The notes under the pieces are model-generated. The model did not search any database. It saw only the letters and a list, made by a program, of their open reading frames with translations, and was not told the origin of the DNA. From a virus (lineage: Duplodnaviria; Heunggongvirae; Uroviricota; Caudoviricetes): 33,213 bases of DNA. The stretch is from the IMG/VR virus record IMGVR_UViG_3300045988_101411. One strand, given 5' to 3'. This document shows positions 1 to 33,213 of the stretch, piece after piece (positions within the stretch are counted from its first letter, which is position 1; the number at the start of each line of letters is the position of its first letter). A program made the translations under genes and the position numbers.

Positions 1-105
1 AACCGATCACATACAGCTGCATTTATTAAGGTTATCATCCGTTTCGCTGAAAAACATAACCCATAAAATGCTAGCTGTACCAGGAACCACCTCCTTAGCC
101 TGTGT

Positions 106-133
106 AATCTCCCTTACACGGGCTTATTTTTTA
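106..133. repeat. att core copy (ogr-proximal junction, attR-type)
   Basis: AATCTCCCTTACACGGGCTTATTTTTTA, identical to 32832-32859; matches the P2 att core as I recall it (revcomp AAAAAATAAGCCCGTGTAAGGGAGATT). Confidence 0.9.
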
Positions 134-194
134 CGCGTAATACAATGAAATAAAAGGATTTATTTCTGGTCACGTCCACACATTGACCACATCG

Positions 195-220
195 ACAAAA
201 AAGCCCCTCGACTGAGGGGC
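195..220 (-). terminator. Rho-independent terminator downstream of ogr
   Basis: Stem GCCCCTC (203-209) / GAGGGGC (214-220), 4-nt loop, followed on the minus-strand transcript by a U-run (plus-strand A-run 195-201). Confidence 0.7.
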
Positions 221-233
221 TTCCTGTTTGTAA

Positions 234-452
234 TTACATCCACATAATTTGCTGTCCTGATGGCAACGGGTGCGGCCTTACGGCGTGGACTTCTCCCGGC
301 TTCACGATGTATCGCTGTACCGACTCATAAGTGATGAACGTGGCGCTGCAATTCACGTTCTGGCACTGGTGATAACGCTCTTTTGTCGTGTCAGTGATAT
401 AGCGACTTGTACGCGCATGTGCGGCATGCTGGCATAAAGGACAATGAAACAT
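234..452 (-). CDS. ogr: Ogr late-gene transcriptional activator (C4 zinc finger), 72 aa
   Basis: MFHCPLCQHAAHARTSRYITDTTKERYHQCQNVNCSATF... with CxxC...CxxC; ATG at 450-452 (track ORF is extended to an upstream TTG); position next to D and att as in P2. Confidence 0.9.
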   Translation of the reverse strand: MFHCPLCQHAAHARTSRYITDTTKERYHQCQNVNCSATFITYESVQRYIVKPGEVHAVRPHPLPSGQQIMWM

Positions 453-533
453 CGCGAGCACCTCTTCCGGTTTTTTTGATGGTGTCATTTTAGTTAATTT
501 ATCCTTATAAAACAAACAGATAAAATAAAAACA

Positions 534-1697
534 TCACTCATCATCTTCTGTTTCGTACTCCACATCAGAAAGCCTGACCTCAAGCTCTAAGGACGTCGTG
601 AAGCCGCTATTATTCAGAAAATGTGTCACCTTAGTGATTGTCCAGTCCTGCTCGTCTATGACGCGCTTAAAGCCTGACACTCTGACCGGCGTTTCCGTGT
701 AAATATCAGCCCGACCAGTGGCAAGGCTGATGGAGAACTCCGCAACGCCCCGTTGCAGTTTGTCCCACTTCGCCTGAGCGGCGCGCATTGCCTGCGCTTT
801 CGTGGCATATACCGTGGTCAGGGCAAAAACGTTGTCAGCCTCACCGGCCATGTATTCACCTTCGCGCGCTTCCGGTACTTTTGGTGCTTTCTTCTGCGTG
901 ACCGGTTTCGCTTTCGGGTGCTCCAGTGCGCGCAGGTGTTTTTCTTTCTTTTTGCGTTTCAGTTTTACCTTCTGCTTTTGCGGCTTCGGGTCTTTGGTGT
1001 GTAACCACTTTGCCGTTACGCCGGTGTAAGCTCCACGGTCAGCAATCGCAAAATGATGACGGTCGCCGTCGCTGCGGGTGATGGTAATCTGCGGGATTTT
1101 TTTACCGCTGGCCGTCACCCCCTGCCCCGCTTTGAGAAACAGCAGTTTTCCCATTTTTACCGACACCTCGCCGCCGTTGCGTTCAGCAAGACGGGTCAGG
1201 AATTTCGCATCAGACTCCTGCGACTGGTCGATGTGTGGAATTTTTATTCCGGCCAGTGACGGAGCGACACTGGCTTCCAGCCTGTTACGGGAGGCTATCG
1301 CCTCAACAATCGCACCGAGCGTAATGTCATGCCATGAGCCTTCACGGCGGGAATTGAGCGTCCCGCGAAAATCTGCACTCCGGGCGCGGATGGTGACCAC
1401 ATCCGGCGCGCCCCGGTGTTCAACCTCATCAACGGTAAATTTCCCTTTGCATACCAGGGCAAAACCTTTCCAGCCGATATACACCGTCAGGACAGCGCCA
1501 CGAACCGGCAGCCCGACCTGCCCGTCGGCATCGTTCAGTTCAATATCAAGCTGGTCAGCCTCAAAGCCCCGGTTATCCGTCAGGGTCATGCTCATCAGAC
1601 GGTCGCTGATATTGCCGGTAATATCCCTGCTGTCGAGCATCAGCATGTAATCCGGCGTCAGCGTACTGCCTGCATCAAATGTCAGCGCATCCAGCAT
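534..1697 (-). CDS. D: Tail protein D (late control gene D family), 387 aa
   Basis: ORF length equals P2 gpD as recalled; synteny after U; 1-nt overlap with U stop. Confidence 0.88.
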   Translation of the reverse strand: MLDALTFDAGSTLTPDYMLMLDSRDITGNISDRLMSMTLTDNRGFEADQLDIELNDADGQVGLPVRGAVLTVYIGWKGFALVCKGKFTVDEVEHRGAPDVVTIRARSADFRGTLNSRREGSWHDITLGAIVEAIASRNRLEASVAPSLAGIKIPHIDQSQESDAKFLTRLAERNGGEVSVKMGKLLFLKAGQGVTASGKKIPQITITRSDGDRHHFAIADRGAYTGVTAKWLHTKDPKPQKQKVKLKRKKKEKHLRALEHPKAKPVTQKKAPKVPEAREGEYMAGEADNVFALTTVYATKAQAMRAAQAKWDKLQRGVAEFSISLATGRADIYTETPVRVSGFKRVIDEQDWTITKVTHFLNNSGFTTSLELEVRLSDVEYETEDDE

Positions 1698-2176
1698 TAT
1701 CCCGCCCCCGTCATACCCGTGAATTTAGTCGCCATACTGCCAGCCTTACCGATGAGCGATTCCGCCTGTTTACCGATATCGCCATAAAGCGCGGCCAGTG
1801 ACTCATCAACGCGGGTGAGCGACAGCGTAAAATCAATTTTCCGTGGTGTGCCGTCTGCAAAGAAAATACTCCCTGTTTCACTCACCTTGCTGATGACATA
1901 CATGCCGTAAATCATGCCGGTGCCATCCAGCAACGGCCACGCCCGGCCTTCCTCTGCCATCAGCCTGAGCGTGGTCATCGTCAGCTTTCCGCCGGTCAGT
2001 TCGGGATAAAGCACACCGGCAAGCGTCATGTTTTCCTCGCCAACACCGAGAAACTGGTAGGCATCCCGTTTACCGATACGGGAATTTGACGGCCAGCGAT
2101 AATCTGATTCACGCTGCATGGTCTGGTGTGGCAGCGTCTGGCGCATAAAAACAAACATACCTAACGCGAGCATCAT
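1697..2176 (-). CDS. U: Tail protein U, 159 aa
   Basis: Length and position between T and D as in P2. Confidence 0.85.
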   Translation of the reverse strand: MMLALGMFVFMRQTLPHQTMQRESDYRWPSNSRIGKRDAYQFLGVGEENMTLAGVLYPELTGGKLTMTTLRLMAEEGRAWPLLDGTGMIYGMYVISKVSETGSIFFADGTPRKIDFTLSLTRVDESLAALYGDIGKQAESLIGKAGSMATKFTGMTGAG

Positions 2177-2190
2177 TTTTCGTCACCTCC

Positions 2191-4638
2191 TTAACCGTCA
2201 TGCATCATGCTGGCACGGGCGCGCGCGCGTTTATCCCGCTCGTATTTTTCGAGCGCATCCTGTAACTGGCGGTCAAGCTGTGTCCCCGGCGCAGTACCAC
2301 CCGTCAGGCTGATGTGATATTCGTTTTTACTCTGGTCCACATAAGAGCGGCCAGCCGGTGCCGTAACCGGCTGATAAGCCTGATAGCCTGCATAAGAGCT
2401 GGACGCCGGAATATAACCACCGGTGCCATACGTGGCGGCATGAGCTCTGGCGGCGGTCTGGTCAAGTGTGTCTGACTCTTTGTTGATAACACCGAGTTTT
2501 TCCAGTACCCAGTCAATACCGCTGCACAGTTTGTTGAACGCATTAAGCGGCAGCATCAGCGCGTCAGCCAGTGCCTGCCCGAACATGACGCCCGTGTCAC
2601 GGCAACGGTTCAGCGCGTCCTGGGTGGCTTTGACCGGGGCAATCAGGTTTTTAAACCGCTGCCACGCGGCCTGTAACTTTTCGCCCAGCCAGTCAAACAC
2701 CGGCTTCAGTGGCGTAAACAGTTCCCCCACCGGCGCAAATGCCGCTTTCAGCCCTTCAACCACACCGCCAAAGAATGCGCTGACAGGCTCCCAGTATTTA
2801 CGGATAAGCAACGCCCCGGCGACAATGGCGGCCACCACAGCCACAATCGGCCAGCTAATCGCCCCGATGGCCGTCATAACAGCACTGCCAACCGTCGTGA
2901 AGATTGCCCCCATTGCGCCTGCTGCAGCGATGATGGCATTAATGCCGGTGATAACCGGCCAGGCTACAAGACCAATTGCACCGATGATGCCAATAAGCGC
3001 CAGTGCGCCACCGACAATAAGGCCGATGGTTGACGCCAGTGATTTGTTTTTCTGGATCCAGCCGTCGAGTTTTAACACATACTTTGTGGCCGTCTGCGTG
3101 AGATTACGCAGTGCGCCTTCCTGTTGGTCAAACAGGTCAGTCCCCACCGCCTCATAAGCAGACTGAAACTCCTTAAAGTCACCGCCGAGGTTATCCTGCA
3201 TGATTTTAACCAGCTCTTCCGTTTTACCGTCCGAGGCTTTCAGCGTGGCGGTCAGCTTATCCAGTTTTCCGCTTGCAGCCGCTGCCAGTAAAACGTTCGC
3301 TGATTTCAGGGCTTCCTCACCAAAAATGGTTTTAAGGTATTCCCCCTTCTGAGACGTTCCCAGCTTGTGTTTATCAAAGCTGGCCTGAATCTCTTTCAGA
3401 ATGGTGAACAACGGACGCATATTTCCCTTTTTGTCCGAGGTTTTAACGCCAAGCTCTTTGAGTGCTTCCCATGCTTTCCCTGTCGGAGCCTGTAATCGGG
3501 TGACAACGGCACTACTACCAGTACCCGCCATTGACCCCCTGATGTTATTGTCATGCAGCACACCTGTCATGGCCGCTGCCTGCTCAAGACTTACACCCGC
3601 CGTCCTCGCAACCGGCCCGAGGTAAGTCAGTGCATCACTGAGCCCCTGAAAATCAGCCGCCGACTTATTCATCGTTGCCGACAACACGTCGCCCACATGG
3701 CTGACATCATCATTTGACAGTTGAAAGGATGCCTTAGTCCCCAGCAACAGTTGCGCGTTTTCTTCCATCGACCGCTGATTCGCCAGTGCCATATTCAGCG
3801 TGACCGGCGTTGCCGCCTGAATAGCCGCAGCATCTCCACCCGCTTTCGCAATGATAATCTGCGCACCTGCCGCATCATCCGCCGAGGCGGCGGTATTATC
3901 GCCGAGCTGGCGCGCCTGCTTGCGTAGTGCAGCCATTTCGGCGGAGTCTTTTGCCACTCCGAGCACGGCCTGCAATTCTGAGTTTTTCTGCGCAAACTCA
4001 TAACCGGGCATCAGCAGCTTAACTCCGGCCATCGTTCCCGCCGCCGCAATCCCCACACCGGCAGCGCCCACTGAGGCCATATTTCCGGCCAGTTCCTTGC
4101 CGGCCTGATAACGCTGTTTGACTGCGTTAAGTTTTGCCTGTTGCGCACTGACACGCGCCAGCGCGTCACGCTGCCGGTTAAGCTGTGCGGTGGTTTCACT
4201 GATACGGTTTTTCAGTCCCTGCTCATCATGTGCAAGATTGCGGGTATTAATTCCCACAGCGGCCAGTTCCCGCTGCTGGCGTTTAACGGAATCCGTCAGG
4301 CGGTTATATTTCGCCTGTAAGTCCTCCGCCGCTCGCTTTGCTGATTCCAGCACTTTCGCCTGAGCACGGGTCGGACGTTCGGTGTTTTTAAACTGTGTGG
4401 CAAGGGCTTCGGCCTCCTGCCGTGCCTTTTCAAGTGCATGACCAGTCACGGCGAGCTGTGCACTGGTCTTGCGGAATCCCTCAATACGGGATGCGTGACC
4501 GTTCAGCTCGCGCAGTGATTTTTGTGTTTCCCGGATATCCCCCGACAGCGACTTACTCGCTGTGCGGATGGATTTAAACGGGCGGGATGCCTGGTCAACA
4601 GCCCTGAGCAATACCTGTAATTTTACATTGTTACTCAT
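2191..4638 (-). CDS. T: Tail tape measure protein T, 815 aa
   Basis: Long Ala/Gly-rich coiled-coil N-half and hydrophobic central block typical of tape measures; length matches P2 gpT; immediately downstream of E/E'. Confidence 0.9.
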   Translation of the reverse strand: MSNNVKLQVLLRAVDQASRPFKSIRTASKSLSGDIRETQKSLRELNGHASRIEGFRKTSAQLAVTGHALEKARQEAEALATQFKNTERPTRAQAKVLESAKRAAEDLQAKYNRLTDSVKRQQRELAAVGINTRNLAHDEQGLKNRISETTAQLNRQRDALARVSAQQAKLNAVKQRYQAGKELAGNMASVGAAGVGIAAAGTMAGVKLLMPGYEFAQKNSELQAVLGVAKDSAEMAALRKQARQLGDNTAASADDAAGAQIIIAKAGGDAAAIQAATPVTLNMALANQRSMEENAQLLLGTKASFQLSNDDVSHVGDVLSATMNKSAADFQGLSDALTYLGPVARTAGVSLEQAAAMTGVLHDNNIRGSMAGTGSSAVVTRLQAPTGKAWEALKELGVKTSDKKGNMRPLFTILKEIQASFDKHKLGTSQKGEYLKTIFGEEALKSANVLLAAAASGKLDKLTATLKASDGKTEELVKIMQDNLGGDFKEFQSAYEAVGTDLFDQQEGALRNLTQTATKYVLKLDGWIQKNKSLASTIGLIVGGALALIGIIGAIGLVAWPVITGINAIIAAAGAMGAIFTTVGSAVMTAIGAISWPIVAVVAAIVAGALLIRKYWEPVSAFFGGVVEGLKAAFAPVGELFTPLKPVFDWLGEKLQAAWQRFKNLIAPVKATQDALNRCRDTGVMFGQALADALMLPLNAFNKLCSGIDWVLEKLGVINKESDTLDQTAARAHAATYGTGGYIPASSSYAGYQAYQPVTAPAGRSYVDQSKNEYHISLTGGTAPGTQLDRQLQDALEKYERDKRARARASMMHDG

Positions 4639-5058
4639 TCGTGTTTCCGCTTCGCCGGAGCGCCTTTTCGCGCCATGTGATGAGTTCGGTCAGGCTCATG
4701 GGATACAGTTCTGATGGCGGCCAGTGAAATATCACTGCCACATCCGCCATCAGGTCATCGACCGACAGATTTTTTGGAAACGTCACTGCACCGAGTTCGG
4801 CGACAAAAAACCGACCACCTTACCGGCCAGCGCCACAAGGTCAGGCAGTTCCAGCGCGGCGACTTCCTGCTCGGTCAGCATCGGTGCCGTCATGCGCGGC
4901 AGCACCTTAATCAGTGCATCGACTTCGGAGTTTGCAACCGCAGCCAGACTGACACCGCGTAGCGTCCCGGCATTGGGTTTCATCAGCGTGACCTGTTCGA
5001 TAACCTGCTCACCACGTTTGACCGGATTGTCCAGGGTAATGACATTTTCTTTGTTCAT
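4631..5058 (-). CDS. E+E': Tail assembly chaperone E+E' produced by programmed -1 frameshift (slip site T_TTT_TTG at 4804-4810, minus strand)
   Basis: Manual translation: after the heptamer the -1 frame stays open for 59 codons to a TAA at 4631-4633 that overlaps the T start codon (4636-4638); total about 142 aa, matching P2 E+E'. Confidence 0.75.
4783..5058 (-). CDS. E: Tail assembly chaperone E, 91 aa
   Basis: Length and position between FII and T; ends ...GFLSPNSVQ* over a slippery run. Confidence 0.85.
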   Translation of the reverse strand: MNKENVITLDNPVKRGEQVIEQVTLMKPNAGTLRGVSLAAVANSEVDALIKVLPRMTAPMLTEQEVAALELPDLVALAGKVVGFLSPNSVQ

Positions 5059-5114
5059 GGTTTTCTCACTTCTGAATCAGGGTTAACCGGCCAGCCAGGC
5101 TGACCGGATGAAAA

Positions 5115-5633
5115 TCACAGGCCGATATTGCGGCGGTGTTGCTCCAGCCGGTCGACGCCGTTCACCTTTTCAATCATGTTGATGGTGTCAATTTCGACCA
5201 GCTCCTTACCGTCCATCGTCAGCCGGAAATAGGTGCAGACCACGGAGATTTTCGACTCGGTGTCTTCTCCCTGTTTGCCCTCGCCGGTGTCGATTTCTTT
5301 CTGACGTCCACGCATGACCACTTCGACGGCCACCGTTTCGCCGGTATCGTCGCGCTGGTAAGAGCCTGCAAAACGAATCGGCACGGCATCCACGCCGGTT
5401 GCGGCGTAAAGCTCCCAGATAACCGAATCCGGGAAGCCCCCGAGCGACCACTCCATTGACAGCGCATCGTCATCAAGGCCGAGGTCTACCGGTGCGCTGC
5501 CGTTCATCCCCGCACCGCGATAGTTTTCGAGCTTACGGGTCAGTTTTGGCAGCGTGACGGACTTTGCAACGCCCTGATAGCTGTAGCCGTTCAGAAAGAC
5601 GTTCATTAACTTGAGTTTGCGCGGCATTGCCAT
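5115..5633 (-). CDS. FII: Tail tube protein FII, 172 aa
   Basis: Length and synteny after FI. Confidence 0.88.
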   Translation of the reverse strand: MAMPRKLKLMNVFLNGYSYQGVAKSVTLPKLTRKLENYRGAGMNGSAPVDLGLDDDALSMEWSLGGFPDSVIWELYAATGVDAVPIRFAGSYQRDDTGETVAVEVVMRGRQKEIDTGEGKQGEDTESKISVVCTYFRLTMDGKELVEIDTINMIEKVNGVDRLEQHRRNIGL

Positions 5634-5645
5634 CGGTCAGGCTCC

Positions 5646-6836
5646 TTAATTGCTGTTAACCGAGGTGACCAGATTTGCCAGGTATTTATCGGTAATACGC
5701 TGGCGCAGGGTCAGGTTTTCGAGAGGAGGCACCGGTGTATAGTCGTAGTCGATATACAGTTTTCCGGCCTTGAGGGTTTCCGCATCGTTGGATTCTTCGC
5801 TGAACCAGCATGAGCCATCCACGATATAGCCGTTTGTTTTCAGCTCACGGAATTTGGCATTGATGCCGTCAACGATGTCGCGAATCAGCGTTGCGGTGAT
5901 GGGCTTGTCCACCGCCCACATGTGCGCCTCAGCCATCGTGTCGGCCAGCACCTGCGCGGTGCGGGTGTAGTTTTCAAAGAGGAACAGCGGGTCATCAGAG
6001 CAGGTACGGTTACCCCAGAAGCGGAAACCGTCGCGGCGAATCAGCGTTGTGACGCCTGACTCGTTAAGCAGGTCAGCATCGGTGCCGGACTCCTGCAAAT
6101 CCCAGAATACAGAGGCGCTGATGCCGGTAACACCGTTCACCCCAACGTTGGACAGCGTTTTATGCCAGCCCTGCTCCTGGTCGATTTTAGCGCGCAGACC
6201 CAGCGCACGGGCGGTGGCATACGCGGTGGCGGTGGTACTGGTGACCGTATCCCATGCGAGGAAATCCGGCCAGATGACCATCAGCTCACGCTGGCTGAAA
6301 TTCTGGCGGTAGGCTTTCACCTCGGAAATGGTCTTACATCCCCATGCGCTGATATACCCGAAAGCACGCAGCTTCTGACAGACTGATGCCAGTGCAACAG
6401 CCACCTCTTTGGTGTCCAGTCCCGGCACGCCGAGAATACGCGGTTTAACACCAGTTACCGACTCCGCCGCCAGCAGGGCTTTCAGTCCAGTGTACTGACC
6501 GTTTTCGTCGGTGGTGCCGATGATATTGGAAACGGTCTGCGCGAGTTTCGTTTCCTCGTCGTCGCCGGTGCCGTCTTCCACACGCACGACAACGGTGACC
6601 GGTTTTGACTGGTCGGCGATAGCCTGCAACGATGCCGCCAGCGTGCCTTTTTTACCGGCCTTTGCAATCGCGCTCTGCACATTGGTAATCAGCACCGGTT
6701 TATTGAGGGGGAAGGTTTCCGCATCCGCATCGCTGGCCGTGCAGACCATGCCGACAATGGCGGTGGATACGGTGGAAATGACGCGGGTGCCGTCGTTAAT
6801 CTCCAGCACCTGCACGCCATGATGATAGTCGCTCAT
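5646..6836 (-). CDS. FI: Contractile tail sheath protein FI, 396 aa
   Basis: Length and synteny; first gene of the FI-FII-E-T-U-D late operon. Confidence 0.9.
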   Translation of the reverse strand: MSDYHHGVQVLEINDGTRVISTVSTAIVGMVCTASDADAETFPLNKPVLITNVQSAIAKAGKKGTLAASLQAIADQSKPVTVVVRVEDGTGDDEETKLAQTVSNIIGTTDENGQYTGLKALLAAESVTGVKPRILGVPGLDTKEVAVALASVCQKLRAFGYISAWGCKTISEVKAYRQNFSQRELMVIWPDFLAWDTVTSTTATAYATARALGLRAKIDQEQGWHKTLSNVGVNGVTGISASVFWDLQESGTDADLLNESGVTTLIRRDGFRFWGNRTCSDDPLFLFENYTRTAQVLADTMAEAHMWAVDKPITATLIRDIVDGINAKFRELKTNGYIVDGSCWFSEESNDAETLKAGKLYIDYDYTPVPPLENLTLRQRITDKYLANLVTSVNSN

Positions 6837-6935
6837 CCGTTTAACTCCGTGGTTAATGGGTGCAACTATTTTCTGTTGGGCAGTGCATGAGACGCTATTT
6901 GACCTGGCTGGTCAGTGGATGAAACAACAGATAAA
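6837..6935 (-). promoter_or_regulatory. Candidate late promoter P_F region (Ogr-dependent) upstream of FI
   Basis: About 100 bp between the upstream terminator and the FI ATG; contains TGT-N12-CCA (minus strand, plus coordinates 6909-6926) resembling the TGT-N12-ACA activator site I recall for P2 late promoters; exact promoter elements not verified. Confidence 0.35.
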
Positions 6936-6959
6936 GAAAAGGCGGGCAATCAGCCCGCC
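6935..6959 (-). terminator. Rho-independent terminator ending the G/cargo transcript before P_F
   Basis: Stem GGCGGGC (6941-6947) / GCCCGCC (6953-6959), 5-nt loop, U-run on the minus-strand transcript (plus-strand AGAAAA 6935-6940). Confidence 0.7.
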
Positions 6960-7270
6960 AGTCTTGATTTGTACTCGCTCAGTTTCCAACTGACAATTTA
7001 CGTAGCCAAAACGCTATCAGCTCTGACAGCCAGCTTTGAGCGAGTCGAAAAAGTTCATACCTTTCTGCTGGTGAAAGTTTAACTAACAGTTCAACCTATC
7101 AATTAATTGATGAACAGGTTGAGGCGTTTTTAATATCTCTGCGTCATCTGAGACGATTTTGCGCTACAGGATTTACGGCTTATCTGGGGGCATTCTTGAG
7201 CCCTGACTCCTCTGAAAACATAATTAGGCCATACCTGTGACCTGCTCTTCGTTGGTAAGGTTAGCGAATA

Positions 7271-8350
7271 TTAATCTGAGTCCATTTTCCCAAACTCTGT
7301 CAGGCCGAAAACGGAGCTACCAGAAACATGAGCTTGTAAGCCCGCTTCCTGCATGTCACTCAATTCAACTTCTTGGCTATCCTCTAATCCGATAGAGAAC
7401 ATGGGATAGGCCCAGTTCCAATTCGGATCAGGAACCAAACTATTATTCTCTATCTTGAAAAAGCTGACCATGAGATGATGCCTTCCCTGTATCGCCTCTT
7501 CATCATTGATGTTGACCAGTACACCAAAGTGCTTGTAGCCGGCTTGTCCATTCTCGAACATTTTTATCTTGGTGCCGTTTCTGAACATCCAAAAAGAATG
7601 ATTTCCAGTGGAATCAGCGACCTGCAAGTTATCTTCGTCAATTTCCCAATTAAGATATTGTTTGATATCAGACTTTGGTTTGAGTTTTTCGTCATTACTA
7701 AACCATTGTATTGCCGGAAGTGGAAGGTGAAGACCTTCCGGCTGGGGAGGCTGACCTGCAGCAATGGAATGCATGATCTCTGTCATTGATGGAAGCCCCA
7801 TCAAATGCCATACATCATGGATATCCTTTTTAAGTATAAGAAGCCCTTTGGATACACCATCCGCGTAAGTTGACTTTAAGCGGACTAGTATGTCCTTGTT
7901 ACCATCTTTGTCGAGGTCTTCAATGTTTACTGAAGAAGCCACAACCTCGTCGTCCCCTGCGTCTGGGATGATTGCCCAATACCCAATATCGTAGAATCCA
8001 GGTCTGCCAACCACCTTATCTATCAAACTCTGTCCAGAGGGCTCGAAGACCATCAGGAAACGGCTAAGGGCACCATTTGTGCTCACAGCTCTTCCGTAGA
8101 CTACAACGGAGTTTGAGGTGCTTAGATCGAGAGACTCGCTAGCCACTGAGTCAAACGCCACTGAGTCCAAATGTGTGGCAAGCTGCTGCTGGATGCACTC
8201 CCGAGCCATTTCAACTAATTTTTCGCGAACATCAGCAGATCGTATTGGCTGTGAAGTGAAATGGAAAAGCCCTACTGTAGCCGCTATGCCTATTATTCCC
8301 GAAATAACGGTACTTAGAACCTGCTCCTTTACCACTTTCACAACTTTCAT
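7271..8350 (-). CDS. Cargo gene at the Z/fun hotspot: membrane-anchored protein of unknown function (about 359 aa from ATG 8350; track gives a GTG start at 8380)
   Basis: N-terminal hydrophobic helix VLSTVISGIIGIAATVGLFHF; DLDKDGNKD (DxDxDGxxD) motif encoded at 7892-7918; AT-rich relative to backbone; located between G and FI where P2 carries Z/fun. Confidence 0.8.
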   Translation of the reverse strand: MKVVKVVKEQVLSTVISGIIGIAATVGLFHFTSQPIRSADVREKLVEMARECIQQQLATHLDSVAFDSVASESLDLSTSNSVVVYGRAVSTNGALSRFLMVFEPSGQSLIDKVVGRPGFYDIGYWAIIPDAGDDEVVASSVNIEDLDKDGNKDILVRLKSTYADGVSKGLLILKKDIHDVWHLMGLPSMTEIMHSIAAGQPPQPEGLHLPLPAIQWFSNDEKLKPKSDIKQYLNWEIDEDNLQVADSTGNHSFWMFRNGTKIKMFENGQAGYKHFGVLVNINDEEAIQGRHHLMVSFFKIENNSLVPDPNWNWAYPMFSIGLEDSQEVELSDMQEAGLQAHVSGSSVFGLTEFGKMDSD

Positions 8351-8678
8351 CAATAGCTTCTTCAACTTCACTTCAGGCACCTAAATACTATTAAACTTGT
8401 CATGGGAAAATCCGATTATTATTGTAGAGAACAACAAAAACTGGCCTCGATTTTAGAGTTTTTCCAGTATCTATTTTCCGACTCGTTCGGCGGTAATCCA
8501 CCGTTATATTCATGAGGCCGGGGTGCACTATAATATTCAACTATATACTCTGTTTGTAGTGGCACATTAAATTTGGTGACAGATATGCATCACGTCCGCT
8601 CCTAGCACAGAGCGGACAGTCAGATTAGGTTTTACTCTGTGCCATAGATGAGTAATCTCACACCAGAGCTAATACGAT

Positions 8679-9257
8679 TTATTGCGGCATTTCAGGCCAT
8701 TCTATATCCGGAGCATTTTCCGGCTGAACGCGATTAAGTAGCACACGGTATTTTTTCCAGTGTGTCAGGCTTAACTTTTCTTCCTCGGTAGCCATATCTA
8801 AATCGACAGCATCCTGCAGCATGGCAATGATTTCACCTGCATATGCAATCTGCTCTTTCTTCTGAGACTCAGCCGCTCTGACAAGTGCATCACGCTCTGC
8901 ATTCTCATCATTCACCCACGCATTTCCGTTCCATTTCTGATAATCCCCCTCCGGGGAAATGGCTGTCACGTCTGGAGGTAATGCGCCAAGTTCAGAAATA
9001 TAAATGGCTGCTCCCGTTTTCGTTTCGTAGACAGTCTTTCCGCGATGATCTTCCATCAGTTCCCATTTCATTTCATCTGCATTGAAAACGGCTGCATAAC
9101 CAGCAGGAATATCAGGTGGTGCAATATCTGTACTGTTTGCAGGCAGGCCAGTATACGGCGGAATATATGCATCACTTTCGCCAATAAACTCATTGGTTCC
9201 ATCAAGTAAATTGAAAACGCGGATAGTTTGTGCTTCCGCACTCATTCTGAAAGCCAT
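8679..9257 (-). CDS. G: Tail fibre assembly protein (Tfa), 192 aa
   Basis: Immediately downstream of H with 1-nt overlap; Tfa-like composition; P2 gpG position (P2 G is shorter, about 175 aa, as recalled). Confidence 0.8.
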
Positions 9258-11875
9258 TATGCAAGCCTCACAATATAGTTAAATGCGATGTTTTTGACGG
9301 TGTTTTCGGTATTACCAGTAGCATTTACGGTAATGGAATGCCCGTGTGAGCCAATAGCAACAGTGTGTGAATGTGCACCAATACCAACAGTATGGTTATG
9401 TGCTCCAATGTCGACTGTATGTGCATGATTGCCTGATGAACTTGTAGTCGTAGCACCTTTATCACTTCGCGGAACACCATAATCTGCACCGCCTGATTGC
9501 ACGCTCACAGCAAAACCGACGGTATGTGTATGATTGCCAGAAGTATTGGTTGATTTTGTGCCGTGGTTAAACGTACTGACTGTTTTTGTCCCGTAATCAA
9601 ATGAACTGGTCGTTTTCGTTCCTAAGTCCGTATTTGACGCACTGGCGCTGTGAGTATGCGATTTAATCCCGTCCTGTTCCTGTGACAATACGGCACGCCC
9701 ACTGGCGGGTTTGCCCTTGATTGTCCAGCCGCGCATATCAGGAATAACACCAGAAGGATAGGCAATAGCCAGTTTCGGATATGCAGCCTTATCAAACGTC
9801 TGCCCCTGCATGATCGCATAGCCTGCAGGTGGTGTATCTGATGGCCACGGCAGCGGAACACCTGGCGGAAACGCTTCAATATTTGCCGAGCCGTCAAATT
9901 TTACGCCGTTAATTGTCCTTGGCGTTTTCAGCTTTGTAGCTGTAGCCGCATTGCCGGACAGTTCGCCTGAAATACCGGCGCTGAAGGTTTGTTTCGCCGC
10001 CCATGTCTGAGCTTCGTCGATAATTGGCACACGTCTTGTCGTGATCGTGCGGCTTCCCGGATTTCCTGAAATACGCACCATAAAAAAGCGGTAGTTCGCT
10101 TTACTTACAGTGCTGCGCCATACATGCATTGAGCGCCCCGTACCGGAATCATCACTCGGACCAACTGCGATGTTTATCAGGTTGCCATCAATGACGCCCC
10201 AGTCCATACCGTCGGGAATGTTGGTCATGTTATCAAGCCGAACGGTTATCAGACTGCCCGGCACAAAGTCGTAGGTCTGCCAGTCCAGACTGGATAGTTT
10301 TGCCACTGCGCCACCGATGCCCAGATTCAGAGGCAACGAAAAGGAGTTATATACTTCTCGCCATTCGGTCCATTTGCTCCCGGCATAGACGCGCTCAAAA
10401 GTGCGCCCCTGTGTGGTTTCTGATTTCCCTGTGGTTGTGTAACGCTGCCAGACAGATACACCATCAAAACGCCTGATTACTTCCAGTATTCCAAGCAGTG
10501 TCGCTCCAGCGGTATCCTGCATTGGACCGTTTGACGCCTTCCCGGTAACGCTGTAAATGCCTGGCGAAGTCAGATCATTCAAATCACCTTCGTAATAACG
10601 ACATTCTGACTGATGGCCTACTCTTGACCACGGCTCCCACTGTGGGTTCTGTGCATTCCATGTAGCAGAAAGGCAGCGAACATATACGTTCCCACGGCGG
10701 GTCGTATAGCGTTGCGTGCGTGAGTACCCACCACCCTCAAGAACTTCAAGGAATCCCTGACCATAACTTCCTTCTTCCGGATAGTTGCGGTCAAATGAAG
10801 CGATAGAGCCACTACTGTTTCGCCATAAACCAAGATGCTCTGCGCCTCCTAGCGTGTTCAGGTCAATAGTTGTGCTCAGGGGGCGTGTTGCAGACTGAAT
10901 CTGACGCCAGTAGCTCCACGGACCGTCTGAGCCATTCCAGGTGCCAGAAAGATTACGCATATAAACATTGCCAGTTCTGGTGGTATAACGCTGCATTCCG
11001 GAAAAATTACCGCCATTGAATACCTCAAGAACACCGACTGCACCGTCTTCAGGGAAATTTTTCTCCAGTGTTGCGTTGGAGGATGTGGATTTATACCAGA
11101 CACCCACATAAGCCTTAACTGGACCAAATGTATTGAGATCAGCATCAACCGGCATTTCGCCGTTGTTTTTCATAAACGTCAGGCTGGTAACACCAATATT
11201 GTCCAGAAAAGCTGATTTATCCTGGATATCTGCACCGTTCTGATTTTTCGCCAGACGTGAATTTGCGTTGTCATTTGCTGCCTTGACCGCTTTTGGCGTT
11301 GCCGCCAGCTCTTCACTGGTGCTGTTTGTTGCACTGCTTAACTGAGTAAAACCTTTTTCTGTCAGCGTGGCGTCAGGATGGCGGCGGGACTGCTCATGCT
11401 CTGCGATTTTGTCATCGACGTAATCCTGCGTCGCCATCACTGTACTGGCATCAATACTCAGCTCAACGGACGCCACGTTACTGACAATAATAACCATGCG
11501 GCAGGTCTGCGCACGTCCGGAGCCTTCAGCCAGTTCTGGCTTATAGCTTTCTGCCATGTTGGATACCGCAATCAGTGTTCCGGCATCGTCATACAGACCA
11601 AGTTCACGCATCCAGAAGCCGCCCACTTCTGGCGGTACAACCAGTTCAGCCACAATATAGTTTTTATTCTTATTATCCACACTGACTTTATTCAGAGCGT
11701 GACGCCAGACCTCATGCACCAGTTTCGTCTGACCGGCATCCGGCACCGGCAATTTGCCATTACCGTCACCCACGGCCATTGCAGACAGGTTTACTTTTTT
11801 CCCGCCGGGGACAGTGGCGGCTGCCAGCTTTGCGGCTCCGGCAGTAGTGATAACGGTTTTAAATTTCGTGCTCAT
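9257..11875 (-). CDS. H: Tail fibre protein H, 872 aa, with divergent His-rich C-terminal receptor-binding region
   Basis: Position after I-J; much longer than P2 H (about 669 aa as recalled); C-terminus carries repeated HxH motifs ([35 protein letters not shown]). Confidence 0.85.
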
Positions 11876-11885
11876 TGTTTCTCAC

Positions 11886-12416
11886 TTATCCGGGATAAAC
11901 AGTAATAACATCACCATCACAGACCACACCGCCTGTATACAGATAGCCGGGAATGTCCTGGATAATGTTCAGACCGATAAGGTGGCGACTTGCGGGTTTG
12001 GCATCGGCAATCAGCCGTTCCATTTCCAGATACATTTCCTCTGTGATACCGCTTTCCAGCACGCCGATATCAAGGCGAAAGGTTCCGGCCGGGGCGTTTG
12101 TCTCCCACCATTCCTTTACATTAATGAGATAGCCGAGCGGCTCCACCACACGCCGGATTGCACCTATAGTGCCTTTATGACAGTGGATGAAATAGGCATC
12201 GCGGATAACGGCGCGTTTTGTCGCTTCCGGCCACTTTTCATCCCACCTGTCGACCGAAAACGCCCACGCCAGCCACGGCAGCAGATTTGCCGGACAGGTA
12301 TCCGGGTTCCACAGCTCACGAATACTGACCGGCGTTTTTTCAATTTCCGCACAGGCTTTTGCGGCGGCGACTTCAAGCGGTGATGAGCCGGTCGGCAGCA
12401 GTCGCGAATCACTCAT
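11886..12416 (-). CDS. I: Baseplate protein I, 176 aa
   Basis: Length and synteny (J-I-H). Confidence 0.85.
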   Translation of the reverse strand: MSDSRLLPTGSSPLEVAAAKACAEIEKTPVSIRELWNPDTCPANLLPWLAWAFSVDRWDEKWPEATKRAVIRDAYFIHCHKGTIGAIRRVVEPLGYLINVKEWWETNAPAGTFRLDIGVLESGITEEMYLEMERLIADAKPASRHLIGLNIIQDIPGYLYTGGVVCDGDVITVYPG

Positions 12417-13317
12417 CCGAGCCTCCGGTCACGACGCGGTATTCGGTACAGAAAGACGCCTGCGTACTGTTGAGCACGATGTCAGCCAGTGGTGCAGCCA
12501 GTTCGACACGCTGCACGCCTTCCACATGCAAAGCGGCATAAATGGCAGACAGACGGATGTCGCGCCCCAGCCGGTGCTGTGCCGTGATATACGCTTCCAG
12601 TTTTTTCACAGCGGCAGCGCGAATGGGTTCGCTTTCGGGACCAGGGTAAAGATACAGCGTGGCGTTTATCTGGTATTCAACGATGGCGGCAGACTGCACG
12701 GTCACGCGGTCGGCCACCGGTCTGACGTCCTCGCCATTAAGGGCGTTACGCACCACCGCCAGCAGGTCTTCGGATGCGACACCGTTATTTTCACGGGACA
12801 GCACAGAGATGGTGACGCAGGCCGGAGACGGACTGGTGACAGAGATATCCGCGACACGCCCGTCGGCACTGCGACCATGATACTGATAAGCACCCACCGA
12901 CCCGGCAACGCTTAAACCTTCAAACGCCTGCTGAATACGCAGACGATAATCAGTATCAGATTCCATCACTGCCGGTGTCGGCGGGATGGTCGAATCATCT
13001 GCCGGGGTGATAGTCAGGCGCGTGGTGTTGTAATTGGCACCAATCACATCAAGGTCATTACCGGCGGCACAGGCCAGCATTACCGCCCGTGCGGCCTCAT
13101 TCACACGCTGACGCCAGATAAGCTCACGATAAGCATTTTCCTCCAGCAGTTTGACGAGAGGCTCGGATTCCAGCGTCAGGGTACGGGCGACCGCCTCCTG
13201 CTGGTCTTCCGGGTAAAGGGAAATCAGTGTCGCCTTGCGTTCGGCGAGAATGGTTTCAAAGTCCAGCTCCTCGACCACATCCGGTGCGGGTAGCTGGTTC
13301 AGGTCGATAATCGGCAT
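12409..13317 (-). CDS. J: Baseplate protein J, 302 aa
   Basis: Length and synteny. Confidence 0.87.
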   Translation of the reverse strand: MPIIDLNQLPAPDVVEELDFETILAERKATLISLYPEDQQEAVARTLTLESEPLVKLLEENAYRELIWRQRVNEAARAVMLACAAGNDLDVIGANYNTTRLTITPADDSTIPPTPAVMESDTDYRLRIQQAFEGLSVAGSVGAYQYHGRSADGRVADISVTSPSPACVTISVLSRENNGVASEDLLAVVRNALNGEDVRPVADRVTVQSAAIVEYQINATLYLYPGPESEPIRAAAVKKLEAYITAQHRLGRDIRLSAIYAALHVEGVQRVELAAPLADIVLNSTQASFCTEYRVVTGGSDE

Positions 13318-13321
13318 GGTT

Positions 13322-13669
13322 TCAACTCACAGGGATGGTTAACGAAAGTGGCTGGCCGGTGTCGTTGTGCTGGCCGGTTAACGTGACCGTCATTCGCCCA
13401 TCAAAGCTGCGCGCCGTGGTGACGGATGACAGGGTGACGCGGGGTTCCCATTTCAGCACCGCCATGTAACAGGCGACCTTAATCTGCAACTCAAGCGCCG
13501 GGGTCTGCGGCTGGTCAATCATTGACGCCAGCAACGAGCCGTAATCACGACGCATCACCCGTGAGCCGACCGGTGTGCGCAGGATATCGCCGATACTCTG
13601 GCTGATATGCTCAAGGTCAGTGACAGTCAGGCCATCACTGCGATTCATTCCGAGATAACGCGCTGTCAT
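13322..13669 (-). CDS. W: Baseplate protein W (gp25-like), 115 aa
   Basis: Length and synteny; ATGA overlap with V stop. Confidence 0.85.
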   Translation of the reverse strand: MTARYLGMNRSDGLTVTDLEHISQSIGDILRTPVGSRVMRRDYGSLLASMIDQPQTPALELQIKVACYMAVLKWEPRVTLSSVTTARSFDGRMTVTLTGQHNDTGQPLSLTIPVS

Positions 13670-14301
13670 AAAGGACTCCCGGTTGTACCGCCGCTGTCGC
13701 CGGGGTGTTTATGGGTATGCAGTACCTTACCGTTTGATGAGAGTTCACCGCCGGTGTGTTCAATGTTGCCGCGCATCGTCCCGCCCTTCTGCACTTCCAG
13801 CGTGCCGGTAATCAGCCTGTTGGTGCAGACCACCTCCGGTGTGTCCAGGGTGACGCGGGTTGATGCTTTCACCATGACCACCGGCACCGTGGCAGTAACA
13901 GAATCAGAAGCCGTCACACTGGCCGTTTTAATTCCGCTTACCGTAAGCGCACTGGTTTCGGGTTCATACTCAATCACCGCCCCGTCAGGGAAACGGATAT
14001 GCAGGGCATCCGCCGACGCAGACGGCGCGGGGTTATCACCGGAATAAATCCCCGGCAGAACGAACGCCGTGTCGAGTTCACCGCCCACGGCCAGAATCAG
14101 CACCTGTTCCCCCACGGAAGGTGCCCACCATGTGCGCGAACGTCCGGCGCGATGGGCCAGCCACTGCAGCCAGTCGGTACACATGCCGCCGGTCTGCACA
14201 CGGCAGCGACCGGCGTTAAGGTCGGTTTCGACGATAATGCCGGTGCGGATCATGTTGCGCAGTGCGCGCGCGAGTTCCTGAATATTTGCGAGAGTGTTCA
14301 T
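13666..14301 (-). CDS. V: Baseplate spike/hub protein V, 211 aa
   Basis: Length and synteny; first gene after the candidate P_V region. Confidence 0.85.
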   Translation of the reverse strand: MNTLANIQELARALRNMIRTGIIVETDLNAGRCRVQTGGMCTDWLQWLAHRAGRSRTWWAPSVGEQVLILAVGGELDTAFVLPGIYSGDNPAPSASADALHIRFPDGAVIEYEPETSALTVSGIKTASVTASDSVTATVPVVMVKASTRVTLDTPEVVCTNRLITGTLEVQKGGTMRGNIEHTGGELSSNGKVLHTHKHPGDSGGTTGSPL

Positions 14302-14367
14302 AACGGGAAGGATGCCGCCGGGTCATACCGGCGGCAATGTGACGATGAGGTGTCAGGAATGGCACAA
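14302..14367 (-). promoter_or_regulatory. Candidate late promoter P_V region
   Basis: Only intergenic gap between S and V; position corresponds to P2 P_V; motif not confirmed (a TGT...ACA element is present but with a shorter spacing than the recalled consensus). Confidence 0.3.
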
Positions 14368-14820
14368 CTAACGGTCGAGGTGAGCCAGAATAATCTCTTC
14401 AATCATCTGCACATCCTCACCGGTAAAGCCGAGCAGAGGACGCGCCGGATAATCAATTTTCTTACCGTCTTTCCGGGTTTCTTCCGACAGACCGAACTGA
14501 TGCACGCTAGCGATTTTCGGTGACTTCCCGCCGTAAAACTCCATTGATGCCTGTTCCGGGCTGGCGCGGATATGCAAAAAACGACTGGTGATAAGTTTCG
14601 CAAACATTTTTCGCTTAACACGACCAGTCTTTTTTCTGGCGCTCTGCTGCTGGCGTGGCGCGTAGGGTGTGCCGTCCGGGGCTTTCTGAGCCATCACCCG
14701 ACGCTGCTGACTCTGCCGCAGACGTTTCGCCAGTTCGGCACTCAGTCGCCGACGCCCTGACGGTGACAGCGATTCAATAAGTCCGGTCAGCCGGTCTTCA
14801 AAACGCTTAAACTCATTCAT
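14368..14820 (-). CDS. S: Tail completion protein S, 150 aa
   Basis: Length and synteny. Confidence 0.85.
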   Translation of the reverse strand: MNEFKRFEDRLTGLIESLSPSGRRRLSAELAKRLRQSQQRRVMAQKAPDGTPYAPRQQQSARKKTGRVKRKMFAKLITSRFLHIRASPEQASMEFYGGKSPKIASVHQFGLSEETRKDGKKIDYPARPLLGFTGEDVQMIEEIILAHLDR

Positions 14821-15280
14821 CCCACTTACTCACCAGTTCGCCATTGATATACAGCTCCATCGGGCGGGTGACCGGCTCCGGCGGCGGAGGTTCCGGGATA
14901 TTCTTCACATGCAGTGCGCCGTCAACCTCACTGACCAGCGTGCGCTCGGTCAGCATCAGGCTGATGCTGATATCAAAGCTGCTGTCATTGTTGATGTCTG
15001 CATAAAACGTGAAGCCCTTTTTCTGACCTTCGTCGGTGGTCATGATGTCGGGCTGATTTTCCCGCAGCCACGCCAGCACCGGCACGATGAGCAGGTCAAA
15101 ATCACCGGTAAAGTCGGTCACAATCACATTGAGCGTGTAACGCTTTTCGAATGACAACGACGCCGCCAGTGTGGAGGCAATACTCCCGTTATCCACGAAT
15201 ATCCGCAGCATATCGGGGTTAGTTTTCAGCACCGTGACGGCATCAGTCAGCGCCCTGCGCAGGCTGTCGGGTTTGAGCAT
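14813..15280 (-). CDS. R: Tail completion protein R, 155 aa
   Basis: Length and synteny. Confidence 0.85.
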   Translation of the reverse strand: MLKPDSLRRALTDAVTVLKTNPDMLRIFVDNGSIASTLAASLSFEKRYTLNVIVTDFTGDFDLLIVPVLAWLRENQPDIMTTDEGQKKGFTFYADINNDSSFDISISLMLTERTLVSEVDGALHVKNIPEPPPPEPVTRPMELYINGELVSKWDE

Positions 15281-15533
15281 CGTTTTCGTCCTGACAGTGT
15301 TTAATCATTTTTACCTGGCTGGCACAGCGTGCCAGCGCGTTCTCAAGCTGCCGGATATCAGCACTTAAATCGCCGTTCGTCTGCGGGTCACTGCCCGGCA
15401 TCGGGCAAAGGCTCACTTTCGGGCAGGCGTTGGCGACAATCACTGGCGTCTGCGCAGGCCGGGCGCTGGTGCAACCGGCGCACAGCATCAGGCAGGTCAG
15501 TGCCGTACCAGCGGCGAAAATCTTCGTTTTCAT
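15243..15533 (-). CDS. lysC: LysC (Rz1-like outer-membrane lipoprotein spanin), 96 aa, embedded out of frame in the lysB 3' region
   Basis: MKTKIFAAGTALTCLMLCAGC... lipobox (LCAGC) signal; nested in the +1 frame of lysB as in Rz/Rz1 pairs; ATG at 15531-15533. Confidence 0.75.
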   Translation of the reverse strand: MKTKIFAAGTALTCLMLCAGCTSARPAQTPVIVANACPKVSLCPMPGSDPQTNGDLSADIRQLENALARCASQVKMIKHCQDENDAQTRQPAQGAD

Positions 15534-15813
15534 TGAGTAACCTCGTGATGGCTTTCTCGCGCTGTGCTTCACGCTTCGCGGCGTTCTCCAGTTCCTGACG
15601 CAGTGCCACCTGCGCCAGCTCGTTTTTGTCTGCCCTGGTGAGGGCAACATGAAGCTGATTTTTCAGCATGGTGATGGTCGTCTGCTGCCCGCTGGCGACG
15701 TTGTTCGCCCTGTCCAGCGAGGCGCGCAGGCTGGCGTTTTTGTGTTTCACCAGAAACAGCCCCGCCACCGCCAGCGATAACAACACGACCAGCACAATCA
15801 TCAGCCTTGACAT
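15388..15813 (-). CDS. lysB: LysB (Rz-like inner-membrane spanin), 141 aa
   Basis: N-terminal TM helix then coiled-coil; length matches P2 LysB. Confidence 0.82.
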   Translation of the reverse strand: MSRLMIVLVVLLSLAVAGLFLVKHKNASLRASLDRANNVASGQQTTITMLKNQLHVALTRADKNELAQVALRQELENAAKREAQREKAITRLLNENEDFRRWYGTDLPDAVRRLHQRPACADASDCRQRLPESEPLPDAGQ

Positions 15814-16226
15814 GGTTCCCGCTCCTCAAGACGCTGACGACAGGCTTTACGTATCAGCCGGAAAAACAGCGACGCCACAAGATAAATCAGCGCGGTAAAA
15901 ATCCACCCGGTGGCGACCAGCGAGATAAACGTCGCCACCATCACCACCAGAGCCGCCGCCCGTCTGCGCCACGGCACCGGCTGCAAAAACAGCGACGTGA
16001 CAATCTTCACGGCCAGCGATTCCGGCGGCAGCTCCCGCCCGTAGCGTTCCAGTACATACTCTGTGGCATACACCCCGACACCACCGGCAACCACACAGAT
16101 AACCGTCGCCAGAATCGCCCAGGCAGCGACAAAACTGACGGCCACGCTCTGCGGATAAATCAGGGACAGTGCCAGCATCAGCGCCAGCGACACGTGCAGC
16201 ATCAGTGAAAGGGATAATTTCTTCAT
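15801..16226 (-). CDS. lysA: LysA (lysis timing membrane protein), 141 aa
   Basis: Multiple hydrophobic helices; length and position after K. Confidence 0.8.
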   Translation of the reverse strand: MKKLSLSLMLHVSLALMLALSLIYPQSVAVSFVAAWAILATVICVVAGGVGVYATEYVLERYGRELPPESLAVKIVTSLFLQPVPWRRRAAALVVMVATFISLVATGWIFTALIYLVASLFFRLIRKACRQRLEEREPCQG

Positions 16227-16240
16227 GGTGTTTACTCCGT

Positions 16241-16738
16241 TTAAGCCGGTACGCCGCCAGCGGTACGCCAGACGGTGACCAGTTTTTCCAGTGAATGCTC
16301 ACGCTGACCGTAACCGGCACCCGGCAGGGACGCCCAGATATTGCGACAGCGTGAAATGGCACGCTCAATGCGTCCCGCCCGGATGTCATCCAGTGCACCG
16401 CGTTCGCGGATCAACTGAATGGCGAGCCTGTCCTGTGACAACGGACTGAAATCCGGCAGGGCAAGCTGTTTGCGGTAATGCGGCCAGAACAGGTAAAGCT
16501 GCTGATAGCGACCGGAGGCCGTGGATTTTTCACCGCGACGGTTAAACACCTTCGCCGGTCGGCCATGCGCGAACGGGTGGTCACTGTAGTCGGTGAAAAT
16601 TTCCGGCTTCCCGTCCAGTCCGGTGACTATCACGTCATAGCCCCGGTTTTTCGTCAGCGGATGATTCGCCGTCCCTTCGGACACTGCCAGCATGTCGAGA
16701 AAGGCCGCGATATTCTGATGCGTGTTAATTACCGGCAT
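16241..16738 (-). CDS. K: Endolysin K (lysozyme), 165 aa
   Basis: Length and synteny after the holin. Confidence 0.85.
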   Translation of the reverse strand: MPVINTHQNIAAFLDMLAVSEGTANHPLTKNRGYDVIVTGLDGKPEIFTDYSDHPFAHGRPAKVFNRRGEKSTASGRYQQLYLFWPHYRKQLALPDFSPLSQDRLAIQLIRERGALDDIRAGRIERAISRCRNIWASLPGAGYGQREHSLEKLVTVWRTAGGVPA

Positions 16739-17019
16739 TACTGTTTCCCCCTGCCCTTAAAACGGCGCTGAATGGCAATCTCAATCACCTGATAACCGGC
16801 GATACCCAGCATGGAGCCGATGCCGCACACCGCAGGCAGTGACAGGTCAGGAAACTGCACCAGAACAACACCGGCAACCATCGAGACAAAACCACCGAGC
16901 AACATGCGCCCGATAAACAGACGCGGGGTGATGGGTTCACCACCGGCAAGCACCTTGCCGACAACAATCAGCACCCCAATCATGAAAAGCGACAGGACGC
17001 TTTTTTCTTCTGCTGTCAT
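16738..17019 (-). CDS. Y: Holin Y, 93 aa
   Basis: Three hydrophobic segments and a basic C-terminus (RRFKGRGKQ); length matches P2 Y. Confidence 0.85.
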   Translation of the reverse strand: MTAEEKSVLSLFMIGVLIVVGKVLAGGEPITPRLFIGRMLLGGFVSMVAGVVLVQFPDLSLPAVCGIGSMLGIAGYQVIEIAIQRRFKGRGKQ

Positions 17020-17022
17020 GCG

Positions 17023-17226
17023 TTACTCCCACAGATTGACAGTTTCAGCCACGGGCGCGGTCTGAACGTCGGGCAGTTCGACGGCGGTGCCGTGTGGCAG
17101 CACCGCCCCCAGTTCAGCCAGTCCCGGATTTGCGGCGAGCACGGTCTCAACCACGCCCTCAGTGCGCCCGTAATACCGGACACAAATGGCGTCGAGCGTG
17201 TCGCCCTGTAGCGCAAAGGTCTTCAT
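17023..17226 (-). CDS. X: Tail protein X, 67 aa
   Basis: MKTFALQGDTLDAICVRYYGRTEG...; internal ATG at 17224-17226 overlapping the L stop (ATGA); track ORF over-extended. Confidence 0.82.
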   Translation of the reverse strand: MKTFALQGDTLDAICVRYYGRTEGVVETVLAANPGLAELGAVLPHGTAVELPDVQTAPVAETVNLWE

Positions 17227-17735
17227 CAGATTTGACTCACGATGCAGCGCGGCTTGTCCTGGATGCGCGCCACTGCCCAGCGCATATCCCGCCACAGCTC
17301 ATCAATGGTGCTGTCAATGCTGTCGGCCTTCTTGTCGCCTTTCGCACTGGCATCCACGCCGCGATAACGCTCATAAAGCGACGCGGTCGCCATCGCACAC
17401 ACGGCGCGCTCGTAGTAAAAAACTTTGATGCTTTCACCGTCGATGTCGTCCGCCGGGACGTCCGCCAGACGCGTAAAACCGGCGGCAATTTTCTGTTCGC
17501 GGTACTCGTACAGCTCCGCATTCGTCTCCGCCATGCCTGACTTGATGGCCTCACGCAGACGGGCGGGGGCGACGGTCTGCTCAAGGCGCATACGTTCCCG
17601 GACGCGCTTCGGGTCGATATCGGGAAAAAAGAACGTGTTTTTAATCACCGGCTCGTCGCCTGCCGGTTGCGGGATGACCACCGTACCCTCACCGGACACG
17701 GGAGCCTCCTTTCGCGGAATAATCAGCGTCATCAT
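17226..17735 (-). CDS. L: Head completion/stabilisation protein L, 169 aa
   Basis: Start MMTLIIPRK...; length matches P2 L. Confidence 0.82.
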   Translation of the reverse strand: MMTLIIPRKEAPVSGEGTVVIPQPAGDEPVIKNTFFFPDIDPKRVRERMRLEQTVAPARLREAIKSGMAETNAELYEYREQKIAAGFTRLADVPADDIDGESIKVFYYERAVCAMATASLYERYRGVDASAKGDKKADSIDSTIDELWRDMRWAVARIQDKPRCIVSQI

Positions 17736-17834
17736 GACTACCTCTGAAAAGTCGGGCGGTGGACGCCGGTACAGTTTCAGGTGATTCACCCTCACTGACC
17801 GGCGTGCCGCCCTGGCGCGGGGCGCATTCGGTTG

Positions 17835-18578
17835 TTAACTGGCTTTCTTTTTCGGGCGTCCACGTTTTGCCGGTGTCACGCTCCGGGTCTTACGTGGGGC
17901 GCGGGTGGCCGCTTTGGGCTGCGGCTCCGGCTTCGGTTTCAGCTCCCGCTCCAGTCGTTCAATCTCTTTTTTGACGCCTGCCTGACAGTCGAGCTGTGTC
18001 GCACGTTGCAGGTGAGCCAGCGCCCCTGCGGCATCACCAGCGTCACGCAGAAACAGACCGGTGATTTTGTGCAGCTTTGCGCGCACTTCATCAGGCATGT
18101 CAGCCGTGGCGGTCAGTTCAAGGGTGTCCGTCAGCAGGCGGGTATCCACAGACTCACCGGCAGCGTGGGCACGCATGGCCGCGAGCGCCACCTCCTCGGT
18201 GAACATGTACGGCGGGGTGCGGCGGTGTTTACCCGGCATGGTCAGACCGTACTTCAGGGCATAACGGGCAATCTCCAGCGCACCGGCAATATCGCCGGTA
18301 TCCAGACGCCACAGCATGACCGTCATCAGAATGTCATCCTGTGCACCTTTGCCCTGCTCCAGCACGCCGTTCACCCACGGCAACCAGAACGGCAGCAGTT
18401 CGCGTTTTTTCGCGGCCTTAAGCTCTTTTGAATAAATCGCTTTCAGTGTGCGCTGGTCTGCGGCGAGCTTAACCAGCATCTGCTCATAGACAGTTGCATG
18501 TCGCAGCGGGGCGGCTTCCCGCTGCGCGGTTATCGCTGCCGAGACCCGCATCATGTGGCGCTGTGCGGGACTCGTCAT
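17835..18578 (-). CDS. M: Terminase endonuclease (small) subunit M, 247 aa
   Basis: Length and synteny N-M-L; basic C-terminal tail. Confidence 0.85.
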   Translation of the reverse strand: MTSPAQRHMMRVSAAITAQREAAPLRHATVYEQMLVKLAADQRTLKAIYSKELKAAKKRELLPFWLPWVNGVLEQGKGAQDDILMTVMLWRLDTGDIAGALEIARYALKYGLTMPGKHRRTPPYMFTEEVALAAMRAHAAGESVDTRLLTDTLELTATADMPDEVRAKLHKITGLFLRDAGDAAGALAHLQRATQLDCQAGVKKEIERLERELKPKPEPQPKAATRAPRKTRSVTPAKRGRPKKKAS

Positions 18579-18581
18579 CGG

Positions 18582-19655
18582 TTACGCTCCCGGCTCTGCG
18601 GTCGCTTTAGCCGGTGTGGAGAAATCACCGACCTTGATTTTTTCCACCAGACAACCGGCGGCGTAGTCTTCCACCACGTAATCAATGTTCATTGACTCGT
18701 AGTTCTCCACGCGGTCGAGTTTCGGGTTTTCCACAATCACGCGGCGATGGCTGTCATCCATGTAGTAGATGGACAGGTTTTCCAGCTTCGTGATGAGCAT
18801 CGCATCCGCCGGGAAGTACGGGACGCGTACCGCCGGCAGGTTACCGATGCGTTTCTGGCTGATGATGACGTCAGCGGCCAGCATTTCGCTGTTGTCCTGC
18901 TCCTTGTTAACGATGGGGAAATACTTGTCCGCCAGTAGCTGACGCCCCACAATCACCACAAGGTCAGGGTCTTCCTGATACCACGGCTCAATCAGGTTGT
19001 TGGTCGCATCCATCACCAGTGCGTCGAGGCTGGCATAATCACCGCCCTTACCCACGCGGATGACCTCAGAGGTGGTGCGACCTTCCTCGTCAGTGACCTT
19101 GCTCATCACGCGCGCCGGGGCTTCATTGCGGTATTTCTGCAGCCAGCCGACCGCCACATCCTGCAGCATCGGATTGCTGCTGCGGTCAGAGGTTTCTGCA
19201 CGCTTCACGCCGTTAAAACCGGCCATAATGAAATCAAGGGACTGGCGTTTGATAATGGCGTTACGGACACGGAGCTGGAAATCCTGATAACGCGCCCACA
19301 GGTCCAGCGTTTTGTAGCGGATATAAAAATCGAAGTTAATCTGGTCGCATTCGTACTTGTTAGACGCCAGCTTCGAGAAGTCCTTCGGCTGACGCTCGGT
19401 GCCCCCGGCGGTGTCGGTGGTGCTGGCGATGGAGCCGGTGACACCGATGCCAATTTTTTCCCCTTTCATTTCGCTGACCGGCACAATGTTGATGCGGGTC
19501 AGAAAGTCAGAGGACTCCTGCATGGTGTTCATCAGGGTCTGGGTGACCGACGGTTCAACGGTGAATTTTTTCGACACATCACCGGCGTCGATGCCGTTCA
19601 GTTCGGCAACACGGGACAGGTAAGCATTAAATTTAAAGCGGGTTTCCTGGCGCAT
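18582..19655 (-). CDS. N: Major capsid protein N, 357 aa
   Basis: Length and synteny. Confidence 0.9.
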   Translation of the reverse strand: MRQETRFKFNAYLSRVAELNGIDAGDVSKKFTVEPSVTQTLMNTMQESSDFLTRINIVPVSEMKGEKIGIGVTGSIASTTDTAGGTERQPKDFSKLASNKYECDQINFDFYIRYKTLDLWARYQDFQLRVRNAIIKRQSLDFIMAGFNGVKRAETSDRSSNPMLQDVAVGWLQKYRNEAPARVMSKVTDEEGRTTSEVIRVGKGGDYASLDALVMDATNNLIEPWYQEDPDLVVIVGRQLLADKYFPIVNKEQDNSEMLAADVIISQKRIGNLPAVRVPYFPADAMLITKLENLSIYYMDDSHRRVIVENPKLDRVENYESMNIDYVVEDYAAGCLVEKIKVGDFSTPAKATAEPGA

Positions 19656-19713
19656 AGTTTTTCCTGAAATTAAGGGTTAATCGTGAAGGTTTTCCCGGAC
19701 TGACTGACGCCGG

Positions 19714-20568
19714 TCAGCAGTTCGTCATCAGGGCGTCACCGCCACCACCGGTGGCCTTGCTGCGGCGCTGCTGGGTCAGACTTTCGGTGTGGTCGAGACT
19801 GTTTTTCAGGCGGGTGAATGCCTGGCTGGTTTCATCCGCCCTGTCTGTCACCTCCTGCTTAAGTGCGGAAAAGGCGGTTTCCATCTCAGCGAGGCGCTGC
19901 TCAGTGGCGCTCAGTTTTTCCTGCACATGTTCAGCGACAGCGGTCACCGCTTCATGCACGTCATTCAGACGGGCGTCATCGCTCGCCTGTTTGCGGCCAA
20001 AAATGGATTTCACCTTTTCGGTCAGGGCGGTGAACACGGTTTCAGGCAGGTCTTCAAATTCCAGCTCAACAGGCGTTGCCACTGAAATCAGGTTTTCAGG
20101 GCTTAATTTGAAGCGGTTCAGAGGGTTGTGTTTTGCCGTGCGGCAGAATTCAAGGTATTCCGTGCCGAGGCTTGCCGGGTCATCGGTGACGGCCAGCCCC
20201 ACCAGATAACATTTGCCGGTGTTGGCAAAGTTCGGCTGAATTTCCATTGAGGTGTAGACCTTCTGCGCGGCCTTGTTCATCGCGATAAGGTCATCGGTCG
20301 GGGTGATTTTCGCAAACAGCGCCCATTTGCCTTTCAGCGCCGAATCATCGTCAATCTTTTCGGCCTTCAGTTCGGCCACATCGCCATAACGCTTAAAAAT
20401 ACCGTCAGGCAGGATGCCGCGCAGATGTTCCAGGTTAATGCGGCAACCATAGACTCGCGGGTCAAAGGTTTCGGCCATTTCCTGAATATCCTGCGCACTG
20501 ATGACACGCCCGTCACAGGTGTCACCCTCAACGCCGATACGAAAGAATTTTGAGACTTTTTTTGCCAT
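19714..20568 (-). CDS. O: Capsid scaffolding protein O, 284 aa
   Basis: Start MAKKVSKFFRIG... at ATG 20566-20568 (track ORF extended upstream); length matches P2 O. Confidence 0.85.
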   Translation of the reverse strand: MAKKVSKFFRIGVEGDTCDGRVISAQDIQEMAETFDPRVYGCRINLEHLRGILPDGIFKRYGDVAELKAEKIDDDSALKGKWALFAKITPTDDLIAMNKAAQKVYTSMEIQPNFANTGKCYLVGLAVTDDPASLGTEYLEFCRTAKHNPLNRFKLSPENLISVATPVELEFEDLPETVFTALTEKVKSIFGRKQASDDARLNDVHEAVTAVAEHVQEKLSATEQRLAEMETAFSALKQEVTDRADETSQAFTRLKNSLDHTESLTQQRRSKATGGGGDALMTNC

Positions 20569-20741
20569 TGTCAGGAGTCCTGAATAGTGATTAGAGGAGT
20601 CACATGTCGGCATCAGTTTCCCGACGATGCGCATCCTCCGCCATCAGTCCCGGATGGCTTATCACTGACACAACAGCACCTTAGCGAATCGCGGGGCGCG
20701 ACTCAGTAGCCTTGCCGTGTATTCATCACGGCGAGGTATTC
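20569..20741. promoter_or_regulatory. Divergent late promoter region P_O (leftward) / P_P (rightward)
   Basis: Only gap between divergently transcribed O and P; contains dyad GTCGG-N10-CCGAC; corresponds to the P2 P_O/P_P region. Confidence 0.4.
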
Positions 20742-22514
20742 ATGACCATCACCACAGACACCACTCTTTTACACGACCCGCGTCGTCAGGCGGCGCTGCT
20801 GTACTGGCAGGGGTTTTCCGTGCCGCAGATTGCCGCCATGTTGCAGATGAAACGCCCGACAGTGCAGAGCTGGAAACAGCGCGACGGCTGGGACAGCGTT
20901 GCCCCCATCAGCCGTGTCGAAATGAGTCTGGAAGCGCGGCTGACCCAGCTCATCATCAAACCGCAGAAAACCGGCGGTGACTTCAAGGAAATTGACCTGC
21001 TGGGACGCCAGATTGAACGACTGGCACGGGTAAACCGTTACAGCCAGACCGGCAACGAGGCAGACCTTAATCCGAACGTCGCTAACCGCAACAAAGGCGG
21101 GCGTCGCAAACCGAAAAAGAATTTTTTCAGTGACGAGGCCATCGAAAAGCTGGAGCAGATTTTCTTTGAGCAGTCTTTCGACTATCAGTTGCACTGGTAT
21201 CGCGCCGGGCTTGAGCACCGCATTCGCGATATCCTGAAATCCCGCCAGATTGGCGCGACGTTTTATTTTTCCCGCGAGGCGCTGCTGCGCGCCCTGAAAA
21301 CCGGCCATAACCAGATTTTTCTGTCGGCCAGTAAAACGCAGGCGTATGTGTTCCGTGAATACATCATCGCCTTTGCCCGGCTGGTTGACGTTGACCTGAC
21401 CGGTGACCCGATTGTCCTGGGCAATAACGGCGCAAAACTGATTTTTCTCGGCACCAACTCCAACACCGCGCAGAGCCATAACGGCGACCTGTACGTCGAC
21501 GAGATTTTCTGGATCCCGAATTTTCAGGTGCTGCGTAAGGTGGCATCAGGTATGGCCTCACAGAGTCACCTGCGCTCGACCTATTTCTCCACCCCGTCCA
21601 CTCTGGCGCACGACGCCTACCCGTTCTGGTCAGGTGAACTGTTTAACCGGGGACGCGCCAGCGCCGCCGAACGCGTGGAAATCGACGTCAGTCATAACGC
21701 CCTTGCCGGTGGGCTTCTCTGTGAGGACGGCCAGTGGCGGCAGATTGTCACCATTGAGGACGCGCTGAAAGGCGGCTGCACGCTGTTCGACATTGAGCAG
21801 CTCAAACGCGAAAACAGCGCCGACGATTTTAAAAACCTGTTCATGTGTGAATTTGTTGACGACAAGGCGTCGGTGTTCCCGTTCGAGGAGCTGCAACGCT
21901 GCATGGTCGACACGCTGGAAGAATGGGAAGACTATGCGCCGTTTGCCGCCAATCCGTTCGGCTCCCGCCCGGTATGGATTGGTTACGACCCGTCACACCG
22001 TGGCGACAGCGCCGGATGCGTGGTGCTGGCACCACCGGTGGTAGCCGGTGGCAAATTCAGAATACTTGAGCGTCACCAGTGGAAAGGCATGGACTTTGCC
22101 ACCCAGGCGGAATCCATCCGCAAACTCACCGAAAAATATAACGTCGAATACATCGGTATTGATGCCACCGGCCTCGGTGTCGGCGTGTTCCAGCTCGTGC
22201 GCTCGTTCTATCCCGCCGCGCGCGACATCCGCTACACGCCGGAAATGAAAACCGCAATGGTGCTCAAGGCAAAAGACGTTATCCGTCGTGGCTGTCTGGA
22301 ATATGACGTCAGCGCCACCGACATCACCAGCTCGTTTATGGCTATCCGCAAGACCATGACCAGCAGCGGACGCAGCGCCACCTATGAGGCCAGCCGCAGC
22401 GAGGAAGCCAGCCACGCCGACCTCGCCTGGGCGACCATGCACGCCCTGTTAAATGAGCCACTCACCGCCGGTATCAGCACCCCGCTGACATCCACCATTC
22501 TGGAGTTTTACTGA
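20742..22514 (+). CDS. P: Terminase large (ATPase) subunit P, 590 aa
   Basis: Start MTITTDTTLL... with GAGG Shine-Dalgarno; length matches P2 P. Confidence 0.9.
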   Translation: MTITTDTTLLHDPRRQAALLYWQGFSVPQIAAMLQMKRPTVQSWKQRDGWDSVAPISRVEMSLEARLTQLIIKPQKTGGDFKEIDLLGRQIERLARVNRYSQTGNEADLNPNVANRNKGGRRKPKKNFFSDEAIEKLEQIFFEQSFDYQLHWYRAGLEHRIRDILKSRQIGATFYFSREALLRALKTGHNQIFLSASKTQAYVFREYIIAFARLVDVDLTGDPIVLGNNGAKLIFLGTNSNTAQSHNGDLYVDEIFWIPNFQVLRKVASGMASQSHLRSTYFSTPSTLAHDAYPFWSGELFNRGRASAAERVEIDVSHNALAGGLLCEDGQWRQIVTIEDALKGGCTLFDIEQLKRENSADDFKNLFMCEFVDDKASVFPFEELQRCMVDTLEEWEDYAPFAANPFGSRPVWIGYDPSHRGDSAGCVVLAPPVVAGGKFRILERHQWKGMDFATQAESIRKLTEKYNVEYIGIDATGLGVGVFQLVRSFYPAARDIRYTPEMKTAMVLKAKDVIRRGCLEYDVSATDITSSFMAIRKTMTSSGRSATYEASRSEEASHADLAWATMHALLNEPLTAGISTPLTSTILEFY

Positions 22515-23548
22515 TGAGCAAGAAAAAAGGGAAAACACCGCAACCTGCGGCAAAAACAATCACCGCCAGCGCCCCGAAAATGGAAGCATTCACCTTTGGC
22601 GAGCCGGTGCCGGTACTCGACCGCCGTGACATTCTGGATTACGTCGAGTGCATCAGTAACGGCAGATGGTATGAGCCGCCGGTCAGCTTTACCGGTCTGG
22701 CAAAAAGCCTGCGTGCTGCCGTGCATCACAGCTCTCCGATTTACGTCAAACGTAATATTCTGGCTTCAACGTTTATCCCGCACCCGTGGCTTTCCCAGCA
22801 GGATTTCAGCCGTTTTGTGCTGGATTTTCTGGTGTTCGGTAATGCGTTTCTGGAAAAGCGTTACAGCACCACCGGTAAGGTCATCAGACTGGAAACCTCA
22901 CCGGCAAAATATACCCGCCGTGGCGTGGAGGAGGATGTTTACTGGTGGGTGCCGTCCTTCAACGAGCCGACAGCCTTCACGCCCGGCTCCGTGTTTCACC
23001 TGCTGGAGCCGGATATTAATCAGGAGCTGTACGGCCTGCCGGAATATCTCAGCGCCCTTAATTCTGCCTGGCTGAATGAGTCGGCCACGCTGTTCCGCCG
23101 AAAGTATTACGAAAATGGCGCTCATGCCGGATACATCATGTACGTCACCGATGCCGTGCAGGATCGCAACGATATCGAAATGCTTCGCGAAAACATGGTG
23201 AAGTCGAAAGGCCGCAACAACTTTAAAAATCTGTTTCTCTATGCCCCACAAGGGAAAGCCGACGGCATTAAAATTATCCCGCTCAGTGAAGTGGCAACGA
23301 AGGATGATTTTTTTAATATCAAAAAAGCCAGCGCCGCAGACCTGCTGGACGCGCACCGCATCCCCTTTCAGTTGATGGGCGGCAAGCCGGAGAACGTCGG
23401 GTCACTGGGCGATATTGAGAAAGTGGCAAAGGTCTTTGTCCGCAATGAGCTTATCCCGCTACAGGACAGGATCCGCGAGATAAACGGCTGGCTTGGTCAG
23501 GAGGTCATCCGCTTTAAAAACTACTCACTGGACACTGACAACGGCTGA
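22514..23548 (+). CDS. Q: Portal protein Q, 344 aa
   Basis: ATGA overlap with P stop; length matches P2 Q. Confidence 0.9.
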   Translation: MSKKKGKTPQPAAKTITASAPKMEAFTFGEPVPVLDRRDILDYVECISNGRWYEPPVSFTGLAKSLRAAVHHSSPIYVKRNILASTFIPHPWLSQQDFSRFVLDFLVFGNAFLEKRYSTTGKVIRLETSPAKYTRRGVEEDVYWWVPSFNEPTAFTPGSVFHLLEPDINQELYGLPEYLSALNSAWLNESATLFRRKYYENGAHAGYIMYVTDAVQDRNDIEMLRENMVKSKGRNNFKNLFLYAPQGKADGIKIIPLSEVATKDDFFNIKKASAADLLDAHRIPFQLMGGKPENVGSLGDIEKVAKVFVRNELIPLQDRIREINGWLGQEVIRFKNYSLDTDNG

Positions 23549-23553
23549 ACATC

Positions 23554-23575
23554 GCCGCCTGCGGGCGGCTTTTTT
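23554..23575 (+). terminator. Rho-independent terminator after Q
   Basis: GCCGCC-TGCG-GGCGGC stem-loop followed by a T-run (23570-23575). Confidence 0.8.
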
Positions 23576-23717
23576 ACACCCCGTCATCACGCCCTCACAC
23601 GCTCGCCACCGCACAAAACATCCCGCAGACACACCAACGCCCCAGCACACAATCTAAACGCCATCACGACGCGCTCAGACGCTGAAAAAATAAAATCAGC
23701 ACCACCGCCAGCGCGCA

Positions 23718-23736
23718 GTGCTTTCCCCGCCTCGCC
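23718..23736. other. cos: cos site (19-nt cohesive-end sequence)
   Basis: GTGCTTTCCCCGCCTCGCC is the reverse complement of GGCGAGGCGGGGAAAGCAC, the P2 cohesive end as I recall it; located between Q and the cargo, as expected. Confidence 0.8.
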
Positions 23737-23873
23737 CGCCCGCTTCACGGGGCAATTTGAATGCAAATGCATTAGCATTCAAAAGCTATCCCCCAAGCAG
23801 CCTGTAAGAGTTTTTACCTCTACTTGTTTTGCATGCAAATTAATGCAATAGCATATACACCTACAGCATCTGA

Positions 23874-25163
23874 CTACTTTGTAAAAAGAGGCCTATATTT
23901 TTCAAACAAGGAGGTTTCGGATGTATTAACATCAGTGGCAGGCTGCATCTCAGCATGTTGCTTTTGTAAACGCTTAAATCTATCAATTGAATCTTTAATT
24001 AACCAAGACATTGACACCATTTCTAAAGGAGTGCGAAGCATCATTTGCCATGACACCCCCCAAATCAATGAGCTACCAAATTCTTTAAATATCATCGAAT
24101 AGTCTTCACCATCGACAAAAACAAGCTCAAACCCTTCATTCAAAGCTATTTGTTTAAAACAATCCAAATCAAGAACACAGAGAATGGTTAACTCCCCATT
24201 TATAAAGTCACACAAATCACGCGCATCATTTATAAGATTAACAAATGGAGTTAAAGGAACCCACAATTGATTATTTTTATATTCATTCAAAAATATAGGT
24301 GCAATTTTCCTCCCTCTAAGATCCAACTGTGATAATGCTATTTCCAGATCACAGCCACGATTAGATACCACATAAAATCCATCTTCTAGCCTTACCCATG
24401 AAATTCCTTTTTTCCTGCATACATTCAGATGCTCATTAAATTCTTTTTTATATGTAACTTCTGAAAAACACAGTTCTTTCCTTAACACTAATGGCATCCC
24501 TCTAAAATCTTCAGCTTTATCTTCTGCTAAAAATTCAGCCAGTCTATTAAGGTTATTTTTTTGACGTTCAACACGATCATTTTTATTTTGACTTGATTTC
24601 ACCTCCACTAGTACTGGTGCACCTTCACCAAGTAAACAAACATCACCATGCCTCATACTCATTGTAATATCATTGAGTAACGTAGGAACACCAGCCTTGC
24701 AGGCCTTCTTCACCAATTCCCATTCTTCTTTTAAGCCATCCTTCCCTCCCATATAGCCTGCTGACTCCTTGGGACTGTAATCCACAACATTATAAAAAAA
24801 ATGCTTAATATCAAACTTATCCAAATACAAAAAAGCAACACTATCACCAAACATTTTGAAGATATATATTTTAAATTTCACATCATCAATAACCTGCTCA
24901 ACACTCTTAATATTTTCCTTAATAAGTTTAGATTGTTCTTTTTTTAAACCACCTTTTCTTTTTGTTGCCTTTAGTTCCCCTAAGAAAGACTTTAATCCTT
25001 TGATCATCCTTTCACTTCTAATTATATTCCTTATTATTTTGAACTGAAACGACAACAACAAATCTGTATTTTTTAGGTTTCCCTCTAATTTTACCAGGTC
25101 TTTTTTCAAATCAAACACTACCGAGTCATGCAATTTTCGACTCAATTCAGTCTTAAACTTCAT
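23874..25163 (-). CDS. Cargo gene 2 of the tin/old-hotspot cassette: 429-aa protein with PD-(D/E)xK-like nuclease signature; function unknown
   Basis: ATG 25161-25163 with GAGGGA Shine-Dalgarno; EEWELVKK (acidic helix) then RHGDVCLLGEGAPVLVEVKSS (D174, E187-x-K189; motif encoded at 24597-24644, verified by manual translation); no Walker A P-loop; strongly AT-rich. Confidence 0.85.
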   Translation of the reverse strand: MKFKTELSRKLHDSVVFDLKKDLVKLEGNLKNTDLLLSFQFKIIRNIIRSERMIKGLKSFLGELKATKRKGGLKKEQSKLIKENIKSVEQVIDDVKFKIYIFKMFGDSVAFLYLDKFDIKHFFYNVVDYSPKESAGYMGGKDGLKEEWELVKKACKAGVPTLLNDITMSMRHGDVCLLGEGAPVLVEVKSSQNKNDRVERQKNNLNRLAEFLAEDKAEDFRGMPLVLRKELCFSEVTYKKEFNEHLNVCRKKGISWVRLEDGFYVVSNRGCDLEIALSQLDLRGRKIAPIFLNEYKNNQLWVPLTPFVNLINDARDLCDFINGELTILCVLDLDCFKQIALNEGFELVFVDGEDYSMIFKEFGSSLIWGVSWQMMLRTPLEMVSMSWLIKDSIDRFKRLQKQHAEMQPATDVNTSETSLFEKYRPLFTK

Positions 25164-25275
25164 AGTTCCCTCAATAAAAGCAACTTACAGTCAAGGTAAT
25201 TACTCCTGTAGTGGAACAGACTATTGCAGTCTCGCTCCACCACTAGTATAACAAGTGTCAATACGGCATCAACGA

Positions 25276-26007
25276 TTAGTTATCTAATACTGAAACGACT
25301 TCGCCCGTTCGGATGTCGACACGCGCAGCAATAGTCTGTTTAACTACTCCTCCATAAGCATTAGTGCCACGAAATGTGGTTTTCACAATGGCGTGCGGGT
25401 CTTTATTCAAAACCAAATGATATACCGTTGACACATGTTTATAAGATGAATCATCGTTCATATTATCTTTAATTAGTTTTTCCAATGGACGATAAGAACC
25501 ATCCCAACCACTAAAATTGCTCTGAAATGTATCAAGATTGATTTTATTGTTTAGTGAATTCGGGTCATTTTCATAATCATTAAAGCACCACCCAAGAACA
25601 TCACCGAGTTTCAACTCATCATCTTTGGTAAATGTATACTCACTCATGCAGGCATAAAATGCATCTGATGCGGTGACTGGCACTTTCTTAAAGTTAATGT
25701 AACTATTCACAATATCGTGTCGAGTCTTCTTTGGCTCGTTCCGATATTCCTTGAGTGTTTTTTCAGTATATTCGAATGTTTTTTGAGCCTGGTGTTCTGC
25801 TACGGTTGCTGTTTCAGTTTTAGCAACTGGCTGGCTTTTTTCTGTTGGGTAGAGTATTGAACCAATTATGCTCAATGCAAAACCACCTCCGAGATAAACC
25901 GCACTTGCACGTTTACGGTTTGGCATCCGCACCAGTGATGGCTTGATTAACCCGATGAAAAAAGCAACGAAAAAAGCGAGTGATAGAAAAGCGATTACAA
26001 TATCCAT
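25276..26007 (-). CDS. Cargo gene 1 of the tin/old-hotspot cassette: membrane protein with two N-terminal TM helices and a soluble C-terminal domain, about 243 aa; function unknown
   Basis: ATG 26005-26007 with AGGA Shine-Dalgarno (track ORF starts at an upstream GTG 26031); hydrophobic segments IVIAFLSLAFFVAFFIGLI and AVYLGGGFALSIIGSILY; co-oriented with the downstream 429-aa gene; AT-rich. Confidence 0.8.
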   Translation of the reverse strand: MDIVIAFLSLAFFVAFFIGLIKPSLVRMPNRKRASAVYLGGGFALSIIGSILYPTEKSQPVAKTETATVAEHQAQKTFEYTEKTLKEYRNEPKKTRHDIVNSYINFKKVPVTASDAFYACMSEYTFTKDDELKLGDVLGWCFNDYENDPNSLNNKINLDTFQSNFSGWDGSYRPLEKLIKDNMNDDSSYKHVSTVYHLVLNKDPHAIVKTTFRGTNAYGGVVKQTIAARVDIRTGEVVSVLDN

Positions 26008-26236
26008 AGCTATCCTTTTTGCATCATCCACATAAAAAATCGACCTTATGTTAGCAACAGGAAGCTTACTTTTGAATATTTGTAAGTTGTTAGCTTTAGC
26101 TCTCCGAGCTAACTCCTTTCAACCGTCAAAAACCAGCACCAACGCAGTAAAAATATGACTGTCAACTAACGCCTCGCTTCGCTCGTTGTTCAACCCCGCC
26201 AGCCCTGAAAACAAGTTTCACGACTGGCGGCGTTCT

Positions 26237-26443
26237 CTATCGTCTGCGTGGTGGTGGCGTAACTCTTGATTGACCGATATGGTTAAACCGCCCGTAATTA
26301 TCCCGGACTATTTCGGCACACCCGACTAGCTCATCTGGCGTCAGATTTTCGTTGACCATAATCCGCTGTAAACGCTGAACAATAGCCATCAGCTTGATAT
26401 TTTTAGTTTTATGGTGCGGTATCTCGCCTGGTATTCTGTGCAT
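26237..26443 (-). CDS. Small hypothetical protein (about 68 aa), translationally coupled to the upstream ASCH gene
   Basis: ATG overlaps the ASCH stop (TAATG at 26441-26445); no recognisable motif. Confidence 0.5.
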   Translation of the reverse strand: MHRIPGEIPHHKTKNIKLMAIVQRLQRIMVNENLTPDELVGCAEIVRDNYGRFNHIGQSRVTPPPRRR

Positions 26444-26895
26444 TATCCAAGCCACCCGTTTTGCTGTGCACGCTCCATCTGTTCATCTGAATAGTTCCAT
26501 GCTTCATCCGTGGCAACCATTGCACCGCCAGACATCCCCGTCTCTGGTTCATACATAACAGCAAGGCCGAGCTGATGCATAATTTCATGATTAATTCTGA
26601 ATACCAGACCACGCTCACTAAGTTCTTTCCAGTTCACAATCTCATATGCACCTGTATTAAGCAGCTCAATACTTAGCAAGACATAATCTTCCAGCCAGTC
26701 TGACAGGTCAGTAACATCTGTTATCCGGGCTTCAACCTTTCGCCCCGTATACACACCCTGCCCCCATTCATGCAAAATCAACGTGTCCCCGCGCTCATAA
26801 TTACGGTCATTTTTCCGAAACTCTGCGCGTTTCTTTCCTTCCAGCACAAGGTCGAAATATTTTGCGTGCAGCTTTACCTCGTGAATTTTTGCCAT
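26443..26895 (-). CDS. ASCH-domain protein (GxKxxExR motif) with a C-terminal HExxH motif, about 150 aa
   Basis: LEGKKRAEFR matches the ASCH hallmark GxKxxExR; NHEIMH contains HExxH; start ATG overlaps the A stop (TGATG) with GGAG Shine-Dalgarno. Confidence 0.75.
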   Translation of the reverse strand: MAKIHEVKLHAKYFDLVLEGKKRAEFRKNDRNYERGDTLILHEWGQGVYTGRKVEARITDVTDLSDWLEDYVLLSIELLNTGAYEIVNWKELSERGLVFRINHEIMHQLGLAVMYEPETGMSGGAMVATDEAWNYSDEQMERAQQNGWLG

Positions 26896-29180
26896 CATGT
26901 CCACTCCATTACTGTTGAAAATCCCGGCCATTCATCAGCGACCGGATACGTGAATTTTTTCCCGTCATAATTTACGGTTGCCCCACGCGCCAGCGCCTCA
27001 AGCTCCCATCGCTGCGGCCTGATACTATTCTGAGCAAGGTCAACGCGGATACGGGTAATTTGCATTCTTTCCGACCGGGTCAGTCTGGCCGATGGTGCAA
27101 TTTCATGTGGTTTTAACGGGCTTCCGTTTCTTTGCTGACGGTTTGGCGTTCTCAGGTCGTGTTTTAATGCGCCCCTGAGCGCCCTCACGACCTCCGGTTC
27201 ATTCCATTCAATAACACCGTTATCAACCAGATTAAGCACTGCTGCGGCGTGCTCAGAAGGTGTGGGAGCCGGTAACGAAGCATCACCACCAGTGAGCTTT
27301 CCACAGTTATTGACAGGACTCCGAGGCGCGGCGATGCCGCTTTTTAAAGTCAAAGGCTCAACGACCGGCACTTTCGGAACAATGCGCCAGTCCGTCGTTC
27401 TGGTGATATGAATATGACGCGCGCCGAGATGCGGCGCGTAAATGCCGACCACTCTCTCGACTTCTTCCTCATACTCGTTAACGTCATCCGACGGGCTACG
27501 GGCGACCCTGACAGTCTGACAATCGCGCGGGACATTTGCCCCACCCTGCGCGCTGATATACAGCGCAAAATCGCCACTGTCTGCGGCAGCGCGTGCAGCC
27601 TCGACGCGTTCGTCAAACTCATCAGCAATGCTGACGCCGCGAGGCAATTTGCGTAGTTCACGGTAAGCCCCCATTGTCGGCAGGCCAACCGTTTTAAATT
27701 GCGGAATGCGCCACGTTGACGCCCATGCGGTAACAGCCGCGGCAGTGTCTTTCAGCGGCCTGCCGGTATCGTTATCGAGCTGACCATCCAGTGCATAGCC
27801 GTCGATGTTTTTTGAAATGTATTTCGCGATATATCCCGCAGCACCGCCCCGGTTAAGGTGTTTTGCCTGAAAACGGTTTCGCGCAGCTCCTCTTTCGTCT
27901 CCATCCTCTTTGAGCGCGTAGCGACGCATGATTTCGATAATCTGGTTACGCTGGCGTGGATTACAAAAAAGCATCATATGCCAGTGCGGCGTTCCGTCGT
28001 GGTGTGGCTCGACGACACGCAAACCGTAGACCTGTAAATCATTATCCTTGAATGCCGTGCGCATCAGGCTCCAGATGCGGCAGAGATAACGCTGCGCATC
28101 CTTTGGATTAAATGCCTCATCGTTCCAGCCGTGATTAAGCTGAACGGTTTTACTTTCGCCTTTTCTGACCTGACGTGTCGGGTGATACTTTGACGGCGCG
28201 GTCAGCGTGATAAACATCCCCACATCACCCTCTGCGGCGGCGTAACGCTCAATACCGGCAATGGTGTTCATCAGCTCCATCCGGCGAATTTCAGGATTAG
28301 AAATACTGCCCATCACCTTACTGATAAGGTCGATACGCTCGCCGGTTTCCCTGTTTTCAAGGTCACACGATTTAAGAAATTCCAGATTTGCCTGGCGGCG
28401 CGCACGCACATCACGAATGGCGTGTTTACTGGCATAAGGAGAACGGTCTTTATTGACCTCCCCGACAGCTATCAGTAACGCTTCATGCCAGCGCATACGC
28501 TGGCCTTTAAGCTGATGAGTCCACCACTCATCGTTAAACAGACGGGCAATTGCAGAATATGCCTGCCTCGTGGTCATCTGTCCTTTACGGTATTTTTTCC
28601 AGTAAAGCGGGGAAATATTGAAAGCACGTGCAGCGCCAGCAACATGACCATAGAGGTGAGCCTGCGCCTCATCCGTAAACAGCGATTCTTTCTCGCCATG
28701 CGCATCCACCCAGGCATCGCAGAGTTCCTCATACATCATGAAAAGCTGTGATGAGATACGGGCGGCAAACTTTTTCAGCTCCTTGTCATTCATCCCCGGC
28801 AGGCGCGCATACTGGTCGCGCTCTGCCAGAAACAGCAACGACGCGTCGGTGTTCATTTCATGGCGCTGATTCACGCGCTCAATGCGCGGCCATAAACGAC
28901 GCTGAAAAGTGGATGTGAGGAAATAAAACCCGTGTACCGGGCTTTTATTGCGCCGGATGTAGTCATAGCGTGAAGTAAACAGCGAGCGCAAAAAGTAAGG
29001 CAGGCGGTTAATCGTGGATAAAACACCTTGCACCTGACGCATCTCATCACGTGTAAGGGGTCTTTCGCGCCCGACAGCCTCGCGTGGCGCGTTCCATGCA
29101 TAAGCACCGGCAAACGTCTTACCGGTGCCTGCGGCAAATGCTGACGGAGGGACAAAACGCCCGGAGGCTTTAACGGCCAT
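26895..29180 (-). CDS. A: Replication initiation protein A (rolling-circle nickase), 761 aa
   Basis: Start MAVKASGRFVPP... at ATG 29178-29180 (track ORF extends to a TTG); length matches P2 A; position after orf83. Confidence 0.88.
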   Translation of the reverse strand: MAVKASGRFVPPSAFAAGTGKTFAGAYAWNAPREAVGRERPLTRDEMRQVQGVLSTINRLPYFLRSLFTSRYDYIRRNKSPVHGFYFLTSTFQRRLWPRIERVNQRHEMNTDASLLFLAERDQYARLPGMNDKELKKFAARISSQLFMMYEELCDAWVDAHGEKESLFTDEAQAHLYGHVAGAARAFNISPLYWKKYRKGQMTTRQAYSAIARLFNDEWWTHQLKGQRMRWHEALLIAVGEVNKDRSPYASKHAIRDVRARRQANLEFLKSCDLENRETGERIDLISKVMGSISNPEIRRMELMNTIAGIERYAAAEGDVGMFITLTAPSKYHPTRQVRKGESKTVQLNHGWNDEAFNPKDAQRYLCRIWSLMRTAFKDNDLQVYGLRVVEPHHDGTPHWHMMLFCNPRQRNQIIEIMRRYALKEDGDERGAARNRFQAKHLNRGGAAGYIAKYISKNIDGYALDGQLDNDTGRPLKDTAAAVTAWASTWRIPQFKTVGLPTMGAYRELRKLPRGVSIADEFDERVEAARAAADSGDFALYISAQGGANVPRDCQTVRVARSPSDDVNEYEEEVERVVGIYAPHLGARHIHITRTTDWRIVPKVPVVEPLTLKSGIAAPRSPVNNCGKLTGGDASLPAPTPSEHAAAVLNLVDNGVIEWNEPEVVRALRGALKHDLRTPNRQQRNGSPLKPHEIAPSARLTRSERMQITRIRVDLAQNSIRPQRWELEALARGATVNYDGKKFTYPVADEWPGFSTVMEWT

Positions 29181-29445
29181 ATGAGCCAAAAGCCTCTGAA
29201 CAACGCTTGCTGAGTTGCTCAACCTGCGCGTTTAAATCAGCAAAAGACTTTGCGCTTCCGGTCAGAATATCGTGATGCATCAGGCCGGAAACGAGCTGGC
29301 TTAATTTCGGGTAATAACCAACCACCGACAGCCATTCCTGACCGGCGTTTTTACCGCTTTCCGCTCTCTTTTTCTCGTGGAGAATAAACTGAAAGCTGTC
29401 ACTGGTAACGACATAACGTCCGCCAATTTCAATACGAATACTCAT
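29170..29445 (-). CDS. Small early protein (P2 orf83 position), 91 aa
   Basis: ATG with GGAG Shine-Dalgarno; synteny. Confidence 0.7.
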   Translation of the reverse strand: MSIRIEIGGRYVVTSDSFQFILHEKKRAESGKNAGQEWLSVVGYYPKLSQLVSGLMHHDILTGSAKSFADLNAQVEQLSKRCSEAFGSYGR

Positions 29446-29666
29446 GCCGTTCTCCGGTAATGTTTGTTTTTTGCTTCAAAGACTGACTGACAGGAAACAC
29501 AACGCGTGGCTGACGGATAAGCCGCACGACGGGCAGCAGGTATTGGTGCGTCACACTCTTCGCAAACCAGCGCAGAAACACCGCAATGTTTTACCCTTGC
29601 CGCGTTAATCTGGCGCTCCAGTAATTCAGCCTGTTGTTCCTGAATAAAATCTACGTTGTCCGGCAT
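29442..29666 (-). CDS. TraR/DksA-family C4 zinc-finger protein (P2 orf82 position), 74 aa
   Basis: CxxC...CxxC (CEECD ... CVSCQ); AAGGAG Shine-Dalgarno; synteny. Confidence 0.75.
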   Translation of the reverse strand: MPDNVDFIQEQQAELLERQINAARVKHCGVSALVCEECDAPIPAARRAAYPSATRCVSCQSVFEAKNKHYRRTA

Positions 29667-29668
29667 TA

Positions 29669-29968
29669 TCAGCTCCTTTTATCGTTAAGTTTCCTGGATA
29701 CATCAGCGCAATAACTGGCAAGTTCTGTCGTTAATTTTGTCAGTTCATCCACTGAGGAAATTTGCTTATGAAATACAGCGCGTTTAACAAGTAAATTGAC
29801 CACATCAGACAGGAGATTTAATTCGTTCTGATAAATCGCGAAAACAGATTCAGTTATTTCGCGTTTTTCTTTATCAAACCTAAGTTGAATAAGAGACAAA
29901 TCGCCATTCTCCATAACGGCGATTTTTAAGGCGTTATTCAGTAATACAACTGAACGAGAACAGGACAT
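29669..29968 (-). CDS. Small early protein (P2 orf81 position), about 99 aa
   Basis: ATG 29966-29968 with GGGAGG Shine-Dalgarno (track start is a TTG one codon upstream). Confidence 0.7.
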   Translation of the reverse strand: MSCSRSVVLLNNALKIAVMENGDLSLIQLRFDKEKREITESVFAIYQNELNLLSDVVNLLVKRAVFHKQISSVDELTKLTTELASYCADVSRKLNDKRS

Positions 29969-30192
29969 CAAAGCACCTCCCCGCGAGACAATCCGATATT
30001 GTGAAATTTTTCCGACTCCTGACTGAGCAGCTCGACTATCTCCACGCGGGATAACTCCGCCTTTGTGATATGGCGAATCATGGCGTCAAGATGAGAAGAA
30101 AAGCGTGTCGCTGCGTCGGCCTGTGCTTCGGCTCTGGCCTATTGCAGCAGTAATGCGTATTTACCGCACTTGTTTTCAGAAACTGTATGCAT
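29968..30192 (-). pseudogene. orf80-position small ORF interrupted by an in-frame TAG at codon 18 (30139-30141)
   Basis: Manual translation: [76 protein letters not shown], ending with TGA that overlaps the next ATG (TGATG). Confidence 0.45.
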
Positions 30193-30255
30193 AACTTTCT
30201 CCAGGCAAAAAGAAGCCCCGCACGATTAAGTGCGTTAAAAACTCTGGTTGATTAT

Positions 30256-30762
30256 TTAATGCAGATATTGCTCTGGTTTTACCGACGTCAGAATTGTCGG
30301 TGCATACTCAAACAGACTGAATAACTCACGTAATGCACGGAATAAAGCATCACGCCAGTAACATGATTCTTCATTAATTCGCCAGTATGGCTGGTTAAAT
30401 TCTTTTTCTGTCAGTCGTGCGTGCATAAATAAAGTACGGCGCTGACTGACTGTTAAAAAACTAATATATGCATACTCACTTGCGCCAACCTGACGGCGTT
30501 TTGAGAATGCCCCACGCAATTCATCAATTGCACAAACCAGTCGTTCACGTTCGACGTCGTTCATTTCTTCAAAACGCATCGTTGCGTGACGCTGTTTTAA
30601 CTGCGCATGAAAGCAAACCGTTAGCCGTTCGCGTTCCATCATCTGATTATAATAATCGCATGTCTCCTGCCAGCGAGGGACGGCCAGATGCTTACCAATT
30701 ATCCGGCGCATAGTTGCTGGCTGTTTTTCAACGAGATTGAGCGTCATCACTGTCATTTCCAT
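30256..30762 (-). CDS. B: Replication protein B, 168 aa
   Basis: Length close to P2 B (about 166 aa as recalled); GGAGGG Shine-Dalgarno; synteny between orf78 and orf80. Confidence 0.8.
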   Translation of the reverse strand: MEMTVMTLNLVEKQPATMRRIIGKHLAVPRWQETCDYYNQMMERERLTVCFHAQLKQRHATMRFEEMNDVERERLVCAIDELRGAFSKRRQVGASEYAYISFLTVSQRRTLFMHARLTEKEFNQPYWRINEESCYWRDALFRALRELFSLFEYAPTILTSVKPEQYLH

Positions 30763-30923
30763 ACCCTCCGGCTTTTCAGAAAGGTCAGAGCCTTTTTTAA
30801 CGGACTCTGTTTTTTGGTGCGGATAATGATTCCCTTACGCCCCTTACCGTGGGTGATGGTGAAGTCAATCGCCCTGGGGCTTTCGTTACGCAGTAACTGA
30901 GCAATACAACGAGGTTCATTCAT
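30753..30923 (-). CDS. Small early protein (P2 orf78 position), about 56 aa
   Basis: ATG 30921-30923 with AAGGAG Shine-Dalgarno; track ORF extended to GTG. Confidence 0.6.
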   Translation of the reverse strand: MNEPRCIAQLLRNESPRAIDFTITHGKGRKGIIIRTKKQSPLKKALTFLKSRRVWK

Positions 30924-30933
30924 ACGGTTCTCC

Positions 30934-31209
30934 TTAACGTGGTTCACCGAGACCTAACCACATCAACCAGCCGTCACGAATCTCTTTAGGGCGGCTTTCA
31001 TAAGCCAGTTTTAGTCCGTTATTCCATGCCGGAAGGTATACCCAATATTCACCTGCACGACCTGAAGCTGATTGTGGATCGGTCATATCAATTACAGGCA
31101 GCTTTCCTTTATCGATCATCCGACGAACCGCTCCTGTCGATTTTCCTATTAGTTTTGCGAACTCCTGATAAGGAATCGCATCAGTCATGAGTGTTACTTG
31201 CTTGCTCAT
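30934..31209 (-). CDS. cox: Cox excisionase/repressor of Pc, 91 aa
   Basis: MSKQVTLMTDAIPYQEFAKLIGKSTGAVRRMIDKGKLPVI... helix-turn-helix; GGAGGA Shine-Dalgarno; divergent from C; length matches P2 Cox. Confidence 0.9.
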   Translation of the reverse strand: MSKQVTLMTDAIPYQEFAKLIGKSTGAVRRMIDKGKLPVIDMTDPQSASGRAGEYWVYLPAWNNGLKLAYESRPKEIRDGWLMWLGLGEPR

Positions 31210-31290
31210 GTCGTCCTCCAGCCCTCATGAATTGCGTTTAATGCCTTATAATGCCTTTTAGTGCACACATCCAAGCACTAAACAATCTAC

Positions 31291-31320
31291 ATCTAAACTA
31301 AATACTATTGAGATCTAAAC
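31291..31320. promoter_or_regulatory. Candidate C-repressor operator: 8-bp direct repeat ATCTAAAC x2 spaced 22 bp, in the Pe/Pc switch region
   Basis: ATCTAAAC at 31291-31298 and 31313-31320 (third partial copy CTAAAC at 31277-31282); P2 C is known to bind direct repeats about two helical turns apart flanking the Pe -10. Confidence 0.5.
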
Positions 31321-31323
31321 ACC

Positions 31324-31623
31324 ATGTCAAACACGATAAGCGAGAAGATAGTCTTAATGCGAAAATCAGAGTATTTGAGCAGACAACAACTTGCTGATTT
31401 AACAGGGGTTCCGTATGGCACGCTGAGTTACTATGAAAGTGGTCGTTCAACACCTCCAACAGATGTCATGATGAACATCCTGCAGACCCCACAATTCACC
31501 AAATACACTTTATGGTTCATGACCAATCAGATCGCTCCTGAGTCCGGGCAAATTGCGCCCGCTCTCGCACACTTTGGGCAAAACGAAACAACGTCTCCCC
31601 ACTCCGGTCAAAAGACTGGTTAA
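31324..31623 (+). CDS. C: Immunity repressor C, 99 aa
   Basis: Helix-turn-helix QQLADLTGVPYGTLSYYESG; length matches P2 C; upstream of int on the same strand. Confidence 0.9.
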   Translation: MSNTISEKIVLMRKSEYLSRQQLADLTGVPYGTLSYYESGRSTPPTDVMMNILQTPQFTKYTLWFMTNQIAPESGQIAPALAHFGQNETTSPHSGQKTG

Positions 31624-31738
31624 CAATTCATCGTGAATATATTCATCACAAGTGCCTACTATTGGTGGCTAAATTTCAGCCACCACGAAAAAAGCGATTA
31701 GTAGTCGCCAAAAAACACACCACTCGGAGGGTTTTCTG

Positions 31739-32752
31739 ATGGCAATCAAAAAACTCGATGATGGTCGATATGAAGTGGACATCCGCCCTACTGGACGTAA
31801 TGGAAAACGCATCCGTAGGAAGTTTGATAAGAAAAGCGAAGCTGTCGCTTTCGAGAAATACACGTTGTACAACCACCACAATAAAGAATGGCTATCAAAA
31901 CCAACAGACAAGCGACGTCTGTCGGAGCTGACACAGATCTGGTGGGATTTAAAGGGTAAACACGAAGAGCATGGGAAATCTAATCTTGGAAAAATTGAAA
32001 TCTTCACAAAAATAACGAATGACCCATGCGCATTTCAAATTACGAAATCGCTTATCAGCCAGTACTGCGCCACCCGAAGAAGTCAGGGTATTAAACCTTC
32101 GAGTATCAATCGTGATTTAACATGTATTAGCGGCATGTTTACAGCCCTGATTGAAGCGGAGTTATTCTTTGGTGAGCACCCTATCAGAGGGACAAAAAGG
32201 CTTAAGGAGGAAAAACCAGACACAGGCTATCTCACGCAGGAAGAAATTGCCTTACTGCTTGCTGCTCTTGACGGCGACAATAAAAAGATTGCGATTCTTT
32301 GCCTGAGTACTGGAGCTCGTTGGGGAGAAGCAGCTCGTTTGAAAGCAGAAAATATCATCCATAACCGCGTCACGTTTGTTAAAACGAAAACAAACAAACC
32401 ACGCACCGTCCCGATCTCAGAGGCTGTTGCCAAAATGATCGCGGATAACAAACGAGGTTTTTTATTCCCTGATGCTGATTACCCTCGCTTCAGACGAACA
32501 ATGAAAGCAATAAAACCGGATTTGCCAATGGGGCAAGCCACACATGCACTAAGGCACAGCTTTGCCACTCATTTCATGATTAATGGAGGAAGTATTATCA
32601 CGCTACAACGGATACTAGGTCACACGCGGATTGAGCAAACTATGGTTTACGCTCATTTTGCTCCAGAGTACCTTCAGGACGCCATTTCTCTTAATCCGCT
32701 GAGAGGTGGTACTGAGGCCGAGAGTGTCCACACAGTGTCCACAGTAGAGTAA
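31739..32752 (+). CDS. int: Tyrosine integrase, 337 aa
   Basis: Catalytic-domain residues R...HxLRHxxAT...Y (ALRHSFATHF, MVYAHF); length matches P2 Int; adjacent to att core. Confidence 0.92.
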   Translation: MAIKKLDDGRYEVDIRPTGRNGKRIRRKFDKKSEAVAFEKYTLYNHHNKEWLSKPTDKRRLSELTQIWWDLKGKHEEHGKSNLGKIEIFTKITNDPCAFQITKSLISQYCATRRSQGIKPSSINRDLTCISGMFTALIEAELFFGEHPIRGTKRLKEEKPDTGYLTQEEIALLLAALDGDNKKIAILCLSTGARWGEAARLKAENIIHNRVTFVKTKTNKPRTVPISEAVAKMIADNKRGFLFPDADYPRFRRTMKAIKPDLPMGQATHALRHSFATHFMINGGSIITLQRILGHTRIEQTMVYAHFAPEYLQDAISLNPLRGGTEAESVHTVSTVE

Positions 32753-32831
32753 CGTTTAAGGGCTTTCAGTGGTCATTTATGCCGCTCAAACCCGCATTGT
32801 ACCGTTGAAAGCCCCTACTGATGACACCCTA

Positions 32832-32859
32832 AATCTCCCTTACACGGGCTTATTTTTTA
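32832..32859. repeat. att core copy (int-proximal junction, attL-type)
   Basis: Identical 28-mer to 106-133. Confidence 0.9.
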
Positions 32860-33213
32860 TACATAAACCATAGAGACGGATTGATCCCAGGTGACCGTCT
32901 TCCATTGACCACATCGATAGAATCTCCCTTCATAGCACGATGCCTTTCACGTAACGGCATCGTGCTCGCACAGGTTCCGGTTACGCACAGCCAGAACGCG
33001 CATGTTTGACGCTTACCAAAAAATATTCTCACTCTCCACATTTGAATGTCAGACGAGCGACGCCATGTAATCCTGCACCTTCTGTCTTCAGGTCAACTAT
33101 CTGCATTTTTTTGCCCTGAGTAACACAGAAATGGGCTGCATCATTTTTTACTATATTTTCTGCACCAGATATTCTGCCCCTGGCTAAAGAAGCTTCGGCT
33201 TCGGTGTAGTATT

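Follow-up and report, generated by a model that had tools for sequence, protein, structure and literature searches.

The window, a stretch of 33,213 nucleotides, carries an element of 32,726 bp measured between two exact direct repeats, with the host cyaR gene overlapping the left repeat and a host flank running into yegR beyond the right one (Table 1). The element is collinear with phage P2: 38 of the 42 P2 proteins were matched by tblastn, every match being ungapped and in the P2 order, and blastn returned five collinear blocks in which the aligned DNA is 92–98% identical. The core proteins share 91–100% amino acid identity with P2. All 33 core genes tested, from Q to A, start with ATG, and 32 have exactly the P2 ORF length, the exception being orf81 (99 aa vs 100). 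The P2 genes orf30, fun(Z), tin and old have no counterpart, H matches P2 over its first 207 aa only, another gene stands in for G, and orf91 takes a longer form. The near gene-for-gene P2 architecture described in an earlier note on this DNA therefore requires qualification for the four absent genes, the exchanged H tip and G, and orf91; its statement that protein lengths match P2 was borne out for 32 of the 33 core genes tested.

Table 1. Features of the window (positions counted from its first nucleotide; a dot marks features without assigned strand).
Feature	Position	Strand	Remarks
Host cyaR (RyeE) sRNA gene	44–129	+	Rfam RF00112, 100.7 bits, E 3e-19, full model 1–85
attL core, 28 bp	106–133	.	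Sequence match; identical to attR core
attL phage side	134–222	-	IHF site, Int P-arm site, ogr/F-operon terminator
ogr, late-gene activator	234–452	-	72 aa, 100% identical to P2
F operon tail genes	534–6836	-	All P2 lengths, 91–100% identity
D	534–1697	-	F operon
U	1697–2176	-	F operon
T	2191–4638	-	F operon
E+E'	4631–5058	-	-1 slip at about 4803
E	4783–5058	-	F operon
FII	5115–5633	-	F operon
FI	5646–6836	-	F operon
PF late promoter region	6837–7043	-	Includes Z-region right inverted repeat (6962–7043)
Cargo island 1	7044–8593	-	Z/fun position, GC about 44%
359-aa ORF	7271–8350	-	ATG start (369 aa from GTG at 8380); predicted N-terminal membrane helix
IS3-family transposase fragment	about 8419–8553	-	Cargo island 1
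Z-region left inverted repeat	8594–8702	-	88% to repeat annotated in AJ512683
Tail-fibre assembly protein, G position	8679–9257	-	192 aa; Caudo_TAP; 98% to P24A7b chaperone, 40% to P2 G
Tail fibre H	9257–11875	-	872 aa, intact open ORF
Baseplate genes	11886–14301	-	I 11886–12416, J 12409–13317, W 13322–13669, V 13666–14301
S-V intergenic region (PV promoter)	14302–14367	-	orf30 absent; 66 nt 100% identical to viable phage P24B2
O operon	14368–20568	-	P2 lengths
S, R	14368–14820, 14813–15280	-	O operon
lysC, lysB, lysA	15243–15533, 15388–15813, 15801–16226	-	O operon
K, Y, X	16241–16738, 16738–17019, 17023–17226	-	O operon
L, M, N, O	17226–17735, 17835–18578, 18582–19655, 19714–20568	-	O operon
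Divergent PO/PP late promoters, activator site	20569–20741	.	173/173 vs P2
P (terminase large subunit), Q (portal)	20742–23548	+	P 20742–22514, Q 22514–23548
cos region	23677–23765	-	19-nt cohesive end 23718–23736, 19/19
Cargo island 2	23766–26442	-	A-Q cos-proximal hotspot; GC falls to 34%
429-aa ORF	23874–25163	-	Cargo island 2, adjoins cos
Orf97-like ORF, 243 aa	25276–26007	-	Two predicted membrane helices
68-aa ORF	26237–26443	-	Cargo island 2
orf91 variant, 151 aa	26443–26898	-	DUF3850/ASCH + DUF7415; 99% to P22H4 and 9W
A, replication initiator	26895–29180	-	761 aa, 98% to P2; contains ori
orf83, orf82, orf81	29170–29968	-	29170–29445, 29442–29666, 29669–29968
orf80 (DUF2732) pseudogene	29971–30192	-	CAG to TAG at codon 18, 30139–30141
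B, orf78, cox	30256–31209	-	30256–30756, 30753–30923, 30934–31209; cox 100% to P2
Pe/Pc switch region, operators O1, O2	31210–31323	.	111/114 vs P2
C (immunity repressor), integrase	31324–32752	+	C 31324–31623 (100% to P2 C), integrase 31739–32752
attR region	32718–32859	.	P' arm, Cox boxes, core 32832–32859
Host flank into yegR	32860–33213	.	32860–32920 about 70% similar to phage P arm

Alignment to P2 and six other isolated or released Peduoviruses revealed no frameshift, truncation or lost cis-acting site beyond the orf80 stop codon discussed below, and relative to this panel of seven each protein carries 0–6 private residues, leaving out the H fibre tip (32). The E+E' frameshift product differs from that of P2 in one residue (S29N), and the slippery region is conserved at 31/31 positions. 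Among the sites acting in cis, the origin within A (27282–27362) agrees with P2 at 79/81 positions, the 26 nt surrounding the nick at ~27322 being identical, and the Pe/O1/O2/Pc elements agree at 102/104. The PF activator-site stretch is identical to that of the viable phage P24B2, and conservation of the cos flanks extends about as far as it does in P24B2 and Wphi. The essential genes are hence open and full length, with cos, ori, promoters and att sites all present.

Attachment sites and insertion locus

The repeat, AATCTCCCTTACACGGGCTTATTTTTTA, occurs at 106–133 and 32832–32859, confirming the identical flanking cores that the earlier note had reported; repeated 28-mers are expected by chance in 33 kb at ~8e-9 (estimated from 5.5e8 pairs x 4^-28). 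It includes the annotated 27-bp P2 attP core and agrees with the Int core site of P2 at 28/28 bases. Its last base reflects a polymorphism of the host: with G at 32859, as in the sister strain E. coli 19KM1831, the canonical 27 bp are left. On the attL side the IHF site (131–164) agrees with P2 at 29/34 positions, with its non-P2 bases common to phage 10W, the Int P-arm site (168–195) at 28/28 and the ogr/F-operon terminator (200–222) at 23/24; on the attR side the Int P' arm (32718–32744) agrees at 27/27 and the Cox boxes (32742–32815) at 73/74. In ungapped alignment the reconstructed attP matches P2 at 257/265 positions and the released phage 10W at 262/265.

An empty-site construct (1–133 joined to 32860–33213) occurs as one contiguous stretch in 4,561 of the 5,426 complete E. 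coli genomes, with a best match of 99.0% over 487/487 nt in one piece; removal of the DNA between the repeats restores a cyaR-yegR junction that is uninterrupted in those 4,561 genomes. The P-arm-like stretch to the right of attR was considered as a strain-specific tandem or older prophage and rejected, because most E. coli genomes have it as part of their normal empty site. A P2-type integrase (336/337 residues), a duplicated core, arm, IHF and Cox sites and an empty site recovered by precise deletion are thus found together. P2 Int probably inserted the phage by a single crossover within the 27-bp core. The target, the site preferred by P2 in E. coli ('locI'), is the 3' terminus of cyaR, an sRNA gene flanked by yegQ and yegR. 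Because the att core contributes the final 24 nt of cyaR, the gene is left whole after integration, the core duplication rebuilding it.

Relationship to P2 and other Peduoviruses

With ~24.6 kb of identical aligned bases, the similarity to P2 (NC_001895 / AF063097) is about 74%, calculated as 2 x 24.6 / (32.7 + 33.6), a whole-genome figure set by the swapped regions, since the aligned blocks themselves are 92–98% identical. This lies above the about 70% to the type species that delimits the genus Peduovirus and below the 95% genome identity of the species Peduovirus P2; the head, lysis, tail, replication and lysogeny modules are collinear, in the P2 gene order that marks the genus. The element is shorter than P2 (33,593 bp) and within the 29–35 kb range of sequenced relatives. 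The likeness to P2 extends from gene order and core proteins to C, cox and ogr (100%), integrase (99.7%) and the attP core, arms, cos, ori and late promoters; it ends at the four absent genes, the replaced H C-terminus and G, the longer orf91 and the amber codon in orf80.

The integrase, C and cox proteins are identical to those of Escherichia phages 9W and 10W and Peduovirus P22H4. Since 9W and 10W both come from E. coli lysogens, the regulatory module is functional in released phage. Phages 9W and P22H4 also share the orf91–68-aa–Orf97 module beside gene A, whereas the Z-region genes and fibres of all three differ, orf80 is intact in them, and in 9W a 232-aa hypothetical protein adjoins cos where the window has the 429-aa gene.

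The tail fibre points to other relatives. Residues 1–673 of H are 97% identical to P24B2, a phage that likewise lacks orf30 and in which both the S-V junction and the PF activator stretch are identical. The fibre architecture is that of P24A7b, where a fibre of about 873 aa is paired with a chaperone of 192 aa (G at 98%), and P24A7b provides the only full-length H match in phage records, at 76.7%. Fibre and chaperone form a mosaic of the P24B2/P24A7b type, tip and chaperone being exchanged as in P24A7b. Both phages are nevertheless heteroimmune (C 43–51%, Int 50–53%), and for this reason presumably use other att sites; they carry other cargo and another H tip. The tip of H in the window (about aa 771–872) diverges from the seven-phage panel, and with no close match to it in phage records the host range is unpredictable. 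The annotation of H as a pseudogene in the sister genome was rejected, the ORF being open and the protein identical in both.

The closest copy is the prophage of E. coli 19KM1831 (NZ_CP151026.1), which occupies the same yegQ-yegR site, carries the same two cargo islands and is identical over 1–9000 and 24000–30140 (99.1% overall), with a core identity of 27 bp. It differs in having an IS3-family element of 1.3 kb, with a 3-bp duplication (CGG), that splits gene A, and in an intact orf80. Across 12000–23750 the two copies diverge by about 1–2%, which suggests recombination with another P2 relative.

Lysogeny switch and the orf80 stop codon

The repressor C is identical to P2 C at 99/99 residues and the operators match, which places the prophage in P2 immunity class I, within which C identity is at least 95% (PMC3448106). 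P2 is the textbook temperate phage not induced by the SOS response (PMC8440029). A scan for LexA boxes (CTG-N10-CAG with AT-rich spacer) returned two sites only, both within the coding sequences of D and H; the small ORFs beside the Orf97-like gene showed no Tum-like features, and no gene resembling Tum was found. Coliphage 186 belongs to the same family and has a related late-gene layout. Its CI/Apl switch, LexA-controlled Tum antirepressor and SOS inducibility set it apart, and neither the switch nor Tum is present here, where a P2 C/Cox switch with 100% identity is found instead. That the prophage is SOS-inducible in the manner of 186 is therefore highly improbable; what points that way is the Orf97-like gene in the right-end cargo, which annotations of related phages name for a gene of 186, a connection with nothing specific about it. 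The earlier note's expectation that the prophage is probably inducible found no support in these data. The P2-type prophage should not respond to the SOS response, and its release would occur spontaneously at low frequency only, or after derepression by a P4-type satellite or Cox, as for P2. Failure of mitomycin C or UV induction would consequently not refute intactness, because C is the non-SOS-inducible P2 repressor.

The only disrupted ORF, as noted earlier, is orf80, with TAG at codon 18. The window reads A at base 30141 against G in the sister strain, so that the stop is a private single-base change (C to T on the coding strand; CAG in the sister prophage). It is the sole difference from 19KM1831 across 28954–32858, and the amber allele is absent from IMG/VR, where the wild-type 32-mer was found 11 times. 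The same observations could reflect a sequencing or assembly error in a prophage without any defect; the position lies outside any homopolymer, the remaining ORFs are clean and the window shows no sign of poor sequence quality, which makes an artefact quite unlikely. Given its absence from IMG/VR and the CAG in the sister copy, the mutation in this early-operon accessory gene appears very recent, leaving little time for further decay.

The stop nevertheless bears on viability. As orf80 is intact in 7/7 reference phages it is probably useful, and the amber codon lies upstream of the essential gene A in the same early operon. An intact-looking but functionally dead prophage could thus result from lost orf80 function, from polarity on orf81–83 and A, or from private missense changes, a handful of residues not seen in the phage panel (P E328, T R661 and C705, A Q123) whose effect is not judgeable from sequence; the lineage does decay, as the sister copy has already been inactivated by the insertion in A. 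We regard this outcome as unlikely. The lesion is single and lies in a small gene without known essential role (the literature searched contained nothing on whether orf80 is essential), it is very recent, and those genes whose essential role is known keep wild-type lengths at 91–100% identity. Moreover, in a supE host UAG would be read as Gln, which would give back the wild-type protein.

The P2 packaging, head, lysis, tail, replication, switch and recombination genes are full length and the mapped cis-sites conserved. In combination, these results make it probable that the window holds a complete and viable P2-type prophage (genus Peduovirus, with P2 immunity, integrase and att specificity) that is not SOS-responsive and carries its cargo as passengers. 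Such a prophage should be able to excise, replicate, package at cos and form infectious particles. The P2 alignment, the att cores and the packaged size support the earlier view of an intact vehicle for two cargo islands.

The cargo islands

Both islands are real and lie inside the packaged genome, at positions that correspond to the published Z-region repeats and A-Q hotspot. The first places a putative membrane protein, the 359-aa product, between the Z-region inverted repeats. The second lies between cos and orf91, in the hotspot where P2 relatives hold variable genes between gpA/orf91 and cos/gpQ (Rousset et al. 2022; PMC9122126, PMC13586616), and here the 429-aa protein and the Orf97-like module take the place of old and tin. 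The arrangement 'DUF3850/ASCH + hypothetical + hypothetical', including WP_000355825, is listed in Table S5 of Rousset et al. 2022.

The 359-aa, 243-aa and 429-aa proteins matched no named family or known defence model. None of the four cargo proteins matched PADLOC-DB 2.0 at E ≤ 0.01, with only sub-threshold PADLOC hints among family members (e.g. CARF_PDDEXK at 0.0087); Pfam and NCBIfam likewise returned nothing, and PHROGs returned unknown-function families only. The 359-aa and 429-aa proteins had no tblastn match in 50,697 phage records, the promoter scan of both islands did not rise above shuffled background, and the literature searched contained no mention of the cargo accessions or PHROG numbers. 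The AlphaFold model of the 359-aa protein (pLDDT 51.6) was too poor for structure search. The fold of the 429-aa protein is predicted with confidence and has no PDB or viral neighbour. Its D...ExK triad is invariant, making it a possible candidate for the PD-(D/E)xK nuclease superfamily, which is defined by a D...(D/E)xK catalytic motif in a restriction-endonuclease-like fold. The protein is one of an unnamed family comprising at least 465 clusters at 50% identity, and its gene may move among P2 hotspots, the hotspots of P4-type satellites and further integrative elements. As passengers, the cargo genes would most likely serve lysogen-expressed exclusion or defence. More specifically, and tentatively, the 429-aa protein could be a new mobile single-gene anti-phage nuclease and the 359-aa protein a new exclusion factor, in which case the passengers would be the interesting part of the element.

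P2-type prophages at the cyaR site are common and well understood, and the finding itself matters little. A standard induction test would be misleading for them, as P2-type prophages do not respond to SOS. In practical terms, the prophage is credible as a live vehicle, and potentially as a helper of P4 satellites, that carries three accessory genes, all uncharacterised, at precisely the positions where P2 relatives keep anti-phage systems; together with its IS-disrupted sister copy it provides a natural matched pair for the function of the cargo genes.

Boundaries and attachment site

The prophage is delimited by an exact 28-bp direct repeat, AATCTCCCTTACACGGGCTTATTTTTTA, at window positions 106-133 (attL) and 32832-32859 (attR), for which we estimate a chance expectation of about 8e-9 in 33 kb. 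The repeat matches the core Int-binding site of P2 attP at 28/28 positions. An empty-site construct of 487 nt (window 1-133 joined to 32860-33213) was searched in all complete E. coli genomes and was found unbroken in 4,561 of the 5,426, with a best identity of 99.0%. Since the construct was recovered as one piece, the element starts and ends precisely at the cores, and the identical 28-bp flanking cores described in the earlier note are borne out. Base 28 of the repeat reflects a host polymorphism: with G at 32859, the closest genome has the canonical 27-bp identity. The attP rebuilt from the phage sides of attR and attL aligns without gaps to P2 (257/265) and to the released phage 10W (262/265), and the differences from P2 in the IHF site are common to 10W.

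The P2 att core corresponds to the 3' end (terminator region) of the sRNA gene cyaR/RyeE (window 44-133). As the core supplies the last 24 nt of cyaR, the gene is kept whole by the core duplication; in the lysogen these nucleotides sit in the duplicated core, with phage DNA directly downstream. The right flank leads into yegR. The bacterial side of attR (32860-32920) resembles the phage P arm (~70% similarity) and includes CATTGACCACATCGA of the Int arm site. This P-arm-like stretch is part of the ordinary empty site in most E. coli, and may have been left at the locus by an ancient P2-like element. The sister strain, E. coli 19KM1831, has 170 bp extra between attR and yegR (38345-38514 of the sister locus, L002), missing from the window at 33024; the best empty-site genomes match the window version, without these 170 bp, at 99% in one piece.

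Gene content and cis-acting sites compared with P2

The 42 annotated P2 proteins (NC_001895) were used in a translated search of the window. The near gene-for-gene P2 architecture claimed earlier stands for the 38 of 42 proteins that matched, every match ungapped, and for the core genes (Q, P, O, N, M, L, X, Y, K, lysA, lysB, lysC, R, S, V, W, J, I, FI, FII, E, T, U, D, ogr, int, C, cox, orf78, B, orf81-83 and A), all of which have an ATG start and exactly the P2 ORF length, except orf81 (99 vs 100 aa). It does not extend to orf30, fun(Z), tin and old, for which the P2 proteins found no match in the window, nor to H, in which the P2 match is confined to the first 207 aa, G, which is replaced, and orf91, present as a 151-aa variant. 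Identity of the core proteins to P2 is 91-100% (C, Cox and Ogr 100%; Int 99.7%). E+E', made by programmed -1 frameshifting, is open throughout, with S29N as the sole residue difference from P2 and a slippery region identical at 31/31 positions.

The cis-acting sites are similarly conserved (see the table). The cos flanks are conserved over the same distance as those of P24B2 and Wphi, and the 26 nt surrounding the ori nick are identical to P2. The 66-nt S-V spacer, which lacks orf30, and the PF activator stretch differ from P2 but are not lesions, because both are identical to those of the viable phage P24B2.

Coordinates of features in the window
Feature	Position	Strand	Observation
cyaR (RyeE) sRNA gene	44-129		left flank; Rfam, 100.7 bits
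Int P arm	168-195		28/28 vs P2
359-aa cargo protein	7271-8350	(-)	predicted N-terminal membrane helix, beta-rich remainder
IS3-family transposase gene fragment	about 8416-8554		roughly 135 nt, inside island 1
O-operon attenuator	15318-15336		19/19 vs P2
PO/PP region	20569-20741		173/173 vs P2
cos cohesive end	23718-23736		19/19 vs P2
429-aa cargo protein	23874-25163	(-)	low-GC gene
ori +/- 40	27282-27362		79/81 vs P2
Pe/O1/O2/Pc switch	31227-31330		102/104 vs P2
Int P' arm	32718-32744		27/27 vs P2
Cox boxes	32742-32815		73/74 vs P2

The element length of 32,726 bp lies inside the range of sequenced relatives. Judged by sequence, it is assigned to the genus Peduovirus, with P2 immunity and att specificity; immunity classes are set at ≥95% C identity (PMC3448106). 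Whole-genome similarity to P2 is ~74% by our own calculation, which is below the 95% species line. In a panel of seven isolated or released Peduoviruses (P2, P24B2, P22H4, 9W, 10W, P24A7b and Wphi), int, C and cox of 9W, 10W and P22H4 are identical to those of the window and, the fibre tip aside, each window protein has 0-6 residues unseen in any of the seven. P24B2 is 97% identical to residues 1-673 of H, and P24A7b is 77% identical to the full H and shares the layout of fibre and 192-aa chaperone, its chaperone being 98% identical to the window protein in the G position. By these comparisons H (872 aa) is a mosaic. Its tip (approximately aa 771-872) is divergent from all phages of the panel; the C-terminal ~100 aa (window 9257-9560) form a fibre tip with repeated HxH motifs. 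The possibility that H is a pseudogene was rejected, as the three pseudogene fragments in the sister RefSeq annotation (L002 13262-15880) are an annotation artefact: the 872-aa ORF is open and its protein identical to that of the window.

Integrity and inducibility

In the closest complete genome, E. coli 19KM1831 (dog, Switzerland), this site is occupied by the same prophage, cargo included. A 1.3-kb IS3-family element (L002 32962-34273) interrupts its gene A, with a 3-bp CGG duplication corresponding to window 28954-28956; that copy is dead, whereas the window copy is intact. Over window 1-28956 the two differ by 262 mismatches, all within 12000-23750 except three in H, and the segments flanking this block are identical, a pattern that points to an exchange, by homologous recombination, with a different relative of P2.

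Alignment to P2 agrees with the earlier description of an intact prophage in which orf80 is the only disrupted ORF, all other core ORFs being open. Codon 18 of orf80 (DUF2732) is changed from CAG to TAG (30139-30141), the single difference between the window and sister copies across 28954-32858; orf80 is intact in 19KM1831 and in 7/7 reference phages. The 32-mer containing the amber codon was not found in IMG/VR, where the CAG version occurs 11 times, and the change is therefore private and of very recent origin, or else an error in base calling. A literature search on orf80 essentiality returned nothing. As the amber codon precedes A in the early operon, a polar effect is the one concrete threat to viability. 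In a supE host, Gln would be inserted at UAG, restoring the wild-type orf80 residue.

The proposal that the prophage is probably inducible was not supported. The switch is of the P2 C/Cox type, at 100% identity, and P2 is documented as a phage that the SOS response does not induce (PMC8440029). Scanning for LexA-box-like sites gave just two weak matches, both within coding sequence, and no Tum-like features were seen in the small ORFs around the Orf97-like gene of island 2. Consequently, no response to mitomycin C or UV would be expected; what would be anticipated instead, from established P2 biology, is a low level of spontaneous release, together with derepression by P4 or Cox.

Cargo islands

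Both cargo islands are real and lie inside the element, in agreement with the view of the prophage as their vehicle. Island 1 (7044-8593) is bounded exactly by the two inverted repeats, left and right, that AJ512683 annotates for the P2 Z-region, and is present in 52 of 5,426 complete E. coli genomes. A prophage bearing it recurs in O25b:H4-ST131 strains (96.4% identity over window 1-9300), and a relative at 82% identity is found in a CP4-57-like island together with AlpA, YfjJ, WYL, DUF932, antirestriction and RadC genes. The IS3-family fragment of island 1 has matches in ~1,100 other E. coli genomes and may record how the cargo arrived. The 359-aa protein received no family assignment; its beta-rich part contains a DxDxDG-like stretch (NIEDLDKDGNKD).

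Island 2 (23766-26442) occupies the cos-proximal A-Q hotspot, which the literature presents as a reservoir of anti-phage systems (PMC9122126; PMC13586616). Its Orf97-like 243-aa protein (WP_000355825) is common to 9W, P22H4 and P24A7b, and is listed in Table S5 of Rousset in the arrangement 'DUF3850/ASCH + hypothetical + hypothetical'. Only 17 complete E. coli genomes have the gene for the 429-aa protein; its family, unnamed and with no Pfam model, comprises at least 465 clusters at 50% identity (E ≤ 1e-30). Across 79 diverse members, D174, E187 and K189 never vary. AlphaFold predicts with confidence (pLDDT 88.9) an N-terminal three-helix bundle and alpha/beta domains, and no structural neighbour was found in PDB or BFVD. 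In Pluralibacter, relatives are flanked by a Psu fragment on one side and an integrase fragment on the other, in a decayed P4-type hotspot, and a Vibrio cholerae relative adjoins a serine recombinase. Neither the 359-aa nor the 429-aa protein had a match in 50,697 phage records, and PADLOC gave no match to the cargo proteins, for which a role in defence or exclusion is our best guess from position and mobility. The element itself belongs to a very well known kind, and any novelty lies in its passenger genes.

Follow-up and report, generated by a model that had tools for sequence, protein, structure and literature searches.

A P2-type tail fibre with a gp37/Stf-type receptor-binding tip and a lambda-type Tfa chaperone: an ordinary swap of host-recognition modules

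Unrelated phages have been known since the 1980s-90s to exchange gp37/Stf tips together with their chaperones. The receptors of T4 are LPS and OmpC, which are touched by a metal-free head. The domain limits of the T4 gp37 tip (D10 collar and D11 needle) and its seven Fe sites are taken from the description given in PMC6957217, whereas the T4 tip structure (doi 10.1073/pnas.1011218107) and Hashemolhosseini 1996 (PMC178498) are represented here by what is reported of them in PMC6957217, PMC3157838 and PMC9659904. According to work cited in PMC9659904, gp37 and gp38 are functionally replaceable by lambda Stf and Tfa. The Tfa chaperones themselves are modular, with a variable N-terminal domain that binds the fibre and a conserved C-terminal domain that trimerises (PMC9608196). 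Magaziner & Salmond 2022 (PMC9659904) described a 'T4- and lambda-based RBP family', found on phages of differing morphologies, whose C-terminal tip of about 215 aa diverges only in the T4 specificity region and is followed immediately by a gene of the gp38/Tfa type. The tail fibre gene H and the adjacent gene G analysed here fit this description exactly, without any difference of kind. H/G is a real but ordinary, already catalogued swap of host-recognition modules and contains nothing new.

The window (the whole stretch of DNA that was analysed, 33,213 nucleotides from the IMG/VR virus record IMGVR_UViG_3300045988_101411) belongs to a P2-like E. coli prophage and encodes H as an intact ORF of 872 aa on the minus strand (9257..11875, with the stop codon at 9257-9259); the parts of H and gene G that are located below are on the same strand. 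The assignment is based on the ORF list, on the Pfam domains PF12571, PF03406 and PF07484, and on gene order: the late operon around H reads V-W-J-I-H-G-(cargo)-FI-FII, as in P2, when the window ORFs and the RefSeq annotation of an identical locus are compared with the P2 annotation. In PHROGs, H matches the tail fibre family phrog_295 (E=7e-128). The N-terminal part of the protein (aa 1-207, 11255..11875) consists of a conserved fibre N-terminal domain (PF12571, aa 1-151, E=1.3e-57) and one 'phage tail fibre repeat' (PF03406, aa 170-211), shows 84% identity to aa 1-207 of P2 H in BLASTP, and presumably attaches the fibre to the baseplate. It is followed by a shaft (aa 208-640, 9959..11254), a 26-residue linker motif (aa 641-666, 9878..9955) and a tip that comprises the last ~220 aa. 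Just downstream of G lie a fragment of IS3 and a cargo gene of foreign origin; the cargo ORF has no match in PADLOC or Pfam.

This architecture is best explained, with high confidence, by a three-part mosaic in which a P2-type N-terminus, an E. coli P2-like shaft and a gp37/Stf-type receptor-binding tip are combined and served by a lambda-type Tfa, the tip module having been gained in the linker and its head exchanged later. A phmmer search of the PDB aligns H aa 653-872 with residues 16-242 of the T4 gp37 chain 2XGF (E=6e-77); none of the other solved tips matches H in this search. In BLASTP comparisons, the tip of H shows about 59% identity to T4 gp37 785-1026 over 249 aa, 58.6% (likewise about 59%) to lambda orf314/Stf, and 95% to residues 902-1107 of Stf from the lambdoid phage Chlobot. 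These alignments establish true homology of H aa 653-872 with lambda Stf and with the T4 gp37 tip of the crystal structure, so that the resemblance of the HxH repeats to T-even long tail-fibre tips, which had been pointed out in the first-pass annotation of this DNA, is in fact part of a full-length homology. Given that a ~59%-identical structure has been solved, the fold of the H tip can be considered fixed; an AlphaFold2 prediction for H aa 636-872, a monomer model of what would be an intertwined trimer, made from a single chain without an alignment, has a pLDDT of 39 and a pTM of 0.18, too low for the model to be of use.

The N-terminal part of the collar (aa 667-738, 9662..9877) contains the Collar domain PF07484 (aa 672-719, E=2.5e-10, 40.6 bits versus the cut-off of 24) and corresponds, by the 2XGF alignment and residue mapping, to residues 811-881 of the T4 gp37 D10 domain. 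The C-terminal collar strand (aa 856-872, 17 residues, 9260..9310) corresponds to D10 residues 1010-1026, and the last 15 residues of H (the last 17 in the comparison with T4 gp37) recur unchanged in T4 gp37, in lambda orf314, in Chlobot Stf and in H of phage P24A7b. Between these two parts lie the descending and ascending arms of a needle stem and, at its far end, a hypervariable head of 30 residues (about aa 785-814, 9434..9523), the predicted receptor-contact end, which falls within the divergent block of a five-protein alignment. On the model of the solved T4 homologue, the collar would be built from three H chains, each of which would descend along a thin six-stranded needle and return. 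Metal ions (Fe2+ in T4) would staple the core of this needle, every ion being bound by the HxH motif of each of the three chains, with six predicted sites in H versus seven in T4; for H, the identity and occupancy of the metal are extrapolated from T4. The distal loop, the only strongly variable part, would serve as a small head that touches the receptor.

In T4, the counterpart of the head region is the last part of the stem together with the tip subdomain 932-959. The variable insert of H sits where this subdomain does, but both stem and head are shorter in H (for the head, about 18 aa versus the 28 aa of the T4 tip subdomain). Because the H head is 10 residues shorter and unalignable, the T4 receptor-contact residues are not transferable, and because its sequence is unrelated to that of T4, the LPS- and OmpC-contact residues of T4 are not conserved. 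In lambda Stf (orf401/orf314; Ur-lambda), the needle is longer, with eight HxH motifs in orf314, and the head is larger and different. The tip described here also differs from both relatives in its mounting: it is carried by the P2-type fibre of a contractile tail, as opposed to lambda Stf, and not by the distal half-fibre of T4. The receptor of H probably differs from those of P2 and T4, and a host range distinct from that of P2, as proposed at the first pass, is a reasonable inference from the sequence.

Gene G (192 aa, 8679..9257) encodes a tail fibre assembly protein, and its ATG overlaps the stop codon of H in the sequence TAATG; this junction and the surrounding bases are nearly identical to the lambda stf/tfa junction. 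Pfam detects PF02413 at aa 72-192 (E=2.8e-40), and aa 73-192 match the Mu Tfa chain 5YVQ_B (E=7e-10). In BLASTP, G is 65% identical to lambda Tfa over the full length and 29% identical to T4 gp38, whereas the similarity to P2 G (40% identity) covers aa 95-192 only, the N-terminal half of P2 G being unrelated. By sequence, then, G is a lambda-type Tfa, the type that accompanies gp37/Stf tips, and its N-terminal, fibre-binding half is of the lambda and not of the P2 G type. This fibre-specific half would match the type of the tip, and the conserved C-terminal half would be a generic trimerisation domain, such that G would be needed to start trimer folding at the C-terminus of the fibre. It is conceivable, if on the whole doubtful, that, with the tip as described, G also stays on the mature fibre tip, as reported for its counterparts in Mu and Ur-lambda, and takes part in receptor recognition or modulates it. 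Such a role would agree with the closer relationship of G to lambda Tfa than to T4 gp38, given that the Ur-lambda and Mu chaperones are present in mature virions and T4 gp38 is absent from them (PMC9608196). However, G of the window and G of P24A7b (98% protein identity) are 97% identical at the nucleotide level despite completely different heads of the respective fibres, which speaks for recognition of the conserved needle or collar by G and against a head-specific contribution.

In the window, neither H nor G is interrupted, the two genes are translationally coupled, and all the neighbouring tail genes are intact ORFs. The dN/dS values are low, 0.05 for the shaft in comparison with H of phage P24B2 and 0.09 for the tip in comparison with Chlobot, which indicates purifying selection and, for the tip, constraint at the protein level. 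These observations make it unlikely that H is a relic in a defective prophage, with a tip that no longer serves infection, even though the IS3 fragment and the cargo gene next to G would suit such an origin and H is annotated as pseudogene fragments in a 99.9%-identical copy from strain 19KM1831, where the fragmentation more likely results from assembly indels.

The mosaic boundaries become apparent from a comparison with P2 and P24B2. P2 H (669 aa) resembles H in the N-terminal 207 aa, genomic position and gene order, but the BLASTP alignment ends at aa 207; P2 H lacks a collar domain and possesses a different C-terminal receptor-binding region (about aa 394-669), which was not found in H. 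The first-pass annotation was correct in describing H as about 200 aa longer than P2 H (the difference is 203 aa) and in proposing that the C-terminal tip had been replaced, but the extra length is not a matter of the tip only, because H departs from P2 H throughout the part that follows aa 207. The shaft contains three ~80-aa repeats (aa 249-328, 341-421 and 434-510) with 33-46% mutual identity in direct alignments, which are not listed by a self-BLAST of H; a sequence search with aa 209-635 gives no PDB match at E up to 10. The shaft occurs in many E. coli P2-like phages, its closest relative being that of P24B2: the H genes are 97.95% identical over nt 1-1952 of H, after which the similarity stops abruptly, and the proteins are 97% identical over aa 1-673, after which P24B2 continues with a P2-type tip and, unlike H, aligns to P2 H 394-669. 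The break at nt 1952 falls inside the linker motif, which is common to P24B2 H, P24A7b H and Chlobot Stf (aa 780-806) and marks the shaft/tip crossover zone, and the GC content, which is 51-53% in the shaft, falls to 42-47% in the tip and in G. The tip module would have entered the P2-type fibre by recombination in this motif.

An ordinary ancestral C-terminus of P2-family H, colinear with P2 H and acquired without any exchange, would be in line with the P2-like N-terminal 207 aa and gene order and with the occurrence of such a tip on several Peduoviridae. This explanation is nevertheless very improbable, being refuted by the end of the P2 H alignment at aa 207, by the abrupt loss of DNA similarity to P24B2 and by the absence of any HxH motif from P2 H and from the shaft-sharing P24B2 H (both sequences were scanned). 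The drop of the GC content in the tip also speaks against it, as does the distribution of the junction: a query that spans it is matched in 119 of 5,426 complete E. coli genomes, just 119 of the 297 in which the H shaft is present.

The mosaic interpretation is further compatible with the placement of the HxH motifs. The descending arm of the needle stem (aa 739-785, 9521..9661) contains KSHTHSA (HxH at aa 740-742, window 9650-9658) and GNHTHTV (aa 782-784, 9524-9532), which align with the T4 HxH motifs 883 and 915. The ascending arm (aa 814-855, 9311..9436) contains GNHAHTV (aa 817-819, 9419-9427), GAHNHTV (aa 826-828, 9392-9400), GAHSHTV (aa 835-837, 9365-9373) and GSHGHSI (aa 844-846, 9338-9346), aligned with T4 HxH 966, 980, 989 and 998. 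Six of the seven iron-site motifs of T4 are thus in register with H by residue mapping, and the one without a counterpart is HxH 929 at the stem/tip border. The first-pass annotation had listed the last five of these motifs as tandem repeats; all five lie inside the interval to which it had assigned them, with KSHTHSA just outside, but the tandem array does not hold. Even spacing, at 9 aa, is limited to the last four motifs (TRF reports a 27-nt period with 2.2 copies at window 9351-9409), and GNHTHTV lies 35 aa upstream of the next motif with the variable head in between, so that the motifs occupy two hairpin arms instead of one array.

It is highly improbable that the iron-loaded needle is primarily a 'Ferrojan horse', in which bound iron mimics siderophore cargo and engages iron-uptake receptors instead of acting as a structural staple, given that the receptors of T4 are met by the metal-free head. 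This idea can draw on the six predicted metal sites and on published considerations of iron-binding fibres (PMC11705849), but the T4 irons are described in PMC6957217 as buried in the needle core and required for folding. Finally, the notion that the HxH motifs are a chance, low-complexity or out-of-frame artefact without a structural role, for which one might invoke the richness of the region in G, S, T and H and its short DNA repeats, can be dismissed, being refuted by the 2XGF match, by the register of the motifs with the iron sites of the solved structure and by shuffling, in which six HxH were reached in 0 of 100,000 permutations of either the whole H or the last 237 aa (the means being 0.44 and 0.65, respectively), which excludes chance, and being also at odds with the dN/dS of the tip.

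The mosaic is a nested one. P24A7b (Peduovirus, P2-like; LR595887 / NC_049390) encodes an 874-aa H and a 192-aa Tfa with the same overlap and has the same three-part fibre, in which the linker, collar and ascending stem, as well as G, are 97-98% identical to those of the window at the nucleotide level. By contrast, the N-terminal and shaft regions are ~80% identical, and the head cassette is a different one, with 29-53% nucleotide identity confined to aa ~781-810 in a sliding-identity comparison. The head of H instead shows 98-100% nucleotide identity to the side tail fibre of Chlobot, in a match that covers H nt ~2113-2659. In Chlobot Stf, a further domain of ~95 aa, which H lacks, separates the linker motif from the collar. 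A transfer of the tip and G as one block from one donor was ruled out, since the tip of Chlobot is 95% identical to that of H and its Tfa is 65% identical to G. Because the tip and G have different nearest relatives (Chlobot for the head, P24A7b for G and the scaffold), the exchange of the tip together with its chaperone that was suggested at the first pass stands for the type of module but not, demonstrably, for a single event.

At a later stage, recombination in the conserved flanks would have exchanged the head with that of a lambdoid side tail fibre. There is about an even chance that this was a recent cross-family transfer of a ~60-180-aa specificity cassette (the head and the adjoining stem) between the Stf of a lambdoid siphovirus (Chlobot) and a P2-type myovirus fibre with a P24A7b-like scaffold and chaperone, with the collar, GTK-repeat and HxH-stem DNA as flanking handles for homologous recombination. 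If so, the metal-binding repeats would be a structural staple and, at the same time, the sequence substrate through which receptor specificity can move from one E. coli prophage to another, unrelated one. Tetart et al. reportedly referred, in 1998, to 'His boxes' in g37 recombination; the term was not met for g37 recombination in the literature searched.

The locus opens no new question, and its use lies in annotation and host-range prediction: the ~30-aa head (window ~9434-9523), and not P2 ancestry, is the place from which to read the adsorption specificity of this prophage. It also provides a clean natural example of the module boundaries employed by fibre engineers, namely, the linker motif, the collar and the HxH stem. 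The same chimeric fibre is found in the Peduoviridae P24A7b, STYP1 and ev015, and the head allele of H is carried by a lambdoid phage and by 61 complete E. coli genomes, ST131 strains among them.

The H gene (window 9257-11875, minus strand) encodes an 872-aa tail fibre protein and carries the tip feature at its 3' end. It is directly followed by G (8679-9257), whose ATG overlaps the H stop codon (TAATG) and whose 192-aa product matches PF02413, the tail fibre assembly (Tfa) family. The P2 I and J positions are filled by ORFs upstream of H, and a 369-aa ORF followed by tail sheath and tube ORFs lies downstream of G; the gene order is that of P2, J-I-H-G-(cargo)-FI-FII. In H, Pfam identifies a tail-collar fibre N-terminus (PF12571, aa 1-151), PF03406 (aa 170-211) and a Collar domain (PF07484, aa 672-719). 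A prophage in the chromosome of E. coli 19KM1831 shares 99.9% identity with the stretch. In RefSeq, H of that strain (L007 4001-6619, corresponding to window 9257-11875) is split into three pseudogene fragments, whereas H in the window is intact; the fragmentation is probably due to indel errors of that assembly and not to real decay.

The first-pass annotation described H as about 200 aa longer than its P2 counterpart, which is correct (P2 H has 669 aa, an excess of 203 aa), and as ending with five tandem HxH-containing repeats. All five lie within window 9257-9600, but the count is short by one and "tandem" is inexact: a sixth motif, KSHTHSA at aa 740-742 (window 9650-9658), is located just beyond this interval, and among the HxH starts (aa 740, 782, 817, 826, 835 and 844) regular spacing, of 9 aa, is restricted to the last four. 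TRF run on the DNA reports a 27-nt period with 2.2 copies. The observation itself is real, and chance is excluded because six HxH motifs were reached in 0 of 100,000 shuffles of either the whole protein or its last 237 aa (mean counts 0.44 and 0.65, respectively).

A phmmer search against all PDB sequences matches H aa 653-872 end to end with the receptor-binding tip of T4 gp37, known from a crystal structure (2XGF, E=6e-77), so that the resemblance to T-even fibre tips suspected at first reading is one of homology. In BLASTP comparisons, the tip is 59% identical to gp37 785-1026 and 58.6% identical to lambda orf314, which forms the C-terminal portion of the side tail fibre Stf. The lambdoid phage Chlobot has a side tail fibre of 1107 aa, whose final 206 aa are 95% identical to the tip in the same comparisons. 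The T4 tip consists of the collar D10 (residues 811-881 and 1010-1026), the stem (882-931 and 960-1009) and the tip subdomain (932-959); in the needle, histidines of the three chains hold each of seven iron atoms arranged along its length (PMC6957217). Mapped from these limits, H comprises a collar (aa 667-738 and 856-872), a descending stem (aa 739-785), a head (about aa 785-814) and an ascending stem (aa 814-855). Six of the seven gp37 HxH motifs are in register with H; the remaining one, HxH 929 at the stem/tip border, is missing because the stem and head of H are shorter. The last 15 residues of H are the same in T4, lambda, Chlobot and the P2-like phage P24A7b, and the head is the sole unalignable part of the tip, the very place where this tip family diverges (PMC9659904). 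A single-chain AlphaFold2 model of the tip has a pLDDT of 39, too low to be of use.

The C-terminus of H is not colinear with P2 H, which aligns with aa 1-207 only (84% identity) and contains no HxH motif; it is a replacement, and a nested one. Over its first 651 codons, H is closest to that of another P2-like phage, P24B2 (97.95% nucleotide identity over H nt 1-1952), but the similarity ends abruptly after nt 1952, and P24B2 H goes on into a P2-type C-terminus followed by a 175-aa P2-type G. The break sits at the start of a 26-residue linker motif (H aa 641-666) common to P24B2 H, P24A7b H and Chlobot Stf, and GC content, 51-53% in the shaft, is lower in the tip and G (42-47%). Sliding nucleotide identity to P24A7b is 97-98% throughout G and, within H, in the linker, the collar and the ascending stem, whereas the head island (aa ~781-810) shows 29-53% identity to P24A7b versus 98-100% to Chlobot Stf; similarity to Chlobot is high between H nt ~2113 and ~2659 and fades away from this segment in both directions. 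Given this P24A7b-like scaffold with a Chlobot-like head island, the present H looks, from these alignments, like a chimera of the P24A7b type that has traded its specificity cassette with the side tail fibre of a lambdoid phage. The crossovers can be placed within window ~9520-9647 and ~9216-9431, and no more finely, because all three sequences are too alike there. Chlobot Stf (L003 1298-4621) has an extra ~95-aa domain (aa ~807-901) between the linker motif (FDGS...) and the collar, which is missing in the P2-type chimeras; therefore, the linker motif can be followed either by the collar itself or by an additional domain in between.

The G protein is 65% identical to lambda Tfa across the whole length, 98% identical to P24A7b G and 29% identical to T4 gp38 (E=9e-21), with P2 G matching over aa 95-192 only and Mu Tfa (5YVQ_B) over aa 73-192 only. 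These partial matches fit the two-domain model of Tfa (PMC9608196): the N-terminal domain is variable and attaches to the end of the fibre, and trimerisation is driven by a helical C-terminal domain that is conserved. The bases around the stop/start overlap at the lambda orf314/tfa junction are almost identical to those of the H/G overlap, unlike those of the P2 H/G junction. Thus, the proposal that tip and chaperone were exchanged together holds insofar as the chaperone type accompanies the tip type, a lambda-Tfa-like G with a lambda-like junction. Arrival of the pair in one event from one donor is rejected, since the tip is 95% identical to the Chlobot protein but the Tfa only 65%. Because G is nearly identical in the window and in P24A7b despite their differing heads, it may recognise the conserved needle or collar, not the head. 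G may stay on the mature fibre, as is reported of the Ur-lambda and Mu chaperones, or come off it like T4 gp38 (PMC9608196).

By analogy with T4, lambda and Mu, three H chains would trimerise from the C-terminus with the aid of G, each running down and then back up the needle, and the head at the distal pole would touch the receptor; six metal ions (Fe2+ in T4), each bound by the HxH motifs of three chains, would staple the core. The T4 receptors, LPS glucose and OmpC, are contacted via residues 932-959 (PMC6957217), and because these have no counterpart in H, a receptor differing from that of T4, and from that of P2, is likely. A dN/dS of 0.09 between the tip and that of Chlobot, and of 0.05 between the shaft and that of P24B2, indicates purifying selection, which supports a functional H protein.

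The shaft contains three ~80-aa repeats (H aa 249-328, 341-421 and 434-510; window 10346-11131, minus strand) that are 33-46% identical and share an invariant LEV...QRYTT...W..W pattern. No Pfam family was found for the repeats, and a sequence search of PDB found no relative of solved structure for the shaft; the repeats may resemble the knobs seen in R-type pyocin fibres.

The tip of H is real and the interpretation given to it in the first-pass annotation is supported, but it is already known. Tail-fibre segments are reportedly exchanged horizontally among P2, P1, Mu, lambda and T-even phages (Haggard-Ljungquist et al. in 1992 and, likewise, Sandmeier in 1994), and Tetart et al. (1998) are said to have proposed conserved g37/g38 motifs as recombination sites. 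It is textbook knowledge that the 3' end of T4 g37, together with g38, stems from sequences like those of lambda (PMC3157838), and gp37 and gp38 are functionally replaceable by lambda Stf and Tfa, according to the statement in PMC9659904 that cites Montag 1989. Magaziner and Salmond (2022) describe over 200 phages, whatever their morphology, as one family with this ~215-aa tip and a gp38/Tfa gene directly downstream (PMC9659904). In the phage collection, the tip matches 650 records, and the same arrangement is present in the Peduoviridae P24A7b (874-aa H and 192-aa Tfa), Salmonella phage STYP1 and Quadragintavirus ev015. Some match to the query occurs in 3,678 of 5,426 complete E. coli genomes, the H shaft type in 297, the shaft-tip junction in 119 and the exact head allele in 61, ST131 strains among them. 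Apart from adding a further member and a neat case of nested mosaicism, H brings nothing new. The exact head allele (window 9216-9647) occupies 75 places in the 61 genomes, some of which have two; such duplicates may lie on separate prophages of the same cell.

The 369-aa ORF (window 7271-8380, minus strand), between G and the tail sheath gene, corresponds to a 359-aa RefSeq hypothetical protein (WP_001516654.1); in P2 this slot holds fun(Z), and in P24A7b and P24B2 other small genes. Its sole match is phrog_15038, of unknown function, with none in Pfam or PADLOC. The protein is hydrophobic over a stretch close to its N-terminus, the GC content is 40-49%, and the gene is a cargo candidate for lysogenic conversion or anti-phage activity. 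The intergenic region 8381-8678 has a GC content of 40%. RefSeq places a fragment of an IS3-family transposase between G and the cargo ORF of 19KM1831, at the equivalent of window ~8419-8553, which suggests how the slot might have been remodelled.

Follow-up and report, generated by a model that had tools for sequence, protein, structure and literature searches.

Our results suggest that the AT-rich cargo interval of a P2-like prophage probably consists of two independent single-gene cassettes that lie side by side within the gpA-cos hotspot of P2, one for a 429-amino-acid (aa) predicted nuclease with a proposed anti-phage role and one for Orf97, a 243-aa membrane protein proposed to act at the envelope. 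An earlier note on the same window (the whole stretch of viral DNA that was analyzed, 33,213 nucleotides) had read the interval as one two-gene defense architecture. Its open reading frames (ORFs), base composition, hotspot position, nuclease motif, and transmembrane (TM) helices held up in our analysis, and its assignment of both genes to one cassette or system did not.

Position and composition of the cargo interval

The gene order of the prophage is gpA/orf91, cargo, cos, and portal (Table 1). With gpA and orf91 upstream and with cos and portal gene Q downstream, the cargo lies in the P2 tin/old hotspot, as had been proposed. The portal-side limit of the hotspot is marked by GGCGAGGCGGGGAAAGCAC, which is the P2/P4 cohesive end. 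The interval corresponds to what Rousset et al. (2022) described as the gpA-gpQ hotspot, and the string GGCGAGGCGGGGAAAGCAC is also present in the cos-proximal P4 clones of their Table S2A. The GC content is 0.29 to 0.41 over 23.8 to 26.0 kb versus 0.51 to 0.59 in the flanks, in agreement with an AT-rich island of horizontally acquired cargo. Both co-oriented ORFs are real and lie on the minus strand, with Shine-Dalgarno (SD)-like sequences, GAGGGA and AAGGA, before their ATG codons; an alternative GTG start of Orf97 at 26031 has no SD sequence.

TABLE 1 Features of the cargo interval and its flanks
Feature	Coordinates	Strand	Remarks
Portal Q	22514..23548	+	Downstream of cargo
cos cohesive-end sequence	23718..23736	-	Portal-side bound of hotspot
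429-aa PD-(D/E)xK-family protein (predicted)	23874..25163	-	ORF; phrog_14906; Rousset 2022 P2-hotspot entry #138
C-terminal alpha/beta region, residues 233-405	23949..24467	-	Confident model; invariant E260, P306, R377
Predicted PD-(D/E)xK nuclease core, residues 128-232	24468..24782	-	Invariant residues, model topology
N-terminal three-long-helix bundle, residues 1-125	24789..25163	-	Helices 2-28, 33-69, and 75-113 in model
112-nt leader of nuclease block	25164..25275	-	Within swapped block
Orf97, 243 aa	25276..26007	-	ORF from ATG 26007; phrog_3403; Rousset 2022 P2-hotspot entry #12, "2 TM"
Orf97 predicted periplasmic domain, residues 76-243	25279..25782	-	HdeA-like helical subdomain and four-stranded beta-sheet
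Conserved ~70-nt stem-loop	26163..26238	-	At hotspot entry, between 72-aa ORF and Orf97
orf91, DUF3850/ASCH	26443..26931	-	Upstream of cargo
gpA	26895..29222	-	Upstream of cargo

A family of predicted PD-(D/E)xK nucleases

The phrog_14906 match covers the full length of the 429-aa protein. Homologs were found in 24 clusters at first and then in 1,380 representative clusters, so that the family comprises about 1,400 clusters defined at 50% identity. Its members are about 400 aa long and come from many phyla, from Proteobacteria to Chloroflexi and Actinobacteria; 17 viral contigs also carry a homolog. Residues E147, D174, E187, K189, R197, and Q201 are invariant in the 24 homologs and again in 66 homologs with identities down to 23%, and D174, E187, and K189, which the earlier note had named in its nuclease-fold signature, are among them.

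In the AF2 model (pLDDT 87.8, pTM 0.89), residues 142 to 220 form an alpha-beta-beta-beta-alpha-beta core (helices 142-156 and 196-214; strands 161-163, 175-177, 184-186, and 216-220), with E147 on alpha1, D174 before beta2, E187-x-K189 at beta3, and R197 and Q201 on alpha2. This fold was called from the secondary structure of the model, with the motif residues at the expected places. When a profile of the core was compared with PDB sequences, the top four matches were all Hjc resolvases with the catalytic residues in register (E of 0.05 to 0.2, below significance); the full-length profile had matched only syntaxin and keratin coiled-coil noise, and Hjc emerged after trimming to the core. Some family members also have weak Pfam matches to PDDEXK_9 and Hjc. 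Foldseek against PDB gave nothing below an E value of 0.68. Together, the invariant residues and the modeled topology support the prediction, also made in the earlier note, that the 429-aa protein is a nuclease of the PD-(D/E)xK type; its catalytic residues are conserved.

The core is flanked by two further regions. The N-terminal bundle ends in a conserved FGDxxAFxYxDK motif (G106, D107) in which D107 is invariant; its sole matches are to generic helical bundles or coiled coils, and we propose that it is a regulatory or oligomerization module. The C-terminal region has no significant Foldseek match in PDB.

Neither the 429-aa protein nor Orf97 matches any Pfam or NCBIfam family or, at an E value of 1 or below, any family of PADLOC-DB 2.0.0 (2023), and the 66 family members gave only noise against the latter database; like the earlier note, we assign neither protein to a named system. 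Weak matches to mCpol in NCBIfam (E of 0.034) and to Zn_ribbon_ACC in Pfam (E of 0.044) were discarded as noise.

The predicted nuclease gene travels as a single-gene unit

The nuclease gene is patchy, being found in 17 + 10 of 5,426 complete Escherichia coli genomes. A Citrobacter ortholog (70% identical) is the sole gene between gpA and portal, an ortholog with 68% identity stands alone in a P2 remnant, and paralogs with 49 to 52% identity occupy the psu-int hotspot of P4. The family gene lies downstream of a serine recombinase in Vibrio and of an HTH-M78 gene in Ramlibacter. Clustering of the ORFs within 4 kb at 104 loci revealed no recurrent partner gene, and among the homolog-bearing loci tblastn found Orf97 solely in the identical prophage. 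The immediate neighbors include integrases, resolvases, and transposases as well as Shedu, LmuB, AriA/PtuA-type ATPases, and PDC-S15, an enrichment in defense genes that is semiquantitative, as it is based on top-25 family counts and crude ORF calls. These results show that the nuclease family is a single-gene mobile unit in mobile genetic element (MGE) and defense neighborhoods.

Moura de Sousa et al. (2026) found that six of eight randomly picked unknown P4-hotspot loci were defensive and that P2 and P4 almost never share defense genes. The P4 paralog is distinct from the Toga system of that study, which is an AAA/SMC-like ATPase, and the DNA of the paralog is absent from the constructs.

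Orf97, a predicted envelope protein

The 243-aa protein is annotated as Orf97, its PHROG matches are all of unknown function, with no superinfection-exclusion protein such as T4 Imm/Sp or P22 SieA among them, and its homologs form 161 clusters across Enterobacterales. The two N-terminal TM helices described before are seen in both the alignment and the model (TM1, residues 2 to 21; TM2, residues 31 to 52); a basic loop lies between them, and a disordered linker (residues 57 to 73) leads to the conserved domain. The pLDDT of the model is 83 overall and above 90 in the domain. Within the HdeA-like subdomain, C120 and C141 are invariant, and residues ~85 to 165 of the model superpose on HdeA/HdeB with a predicted disulfide-linked helical core. 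The positive-inside rule, the invariant cysteine pair, and the resemblance to a periplasmic-protein fold lead to the prediction that the globular domain faces the periplasm.

The gene that follows Orf97 varies; it may be an unrelated gene of 218, 224, 232, 89, or 322 aa, or there may be none. In E. coli G47-1, no other cargo accompanies Orf97, which in Photorhabdus stands alone beside ogr. P2-like prophages throughout Enterobacterales commonly carry Orf97 as an autonomous moron.

The two genes as probably separate cassettes

The nuclease gene and Orf97 occur together in only one near-clonal E. coli prophage lineage (16 to 17 genomes with DNA identities of 98.2% or more). By blastn, the similarity shared with other hotspot variants ends precisely at the stop codon of Orf97 (boundary 25275/25276), which indicates that the nuclease gene was swapped separately, as a block together with a 112-nt leader of its own. 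The leader carries a 16-bp hairpin and the GAGGGA sequence as well as a promoter-like TTGATG-16-TATACT with an upstream TG (25272..25245), a consensus match of a kind no commoner than in shuffled sequences.

In Table S5B of Rousset et al. (2022), the two proteins are listed apart as single-protein entries, with counts of 210 for Orf97 and 16 for the nuclease, and a close paralog of the nuclease appears in the P4-hotspot entry "WP_001406847 + WP_000742539" (count, 48). The same proteins or close paralogs were thus catalogued there with their sequences (P2 entries #12 and #138 and the P4 entry). All three catalogue sequences are absent from the table of evaluated systems in that study and from the constructs of Moura de Sousa et al. 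(2026), and accession and peptide searches gave no match in the accessible portions of the DefensePredictor and Vassallo (2022) supplements.

At the entry to the hotspot, the conserved junction stem-loop has a minimum free energy of -35.2 kcal/mol (z of -4.3). It was found in 67 phage records, some of which contain it twice, and at the cassette junctions of other P2-like phages; the alignment shows a compensatory stem change in locus L015, and a second copy lies between Orf97 and the next gene in loci L014 to L016. Against Rfam, the hairpin gave only a chance-level match and no family. We speculate that it is a homology anchor or a site driving cassette swapping in P2/186-family hotspots.

Comparison with known systems

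The predicted core of the 429-aa protein has the alpha-beta-beta-beta-alpha-beta arrangement of the archaeal Holliday-junction resolvase Hjc (PDB 1hh1, 4tkk, and 2eo0), whose GSAVE, PDIIAL, and LIEMKS segments align in register with E147, D174, E187, and K189. Hjc is a minimal dimeric enzyme of ~140 aa, whereas the 429-aa protein adds ~125 N-terminal and ~200 C-terminal residues and, unlike archaeal Hjc, is bacterial MGE cargo. Like Shedu (SduA), it is a single protein that would combine a noncatalytic regulatory region with a PD-(D/E)xK nuclease and is found in defense islands, and SduA genes adjoin two members of its family. However, it has no DUF4263/SduA_C match, its flanking domains are unlike those of Shedu, and its nuclease domain is central rather than C-terminal; among the 66 family members compared with SduA, there was one match, at an E value of 0.06.

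P2 Old and Tin are prophage-encoded exclusion proteins whose genes occupy the same locus between gpA and cos. Old, an ATPase-Toprim nuclease of the OLD/Gabija/PARIS type, is an ABC-ATPase with a Toprim domain and Tin is unrelated, whereas the 429-aa protein and Orf97 have neither a P-loop nor Toprim; searches of Pfam, NCBIfam, and PADLOC and the lack of a Walker A motif in the alignment agree with the earlier view that the nuclease is not of the Old type. The predicted HdeA/Rap1a-like domain of Orf97 recalls the small, helical, disulfide-bearing periplasmic fold of HdeA, HdeB, YmgD, and the type VI secretion system (T6SS) amidase-immunity proteins Rap1a and Tai4. Orf97 differs from this group in having no sequence-level match to it, in being phage encoded, in its tether of a two-TM hairpin, and in an extra four-stranded beta-sheet subdomain.

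Proposed functions and alternatives

As we infer its activity, trigger, and outcome, the 429-aa protein of cassette 1 (23874-25275) would be a cytoplasmic stand-alone anti-phage nuclease, plausibly a new stand-alone defense gene. Its noncatalytic domains would hold the nuclease silent or oligomerized until an infection cue, which, given the resolvase-like core, we guess to be phage DNA or branched replication or recombination intermediates; cleavage of DNA at the metal-dependent site would follow, so that the phage genome is destroyed or the infected cell is aborted. Cassette 2 (25276-26007) would encode Orf97 as an inner-membrane N-out/C-out hairpin with its HdeA/Rap1a-like, disulfide-bearing domain in the periplasm. 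Most likely, Orf97 would act at the envelope; it might, for instance, keep the genome of a superinfecting phage from entering or neutralize a periplasmic hydrolase.

That the two proteins instead form one two-gene abortive-infection system, with a membrane sensor or anchor and a nuclease effector, is now very improbable. The genes share one orientation and are separated by 112 nt in which no terminator is predicted, so that cotranscription and some functional interplay are conceivable, and 17 of 17 E. coli genomes with a P2-type nuclease have Orf97 directly upstream, although these genomes represent the single lineage described above. The two genes are apart in every other context examined, with no covariation across independent lineages and no homologous pairs at the hotspot of other P2-like prophages. 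Orf97 is absent from the nuclease loci of Citrobacter, P4 satellites, Pluralibacter, Vibrio, and Ramlibacter and from ~100 further ones, and Orf97 is itself far commoner without the nuclease (93 versus 17 complete E. coli genomes). The breakpoint at its stop codon and the separate catalogue entries point the same way, as does the predicted location of its domain in the periplasm, away from the cytoplasm, in which the nuclease would act. It is equally hard to sustain that Orf97 is a constant membrane adaptor that partners with exchangeable effectors encoded downstream of it (the 429-, 218-, 224-, and 232-aa proteins, DUF2971/PDC-S31, and others). In all P2-hotspot examples, Orf97 is indeed the first gene past the junction hairpin, with variable genes behind it, but it is solitary in E. 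coli G47-1 and Photorhabdus, the second hairpin of L014 to L016 parts it from the next gene, and downstream genes also occur solo, such as the 429-aa family and PDC-S31, a single-gene PADLOC candidate.

For the 429-aa family, we consider the chances even that it is an unrecognized, widespread stand-alone immune nuclease with an Hjc-like core gated by a new three-helix-bundle/alpha-beta sensor, rare in being carried by both P2 phages and their P4 satellites. A constitutive stand-alone type IV (modification-dependent) or structure-specific restriction endonuclease, rather than a triggered abortive-infection nuclease, is unlikely; it would suit a single PD-(D/E)xK protein that lacks a neighboring methyltransferase, and type IV enzymes are already P2-hotspot cargo (entry #10 in Table S5B of Rousset et al.), yet no modified-base reader domain (SRA, YTH, PUA, or DUF262) is recognized and the noncatalytic domains match no assigned fold. 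Unlikely too, and a little more so, is a nonimmune role in element maintenance or recombination (for example, as a resolvase-like enzyme in MGE integration/excision or cassette exchange) or as a selfish or addiction-type nuclease. By sequence, the protein comes closest to Holliday-junction resolvases, and its gene often lies at the ends of elements, next to integrases or serine recombinases. Nevertheless, it has no fixed recombinase partner, element ends also gather defense genes, and the core recombination functions of P2 and P4 are located outside the cargo hotspots in which the gene resides. Its patchy occurrence in E. coli and the ~300 residues beyond a minimal resolvase also argue against such a role.

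Should the 429-aa gene protect against phages, bacterial immunity would gain a new single-gene nuclease family that is very widespread, is covered by neither a Pfam nor a PADLOC model, and has no solved relative, and this would be a rare defense family found in both P2 and P4 hotspots. Two stacked modules that are cloned or annotated as one system may lead to misassigned phenotypes, and adjacency within a recombination hotspot is weak evidence that genes are functionally linked. In the Rousset catalogue, Orf97 ranks among the more frequent genes of the P2 hotspot, and its predicted periplasm-facing HdeA/Rap1a-like domain points to envelope-level exclusion or immunity.

RESULTS

The window is a P2-like (Peduovirus) E. 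coli prophage, with a cassette region 99.7% identical to that of strain 19KM1831. The 429-aa ORF and the 243-aa ORF (Orf97) lie in a segment (23.8 to 26.0 kb) with a GC content of 0.29 to 0.41, between flanks of 0.51 to 0.59. Upstream of both, on the same strand, are a 72-aa ORF, orf91, and replication gene A; the former two are conserved in many P2-like phages, and the table of Rousset et al. counts the DUF3850 gene within the variable locus. The portal gene lies on the downstream side, together with cos. Rousset et al. (2022) described this site as the gpA-gpQ hotspot; P2 itself has old and tin there. The sequence-level description in the earlier note, of both ORFs, their AT-richness, and their position, agrees in full with the ORF calls, PGAP, the GC scan, and the neighboring genes. 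A second AT-rich stretch (GC content, 0.40 to 0.45) is present beyond gene A. In the otherwise identical prophage of 19KM1831, an IS3-family element splits gene A, and in E. coli LR-45 (H42/H67) an IS3 breaks up the cargo region, the 429-aa gene matching over its 3' 948 nt only.

Coordinates of features in the window and in fetched loci
Feature	Position	Strand	Remark
cos, GGCGAGGCGGGGAAAGCAC	23718-23736		downstream of both ORFs
429-aa ORF	23874..25163	-	ORF call; PGAP agrees in identical genomes
Leader hairpin, GTGGTGGAGCGAGACTG...AGTCTGTTCCACTAC	25195-25235	-	16 bp; between promoter-like site and SD of 429-aa gene
243-aa ORF (Orf97)	25276..26007	-	ORF call; PGAP agrees in identical genomes
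Junction stem-loop	26163-26238	-	hotspot entry
72-aa ORF (phrog_11386)	26237-26455	-	between gene A and hotspot
orf91 (DUF3850/ASCH + DUF7415)	26443-26931	-	between gene A and hotspot
Second AT-rich stretch	~29400-30000		beyond gene A
Other stem-loop copies	L014 2919-2983; L015 2938-2985; L016 2918-2986; L012 5818-5893
Gene A split by IS3, 19KM1831	L004 7296-10851
DUF2971 gene after Orf97, Serratia	L118 5755-6723
HTH_3 + Peptidase_M78 gene, Ramlibacter	L013 4846-5982
457-aa gene, P4-like satellites	L017 2917-4290 (L120 6397-7770; L121 3162-4535)	+ (L017)

Among 5,426 complete E. coli genomes, Orf97 is harbored by 93 and the P2-type nuclease by 17, with identity across the entire region no lower than 98.2% among the latter. 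In other loci the genes that follow Orf97 are unrelated (218, 224, 232, or 89 aa), and in E. coli G47-1 there is none. In a Serratia P2-like prophage, the gene after Orf97 encodes a 322-aa DUF2971 protein with a match (E = 8e-31) to PDC-S31, a single-gene candidate in PADLOC, another case of independent cargo stacked after Orf97. Photorhabdus harbors Orf97 alone beside ogr, at the opposite end of the prophage. When the window was compared by blastn with loci carrying Orf97 and the 218- or 224-aa gene, homology covered 23400-23772/23783 and resumed at 25276, the stop codon of Orf97, so that the nuclease gene and its own 112-nt leader form the swapped block. The leader contains a promoter-like site (extended -10; a consensus match only) and a 16-bp hairpin with no T-run behind it; an operator, an RNA stabilizer, or a weak terminator for Orf97 are candidate roles for this hairpin. 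In the curated Table S5B of Rousset et al., both are single-protein entries: Orf97 is #12 ("2 TM," count of 210) and the nuclease is #138 (count of 16).

Orf97 has 161 homologous clusters across the Enterobacterales, almost all of 239 to 249 aa. The alignment runs from TM1 through an invariant basic loop (five K/R), TM2, and a variable low-complexity linker to a conserved domain in which C120 and C141 are invariant, modeled at a pLDDT above 90 as a helical subdomain and then a sheet of four strands. This domain is predicted to be periplasmic from its fold, the conserved cysteines, and the positive-inside rule, and direct partnership with a cytoplasmic nuclease is therefore topologically unlikely.

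The 429-aa protein has no Pfam, NCBIfam, or PADLOC 2.0 match, its sole match being a PHROG without known function. A word-indexed search gave 24 clusters. When 1.84 billion representatives were searched exhaustively with a profile, 1,380 passed E ≤ 1e-3, of which 465 also passed E ≤ 1e-30, nearly all being ~400 aa long and aligning end to end. The fetched loci are from Alpha-, Beta-, and Gammaproteobacteria, Acidobacteria, Spirochaetia, Chloroflexi, Bacteroidetes, Planctomycetes, Myxococcales, and Streptomyces, and the family also occurs on 17 viral contigs. In 66 aligned sequences, with identity down to 23%, the invariant residues are D107, G143, E147, T167, D174, E187, K189, R197, Q201, E260, P306, and R377, including the D174/E187/K189 signature pointed out earlier. 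In the AlphaFold model, which has high confidence (pLDDT, 87.8; pTM, 0.89), three long helices (2-113) precede H142-156, E161-163, E175-177, E184-186, H196-214, and E216-220, the canonical PD-(D/E)xK order, with E147 on the first helix of the core, D174 immediately ahead of strand two, E187-x-K189 at strand three, and Q201 on the next helix. Foldseek of the model against the PDB gave no match. With a profile of residues 128-232 alone, the top four PDB matches were all Hjc Holliday-junction resolvases (E = 0.05 to 0.2), their four catalytic positions in register with the family; sub-threshold PDDEXK_9 and Hjc Pfam matches of some members point in the same direction. The assignment to PD-(D/E)xK is well supported, short of statistical proof, and the protein indeed lacks a P-loop, as well as a Toprim domain.

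The nuclease gene also occurs without Orf97. A Citrobacter orthologue (70% identical) is the sole called gene between gpA and the portal gene, and a 68% orthologue stands alone in a decayed P2 remnant. Paralogues of 49 to 52% identity occupy the P4 psu-int hotspot (one cluster has ~960 member sequences), convergent with an unrelated 457-aa gene (WP_001406847) that overlaps the integrase gene by 4 nt and has no Pfam or PADLOC match; Rousset et al. (2022) give both genes a single "hypothetical + hypothetical" entry (count of 48). The paralogue is alone in a Pluralibacter P4 remnant, a Vibrio homologue follows a large serine recombinase, and a Ramlibacter homologue follows, after a 19-nt gap, a 378-aa HTH_3 + Peptidase_M78 (ImmA/IrrE-like) gene. 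When all fetched loci with a homologue were searched by tblastn, the identical E. coli prophage was the only one with Orf97. In 104 loci, ORFs within 4 kb were clustered all against all, and no recurrent neighbor emerged; the recurring clusters were antisense shadow ORFs and P4/P2 backbone genes of a few enterobacterial loci, and nothing else.

The hotspot entry carries a ~70-nt stem-loop (RNA MFE, -35.2 kcal/mol; z, -4.3) that is conserved in P2, W-phi, PSP3, 186, and relatives (67 P2/186-family phage records), with no Rfam match. In some genomes two copies flank a cargo gene, the second between Orf97 and the next one; in Citrobacter the stem-loop is immediately 5' of the lone nuclease gene, and in one copy the stem has changed in a compensatory manner. 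The element may serve to terminate the early operon, to anchor homology for cassette swaps, or both.

DISCUSSION

The earlier note had joined the two genes in one cassette. Our results indicate that this is not a real unit, since each gene is found separately, the breakpoint falls at the Orf97 stop codon, and the curated entries are separate; among the loci compared, the pair recurs solely within one near-clonal E. coli prophage lineage. A true two-gene system is very improbable, as the nuclease family lacks Orf97 in the other loci, Orf97 is mostly without the nuclease, and a topological mismatch is predicted. The varied genes behind Orf97 raise the alternative that it is a shared adaptor serving swappable effectors, which we consider highly unlikely.

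The nuclease is most likely a stand-alone anti-phage nuclease, whose trigger, substrate, and outcome (restriction versus abortive infection) we infer. Its gene is present in the P2 and P4 hotspots alike, and unknown cargo of such hotspots has mostly proved defensive when tested, as with six of eight random P4 loci in Moura de Sousa et al. (2026). The immediate neighbors of 141 diverse members belong to 139 different Pfam families. The recurrent PADLOC matches are mad3/mad8, PDC-S15, LmuB, AriA/PtuA-type ATPases, SduA, and HEC-02A; the recurrent Pfam families include SMC/AAA ATPases, SduA_C, and FRG, and also integrases, resolvases, transposases, and P4-type primases. The Hjc matches and the neighboring integrases would also fit an element-maintenance or recombination nuclease, an unlikely reading. 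Within the defense reading, a constitutive type-IV-like restriction enzyme is an unlikely variant. As a stand-alone anti-phage nuclease, the protein would have an Hjc-like catalytic core gated or oligomerized by the helical bundle and the C-terminal region. The logic resembles that of Shedu, a single-protein PD-(D/E)xK system, of which the 429-aa protein is not a member.

Both proteins are absent from PADLOC 2.0 and, by accession or peptide search, from the tested sets of Rousset 2022, and have no such match in the searched text of the Vassallo 2022 or DefensePredictor supplements. The DNA of the P4 paralogue is not among the constructs of Moura de Sousa 2026, and the new systems described there (Crouga, Bandua, Aernus, Toga, Reve, and Hailong) differ in architecture. 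Both genes are catalogued by Rousset et al. and, as far as PADLOC 2.0 and these sets go, uncharacterized. The nuclease is a candidate single-protein PD-(D/E)xK defense system. A defensive role is expected of new hotspot cargo; what is of note is that the family, without a model in the libraries searched, is very large and is found in P2 and P4 both.

Follow-up and report, generated by a model that had tools for sequence, protein, structure and literature searches.

In phage P2 the replication gene A is followed at once, with an overlap of stop and start codons, by orf91 (NC_001895, 3817-4146), whose product has 109 aa in RefSeq (NP_046796). In phage Wphi (NC_005056, 3662-4177) the corresponding stretch is annotated as two genes, 'orf91' (93 aa) and 'gp92' (64 aa; UniProt Q7Y4B6). 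The literature that mentions orf91 lists it as a gene of unknown function and once, in a methods note on qPCR, as 'an essential protein', a statement made there without data (bioRxiv 10.1101/2025.08.28.672839). Genes of this kind are already catalogued and form a widely annotated accessory family, found under the names DUF3850 domain-containing protein, ASCH domain protein and orf91. Among proteins with the ASCH fold, YqfB of E. coli is an N4-acetylcytidine amidohydrolase (PDB 9KYF) with the catalytic triad Lys21-Thr24-Glu74; YqfB-type ASCH proteins hydrolyse ac4C and show no RNA binding (PMC9599836). An ASCH protein of Zymomonas is described as nucleic-acid-binding and as promoting RNA cleavage. 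In the PUA-Cal-HAD defence system, free modified nucleotides are the ligands of PUA/ASCH-clan domains (bioRxiv 10.64898/2026.01.15.699771). Our literature search returned no paper that mentions DUF7415, the second domain of the protein described below, and the papers on DUF3850 give only notes on fusions and neighbourhoods.

The window analysed here (33,213 nt of a Caudoviricetes virus, IMG/VR record IMGVR_UViG_3300045988_101411) carries on its minus strand an ORF with its stop codon at 26443-26445 and two adjacent starts, as read from the ORF list and the sequence; ATG 26898 gives a protein of 151 aa and ATG 26895 one of 150 aa. The gene (26443-26898, minus strand; ORF list, PHROG 1812, Pfam) encodes an ASCH (DUF3850) domain followed by DUF7415, and its product matches PHROG 1812 from end to end (5.6e-82). 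Around the start the sequence reads GGAG-TGGAC-ATG-ATG-G. The Shine-Dalgarno element GGAG (26904-26907, minus) thus lies 5 nt upstream of ATG 26898 and within the 3' end of gene A, the TGA stop of which (26895-26897, minus) overlaps both candidate ATGs (ATGATG). In the allele of NC_070904 ATA replaces the first ATG, which leaves the second (26895) as the only one kept in all alleles; the ORF at 26443-26895 of the original prediction therefore begins at the one start common to all of them. At the other end, the TAA of the gene overlaps the ATG of a 68-aa ORF (26237-26443, minus; ORF list, PHROG 11386) in the sequence TAATG (26441-26445); this ORF corresponds to part of Wphi 'gp92'. The two overlaps indicate that translational coupling is real on both sides, to A and to the 68-aa ORF, as had been claimed for this gene.

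The upstream partner in the early operon is replication gene A (P2 gpA, the rolling-circle initiator; 26895-29180, minus), for which the start at 29180 is inferred from annotated homologues of 2286 nt, the open frame itself reaching to a TTG at 29222. Two low-GC cargo genes lie between cos and the 68-aa ORF, in the A-to-cos hotspot of P2: one for a 429-aa protein (23874-25163, minus; PHROG 14906) and one for a 251-aa protein with hydrophobic N-terminal segments (25276-26031, minus; PHROG 3403). Neither cargo protein has a Pfam match. The GC content is 0.45-0.49 in the ASCH-DUF7415 gene, 0.50-0.59 in A and 0.28-0.42 in the two cargo genes. In a promoter and terminator scan from A to the cargo nothing exceeds the shuffle expectation, Rfam identifies no RNA family in or near the ASCH-DUF7415 gene, and PADLOC and NCBIfam give no match for this gene, the 68-aa ORF or either cargo gene. 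At the far end of the window a CyaR/RyeE sRNA is found at 44-129 on the plus strand (RF00112, 100.7 bits); the P2-like prophage adjoins cyaR.

There is good support for regarding this gene as P2 'orf91' in its intact, full-length state and the P2 reference as the outlier. P2 Orf91 is homologous to the protein here over aa 1-75 alone, where the two are 97% identical. After codon 75 (26673/26674, minus, from protein and DNA alignments), which is also the domain boundary, P2 orf91 reads past the ASCH barrel into unrelated sequence toward tin and old, the cargo that starts here in P2, so that only a remnant cut short by cargo is left. In megablast the match to P2 stops at nt 224 of the gene, and some E. 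coli genomes break similarly, at nt 231. The remark in the original prediction that the gene is longer than P2 orf91 was correct, with 150/151 aa against 109 aa annotated and 75 homologous. Its description as abutting the cargo hotspot holds in a different form: in the window the 68-aa ORF intervenes before the low-GC cargo, which starts near 26164, and in P2 the junction is inside the gene itself. The two short Wphi products result from several 1-nt insertions; these are seen in no other allele and are therefore most likely sequencing errors, which would most likely have broken the reading frames of a single ASCH-DUF7415 gene and of the 68-aa ORF.

Among 88 phage records with a match to the 3' end of A, the ASCH-DUF7415 gene is present in 27. 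In 25 of the carriers, including L-413C, vB_YpM_50, P37, S164 and P22H4, it has the full form of 150-151 aa at 94-98.5% DNA identity and always lies directly after A; the two exceptions are the two P2 reference copies. In about 30 of 60 sampled records an identity of 92-98% ends where A ends. Phages pro147, R18C and fiAA91-ss, whose A is 92-98% identical, lack the gene, and A is followed there by reverse-transcriptase, Fic or Cdt cargo; since A leads straight to cargo in these phages, the ASCH-DUF7415 gene is dispensable. The suggestion that it may be part of the variable region is borne out by this distribution, and the label 'essential' given to P2 orf91 in the preprint conflicts with the absence of the gene from R18C, fiAA91-ss and pro147. 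A match occurs in 400 of 5426 complete E. coli genomes, in 343 of these over at least 80% of the gene plus the 68-aa ORF, and E. coli NZ_CP151026.1 matches the ASCH-DUF7415 gene at 100% DNA identity. Homologues in Enterobacter prophages (54% identity) lie 6 nt after a replication gene of the A family (Pfam Phage_GPA); because position is kept at this identity, the link to the end of the early operon is older than the E. coli lineage. Values of dN/dS between alleles are 0.06-0.43, resting on 1-12 substitutions, with the L-413C comparison left out. E. coli genomes also contain chimeric ORFs (P0007, P0030, P0031, P0027, P0041, P0044). The Cox::DUF7415 and ASCH::tail-protein ORFs were rejected as real architectures, since their make-up suggests internal deletion during the decay of P2-like prophages.

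The N-terminal domain (aa 5-77; 26668-26886, minus; Pfam) is a minimal ASCH/PUA-like β-barrel of about 80 residues. DUF3850 (PF12961) is its best-fitting family, at 65.4 bits against a cut-off of 22.9 and over profile positions 1-77 of 77; ASCH itself (PF04266, PUA-like clan) matches aa 9-74 with 44.0 bits against a cut-off of 21.2 (E 3.8e-11). The octapeptide GKKRAEFR (aa 21-28 in the 151-aa numbering; 26815-26838, minus), from which the ASCH domain had been predicted through its GxKxxExR pattern, falls within both of these significant matches, and the domain has the PUA-like β-barrel fold expected of the family. The pattern arises in 0.46% of shuffles of the protein. K23 and R28 never vary within the fused DUF3850-DUF7415 subfamily, and the K, E and R of the octapeptide align with those of PDB 3IUW. 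By analogy with other ASCH, YTH and EVE/PUA-like proteins, the cleft at GxKxxExR most likely holds single-stranded nucleic acid or a (modified) nucleotide. The triad of YqfB is not found, since GKKRAEFR contains neither Thr nor Ser and Glu26 stands at the position of Thr24, in a register taken from motif alignment, not structural superposition, with the triad as in PMC9599836; Glu in place of the nucleophile makes YqfB-type chemistry unlikely for this protein. The connection that had been drawn from ASCH to the recognition of modified nucleic acids and to phage-phage conflict is speculation.

The C-terminal half belongs to a separate Pfam family, DUF7415 (PF24187; 26461-26640, minus), with a score of 54 bits where the cut-off is 27. 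Pfam aligns aa 87-129, and the modelled fold, a small α/β module of about 60 residues, extends to about aa 146. The domain is confined to phages and prophages. The modelled C-terminal domain has no fold match in the PDB, a PDB profile search with DUF7415 gave no match, and in BFVD the domain matches only DUF7415 phage proteins. An exhaustive HMMER search with aa 80-151 over 1.84 billion representative proteins identified 184 family members at E ≤ 0.001, and 213 distinct DUF7415 domain sequences were aligned for counts of conservation. G97, L98, I102, G111, S123 and D131 are near-invariant across these homologues and the protein here matches these columns; N103 is conserved in 207 of the 213, H108 in 204 and E105 in 182 (85-97%). 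Column conservation in the 213 homologues defines the family motif as GLxxRINxE[IV][LM]HPLGLA.

It is within this motif that the sequence HEIMH lies (aa 104-108 in the 151-aa numbering; 26575-26589, minus; column counts), which had been read as a zincin-like HExxH in the C-terminal half of an ASCH protein. The pattern is present as described, in DUF7415 and not in ASCH. Its first histidine is poorly conserved: the H104 column holds H in 68 of 213 sequences (32%), with R (57), K (28), T (19) and N (16) among the replacements. The HExxH form is restricted to the fused Enterobacterales DUF3850-DUF7415 subfamily, where HEIMH is kept down to 47% identity. HExxH occurs in 1.4% of shuffles of the protein, and a second instance exists in the long open frames of the window. 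A zincin site would have HExxH with both His and the Glu conserved, in a zincin fold with a third metal ligand downstream; here HExxH is present, the first His varies, and neither the fold nor the third ligand is seen. Lack of conservation of the motif among homologues was the finding that the original prediction itself had named as refuting the zincin reading, which we reject on this ground together with the missing fold match.

DUF7415 is common among phages. A tblastn search with a stand-alone DUF7415 protein (P0082) matched 832 of 50,697 phage records, T5 included, and every one of the matches listed is annotated as hypothetical. Stand-alone proteins of 53-90 aa occur in T4-like, T5-like and other phages, and the domain is also found fused to dATP/dGTP pyrophosphohydrolase (PF04447, three proteins), thymidylate kinase, an Rv2179c-like 3'-5' exonuclease (DEDDh) and DUF3850. 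In T4-like Klebsiella phages DUF7415 lies between nrdD and nrdG, in other P2-like elements directly after Toprim primase genes, and in Aeromonas phage phiO18P after rep. In a 186-like prophage it is found upstream of A, flanked by a DksA/TraR-type zinc-finger gene and a Dam methyltransferase; in another element it adjoins ribonucleotide reductase genes and a Lockin-family (PF26760) gene, and further sites are after a C5 DNA methyltransferase and after a helicase. The early operon of an Elveevirus includes a gene with DUF3850 only. In T5 (AY543070, 3395-4225) T5.106 and T5.107 have two DUF7415 repeats each (114 and 105 bits); T5.105, a HAD_SAK_2 gene, and T5.102, a Sir2-like gene, are their neighbours, and the origin-binding protein T5.108 is encoded downstream of them. 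T5.106, labelled 'similar to ORF91', was considered as a case of an ASCH neighbour of DUF7415 and rejected, because Pfam puts the similarity in DUF7415 itself. As a side observation, DUF7415 stands beside a DNA methyltransferase, Dam-type D12 in two cases and C5 in one, in three unrelated elements (L020 5001-6257, L022 5001-6286 and L026 1887-3502); this adjacency may or may not be anything beyond the usual make-up of early operons.

A possible tie between DUF7415 and the 68-aa ORF comes from a metagenomic protein (P0068; L016 2597-3163) that consists of a segment resembling the 68-aa ORF, a sub-threshold ClpX-type zinc ribbon and DUF7415. The segment is 34% identical to the 68-aa ORF over 50 aa (pairwise E 4e-8), and the gene lies 18 nt downstream of a Toprim/DUF5906 primase-helicase gene. 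This protein may be a Rosetta stone connecting the 68-aa ORF with DUF7415. In pro147 (4201-4419) a 72-aa ORF after A is 60% identical to the 68-aa ORF over 30 aa; as pro147 keeps this remnant and has no ASCH gene, the two genes can be lost separately.

That the gene encodes a dispensable accessory protein of two domains, placed last in the P2-like early operon and translated together with gpA through the coupling described above, is well supported. On balance we think it probable that its ASCH domain binds nucleic acid or nucleotide and that its DUF7415 domain serves as an adaptor. The ASCH barrel would bind single-stranded nucleic acid or a (modified) nucleotide, and DUF7415 would most likely be a module for self-association or for docking onto a partner, a role suggested by the tandem repeats of T5, the fusions to complete nucleotide enzymes and the replication-module contexts. 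By pairing the ASCH barrel or tethering it, DUF7415 might bring it to nucleic-acid or nucleotide transactions at the onset of phage replication, and the co-translated 68-aa protein may act together with it. Several observations weigh against this reading. The invariant polar residues R101, N103, E105, H108, S123 and D131 would fit a ligand, metal or catalytic site equally well or better; the contexts of DUF7415 share a theme (replication, nucleotide metabolism) and no single conserved neighbour. The link to the 68-aa ORF comes from one contig of a metagenome, and neither L-413C nor the Enterobacter homologues have the ORF. The preprint's label of P2 orf91 as 'essential', given without data, also stands against a non-essential role.

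The least unlikely alternative is a function in counter-defence, in which the ASCH pocket would bind or hydrolyse a modified nucleotide or signal (for instance an N4-acylated cytidine, or a methylated dNMP as danger signal) and DUF7415 would oligomerise or provide a second site. Early expression and the position at the edge of the A-to-cos cargo hotspot agree with it, as do nucleotide binding by the PUA/ASCH clan in PUA-Cal-HAD, ac4C hydrolysis by YqfB-type ASCH proteins (PMC9599836), the fusions of DUF7415 to nucleotide pyrophosphohydrolases and its neighbours of the Lockin family and the DNA methyltransferases. However, Glu at the position of the Thr24 nucleophile speaks against YqfB-type chemistry, the gene shows no co-occurrence link to any defence system and it has no match in PADLOC, a library of defence models, not of anti-defence. 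We consider this alternative unlikely.

More doubtful still is the idea that DUF7415 is itself a small ligand-binding, metal-binding or catalytic unit acting on nucleotides, for example through an ExxH...D site within or between subunits. The near-invariant polar set named above is unusually dense for a domain of this size, and the stand-alone proteins of 53-90 aa, the tandem repeats of T5 and the neighbourhoods in nucleotide metabolism would suit a self-sufficient unit. Against it, the domain resembles no solved enzyme or binding fold and its fusion partners are already complete enzymes. Equally doubtful is a broader proposal with two parts: that DUF7415 is an unrecognised phage-specific fold which binds a nucleotide or metal, or docks on a conserved replication or nucleotide-supply factor, and that the ASCH-DUF7415 and 68-aa proteins form an early counter-defence or nucleotide-signal factor gained and lost at the edge of the hotspot. 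If this broader proposal were true, the P2 truncation would be a natural loss-of-function allele.

We give a low probability to a role in post-transcriptional regulation by RNA binding, with the early transcript or host RNA as target. PHROG 986 ('RNA-binding protein') matches aa 1-85 at 8.8e-43, the Zymomonas protein is described as promoting RNA cleavage, and DUF7415 is fused to the Rv2179c-like exoribonuclease and adjoins the HAD_SAK_2 gene, of RNA-repair type, in T5. The 'RNA-binding' label, which databases apply to related DUF3850 families, is derived from homology, however, YqfB-type ASCH proteins do not bind RNA (PMC9599836) and Rfam finds no RNA element nearby. Lower again is the probability that the protein belongs to the universally conserved backbone and has a role essential for replication together with gpA. 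The start that overlaps the A stop, the position after A retained at 54% identity, the preprint's label and the DUF3850-only and DUF7415-only genes in early operons of other Peduoviridae would be consistent with such a role, but the gene is absent from pro147, R18C, fiAA91-ss and about half of the sampled records in spite of a near-identical A, and P2 retains only the first 75 codons before an unrelated tail. Least probable of all, and barely tenable, is a zincin-like metallohydrolase (a protease, or a hydrolase, acting on modified nucleic acid or on a bound protein) targeted by ASCH, for although HEIMH is kept within the fused subfamily and E105 and H108 are conserved family-wide, the first His is replaced by R or K in 85 sequences, some 60 residues offer no region for a third ligand or a Met-turn, and an HExxH is within chance for a window of such size.

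Returning to the accessory two-domain protein that we favour, the outcome is mostly a clean-up of annotation. The HExxH is a red herring, the gene is intact P2 orf91, the P2 allele is a cargo-truncated remnant, and Wphi orf91 and gp92 are most likely frameshift artefacts. Of further use are the corrected view of orf91 in P2 and Wphi and a first map of the contexts of DUF7415, a widespread domain that recurs in replication and nucleotide-metabolism modules and in fusions to nucleotide enzymes. A cheap experiment on a protein this small might reveal what a common phage domain does.

Set against known systems, the locus has only the five-residue helix pattern HEIMH in common with the zincin metalloproteases; unlike zincins, DUF7415 has an unconserved first His, no third-ligand region, no zincin fold and a length of about 60 residues. 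YqfB shares the ASCH fold with the N-terminal domain, at a sequence identity of 17%. The structure 3IUW (Enterococcus faecalis NP_814290.1, an 'activating signal cointegrator' solved by structural genomics) is a DUF3850 protein like the N-terminal domain here, but is single-domain and lacks DUF7415. Conversely, T5.106, T5.107 and the stand-alone ORFs of T4-like Klebsiella phages have the same DUF7415 motif RINxE[IV][LM]HPLGLA and lie among early, replication and nucleotide-metabolism genes, whereas they lack ASCH, usually lack the first His of HExxH and are annotated as hypothetical. P2 Orf91 occupies the same place right after A, with the same overlap of stop and start, and differs past codon 75, where its sequence is unrelated and contains no DUF7415. 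The closest counterpart is orf91 of Yersinia phage L-413C (NP_839888), which encodes the same 150-aa two-domain protein after A, at about 90% identity.

Follow-up and report, generated by a model that had tools for sequence, protein, structure and literature searches.

A probable fresh pseudogene: an amber codon at position 18 of orf80 in a P2-like prophage of Escherichia coli

Orf80 of bacteriophage P2 (NP_046791) belongs to the DUF2732 family (PF10809; PHROG 128) and has no known function (table 4 in PMC3091744); the literature gives its function only as 'unknown'. In the P2 genome, a hairpin between gene B and orf80 is annotated as a putative terminator, which implies that transcription would have to read through this terminator to express the genes from orf80 to A. 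Single CAG-to-TAG transitions are represented among the classical amber (sus/am) mutations of phages, where a Gln-inserting suppressor would restore the wild-type residue. CAG-to-TAG is the one nonsense change that is reverted to the wild type by the Gln-inserting suppressor supE/glnV44 or by near-cognate readthrough with tRNA-Gln. In addition, an interrupted gene of the DUF2732 family has been annotated in E. coli ET729 (NMD49_RS09095, NZ_CP100927.1), where PGAP lists a pseudogene 'DUF2732 family protein, internal stop'. The feature described here is of an already known kind, since the lesion flagged as a pseudogene by the NCBI pipeline in ET729 is identical to it, namely a CAG-to-TAG change at codon 18.

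The analysed window, i.e., the whole stretch of 33,213 nt taken from the IMG/VR record IMGVR_UViG_3300045988_101411, comprises a complete P2-like (Peduovirus) prophage and short stretches of flanking host DNA; the prophage is located between yegQ and yegR of the E. coli chromosome. Its early operon is encoded by the minus strand in the order cox, orf78, B, terminator-like hairpin, orf80, orf81, orf82, orf83, A (Table 1), and the arrangement from B to A is the same as in P2. The hairpin between B and orf80 itself spans 30219-30234; its stem consists of 5 bp and is GC-rich. The orf80 copy of the window shares with that of P2 the length of 225 nt, the start, the overlap of its stop codon with the next start codon and ~96% of its nucleotides; it differs at codon 18, which is CAG in P2 and other members of the family and TAG in the window. 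The gene had originally been assigned to the orf80 position from the letters of the window, and this assignment proved to be correct: the P2 genome (NC_001895) contains a 225-nt Orf80/DUF2732 CDS between B and Orf81, which aligns with the frame of the window base for base.

Table 1. Features of the early operon of the P2-like prophage around orf80 (positions in the window)
Feature	Position	Strand	Remarks
cox	30934-31209	-	
Gene B (Phage_RepB)	30256-30756	-	intact; upstream of orf80
Terminator-like hairpin with T-run between B and orf80	30205-30234	-	conserved; annotated as putative rho-independent terminator in P2
Shine-Dalgarno sequence GGAG of orf80	30199-30202	-	7-10 nt ahead of ATG; invariant in aligned relatives
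orf80 (DUF2732 / PHROG 128) reading frame	29968-30192	-	74 codons, broken at codon 18
Part of orf80 predicted to be still translated	30142-30192	-	17 codons (MHTVSENKCGKYALLLQ)
Amber TAG in place of invariant CAG (Gln18)	30139-30141	-	changed position is + strand 30141, with A in the window and G in relatives
Predicted ribosome-free stretch, amber codon to orf81 start	29971-30138	-	168 nt
Residual 37-codon ORF from Met38	29968-30081	-	no Shine-Dalgarno sequence upstream (tttcttctcatcttgacgccATG)
Shine-Dalgarno sequence GGAGG of orf81	29976-29980	-	within the 3' end of orf80
orf81 (DUF5405)	29669-29968	-	intact; ATG overlaps orf80 stop
orf82 (DksA/TraR C4 zinc finger)	29442-29666	-	intact
orf83 (DUF5405)	29170-29445	-	intact
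Gene A (replication endonuclease, 761 aa)	26895-29180	-	intact; last early-operon gene downstream of the lesion

The original prediction had described a 74-codon ORF with a plausible start, a TAG at codon 18 and a TGATG coupling to the next gene. Translation of the minus strand from the ATG at 30192-30190, which is preceded by GGAG, bears this out, and the TGATG was found at 29970-29966, where the stop codon TGA of orf80 overlaps the ATG of orf81. The T of the amber codon is the complement of the plus-strand base 30141. The next in-frame ATG (30081) does yield 37 aa only, and the view that the frame is open and protein-like on both sides of the TAG was upheld by profile searches. With Gln restored at codon 18, the deduced protein matched the Pfam DUF2732 profile with an E-value of 5.7e-10 (39.5 bits with a cut-off of 25; residues 13-65) and the PHROG 128 profile with an E-value of 1.8e-33 (residues 3-70). 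Since both matches span the TAG, genuine coding sequence lies on either side of it. Membership in the DUF2732 (PF10809)/P2 Orf80 family is indicated both by the profile match and by the synteny from gene B to orf81, but the uninterrupted frame of approximately 73-77 codons that holds the whole domain in the family is broken here by the TAG at codon 18; the DNA therefore belongs to this gene family, but as a pseudogene. No internal stops were found in the remaining phage genes of the window, orf80 being the sole case among 39, which argues against a chance feature.

Alignment of the homologues showed a sense codon at position 18 in every case, and this codon is CAG, as had been suggested for it. 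CAG was found in all homologues examined, namely in P2, in at least 73 phage records, in 115 IMG/VR contigs (full-length orf80 copies, picked via a 19-mer that contains CAG) and in 45 family members. The same codon is present in all six close relatives aligned with the window, among them sequences of E. coli, Yersinia phage YpM_46 and phage fiAA91-ss, as well as in ten contigs of the same prophage lineage. Of the two versions of this 19-mer, the one with CAG is contained in at least 120 IMG/VR contigs, and a search of IMG/VR for the exact one spanning the TAG gave no match. The matches of the TAG 19-mer obtained in other collections (three in GTDB genomes and four in JGI metagenomes) turned out to be unrelated DNA that contains it by chance, with 27-31% identity over the gene. 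When the 37-aa residual ORF and the 429-aa cargo protein of the prophage were looked up as exact sequences, only copies with CAG, frameshifted copies or copies at contig edges were retrieved.

The 45 aligned family members come from at least eight genera, with identities as low as 60%; Q18 does not vary among them, and L16, Q17 and A19 vary little or not at all. Q18 lies within the conserved motif LLQQA, and residues 16-19 (LQQA) form the best-conserved part of the N-terminal half of the protein. The start Met is located approximately 17-19 residues upstream of Q18 in all 45 homologues. According to these alignments, the TAG at codon 18 is derived, not ancestral.

The closest relative of the prophage was found in the genome of E. 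coli 19KM1831, a dog rectal isolate. In the regions 24000-32800 and 1-9000 of the window (~17.8 kb), base 30141 is the sole difference between the two; in a comparison of the region 28954-33024, ten differences were counted; nine of them lie beyond int, in the flanking host DNA from 32859 on, and the tenth is 30141. Leaving aside a block of late genes and an IS3-family element in gene A of 19KM1831, the prophages differ by base 30141 alone. A single-base difference over such a length points either to one very recent transition or to a base-call error. Relative to the intact genes, the lesion is a single derived substitution that places a stop inside a conserved domain, which is the pattern of a nonsense pseudogene. 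Most probably, orf80 is a fresh pseudogene produced by one recent nonsense mutation in an otherwise intact P2-like prophage. One G:C-to-A:T transition (C to T on the coding strand) would have converted the CAG of the invariant Gln18 into the amber codon.

Other differences between the window and the 19KM1831 locus were also recorded. In the region 1-28956, there are 262 differences, all of which fall within 9000-24000; 259 are in the late-gene region 12000-24000, and this distribution clearly points to that late-gene block as a recombination block. The IS3-family element (29960-31273 of the 19KM1831 locus) splits gene A of 19KM1831, and gene A of the window is intact; thus, with the IS3 insertion in one and the TAG of orf80 in the other, each of the sister prophages has its own private lesion. 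The yegR-side host flank next to int (32859-33213) contains nine SNPs within a stretch of ~160 nt, together with an indel of 171 bp at 33024. Since the adjoining prophage DNA is identical in both, these differences are due either to different hosts or to recombination in the flank.

Other occurrences of the amber allele were looked for with a 55-mer centred on the changed T. With this probe, any megablast seed must contain the T and alleles with SNPs no more than 27 nt away on both sides are missed; TAG was found in one of 5,426 complete E. coli genomes (ET729) and in none of 50,697 phage records. Counted by places, the amber allele is present at 1 of 1,902 in the complete E. coli genomes. The prophage of ET729 occupies the yegQ/yegR site, as in the window, and its Int, C, Cox and Orf78 proteins are those of 19KM1831; it differs in having another B-orf80-orf83 haplotype, with nine further differences in 301 nt, and different cargo genes. 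Identity between ET729 and the window is 97.2% over 6.3 kb. Base-by-base comparison showed that KSC9 is the same as ET729 over 1,587 nt (from B to orf83) except for the codon-18 base, codon 18 being CAG in KSC9, and ten more genomes gave the same one-mismatch alignment score against ET729 as KSC9. Since ET729 has siblings with CAG and a haplotype different from that of the window, the TAG codons of the two prophages seem to be of independent origin; judging by these haplotypes, the same C-to-T transition arose twice independently.

Short-patch gene conversion between alleles of the ET729 type and the window type was also considered and was judged less likely than two mutations, because a tract shorter than 38 nt between the flanking markers would be needed. 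A template-switch origin was rejected on inspection of the sequence: the 12-nt quasi-palindrome CTGCTGCAACAG is weakened by the change, not perfected. No hot-spot mechanism is evident at codon 18, and its C is outside the Dcm (CCWGG) context. Per site and copy, private variants occur at a rate of approximately 5e-5 to 1e-3 (from 1 SNP in 17.8 kb and 28 singleton sites in 115 x 225 nt). With ~1,900 copies, the probability of finding the same change in another of them was estimated to be of the order of 10-50%, so two origins are not remarkable.

Further lesions of orf80 are present in public assemblies, namely single-nucleotide deletions (1 nt) within the T-run of codons 30-32, several products with frameshifts or fusions and a B-orf80 fusion formed by deletion through the microhomology CGGTAAA. 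Some of these lesions are probably the product of error-prone assemblies.

Three options had originally been offered for the interrupted frame: a recent inactivating mutation, a gene expressed only in amber-suppressor hosts and a mis-assigned start. The first of them is supported by the CAG codon of all homologues and by the single difference from the nearest relative. A mis-assigned start, with the real gene beginning downstream of the TAG, is refuted. An in-frame ATG is present at codon 38, but it is not preceded by a Shine-Dalgarno sequence, in contrast to the conserved GGAG before the upstream ATG; homologues starting downstream of the TAG, which would have spoken for this option, were not found, as all of them start at the upstream ATG. 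The high conservation of LQQA, with Q18 invariant across at least eight genera, and the family profiles that span the TAG also argue against it. As for a gene made only under suppression, one part of the option stands, in that a Gln-inserting suppressor, or readthrough of the TAG by tRNA-Gln, would give the wild-type protein; the other part does not, there being no sign that the TAG is maintained. A stop conserved among the homologues, as programmed readthrough or recoding would require, is not observed, since codon 18 is CAG everywhere save for the one independent case of ET729. The element has neither a cognate suppressor tRNA nor a reassigned code: no tRNA or suppressor gene was found in the window, and the genetic code is standard because TAG normally terminates two other genes, gene S and the gene of the 429-aa cargo protein. 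Thus, it is scarcely credible that the TAG is functional and that orf80 is a conditional gene.

Two further readings concern the codon itself. Loss of orf80 could be recurrent or selected, codon 18 being a mutational hot spot or the knock-out being advantageous to the lysogen. Such a reading can refer to the two independent origins, each with otherwise identical CAG siblings (19KM1831 for the window and KSC9 for ET729), and to the other orf80 lesions of public assemblies; the repeat of the change in ET729 need not be a matter of two plain random events and could reflect a hot spot, selection or a systematic problem of sequencing. Nevertheless, with ~1,900 copies, a second hit at a given site has an appreciable probability by chance, the allele is absent from the phage and IMG/VR collections, and neither the position of the C outside CCWGG nor the weakened quasi-palindrome fits a hot spot. 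Recurrent or selected loss is therefore considered very unlikely. A base-call or consensus error, in which case the true sequence would be CAG and orf80 would be intact, is rather unlikely. In favour of an error, the relative is otherwise identical and differs at this one base only, and the two positions next to the changed base coincide with a hot spot of contig starts, which suggests read-level trouble at this spot. On the other hand, systematic errors do not typically take the form of a stop-creating substitution, the site is neither a homopolymer nor a Dam/Dcm motif, and the same T was obtained in the independently assembled complete genome of ET729. Accordingly, a recent nonsense mutation is preferred as the explanation of the amber codon.

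The hot spot of contig starts was observed in public data. Short-read contigs from many samples, produced by several assemblers, begin immediately 3' of the amber base, with AGGCCAGAACC or GGCCAGAACC. These starts (AGGCC... or GGCC...) correspond to the second or third base of codon 18 (window positions 30139-30140) and were found in Logan, ENA metagenomes and NCBI drafts. A 56-aa partial DUF2732 protein is present in 76 blocks of the contig index, and the partial proteins of 57, 55 and 53 aa are present in one block each. In IMG/VR, no variant base precedes GGCCAGAACC, and no assembled variant was found at the hot-spot positions. A spread sample of complete genomes contained no structural junction at the hot spot; the one apparent junction belonged to a chimeric metagenome scaffold. 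A real pair of co-resident prophages (Ecol_656) gave no explanation of the contig starts, the two being identical from -31 to +80 of the gene. The hot spot suggests read-level heterogeneity or systematic noise adjoining the amber base. It is very unlikely that codon 18 is a recurrent target, whether through real heterogeneity within populations, a hypermutable site or repeated selection to silence orf80 in lysogens; if this were true, it would hint at a cost of Orf80 or at a role that is worth switching off.

The AlphaFold model of Orf80 (mean pLDDT of 84) shows a two-helix hairpin with helices at residues 4-45 and 49-69, and Q18 is located in the first helix with pLDDT above 90. A Foldseek search with this model against PDB and BFVD found no significant match. 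If orf80 is a fresh nonsense pseudogene, translation from the normal start in a suppressor-free host would end after 17 residues, and the two-helix DUF2732 protein would not be made. Expression of the ORF starting from Met38 is unlikely because of the absence of a Shine-Dalgarno sequence upstream. Near-cognate readthrough or a suppressor of the supE/glnV type would insert Gln and thus would give the wild-type protein. Unlike the classical amber mutations, the TAG is found in a natural prophage and in a gene without known phenotype, with no sign of selection or of laboratory making; nothing suggests that its suppressibility to the wild type is more than a coincidence.

The neighbouring genes B, orf81, orf82, orf83 and A are intact. 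Each of orf81 and orf82 is preceded by its own strong Shine-Dalgarno sequence, so both can still be translated independently of orf80, and the location of the orf81 GGAGG inside the 3' end of orf80 makes initiation possible without coupling. The 168 nt predicted to be free of ribosomes may cause some Rho-dependent polarity on the genes from orf81 to A. This possibility follows from the composition of the first 80 nt of the stretch, which are C-rich and G-poor, with a C/G ratio of 1.5 that is above the 90th percentile of the operon. Because the early operon is under repression in lysogens, the lesion is likely to be neutral for as long as the phage persists as a prophage.

For annotation, the orf80 CDS of this prophage should be given as a pseudogene with an internal stop rather than as a protein of 37 aa or 74 aa. 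For this copy of the prophage, the result is the loss of a small accessory early gene through one point mutation, and its genes for replication, lysis and morphogenesis all read intact. If the phage is viable, it represents a natural knock-out, which could help in testing whether Orf80 is dispensable. The biological weight of the finding is small, and only the recurrence at codon 18 and the contig-break hot spot are mildly curious.

The prophage also contains cargo ORFs at positions known as insertion hot spots of P2. A minus-strand ORF of 369 aa (7271-8380) is located between FI and G, at the P2 Z/fun hot spot, and has no Pfam or PADLOC match. Two other minus-strand ORFs, 23874-25163 (429 aa) and 25276-26031 (251 aa), are located between Q and an orf91-like gene followed by A. 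They occupy the P2 tin/old hot spot, likewise have no Pfam or PADLOC match and may form an uncharacterised cassette of the defence or moron type. The 429-aa protein is widespread, being present in 163 index blocks.

Follow-up and report, generated by a model that had tools for sequence, protein, structure and literature searches.

Direct repeats spaced 11 bp apart on both att arms of an integrated P2 prophage match the Int arm-binding sites annotated in P2

Short direct arm repeats that are distinct from the core-type sites are known from lambda Int, HP1, P22, L5 and Tn916, and lambda-type recombinases share a separate N-terminal reader domain as well as sites for bending or directionality factors between arm and core. 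In lambda the arm sites are P1, P2 and P'1-3. Phage P2 differs from lambda in its arm consensus, in having two sites per arm and in using Cox rather than Xis as excision factor. The arm sites of P2 Int (consensus TGTGGACA, two per arm) were mapped in the early 1990s, and the primary footprinting paper is reportedly that of Yu and Haggard-Ljungquist (1993, J Bacteriol 175:1239-1249). According to Nilsson et al. (2011, PMC3448106), dimers of Int contact a core as well as two arm sequences and recognise the latter through the N-terminal domain; the conservation of these sites among P2-like phages was described there too. In the P2 record AF063097 two protein_bind features for Int cover the P' and the P arm (intervals in Table 1) and a third covers the attP core (24356-24383). 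Separate features are given for Cox (24399-24472), whose array of boxes at attP has been described (PMC3936717), and for IHF (24324-24357); beyond the P arm follow the ogr terminator and then ogr. Phage 186 belongs to the same family and its att site is organised alike: the core is flanked by arm repeats on either side, and IHF and Apl sites lie in between. Its motif, however, is unrelated (YAYCGCCAYTY as annotated in its record, tgccGCCActt as the consensus in PMC3448106), the copy number is 3 + 2, and the arm sites lie after an extra ORF and not in the int tail. No GTCCACA pair was found in the int-to-ogr interval of phage 186.

The DNA analysed here is a stretch of 33,213 nucleotides (IMG/VR virus record IMGVR_UViG_3300045988_101411), referred to as the window. 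An exact 27-nt core duplication, AATCTCCCTTACACGGGCTTATTTTTT, is present near its two ends and nowhere else in the window, and the genome of a P2-group phage fills the interval between the two copies. The left end carries the Ogr zinc-finger gene and gene D, the right end the immunity repressor gene followed by the tyrosine integrase gene int. From the int 3' end through the core, DNA identity to bacteriophage P2 (AF063097/NC_001895) is 99.1%, and the remaining phage genome is about 96-97% identical to P2-group Peduoviruses, the accessory region excepted. Outside the duplication lies E. coli chromosome, with cyaR on the left and the yegR side on the right; the yegR side was found in 5418 of 5426 complete E. 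coli genomes. Since a core duplication encloses a P2-group genome and is itself enclosed by E. coli DNA, the window is, by its sequence, an integrated P2 prophage with both junctions. The cyaR gene ends inside the 27-nt att core, and P2 thus integrates into the cyaR terminator. We presume that this overlap of cyaR and the P2 att core has been noted previously; a literature search for a link between CyaR and the P2 attachment site gave no relevant result. With the left core copy in place cyaR stays intact, and P-arm DNA of the phage follows directly downstream.

The accessory cargo (23600-26950), which P2-group phages do not match, presumably occupies the place where P2 carries old and tin. Two minus-strand ORFs in this region, of 429 aa (23874-25163) and 251 aa (25276-26031), had no match in Pfam or PADLOC and are candidates for uncharacterised cargo or defence genes, and a 162-aa ORF (26443-26931) contains DUF3850/ASCH and DUF7415 domains.

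The positions of all features relevant to the two junctions are collected in Table 1. The int-side junction comprises the P' pair of repeats, the Cox sites and one core copy, while the ogr-side junction consists of the core, the IHF site and the P pair. The P' pair lies 88 bp from the int-side core and the P pair 40 bp from the ogr-side core. The int-side junction is attL in P2 usage, which agrees with the action of Cox at attL (PMC3936717).

Table 1. Features at the two prophage junctions, in window coordinates
Feature	Position	Strand	Remarks
cyaR, host sRNA gene	44-129		Rfam RF00112, 100.7 bits
att core, ogr-side junction	106-132		exact 27-nt duplicate; equals P2 attP core feature; terminator end of cyaR
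IHF binding region, core to P arm	131-164		transferred from P2 annotation; 5 differences from reference P2
Int P arm binding region	168-195		transferred from AF063097 24293-24320; offset -1127 from locus L001
P arm-type Int site (predicted), copy 1, CGTCCACA	173-180	+ reading	inside annotated P arm feature
P arm-type Int site (predicted), copy 2, TGACCACA	184-191	+ reading	11 bp past copy 1; inside annotated P arm
ogr, late-gene activator flanking P arm	234-452	-	terminator ~200-223
int, 337-aa tyrosine integrase	31739-32752	+	protein shares 100% identity with P22H4 Int (P2-group phage)
Int P' arm binding region	32718-32744		transferred from AF063097 24470-24496; offset +31599 from locus L001
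P' arm-type Int site (predicted), copy 1, TGTCCACA	32725-32732	+ reading	int codons 329-332; inside annotated P' arm
P' arm-type Int site (predicted), copy 2, TGTCCACA	32736-32743	+ reading	11 bp past copy 1; inside annotated P' arm
Cox (excision/directionality factor) binding region, P' arm to core	32742-32815		transferred from P2 annotation
att core, int-side junction	32832-32858		exact 27-nt duplicate; equals P2 attP core feature

The original prediction had pointed to a 9-bp sequence occurring twice, 11 bp apart, in the last int codons and to GTCCACA and GACCACA at the same spacing on the other arm, and both pairs are present as described. The 9-mer GTGTCCACA is located at 32724-32732 and 32735-32743, the sole two exact copies in the window, where about 0.28 would be expected; on the ogr-side arm GTCCACA is found at 174-180 and GACCACA at 185-191. 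Spacing is 11 bp start to start in both pairs and all four copies read on the plus strand. The P' copies occupy int codons 329-335 of 337, within the last nine codons, and are translated in different registers, once as S-V-H-T and once as V-S-T.

Single copies of the 8-mer TGTCCACA (up to one mismatch) are not enriched, with 22 found in the window and about 25 expected, so that motif counting is uninformative and the signal lies only in pairing and position. A search for same-strand pairs of G[AT]CCACA within 5-40 nt returned these two and no others in the whole 33-kb window. Dinucleotide-preserving shuffles contained at least one pair at 11 bp in 3 of 2000 cases and at least two pairs in none of 2000, figures that are indicative only because the motif was picked after seeing the data; the independent test of conservation described below removes this caveat. 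One might suppose that the repeats are a by-product of chance or coding, with a small tandem duplication in a dispensable C-terminal tail of Int and a coincidental match on the ogr side. Single motif copies do occur at chance frequency, and past 'NPL' the Int tail varies, which would leave room for a neutral duplication. Yet two pairs of the same spacing appeared in none of the shuffles, whereas here they lie on the same strand and both beside the att core, and the 11-bp period is out of frame with the codons. The comparison with related phages, below, weighs still further against such an origin.

The P2 record allowed the repeats to be placed among annotated binding regions. Both window junctions aligned with P2 attP without gaps across the Int, Cox and IHF features, and each of the two transferred arm intervals holds exactly one repeat pair, with all four 8-mers identical to the P2 sequence. 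TGTCCACA on the plus strand corresponds to TGTGGACA on the minus strand, which is the orientation of the P2 record. The minus strand reads TGTGGACA twice on the P' arm and then TGTGGACG and TGTGGTCA on the P arm, in agreement with the published consensus tgTGGaCa; the deviating P-arm copies (CGTCCACA and TGACCACA on the plus strand) differ solely at the lower-case, variable positions. A P2 arm consensus similar to TGTGGACA, given with hesitation in the original prediction, thus proved correct, and the published sites do not map elsewhere, as it had allowed they might: the P and P' arm features of AF063097 coincide with the repeats and cover all four. Binding of the arm sites by Int is taken here from the GenBank features and a secondary paper (PMC3448106).

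Compared with P2 attP (AF063097/NC_001895; PMC3448106), the locus has the same four 8-mers, the same 11-bp spacing and the same distances to the 27-nt core. The neighbours are also the same, namely the Cox sites, the IHF site, the ogr terminator and the int 3' end. It differs in that the attachment site is split into two prophage junctions at the cyaR end, in five substitutions relative to reference P2 in the IHF stretch beside the core, and in its accessory cargo. The repeats themselves are an already known, curated feature of the model phage P2. We are highly confident that in these four repeats the window carries the arm-type sites of Int, the heterobivalent tyrosine recombinase of P2, as had been proposed for both att arms.

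Conceivably, a protein other than Int binds the repeats, be it of the phage or of the host; examples are Cox, IHF and the C repressor. The annotated Cox region abuts the second P' repeat and shares its final two bases, and growth of Cox filaments in the direction of Int's arm and core sites has been proposed (PMC3936717). The P2 record, however, assigns the repeat-bearing intervals to Int and separate ones to Cox and IHF. Moreover, variants of the motif co-vary with the N-terminal domain of Int (GTCTACA with R16W, ATCCACA with 'RYKVD...IQR'), and in phage 186 a different N-domain signature goes together with a different arm consensus. We consider binding by a protein other than Int exceedingly unlikely.

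For arm-type sites of Int, a further question was whether the pairs are kept in relatives with little sequence identity. We scanned the intervals between the int 3' end and ogr from phages with other cores and with an Int that shares only about 50% identity with that of P2; in five divergent lineages each arm carried two repeats at 11-bp spacing. In fiAA91-ss, L-413C and HQ103 the P' pair TGTCCACAtagTGTCCACA lies 15-17 nt past the int stop and the P pair reads TGTCCACAtagCGTCCACA. Phage D8 has the P' pair TGTCCATAatgCGTCCATA across the int stop and a P pair as in P2. For Shae_phiSM and 569R5, both with the P' repeat in the final int codons and therefore coding, the P arm was not available. SEN5 (locus L007, arm pairs at 1688-1706 and about 1883-1901) carries the P' pair TGTCTACAtctTGTCTACA 7 nt past the int stop and the P pair CGTCTACAtttTGACTACA; each of its four copies shows the same C to T change, on the P' as on the P arm (GTCTACA, GACTACA). 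The P' pair is thus coding in some lineages and lies beyond the int coding sequence in others.

A further sample comprised 80 related IMG/VR loci, with counts taken over 67 non-redundant loci. Here the region around the int stop was scanned without reference to the motif, for any 8-mer that recurs with at least 7 of its 8 bases matching, at every spacing from 6 to 16. A repeat at spacing 11 was present at the int 3' end in 55 of the 67 loci, whereas every other spacing accounted for 0-7 loci, and control windows inside int gave a repeat at spacing 11 in only 10 of 268 cases. Twelve of the 67 loci have no spacing-11 repeat around the int stop, and most of these contigs end at or near the stop, which is where a non-coding version of the site would lie. 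In three loci (L027, L035 and L076) downstream sequence is present, yet no clean 11-bp pair was seen; the pair of L076 is spaced 12 bp. The repeats are therefore not confined to P2 itself, contrary to what the original prediction had named as a possible refutation: both the divergent lineages and the larger sample keep them.

These data bear directly on the by-product reading. An 11-bp pair is kept where it is non-coding as well as where it is coding, it recurs far more often than in the control windows, and in SEN5 both arms change together. Nor are the conserved repeats simply inherited as identical sequence, for identity is only about 50% in both the flanking DNA and the Ints. We regard an origin by chance or neutral duplication as practically negligible. 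A purely coding-level cause of the int-end repeat was considered separately and rejected, as copies 11 bp apart fall out of frame and other lineages carry the repeat in non-coding DNA. With a spacing not divisible by 3, the P' copies are read in two registers, so selection on the peptide could not yield the repeat at the DNA level, and the Int tail is variable; selection therefore acts on the DNA and not on the peptide.

The position of the P' pair in P2 also raises the possibility that the sites bind Int and that the pair inside int additionally regulates this gene in cis, for example by hindering the completion of transcription or translation. In P2 the pair lies within the last nine codons, and bound Int would sit on the 3' end of its own gene. 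The overlap with coding sequence is not conserved, however, since the pair lies past the stop codon in L-413C, fiAA91-ss, HQ103 and SEN5, and no data require a second function. Such a double role seems to us very unlikely.

The protein that would read these sites has a corresponding domain structure. Pfam assigns residues 57-156 to Int's core-binding domain and 164-308 to the catalytic domain, and the crystallised P2 Int fragment (5c6k) begins at residue 46; residues 1-45 hence form a separate N-terminal module, which is the published arm-binding domain. These 45 residues are highly conserved, while the tail beyond 'NPL' varies in length and sequence. Variants of the arm motif track changes in the N-terminal domain. 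Ints of the group with ATCCACA carry 'GGRYKVD...IQR' in this domain, and those of the group with GTCTACA (SEN5 and locus L084) carry R10Q and R16W, together with the substitution D8G. Locus L076, in contrast, has R10Q with R16 kept, and keeps the motif GTCCACA/GACCACA. As R10Q without R16W goes together with the P2 motif, residue 16 is a candidate discriminator, and the few lineages compared suggest that this residue (R in P2, W in the SEN5 type) may read position 5 of the arm motif. Positions of the N-terminal domain that discriminate between the P2 and 186 types have already been indicated (PMC3448106). A strict code from N-domain to motif was rejected for the variant GTCCATA: phage D8 has GTCCATA on the P' arm and the P2-like GTCCACA/GACCACA on the P arm, so this motif position is tolerant.

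Taken together with the P2 annotation, the following course of events may be proposed. Before integration, attP consisted of the P' arm with two repeats, the Cox sites, the 27-nt core, the IHF site and the P arm with two repeats, and integration at the 3' end of cyaR split it at the core and left one arm pair at each junction. The N-terminal domain of Int (approximately residues 1-45) would bind each TGTGGACA-like repeat, and the same protomers would bind the core through their core-binding and catalytic domains. The 11-bp spacing would bring two N-terminal domains to almost the same side of the helix. IHF would bend the DNA for integration and Cox would help to shape it for excision; arm-bound protomers could then reach the core to build an intasome or an excisome, with IHF bending or Cox filaments deciding which bridges form between arm and core. 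Binding of IHF between core and P arm and of Cox between P' arm and core is taken from the annotation and from PMC3936717, and the geometry of the arm-core bridges is inferred by analogy with the lambda-type model.

In the stretch of the IHF footprint at 133-147, 5 of 12 bases differ from reference P2 (136, 137, 138, 143 and 145), while the adjoining arm repeats and core are identical. The first bases of this stretch (ACGC.TAA) resemble the host B' flank of an unoccupied site. Because the IHF region differs at these 5 bases, an identical geometry of the accessory factors is not guaranteed. In the Cox region, transferred by homology, 2 bases are substituted relative to P2. Another arm-like word, CATCCACA, is present at 237-244 in the last ogr codons and corresponds to the ATCCACA variant of some relatives. 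It lies 46 bp beyond the P arm and outside the annotated Int footprint; its conservation is explained by its coding for the C-terminus of Ogr (…IMWM*), and it is probably not an Int site.

Sequences similar to the phage arm were also noted in the host DNA. The flank beside the int-side core (32859-32935) contains an exact 15-mer of the P arm, CATTGACCACATCGA, at 32903-32917. Within it an arm repeat, TGACCACA, is kept intact some 48 bp from the attB core, and a degenerate version of the first repeat, CCGTCTTC, stands before the 15-mer. Past CATTGACCACATCGA, after 3 nt, the first 10 nt of the core recur as a third copy, AATCTCCCTT, at 32921-32930 (0.03 expected by chance). The same arrangement is found in the flank of an unoccupied site (L010, 1481-1545). 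On sequence grounds the host flank looks like the scar of an ancient P2-type element, and as the flank from 32884 onward is present in about 5400 of 5426 complete E. coli genomes, the preferred attB of P2 would already carry a fossil arm site. That the flank is such a scar in nearly all E. coli and that binding of the fossil by the N-terminal domain of Int makes attB partly attP-like is a rather unlikely combination, which we put forward as speculation. If Int did bind there through its N-terminal domain, the fossil could aid site preference or alter the geometry of excision on the int side.

For this prophage the value of the arm sites lies in confirmation and in precise coordinates, which fix where the prophage ends, how attL and attR are oriented and which cis elements excision needs. 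Phasing and placement on both sides of the core were sufficient for a reader with only the sequence at hand to recover what are very probably genuine arm-type sites.

Follow-up and report, generated by a model that had tools for sequence, protein, structure and literature searches.

A probable remnant of a P2-type attachment arm beside the cyaR integration site of Escherichia coli

Introduction

When a P2-like phage integrates at the cyaR locus of Escherichia coli, does it enter pristine host DNA or the edge of an older integration? The question is raised by a window of 33,213 nucleotides (the whole stretch of DNA analysed here, IMG/VR record IMGVR_UViG_3300045988_101411), which contains a Peduovirus prophage, 95-97% identical to P24B2 and its relatives, inserted in the terminator of the small RNA gene cyaR. 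The cyaR site is on record for P2-type prophages under the name 'cyaR RNA': K-12 has 'ogr-D'' there, and strains W and B have P2-type prophages (PMC3032704). An initial annotation of the window, made from the sequence alone, noticed that the host-side flank next to the integrase end resembles a phage arm and is followed by part of a second core, and proposed that the attB had already lain inside the remnant of an earlier P2-like element, through tandem or serial integration and subsequent decay. Here we describe the anatomy of this flank, its distribution across E. coli and related bacteria, and the histories that could have produced it.

Results

The attachment core and the phage arm

A 28-nt direct repeat, AATCTCCCTTACACGGGCTTATTTTTTA, marks both ends of the prophage; its two copies (Table 1) match the 27-bp P2 att core in full, so that the site is P2 attB locI. 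This core forms the loop and the 3' stem of the cyaR terminator hairpin, and yegQ lies upstream of cyaR in homologous loci. What the initial annotation had called a phage arm sequence is, judging from its identity to the corresponding P2 feature, exactly the Int arm-type binding site. It holds the direct repeats GTCCACA and GACCACA, which read TGTGGAC and TGTGGTC on the other strand; the consensus published for P2-type arm repeats is tgTGGaCa (PMC3448106).

Table 1. Positions and supporting evidence for features of the prophage, its attachment sites and the adjoining flank in the 33,213-nt window
Feature	Coordinates	Strand	Evidence
cyaR (CyaR/RyeE sRNA)	44..129	+	Rfam RF00112, 100.7 bits, E 3.2e-19, full length
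att core copy 1, ogr-proximal junction, functional 3' half of the cyaR terminator	106..133		28-nt direct repeat; matches P2 attP core
IHF site of phage P arm	132..165		By position; P2 NC_001895 feature 'IHF' mapped onto window
Int arm-type binding site of phage P arm	168..195		Identical to P2 RefSeq 'Int, P arm' GGTCACGTCCACACATTGACCACATCGA
Rho-independent terminator of ogr and F operon	200..223	-	P2 annotation mapped onto window
ogr, late transcription activator	234..452	-	Translation MFHCPLCQHAAHARTSRY... and P2 annotation
int, P2-type tyrosine integrase	31739..32752	+	Sequence reading; int-att region 95% identical to P2
Int arm-type site, int-side arm ('P' arm' in P2 record)	32718..32744		P2 annotation mapped
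Cox-binding region, after int-side arm site	32742..32815		P2 annotation mapped
att core copy 2, int-proximal junction	32832..32859		Direct repeat with 106-133
Arm fossil, decayed counterpart of P-arm IHF region, rare long allele	32860..32889		Alignment with arm and allele comparison
Arm fossil, decayed counterpart of Int P-arm site	32890..32917		15-mer match and colinear alignment
Core-like 10-mer AATCTCCCTT, 'second partial core'	32921..32930		Exact repeat count
Inverted repeat, 11-bp stem, no T-run on either strand, part of island	32934..32966		DNA fold -13.8 kcal/mol, z -4.1
yegR 3' part (small lipoprotein, PF27694), cut by window end	33029..33213	-	Last 60 codons translated; RefSeq of homologous loci

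The flank is colinear with the phage P arm

The flank sequence that first drew attention, GGTGACCGTCTTCCATTGACCACATCGA, reads directly from the window at 32890-32917, about 10 bp to the right of the position originally assigned to it (32880-32907). Its likeness to the phage arm at 168-195 is borne out and extends further than the initial annotation had described. The 15-mer said to be identical in the two places, CATTGACCACATCGA, indeed occurs at 181-195 and at 32903-32917 and has no other match in the window at up to two mismatches, whereas shuffled sequence gave a mean of 0.10 matches and two or more matches in 0 of 100 shuffles. Beyond this 15-mer, the 60 nt that follow the right core (32860-32919) are colinear with the 64 nt that follow the left core (134-197). 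Global alignment of flank and arm, with the core excluded, scored 19, whereas shuffled sequence averaged -9.6 (sd 4.3; z 6.6); not one of 20000 shuffles scored as high, nor did any of 20000 real 60-nt stretches taken from the window. Read outward from the core, the flank presents a partly deleted IHF region, the shared pattern GGATT.AT..C.GGT.AC, a destroyed repeat 1 and an intact repeat 2. With colinearity above chance and the same offset and orientation relative to the core, the flank is a homologue of the P2-type attP arm, present as a remnant, which we refer to as the arm fossil.

The surviving features are few. Repeat 1 of the fossil reads CGTCTTC where the arm has GTCCACA, while repeat 2 persists as TGACCACA at 32906-32913, TGTGGTCA on the other strand, inside the exact 15-mer. 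A functional P2-type attP arm has two tgTGGaCa direct repeats at the proper distance from the core and an IHF site between core and repeats; in the fossil TGTGGTCA is the single repeat left, and the window allele has substitutions or deletions in the TGAAATAAAA portion of the annotated IHF region.

The fossil lies at the edge of an 810-bp insertion

Compared with Escherichia sp. E1V33, which is 94% identical to E. coli across yegQ-cyaR, has the order yegQ-cyaR-yegS and carries the yegS leader directly after cyaR, E. coli has an 810-bp insertion that starts exactly at the end of the core and holds both the arm fossil and yegR. A cyaR scan with one genome per species covered at least 120 species, with E. 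albertii, E. fergusonii, E. marmotae and Salmonella outside it; among the matches listed, yegS starts no more than about 900 nt from cyaR in 91 of 120 Enterobacterales species, and in most cases the distance from the terminator loop is 100-170 nt. At its distal end, outside the window, the island reads AATCCTCCATACTTGAACTGACTTTTT and matches the E1V33 core at 17 of 27 positions without gaps, in the register set by the flanking homology (p ~4e-4), and the strain's own core at 18 of 27; in an unbiased scan it was the best core-like 27-mer of the whole interval. This decayed copy stands 115 nt before the start of yegS, and the real core of E1V33 stands 113 nt before it. A working core at one end and a decayed core at the other are as expected for an element integrated in the cyaR terminator, and in comparison with this one close outgroup the island has the make-up of a remnant of an att-bounded element. 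E1V33 is the single close relative within the genus in this comparison, which fixes neither the age of the island nor the number of events behind it.

The initial annotation had suggested looking for ogr- or D-like remnants further to the right. None came to light: blastn (word size 7) and tblastx of the 810 bp against the prophage returned no coding remnant of ogr, D or int, only the 15-mer and one weak 19-mer, so the island is not a cryptic P2 prophage of the K-12 type. By blastn against the phage collection, the distal 322 bp of the island matched nothing except a record that includes host flank. About 60 nt beyond the yegR stop codon stands an inverted repeat, at which no terminator-like site was found. 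The weak 19-mer, GGAATTACAAACATGAAGC, lies upstream of yegR and outside the window (2243-2261 of locus L001); read in the inverted orientation, it is similar to the stop codon of the prophage ogr together with its terminator stem (18 of 19 positions against window 235-217, E 0.02); the phage collection gave no support for it as a phage remnant.

We also considered that yegR itself may have been phage cargo, a reading for which the searches gave no support. YegR matched phrog_21109 (E 2e-72), probably a host gene swept into a phage family; this family (probably) and both tblastn matches come from phage records that contain host flank, and on these comparisons YegR is without a true phage homologue. 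Against Pfam, yegR gave nothing at the threshold used. One such record, ON470606.1 (vB_EcoM-720R8, L008), runs on into the host through yegR, yegS and the galactitol-operon repressor gene. Another, AY639599.1 ('Phage TP', L007), resembles a K-12-type locus, with a 'putative protease' at the position of yegQ. Distant YegR homologues (L129-L137; 44-82% identity) occur in unrelated contexts, namely between IS elements in Enterobacter, by UDG-family and formate dehydrogenase genes, and by a glutaminase gene and ivy, which fits a mobile orphan lipoprotein gene.

P2-like prophages that occupy the cyaR site of Citrobacter, Enterobacter, Buttiauxella and one further bacterium have P arms of the same layout. 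A 17-mer of the fossil, CATTGACCACATCGATA, is also present in the P arm of a Citrobacter youngae prophage, and 16 of its nucleotides in the P arm of an Enterobacter prophage (the Citrobacter-Enterobacter pair L119/L107). These arms bear on the alternative that the conserved part of the flank is a native host element, such as a 3' element of yegR or a protein-binding site, which phages acquired by aberrant excision or came to resemble by convergence. Such an element would be in keeping with a 29-nt block (32895-32923) that is near-invariant in about 98% of E. coli genomes although its neighbours are polymorphic. The arm repeats, however, are functional phage sites that match tgTGGaCa, and they are also carried by P2-like prophages in other genera, where the host has no flank copy; moreover, the host copy sits inside an insertion that outgroups lack, and it is the degenerate copy of the two, with one repeat and the IHF region lost. 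We consider a native origin of the block improbable.

Two alleles of the fossil

The flank exists in two forms. The window and strain N3 carry a long allele found in 145 of 5426 complete E. coli genomes, and most genomes carry a short allele that is 12 nt shorter and has 5 substitutions within 40 nt (window 32860-32895 against loci L002, L003 and L005). Relative to the P2 arm, the IHF region has lost 4 nt in the window allele and 16 nt in the common one, and the long allele is, by alignment, the more arm-like of the two. The 29-nt block follows both. On its left, the two alleles diverge strongly over 40 nt, and on its right 2 nt are commonly polymorphic. The near-invariance of the block could be due to constraint or to allelic history.

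These alleles raise the further alternative that the fossil has been periodically refreshed. Core and arm together form direct repeats flanking the prophage, so a crossover between the P arm and the fossil is possible, which would cure the prophage and leave a chimera behind. An abrupt change from 5 substitutions and a 12-nt indel in 40 nt to 29 identical nucleotides has the look of such an exchange, as has the rarity of the more arm-like long allele. Yet no known phage P arm is close to either allele, the closest in the phage collection being that of P2 itself at 79%, and the same pattern can be explained by old allelic divergence or by introgression. We regard refreshing as quite improbable.

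The same flank at unoccupied sites across E. coli

The composite empty site, that is, window 1-133 joined to 32860-33213, was matched as a single place, with 80% or more of its length covered, in 4561 of 5426 complete genomes of E. coli, and the conserved block of the fossil, searched for as a 50-mer centred on it, in at least 5328 of 5426, prophage-free sites included. In N3, one STEC strain, one UPEC strain and BL21, the fossil is present at the unoccupied site, and yegR (-) and yegS (+) come after it. The presence of one and the same flank at prophage-free sites throughout the species makes it the normal flank of the E. coli cyaR (locI) attB, and an old scar in place of a recent event in this strain. 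Between the fossil and yegR, UPEC 82.0311 (L003, about 1800-1970) has an extra insertion of about 170 bp, which recurs in many genomes (places of 645 bp).

K-12 has cyaR, core, P arm, ogrK and D' in succession, then ...GAACTCTGCTAC joined to ACGGGCTTATTTTTTT, and then the same fossil, with the D' remnant meeting the right core at ...CTAC/ACGGGCTTATTTTTTT. The fossil lies distal to ogrK-D' and is thus the older of the two. A later P2 thus entered the same core in K-12 and lost its DNA from a point inside D as far as the middle of the int-side core. The deletion that joins D' to mid-core can be read at 2230-2260 of the K-12-type locus L004 (...GAACTCTGCTAC/ACGGGCTT...; compare window 700-760 and 32780-32860). 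The D sequence at this junction resembles the core at about 7 of 11 positions, counted by eye, and the junction points to a recombination event at a secondary site, for which Int or microhomology may have been responsible.

The locus has gathered other insertions as well. Small cyaR-yegS insertions in a Pseudescherichia metagenome-assembled genome (L040) and in Enterobacter chinensis (L023) have a decayed core-like copy 106-110 nt before yegS, and an Enterobacter-like metagenome-assembled genome (L014) has CACTGACCATCTCGA, which resembles a P arm, at a distance of 64 nt from where the terminator loop starts; att scars seem to have accumulated repeatedly at the cyaR-yegS junction. E. coli 30EVA2 (L138) carries a different P2-like prophage at cyaR, with a TM2-domain gene between the att site and ogr, a spot that corresponds to a cargo position beside the P arm.

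The distribution bears directly on the proposal of recent tandem or serial integration, in which the present phage would have landed in a decayed prophage of its own lineage in this strain. The arm homology on which that proposal was built is real, and K-12 demonstrates such decay at the very same site. Against it stand the same flank at the unoccupied sites of N3, STEC, UPEC and BL21 and in the 4561 genomes with the composite site, together with the block in nearly all genomes and the lack of any ogr or D remnant on the fossil side; a tandem or double P2 lysogen is likewise not what the window holds, its flank being that of unoccupied sites. We therefore abandon a strain-specific event as very unlikely, and retain the broader part of the initial proposal, an attB inside the remnant of an earlier P2-like element, to which the colinear arm homology, the island edge and the decayed distal core all point. 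It had also been held that finding this flank in related strains free of P2-like elements would speak against a remnant. The flank is indeed found in such strains, but that does not validly refute a remnant which is older than the diversification of E. coli.

A core-like 10-mer beyond the fossil

The initial annotation had described a second partial core next to the arm sequence. Its 10-mer, AATCTCCCTT, occurs three times in the window, starting at 106, 32832 and 32921 (shuffle mean 0.03); the third copy is present as claimed, though at 32921-32930 and not at 32910-32919. The exact 50-mer that contains it occurs in 2562 records and that with the variant AATCCTCCTT in 1851, and other variants exist; of the 17 nt past it, 5 match the core, counted by eye. 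The partial core is thus real as a 10-mer, but it varies from strain to strain, and the core sequence stops there. An intermediate integration may have left it as a decayed int-side core, in which case the arm fossil and yegR would stem from two elements that arrived one after the other; it may also be a deletion junction or a coincidence. A displaced cyaR-like hairpin was also considered for this position and rejected, since its stem would have 5 bp at most, as judged by eye.

The view that chance is an unlikely source of the flank holds for the arm, which no control out of 20000 equalled, and does not carry over to this 10-mer taken alone, for which coincidence is a possible account. For the flank as a whole, chance likeness of two AT-rich, low-complexity intergenic stretches deserves next to no weight: the exact match is short at 15 nt and the 10-mer varies among strains, but the shuffled and real controls for 15-mer and colinear score speak firmly against it, as does the shared offset from the core, a property that was not selected for.

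Discussion

We conclude that in 32860-32919 the ogr-side arm of a P2-type attP most likely survives as a molecular fossil, left by an earlier P2-like integration into the same cyaR core. The conclusion draws on the homology and its register, on the occurrence of the sequence throughout E. coli, on the insertion that outgroups lack and on the core-like copy at the distal end. Weighing against it are the degree of decay, with one of two arm repeats left and the IHF region largely gone, the match of the distal core at 17-18 of 27 positions, and the searches of the island, which gave neither a coding remnant of a P2-like phage nor a true phage homologue of YegR.

The order of events that we propose, with transfer from phage to host, would run as follows. 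In the ancestral state, yegS would have stood directly after cyaR. One or two elements would then have integrated in the cyaR core, whereupon the phage-borne core became the cyaR terminator and the displaced distal core, now just upstream of yegS, began to decay. Internal deletions would have removed nearly all of the inserted DNA, leaving about 60 nt of arm by the working core and about 750 bp that now include yegR; the arm fossil and yegR may derive either from one element or from two. Selection on cyaR would have kept the proximal core intact, so that a perfect attB, P2 locI, was retained and could be reused by later P2-like phages, of which the ogrK-D' remnant of K-12 and the intact prophage of the window would be two instances. 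The 3' stem of E. coli cyaR, ACACGGGC, equals the P2 core, whereas E1V33 and most other genera have ACGCAGGC or ACGCGGGC, and the working end of cyaR may accordingly be phage-supplied.

The fossil is probably without present function, save possibly for one residual Int arm-type site: repeat 1 and the IHF region are lost, there is no gene in it, and the nearby inverted repeat has no T-run, so that nothing suggests a current role. It is also conceivable, if unlikely, that the fossil is not inert and that the empty locI is a composite, attL-like site at which P2 Int would bind TGTGGTCA, about 50 nt from the core. Such binding would add to the strong preference of P2 for locI or to poor P2 excision, and the near-invariance of 32895-32923 would then reflect Int binding or another constraint.

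If the fossil is what we take it to be, what P2 meets at its textbook primary attachment site in E. coli is the edge of an older, near-erased integration in place of pristine host DNA, and the same insertion houses the orphan gene yegR. Where an sRNA terminator serves as an att site, successive phages would recycle it and leave scars, of which this locus is a small and clean example. The locus also illustrates how prophage-boundary callers and phage protein families can be misled, yegR having entered two 'phage' records and probably one PHROG family. In a literature search that covered part of the P2 literature, we found no prior description of a species-wide arm fossil or of yegR in an att-bounded island. 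The kind of trace is nonetheless familiar, both as a prophage remnant at an att site and as an sRNA 3' end regenerated by an incoming element, and the fossil reveals no new mechanism.

Three known systems place the fossil in context. The first is the P arm of P2 attP (NC_001895, features 24293-24357), with which the fossil shares the order of elements, the spacing from the core, one repeat (TGTGGTCA) and an identical 15-mer; it differs in its destroyed repeat 1 and its substituted and deleted IHF region, and whereas the P2 arm is followed by the ogr terminator, the fossil is followed by host or island DNA.

The second is the cryptic P2 remnant of K-12, the ogrK gene and D' pseudogene at cyaR/locI, reportedly described by Barreiro and Haggard-Ljungquist in 1992. 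Core, orientation and logic are the same in both, the ogr-side end being kept by the working core and the int side deleted. The K-12 remnant, however, is about 620 bp long, 97% identical to P2-like phages, encodes Ogr and is specific to its lineage, whereas the fossil is about 60 nt long, has an identity of about 70%, encodes nothing and occurs in about 98% of E. coli.

The third is the general habit of phages and islands of integrating in the 3' ends of tRNA, tmRNA and sRNA genes, whose original 3' end is displaced and replaced by one that the element brings along. The cyaR locus shows the pattern expected of such integrations, here with an sRNA as the gene: the working half of the terminator is the P2 core, and the decayed copy lies 115 nt before yegS.
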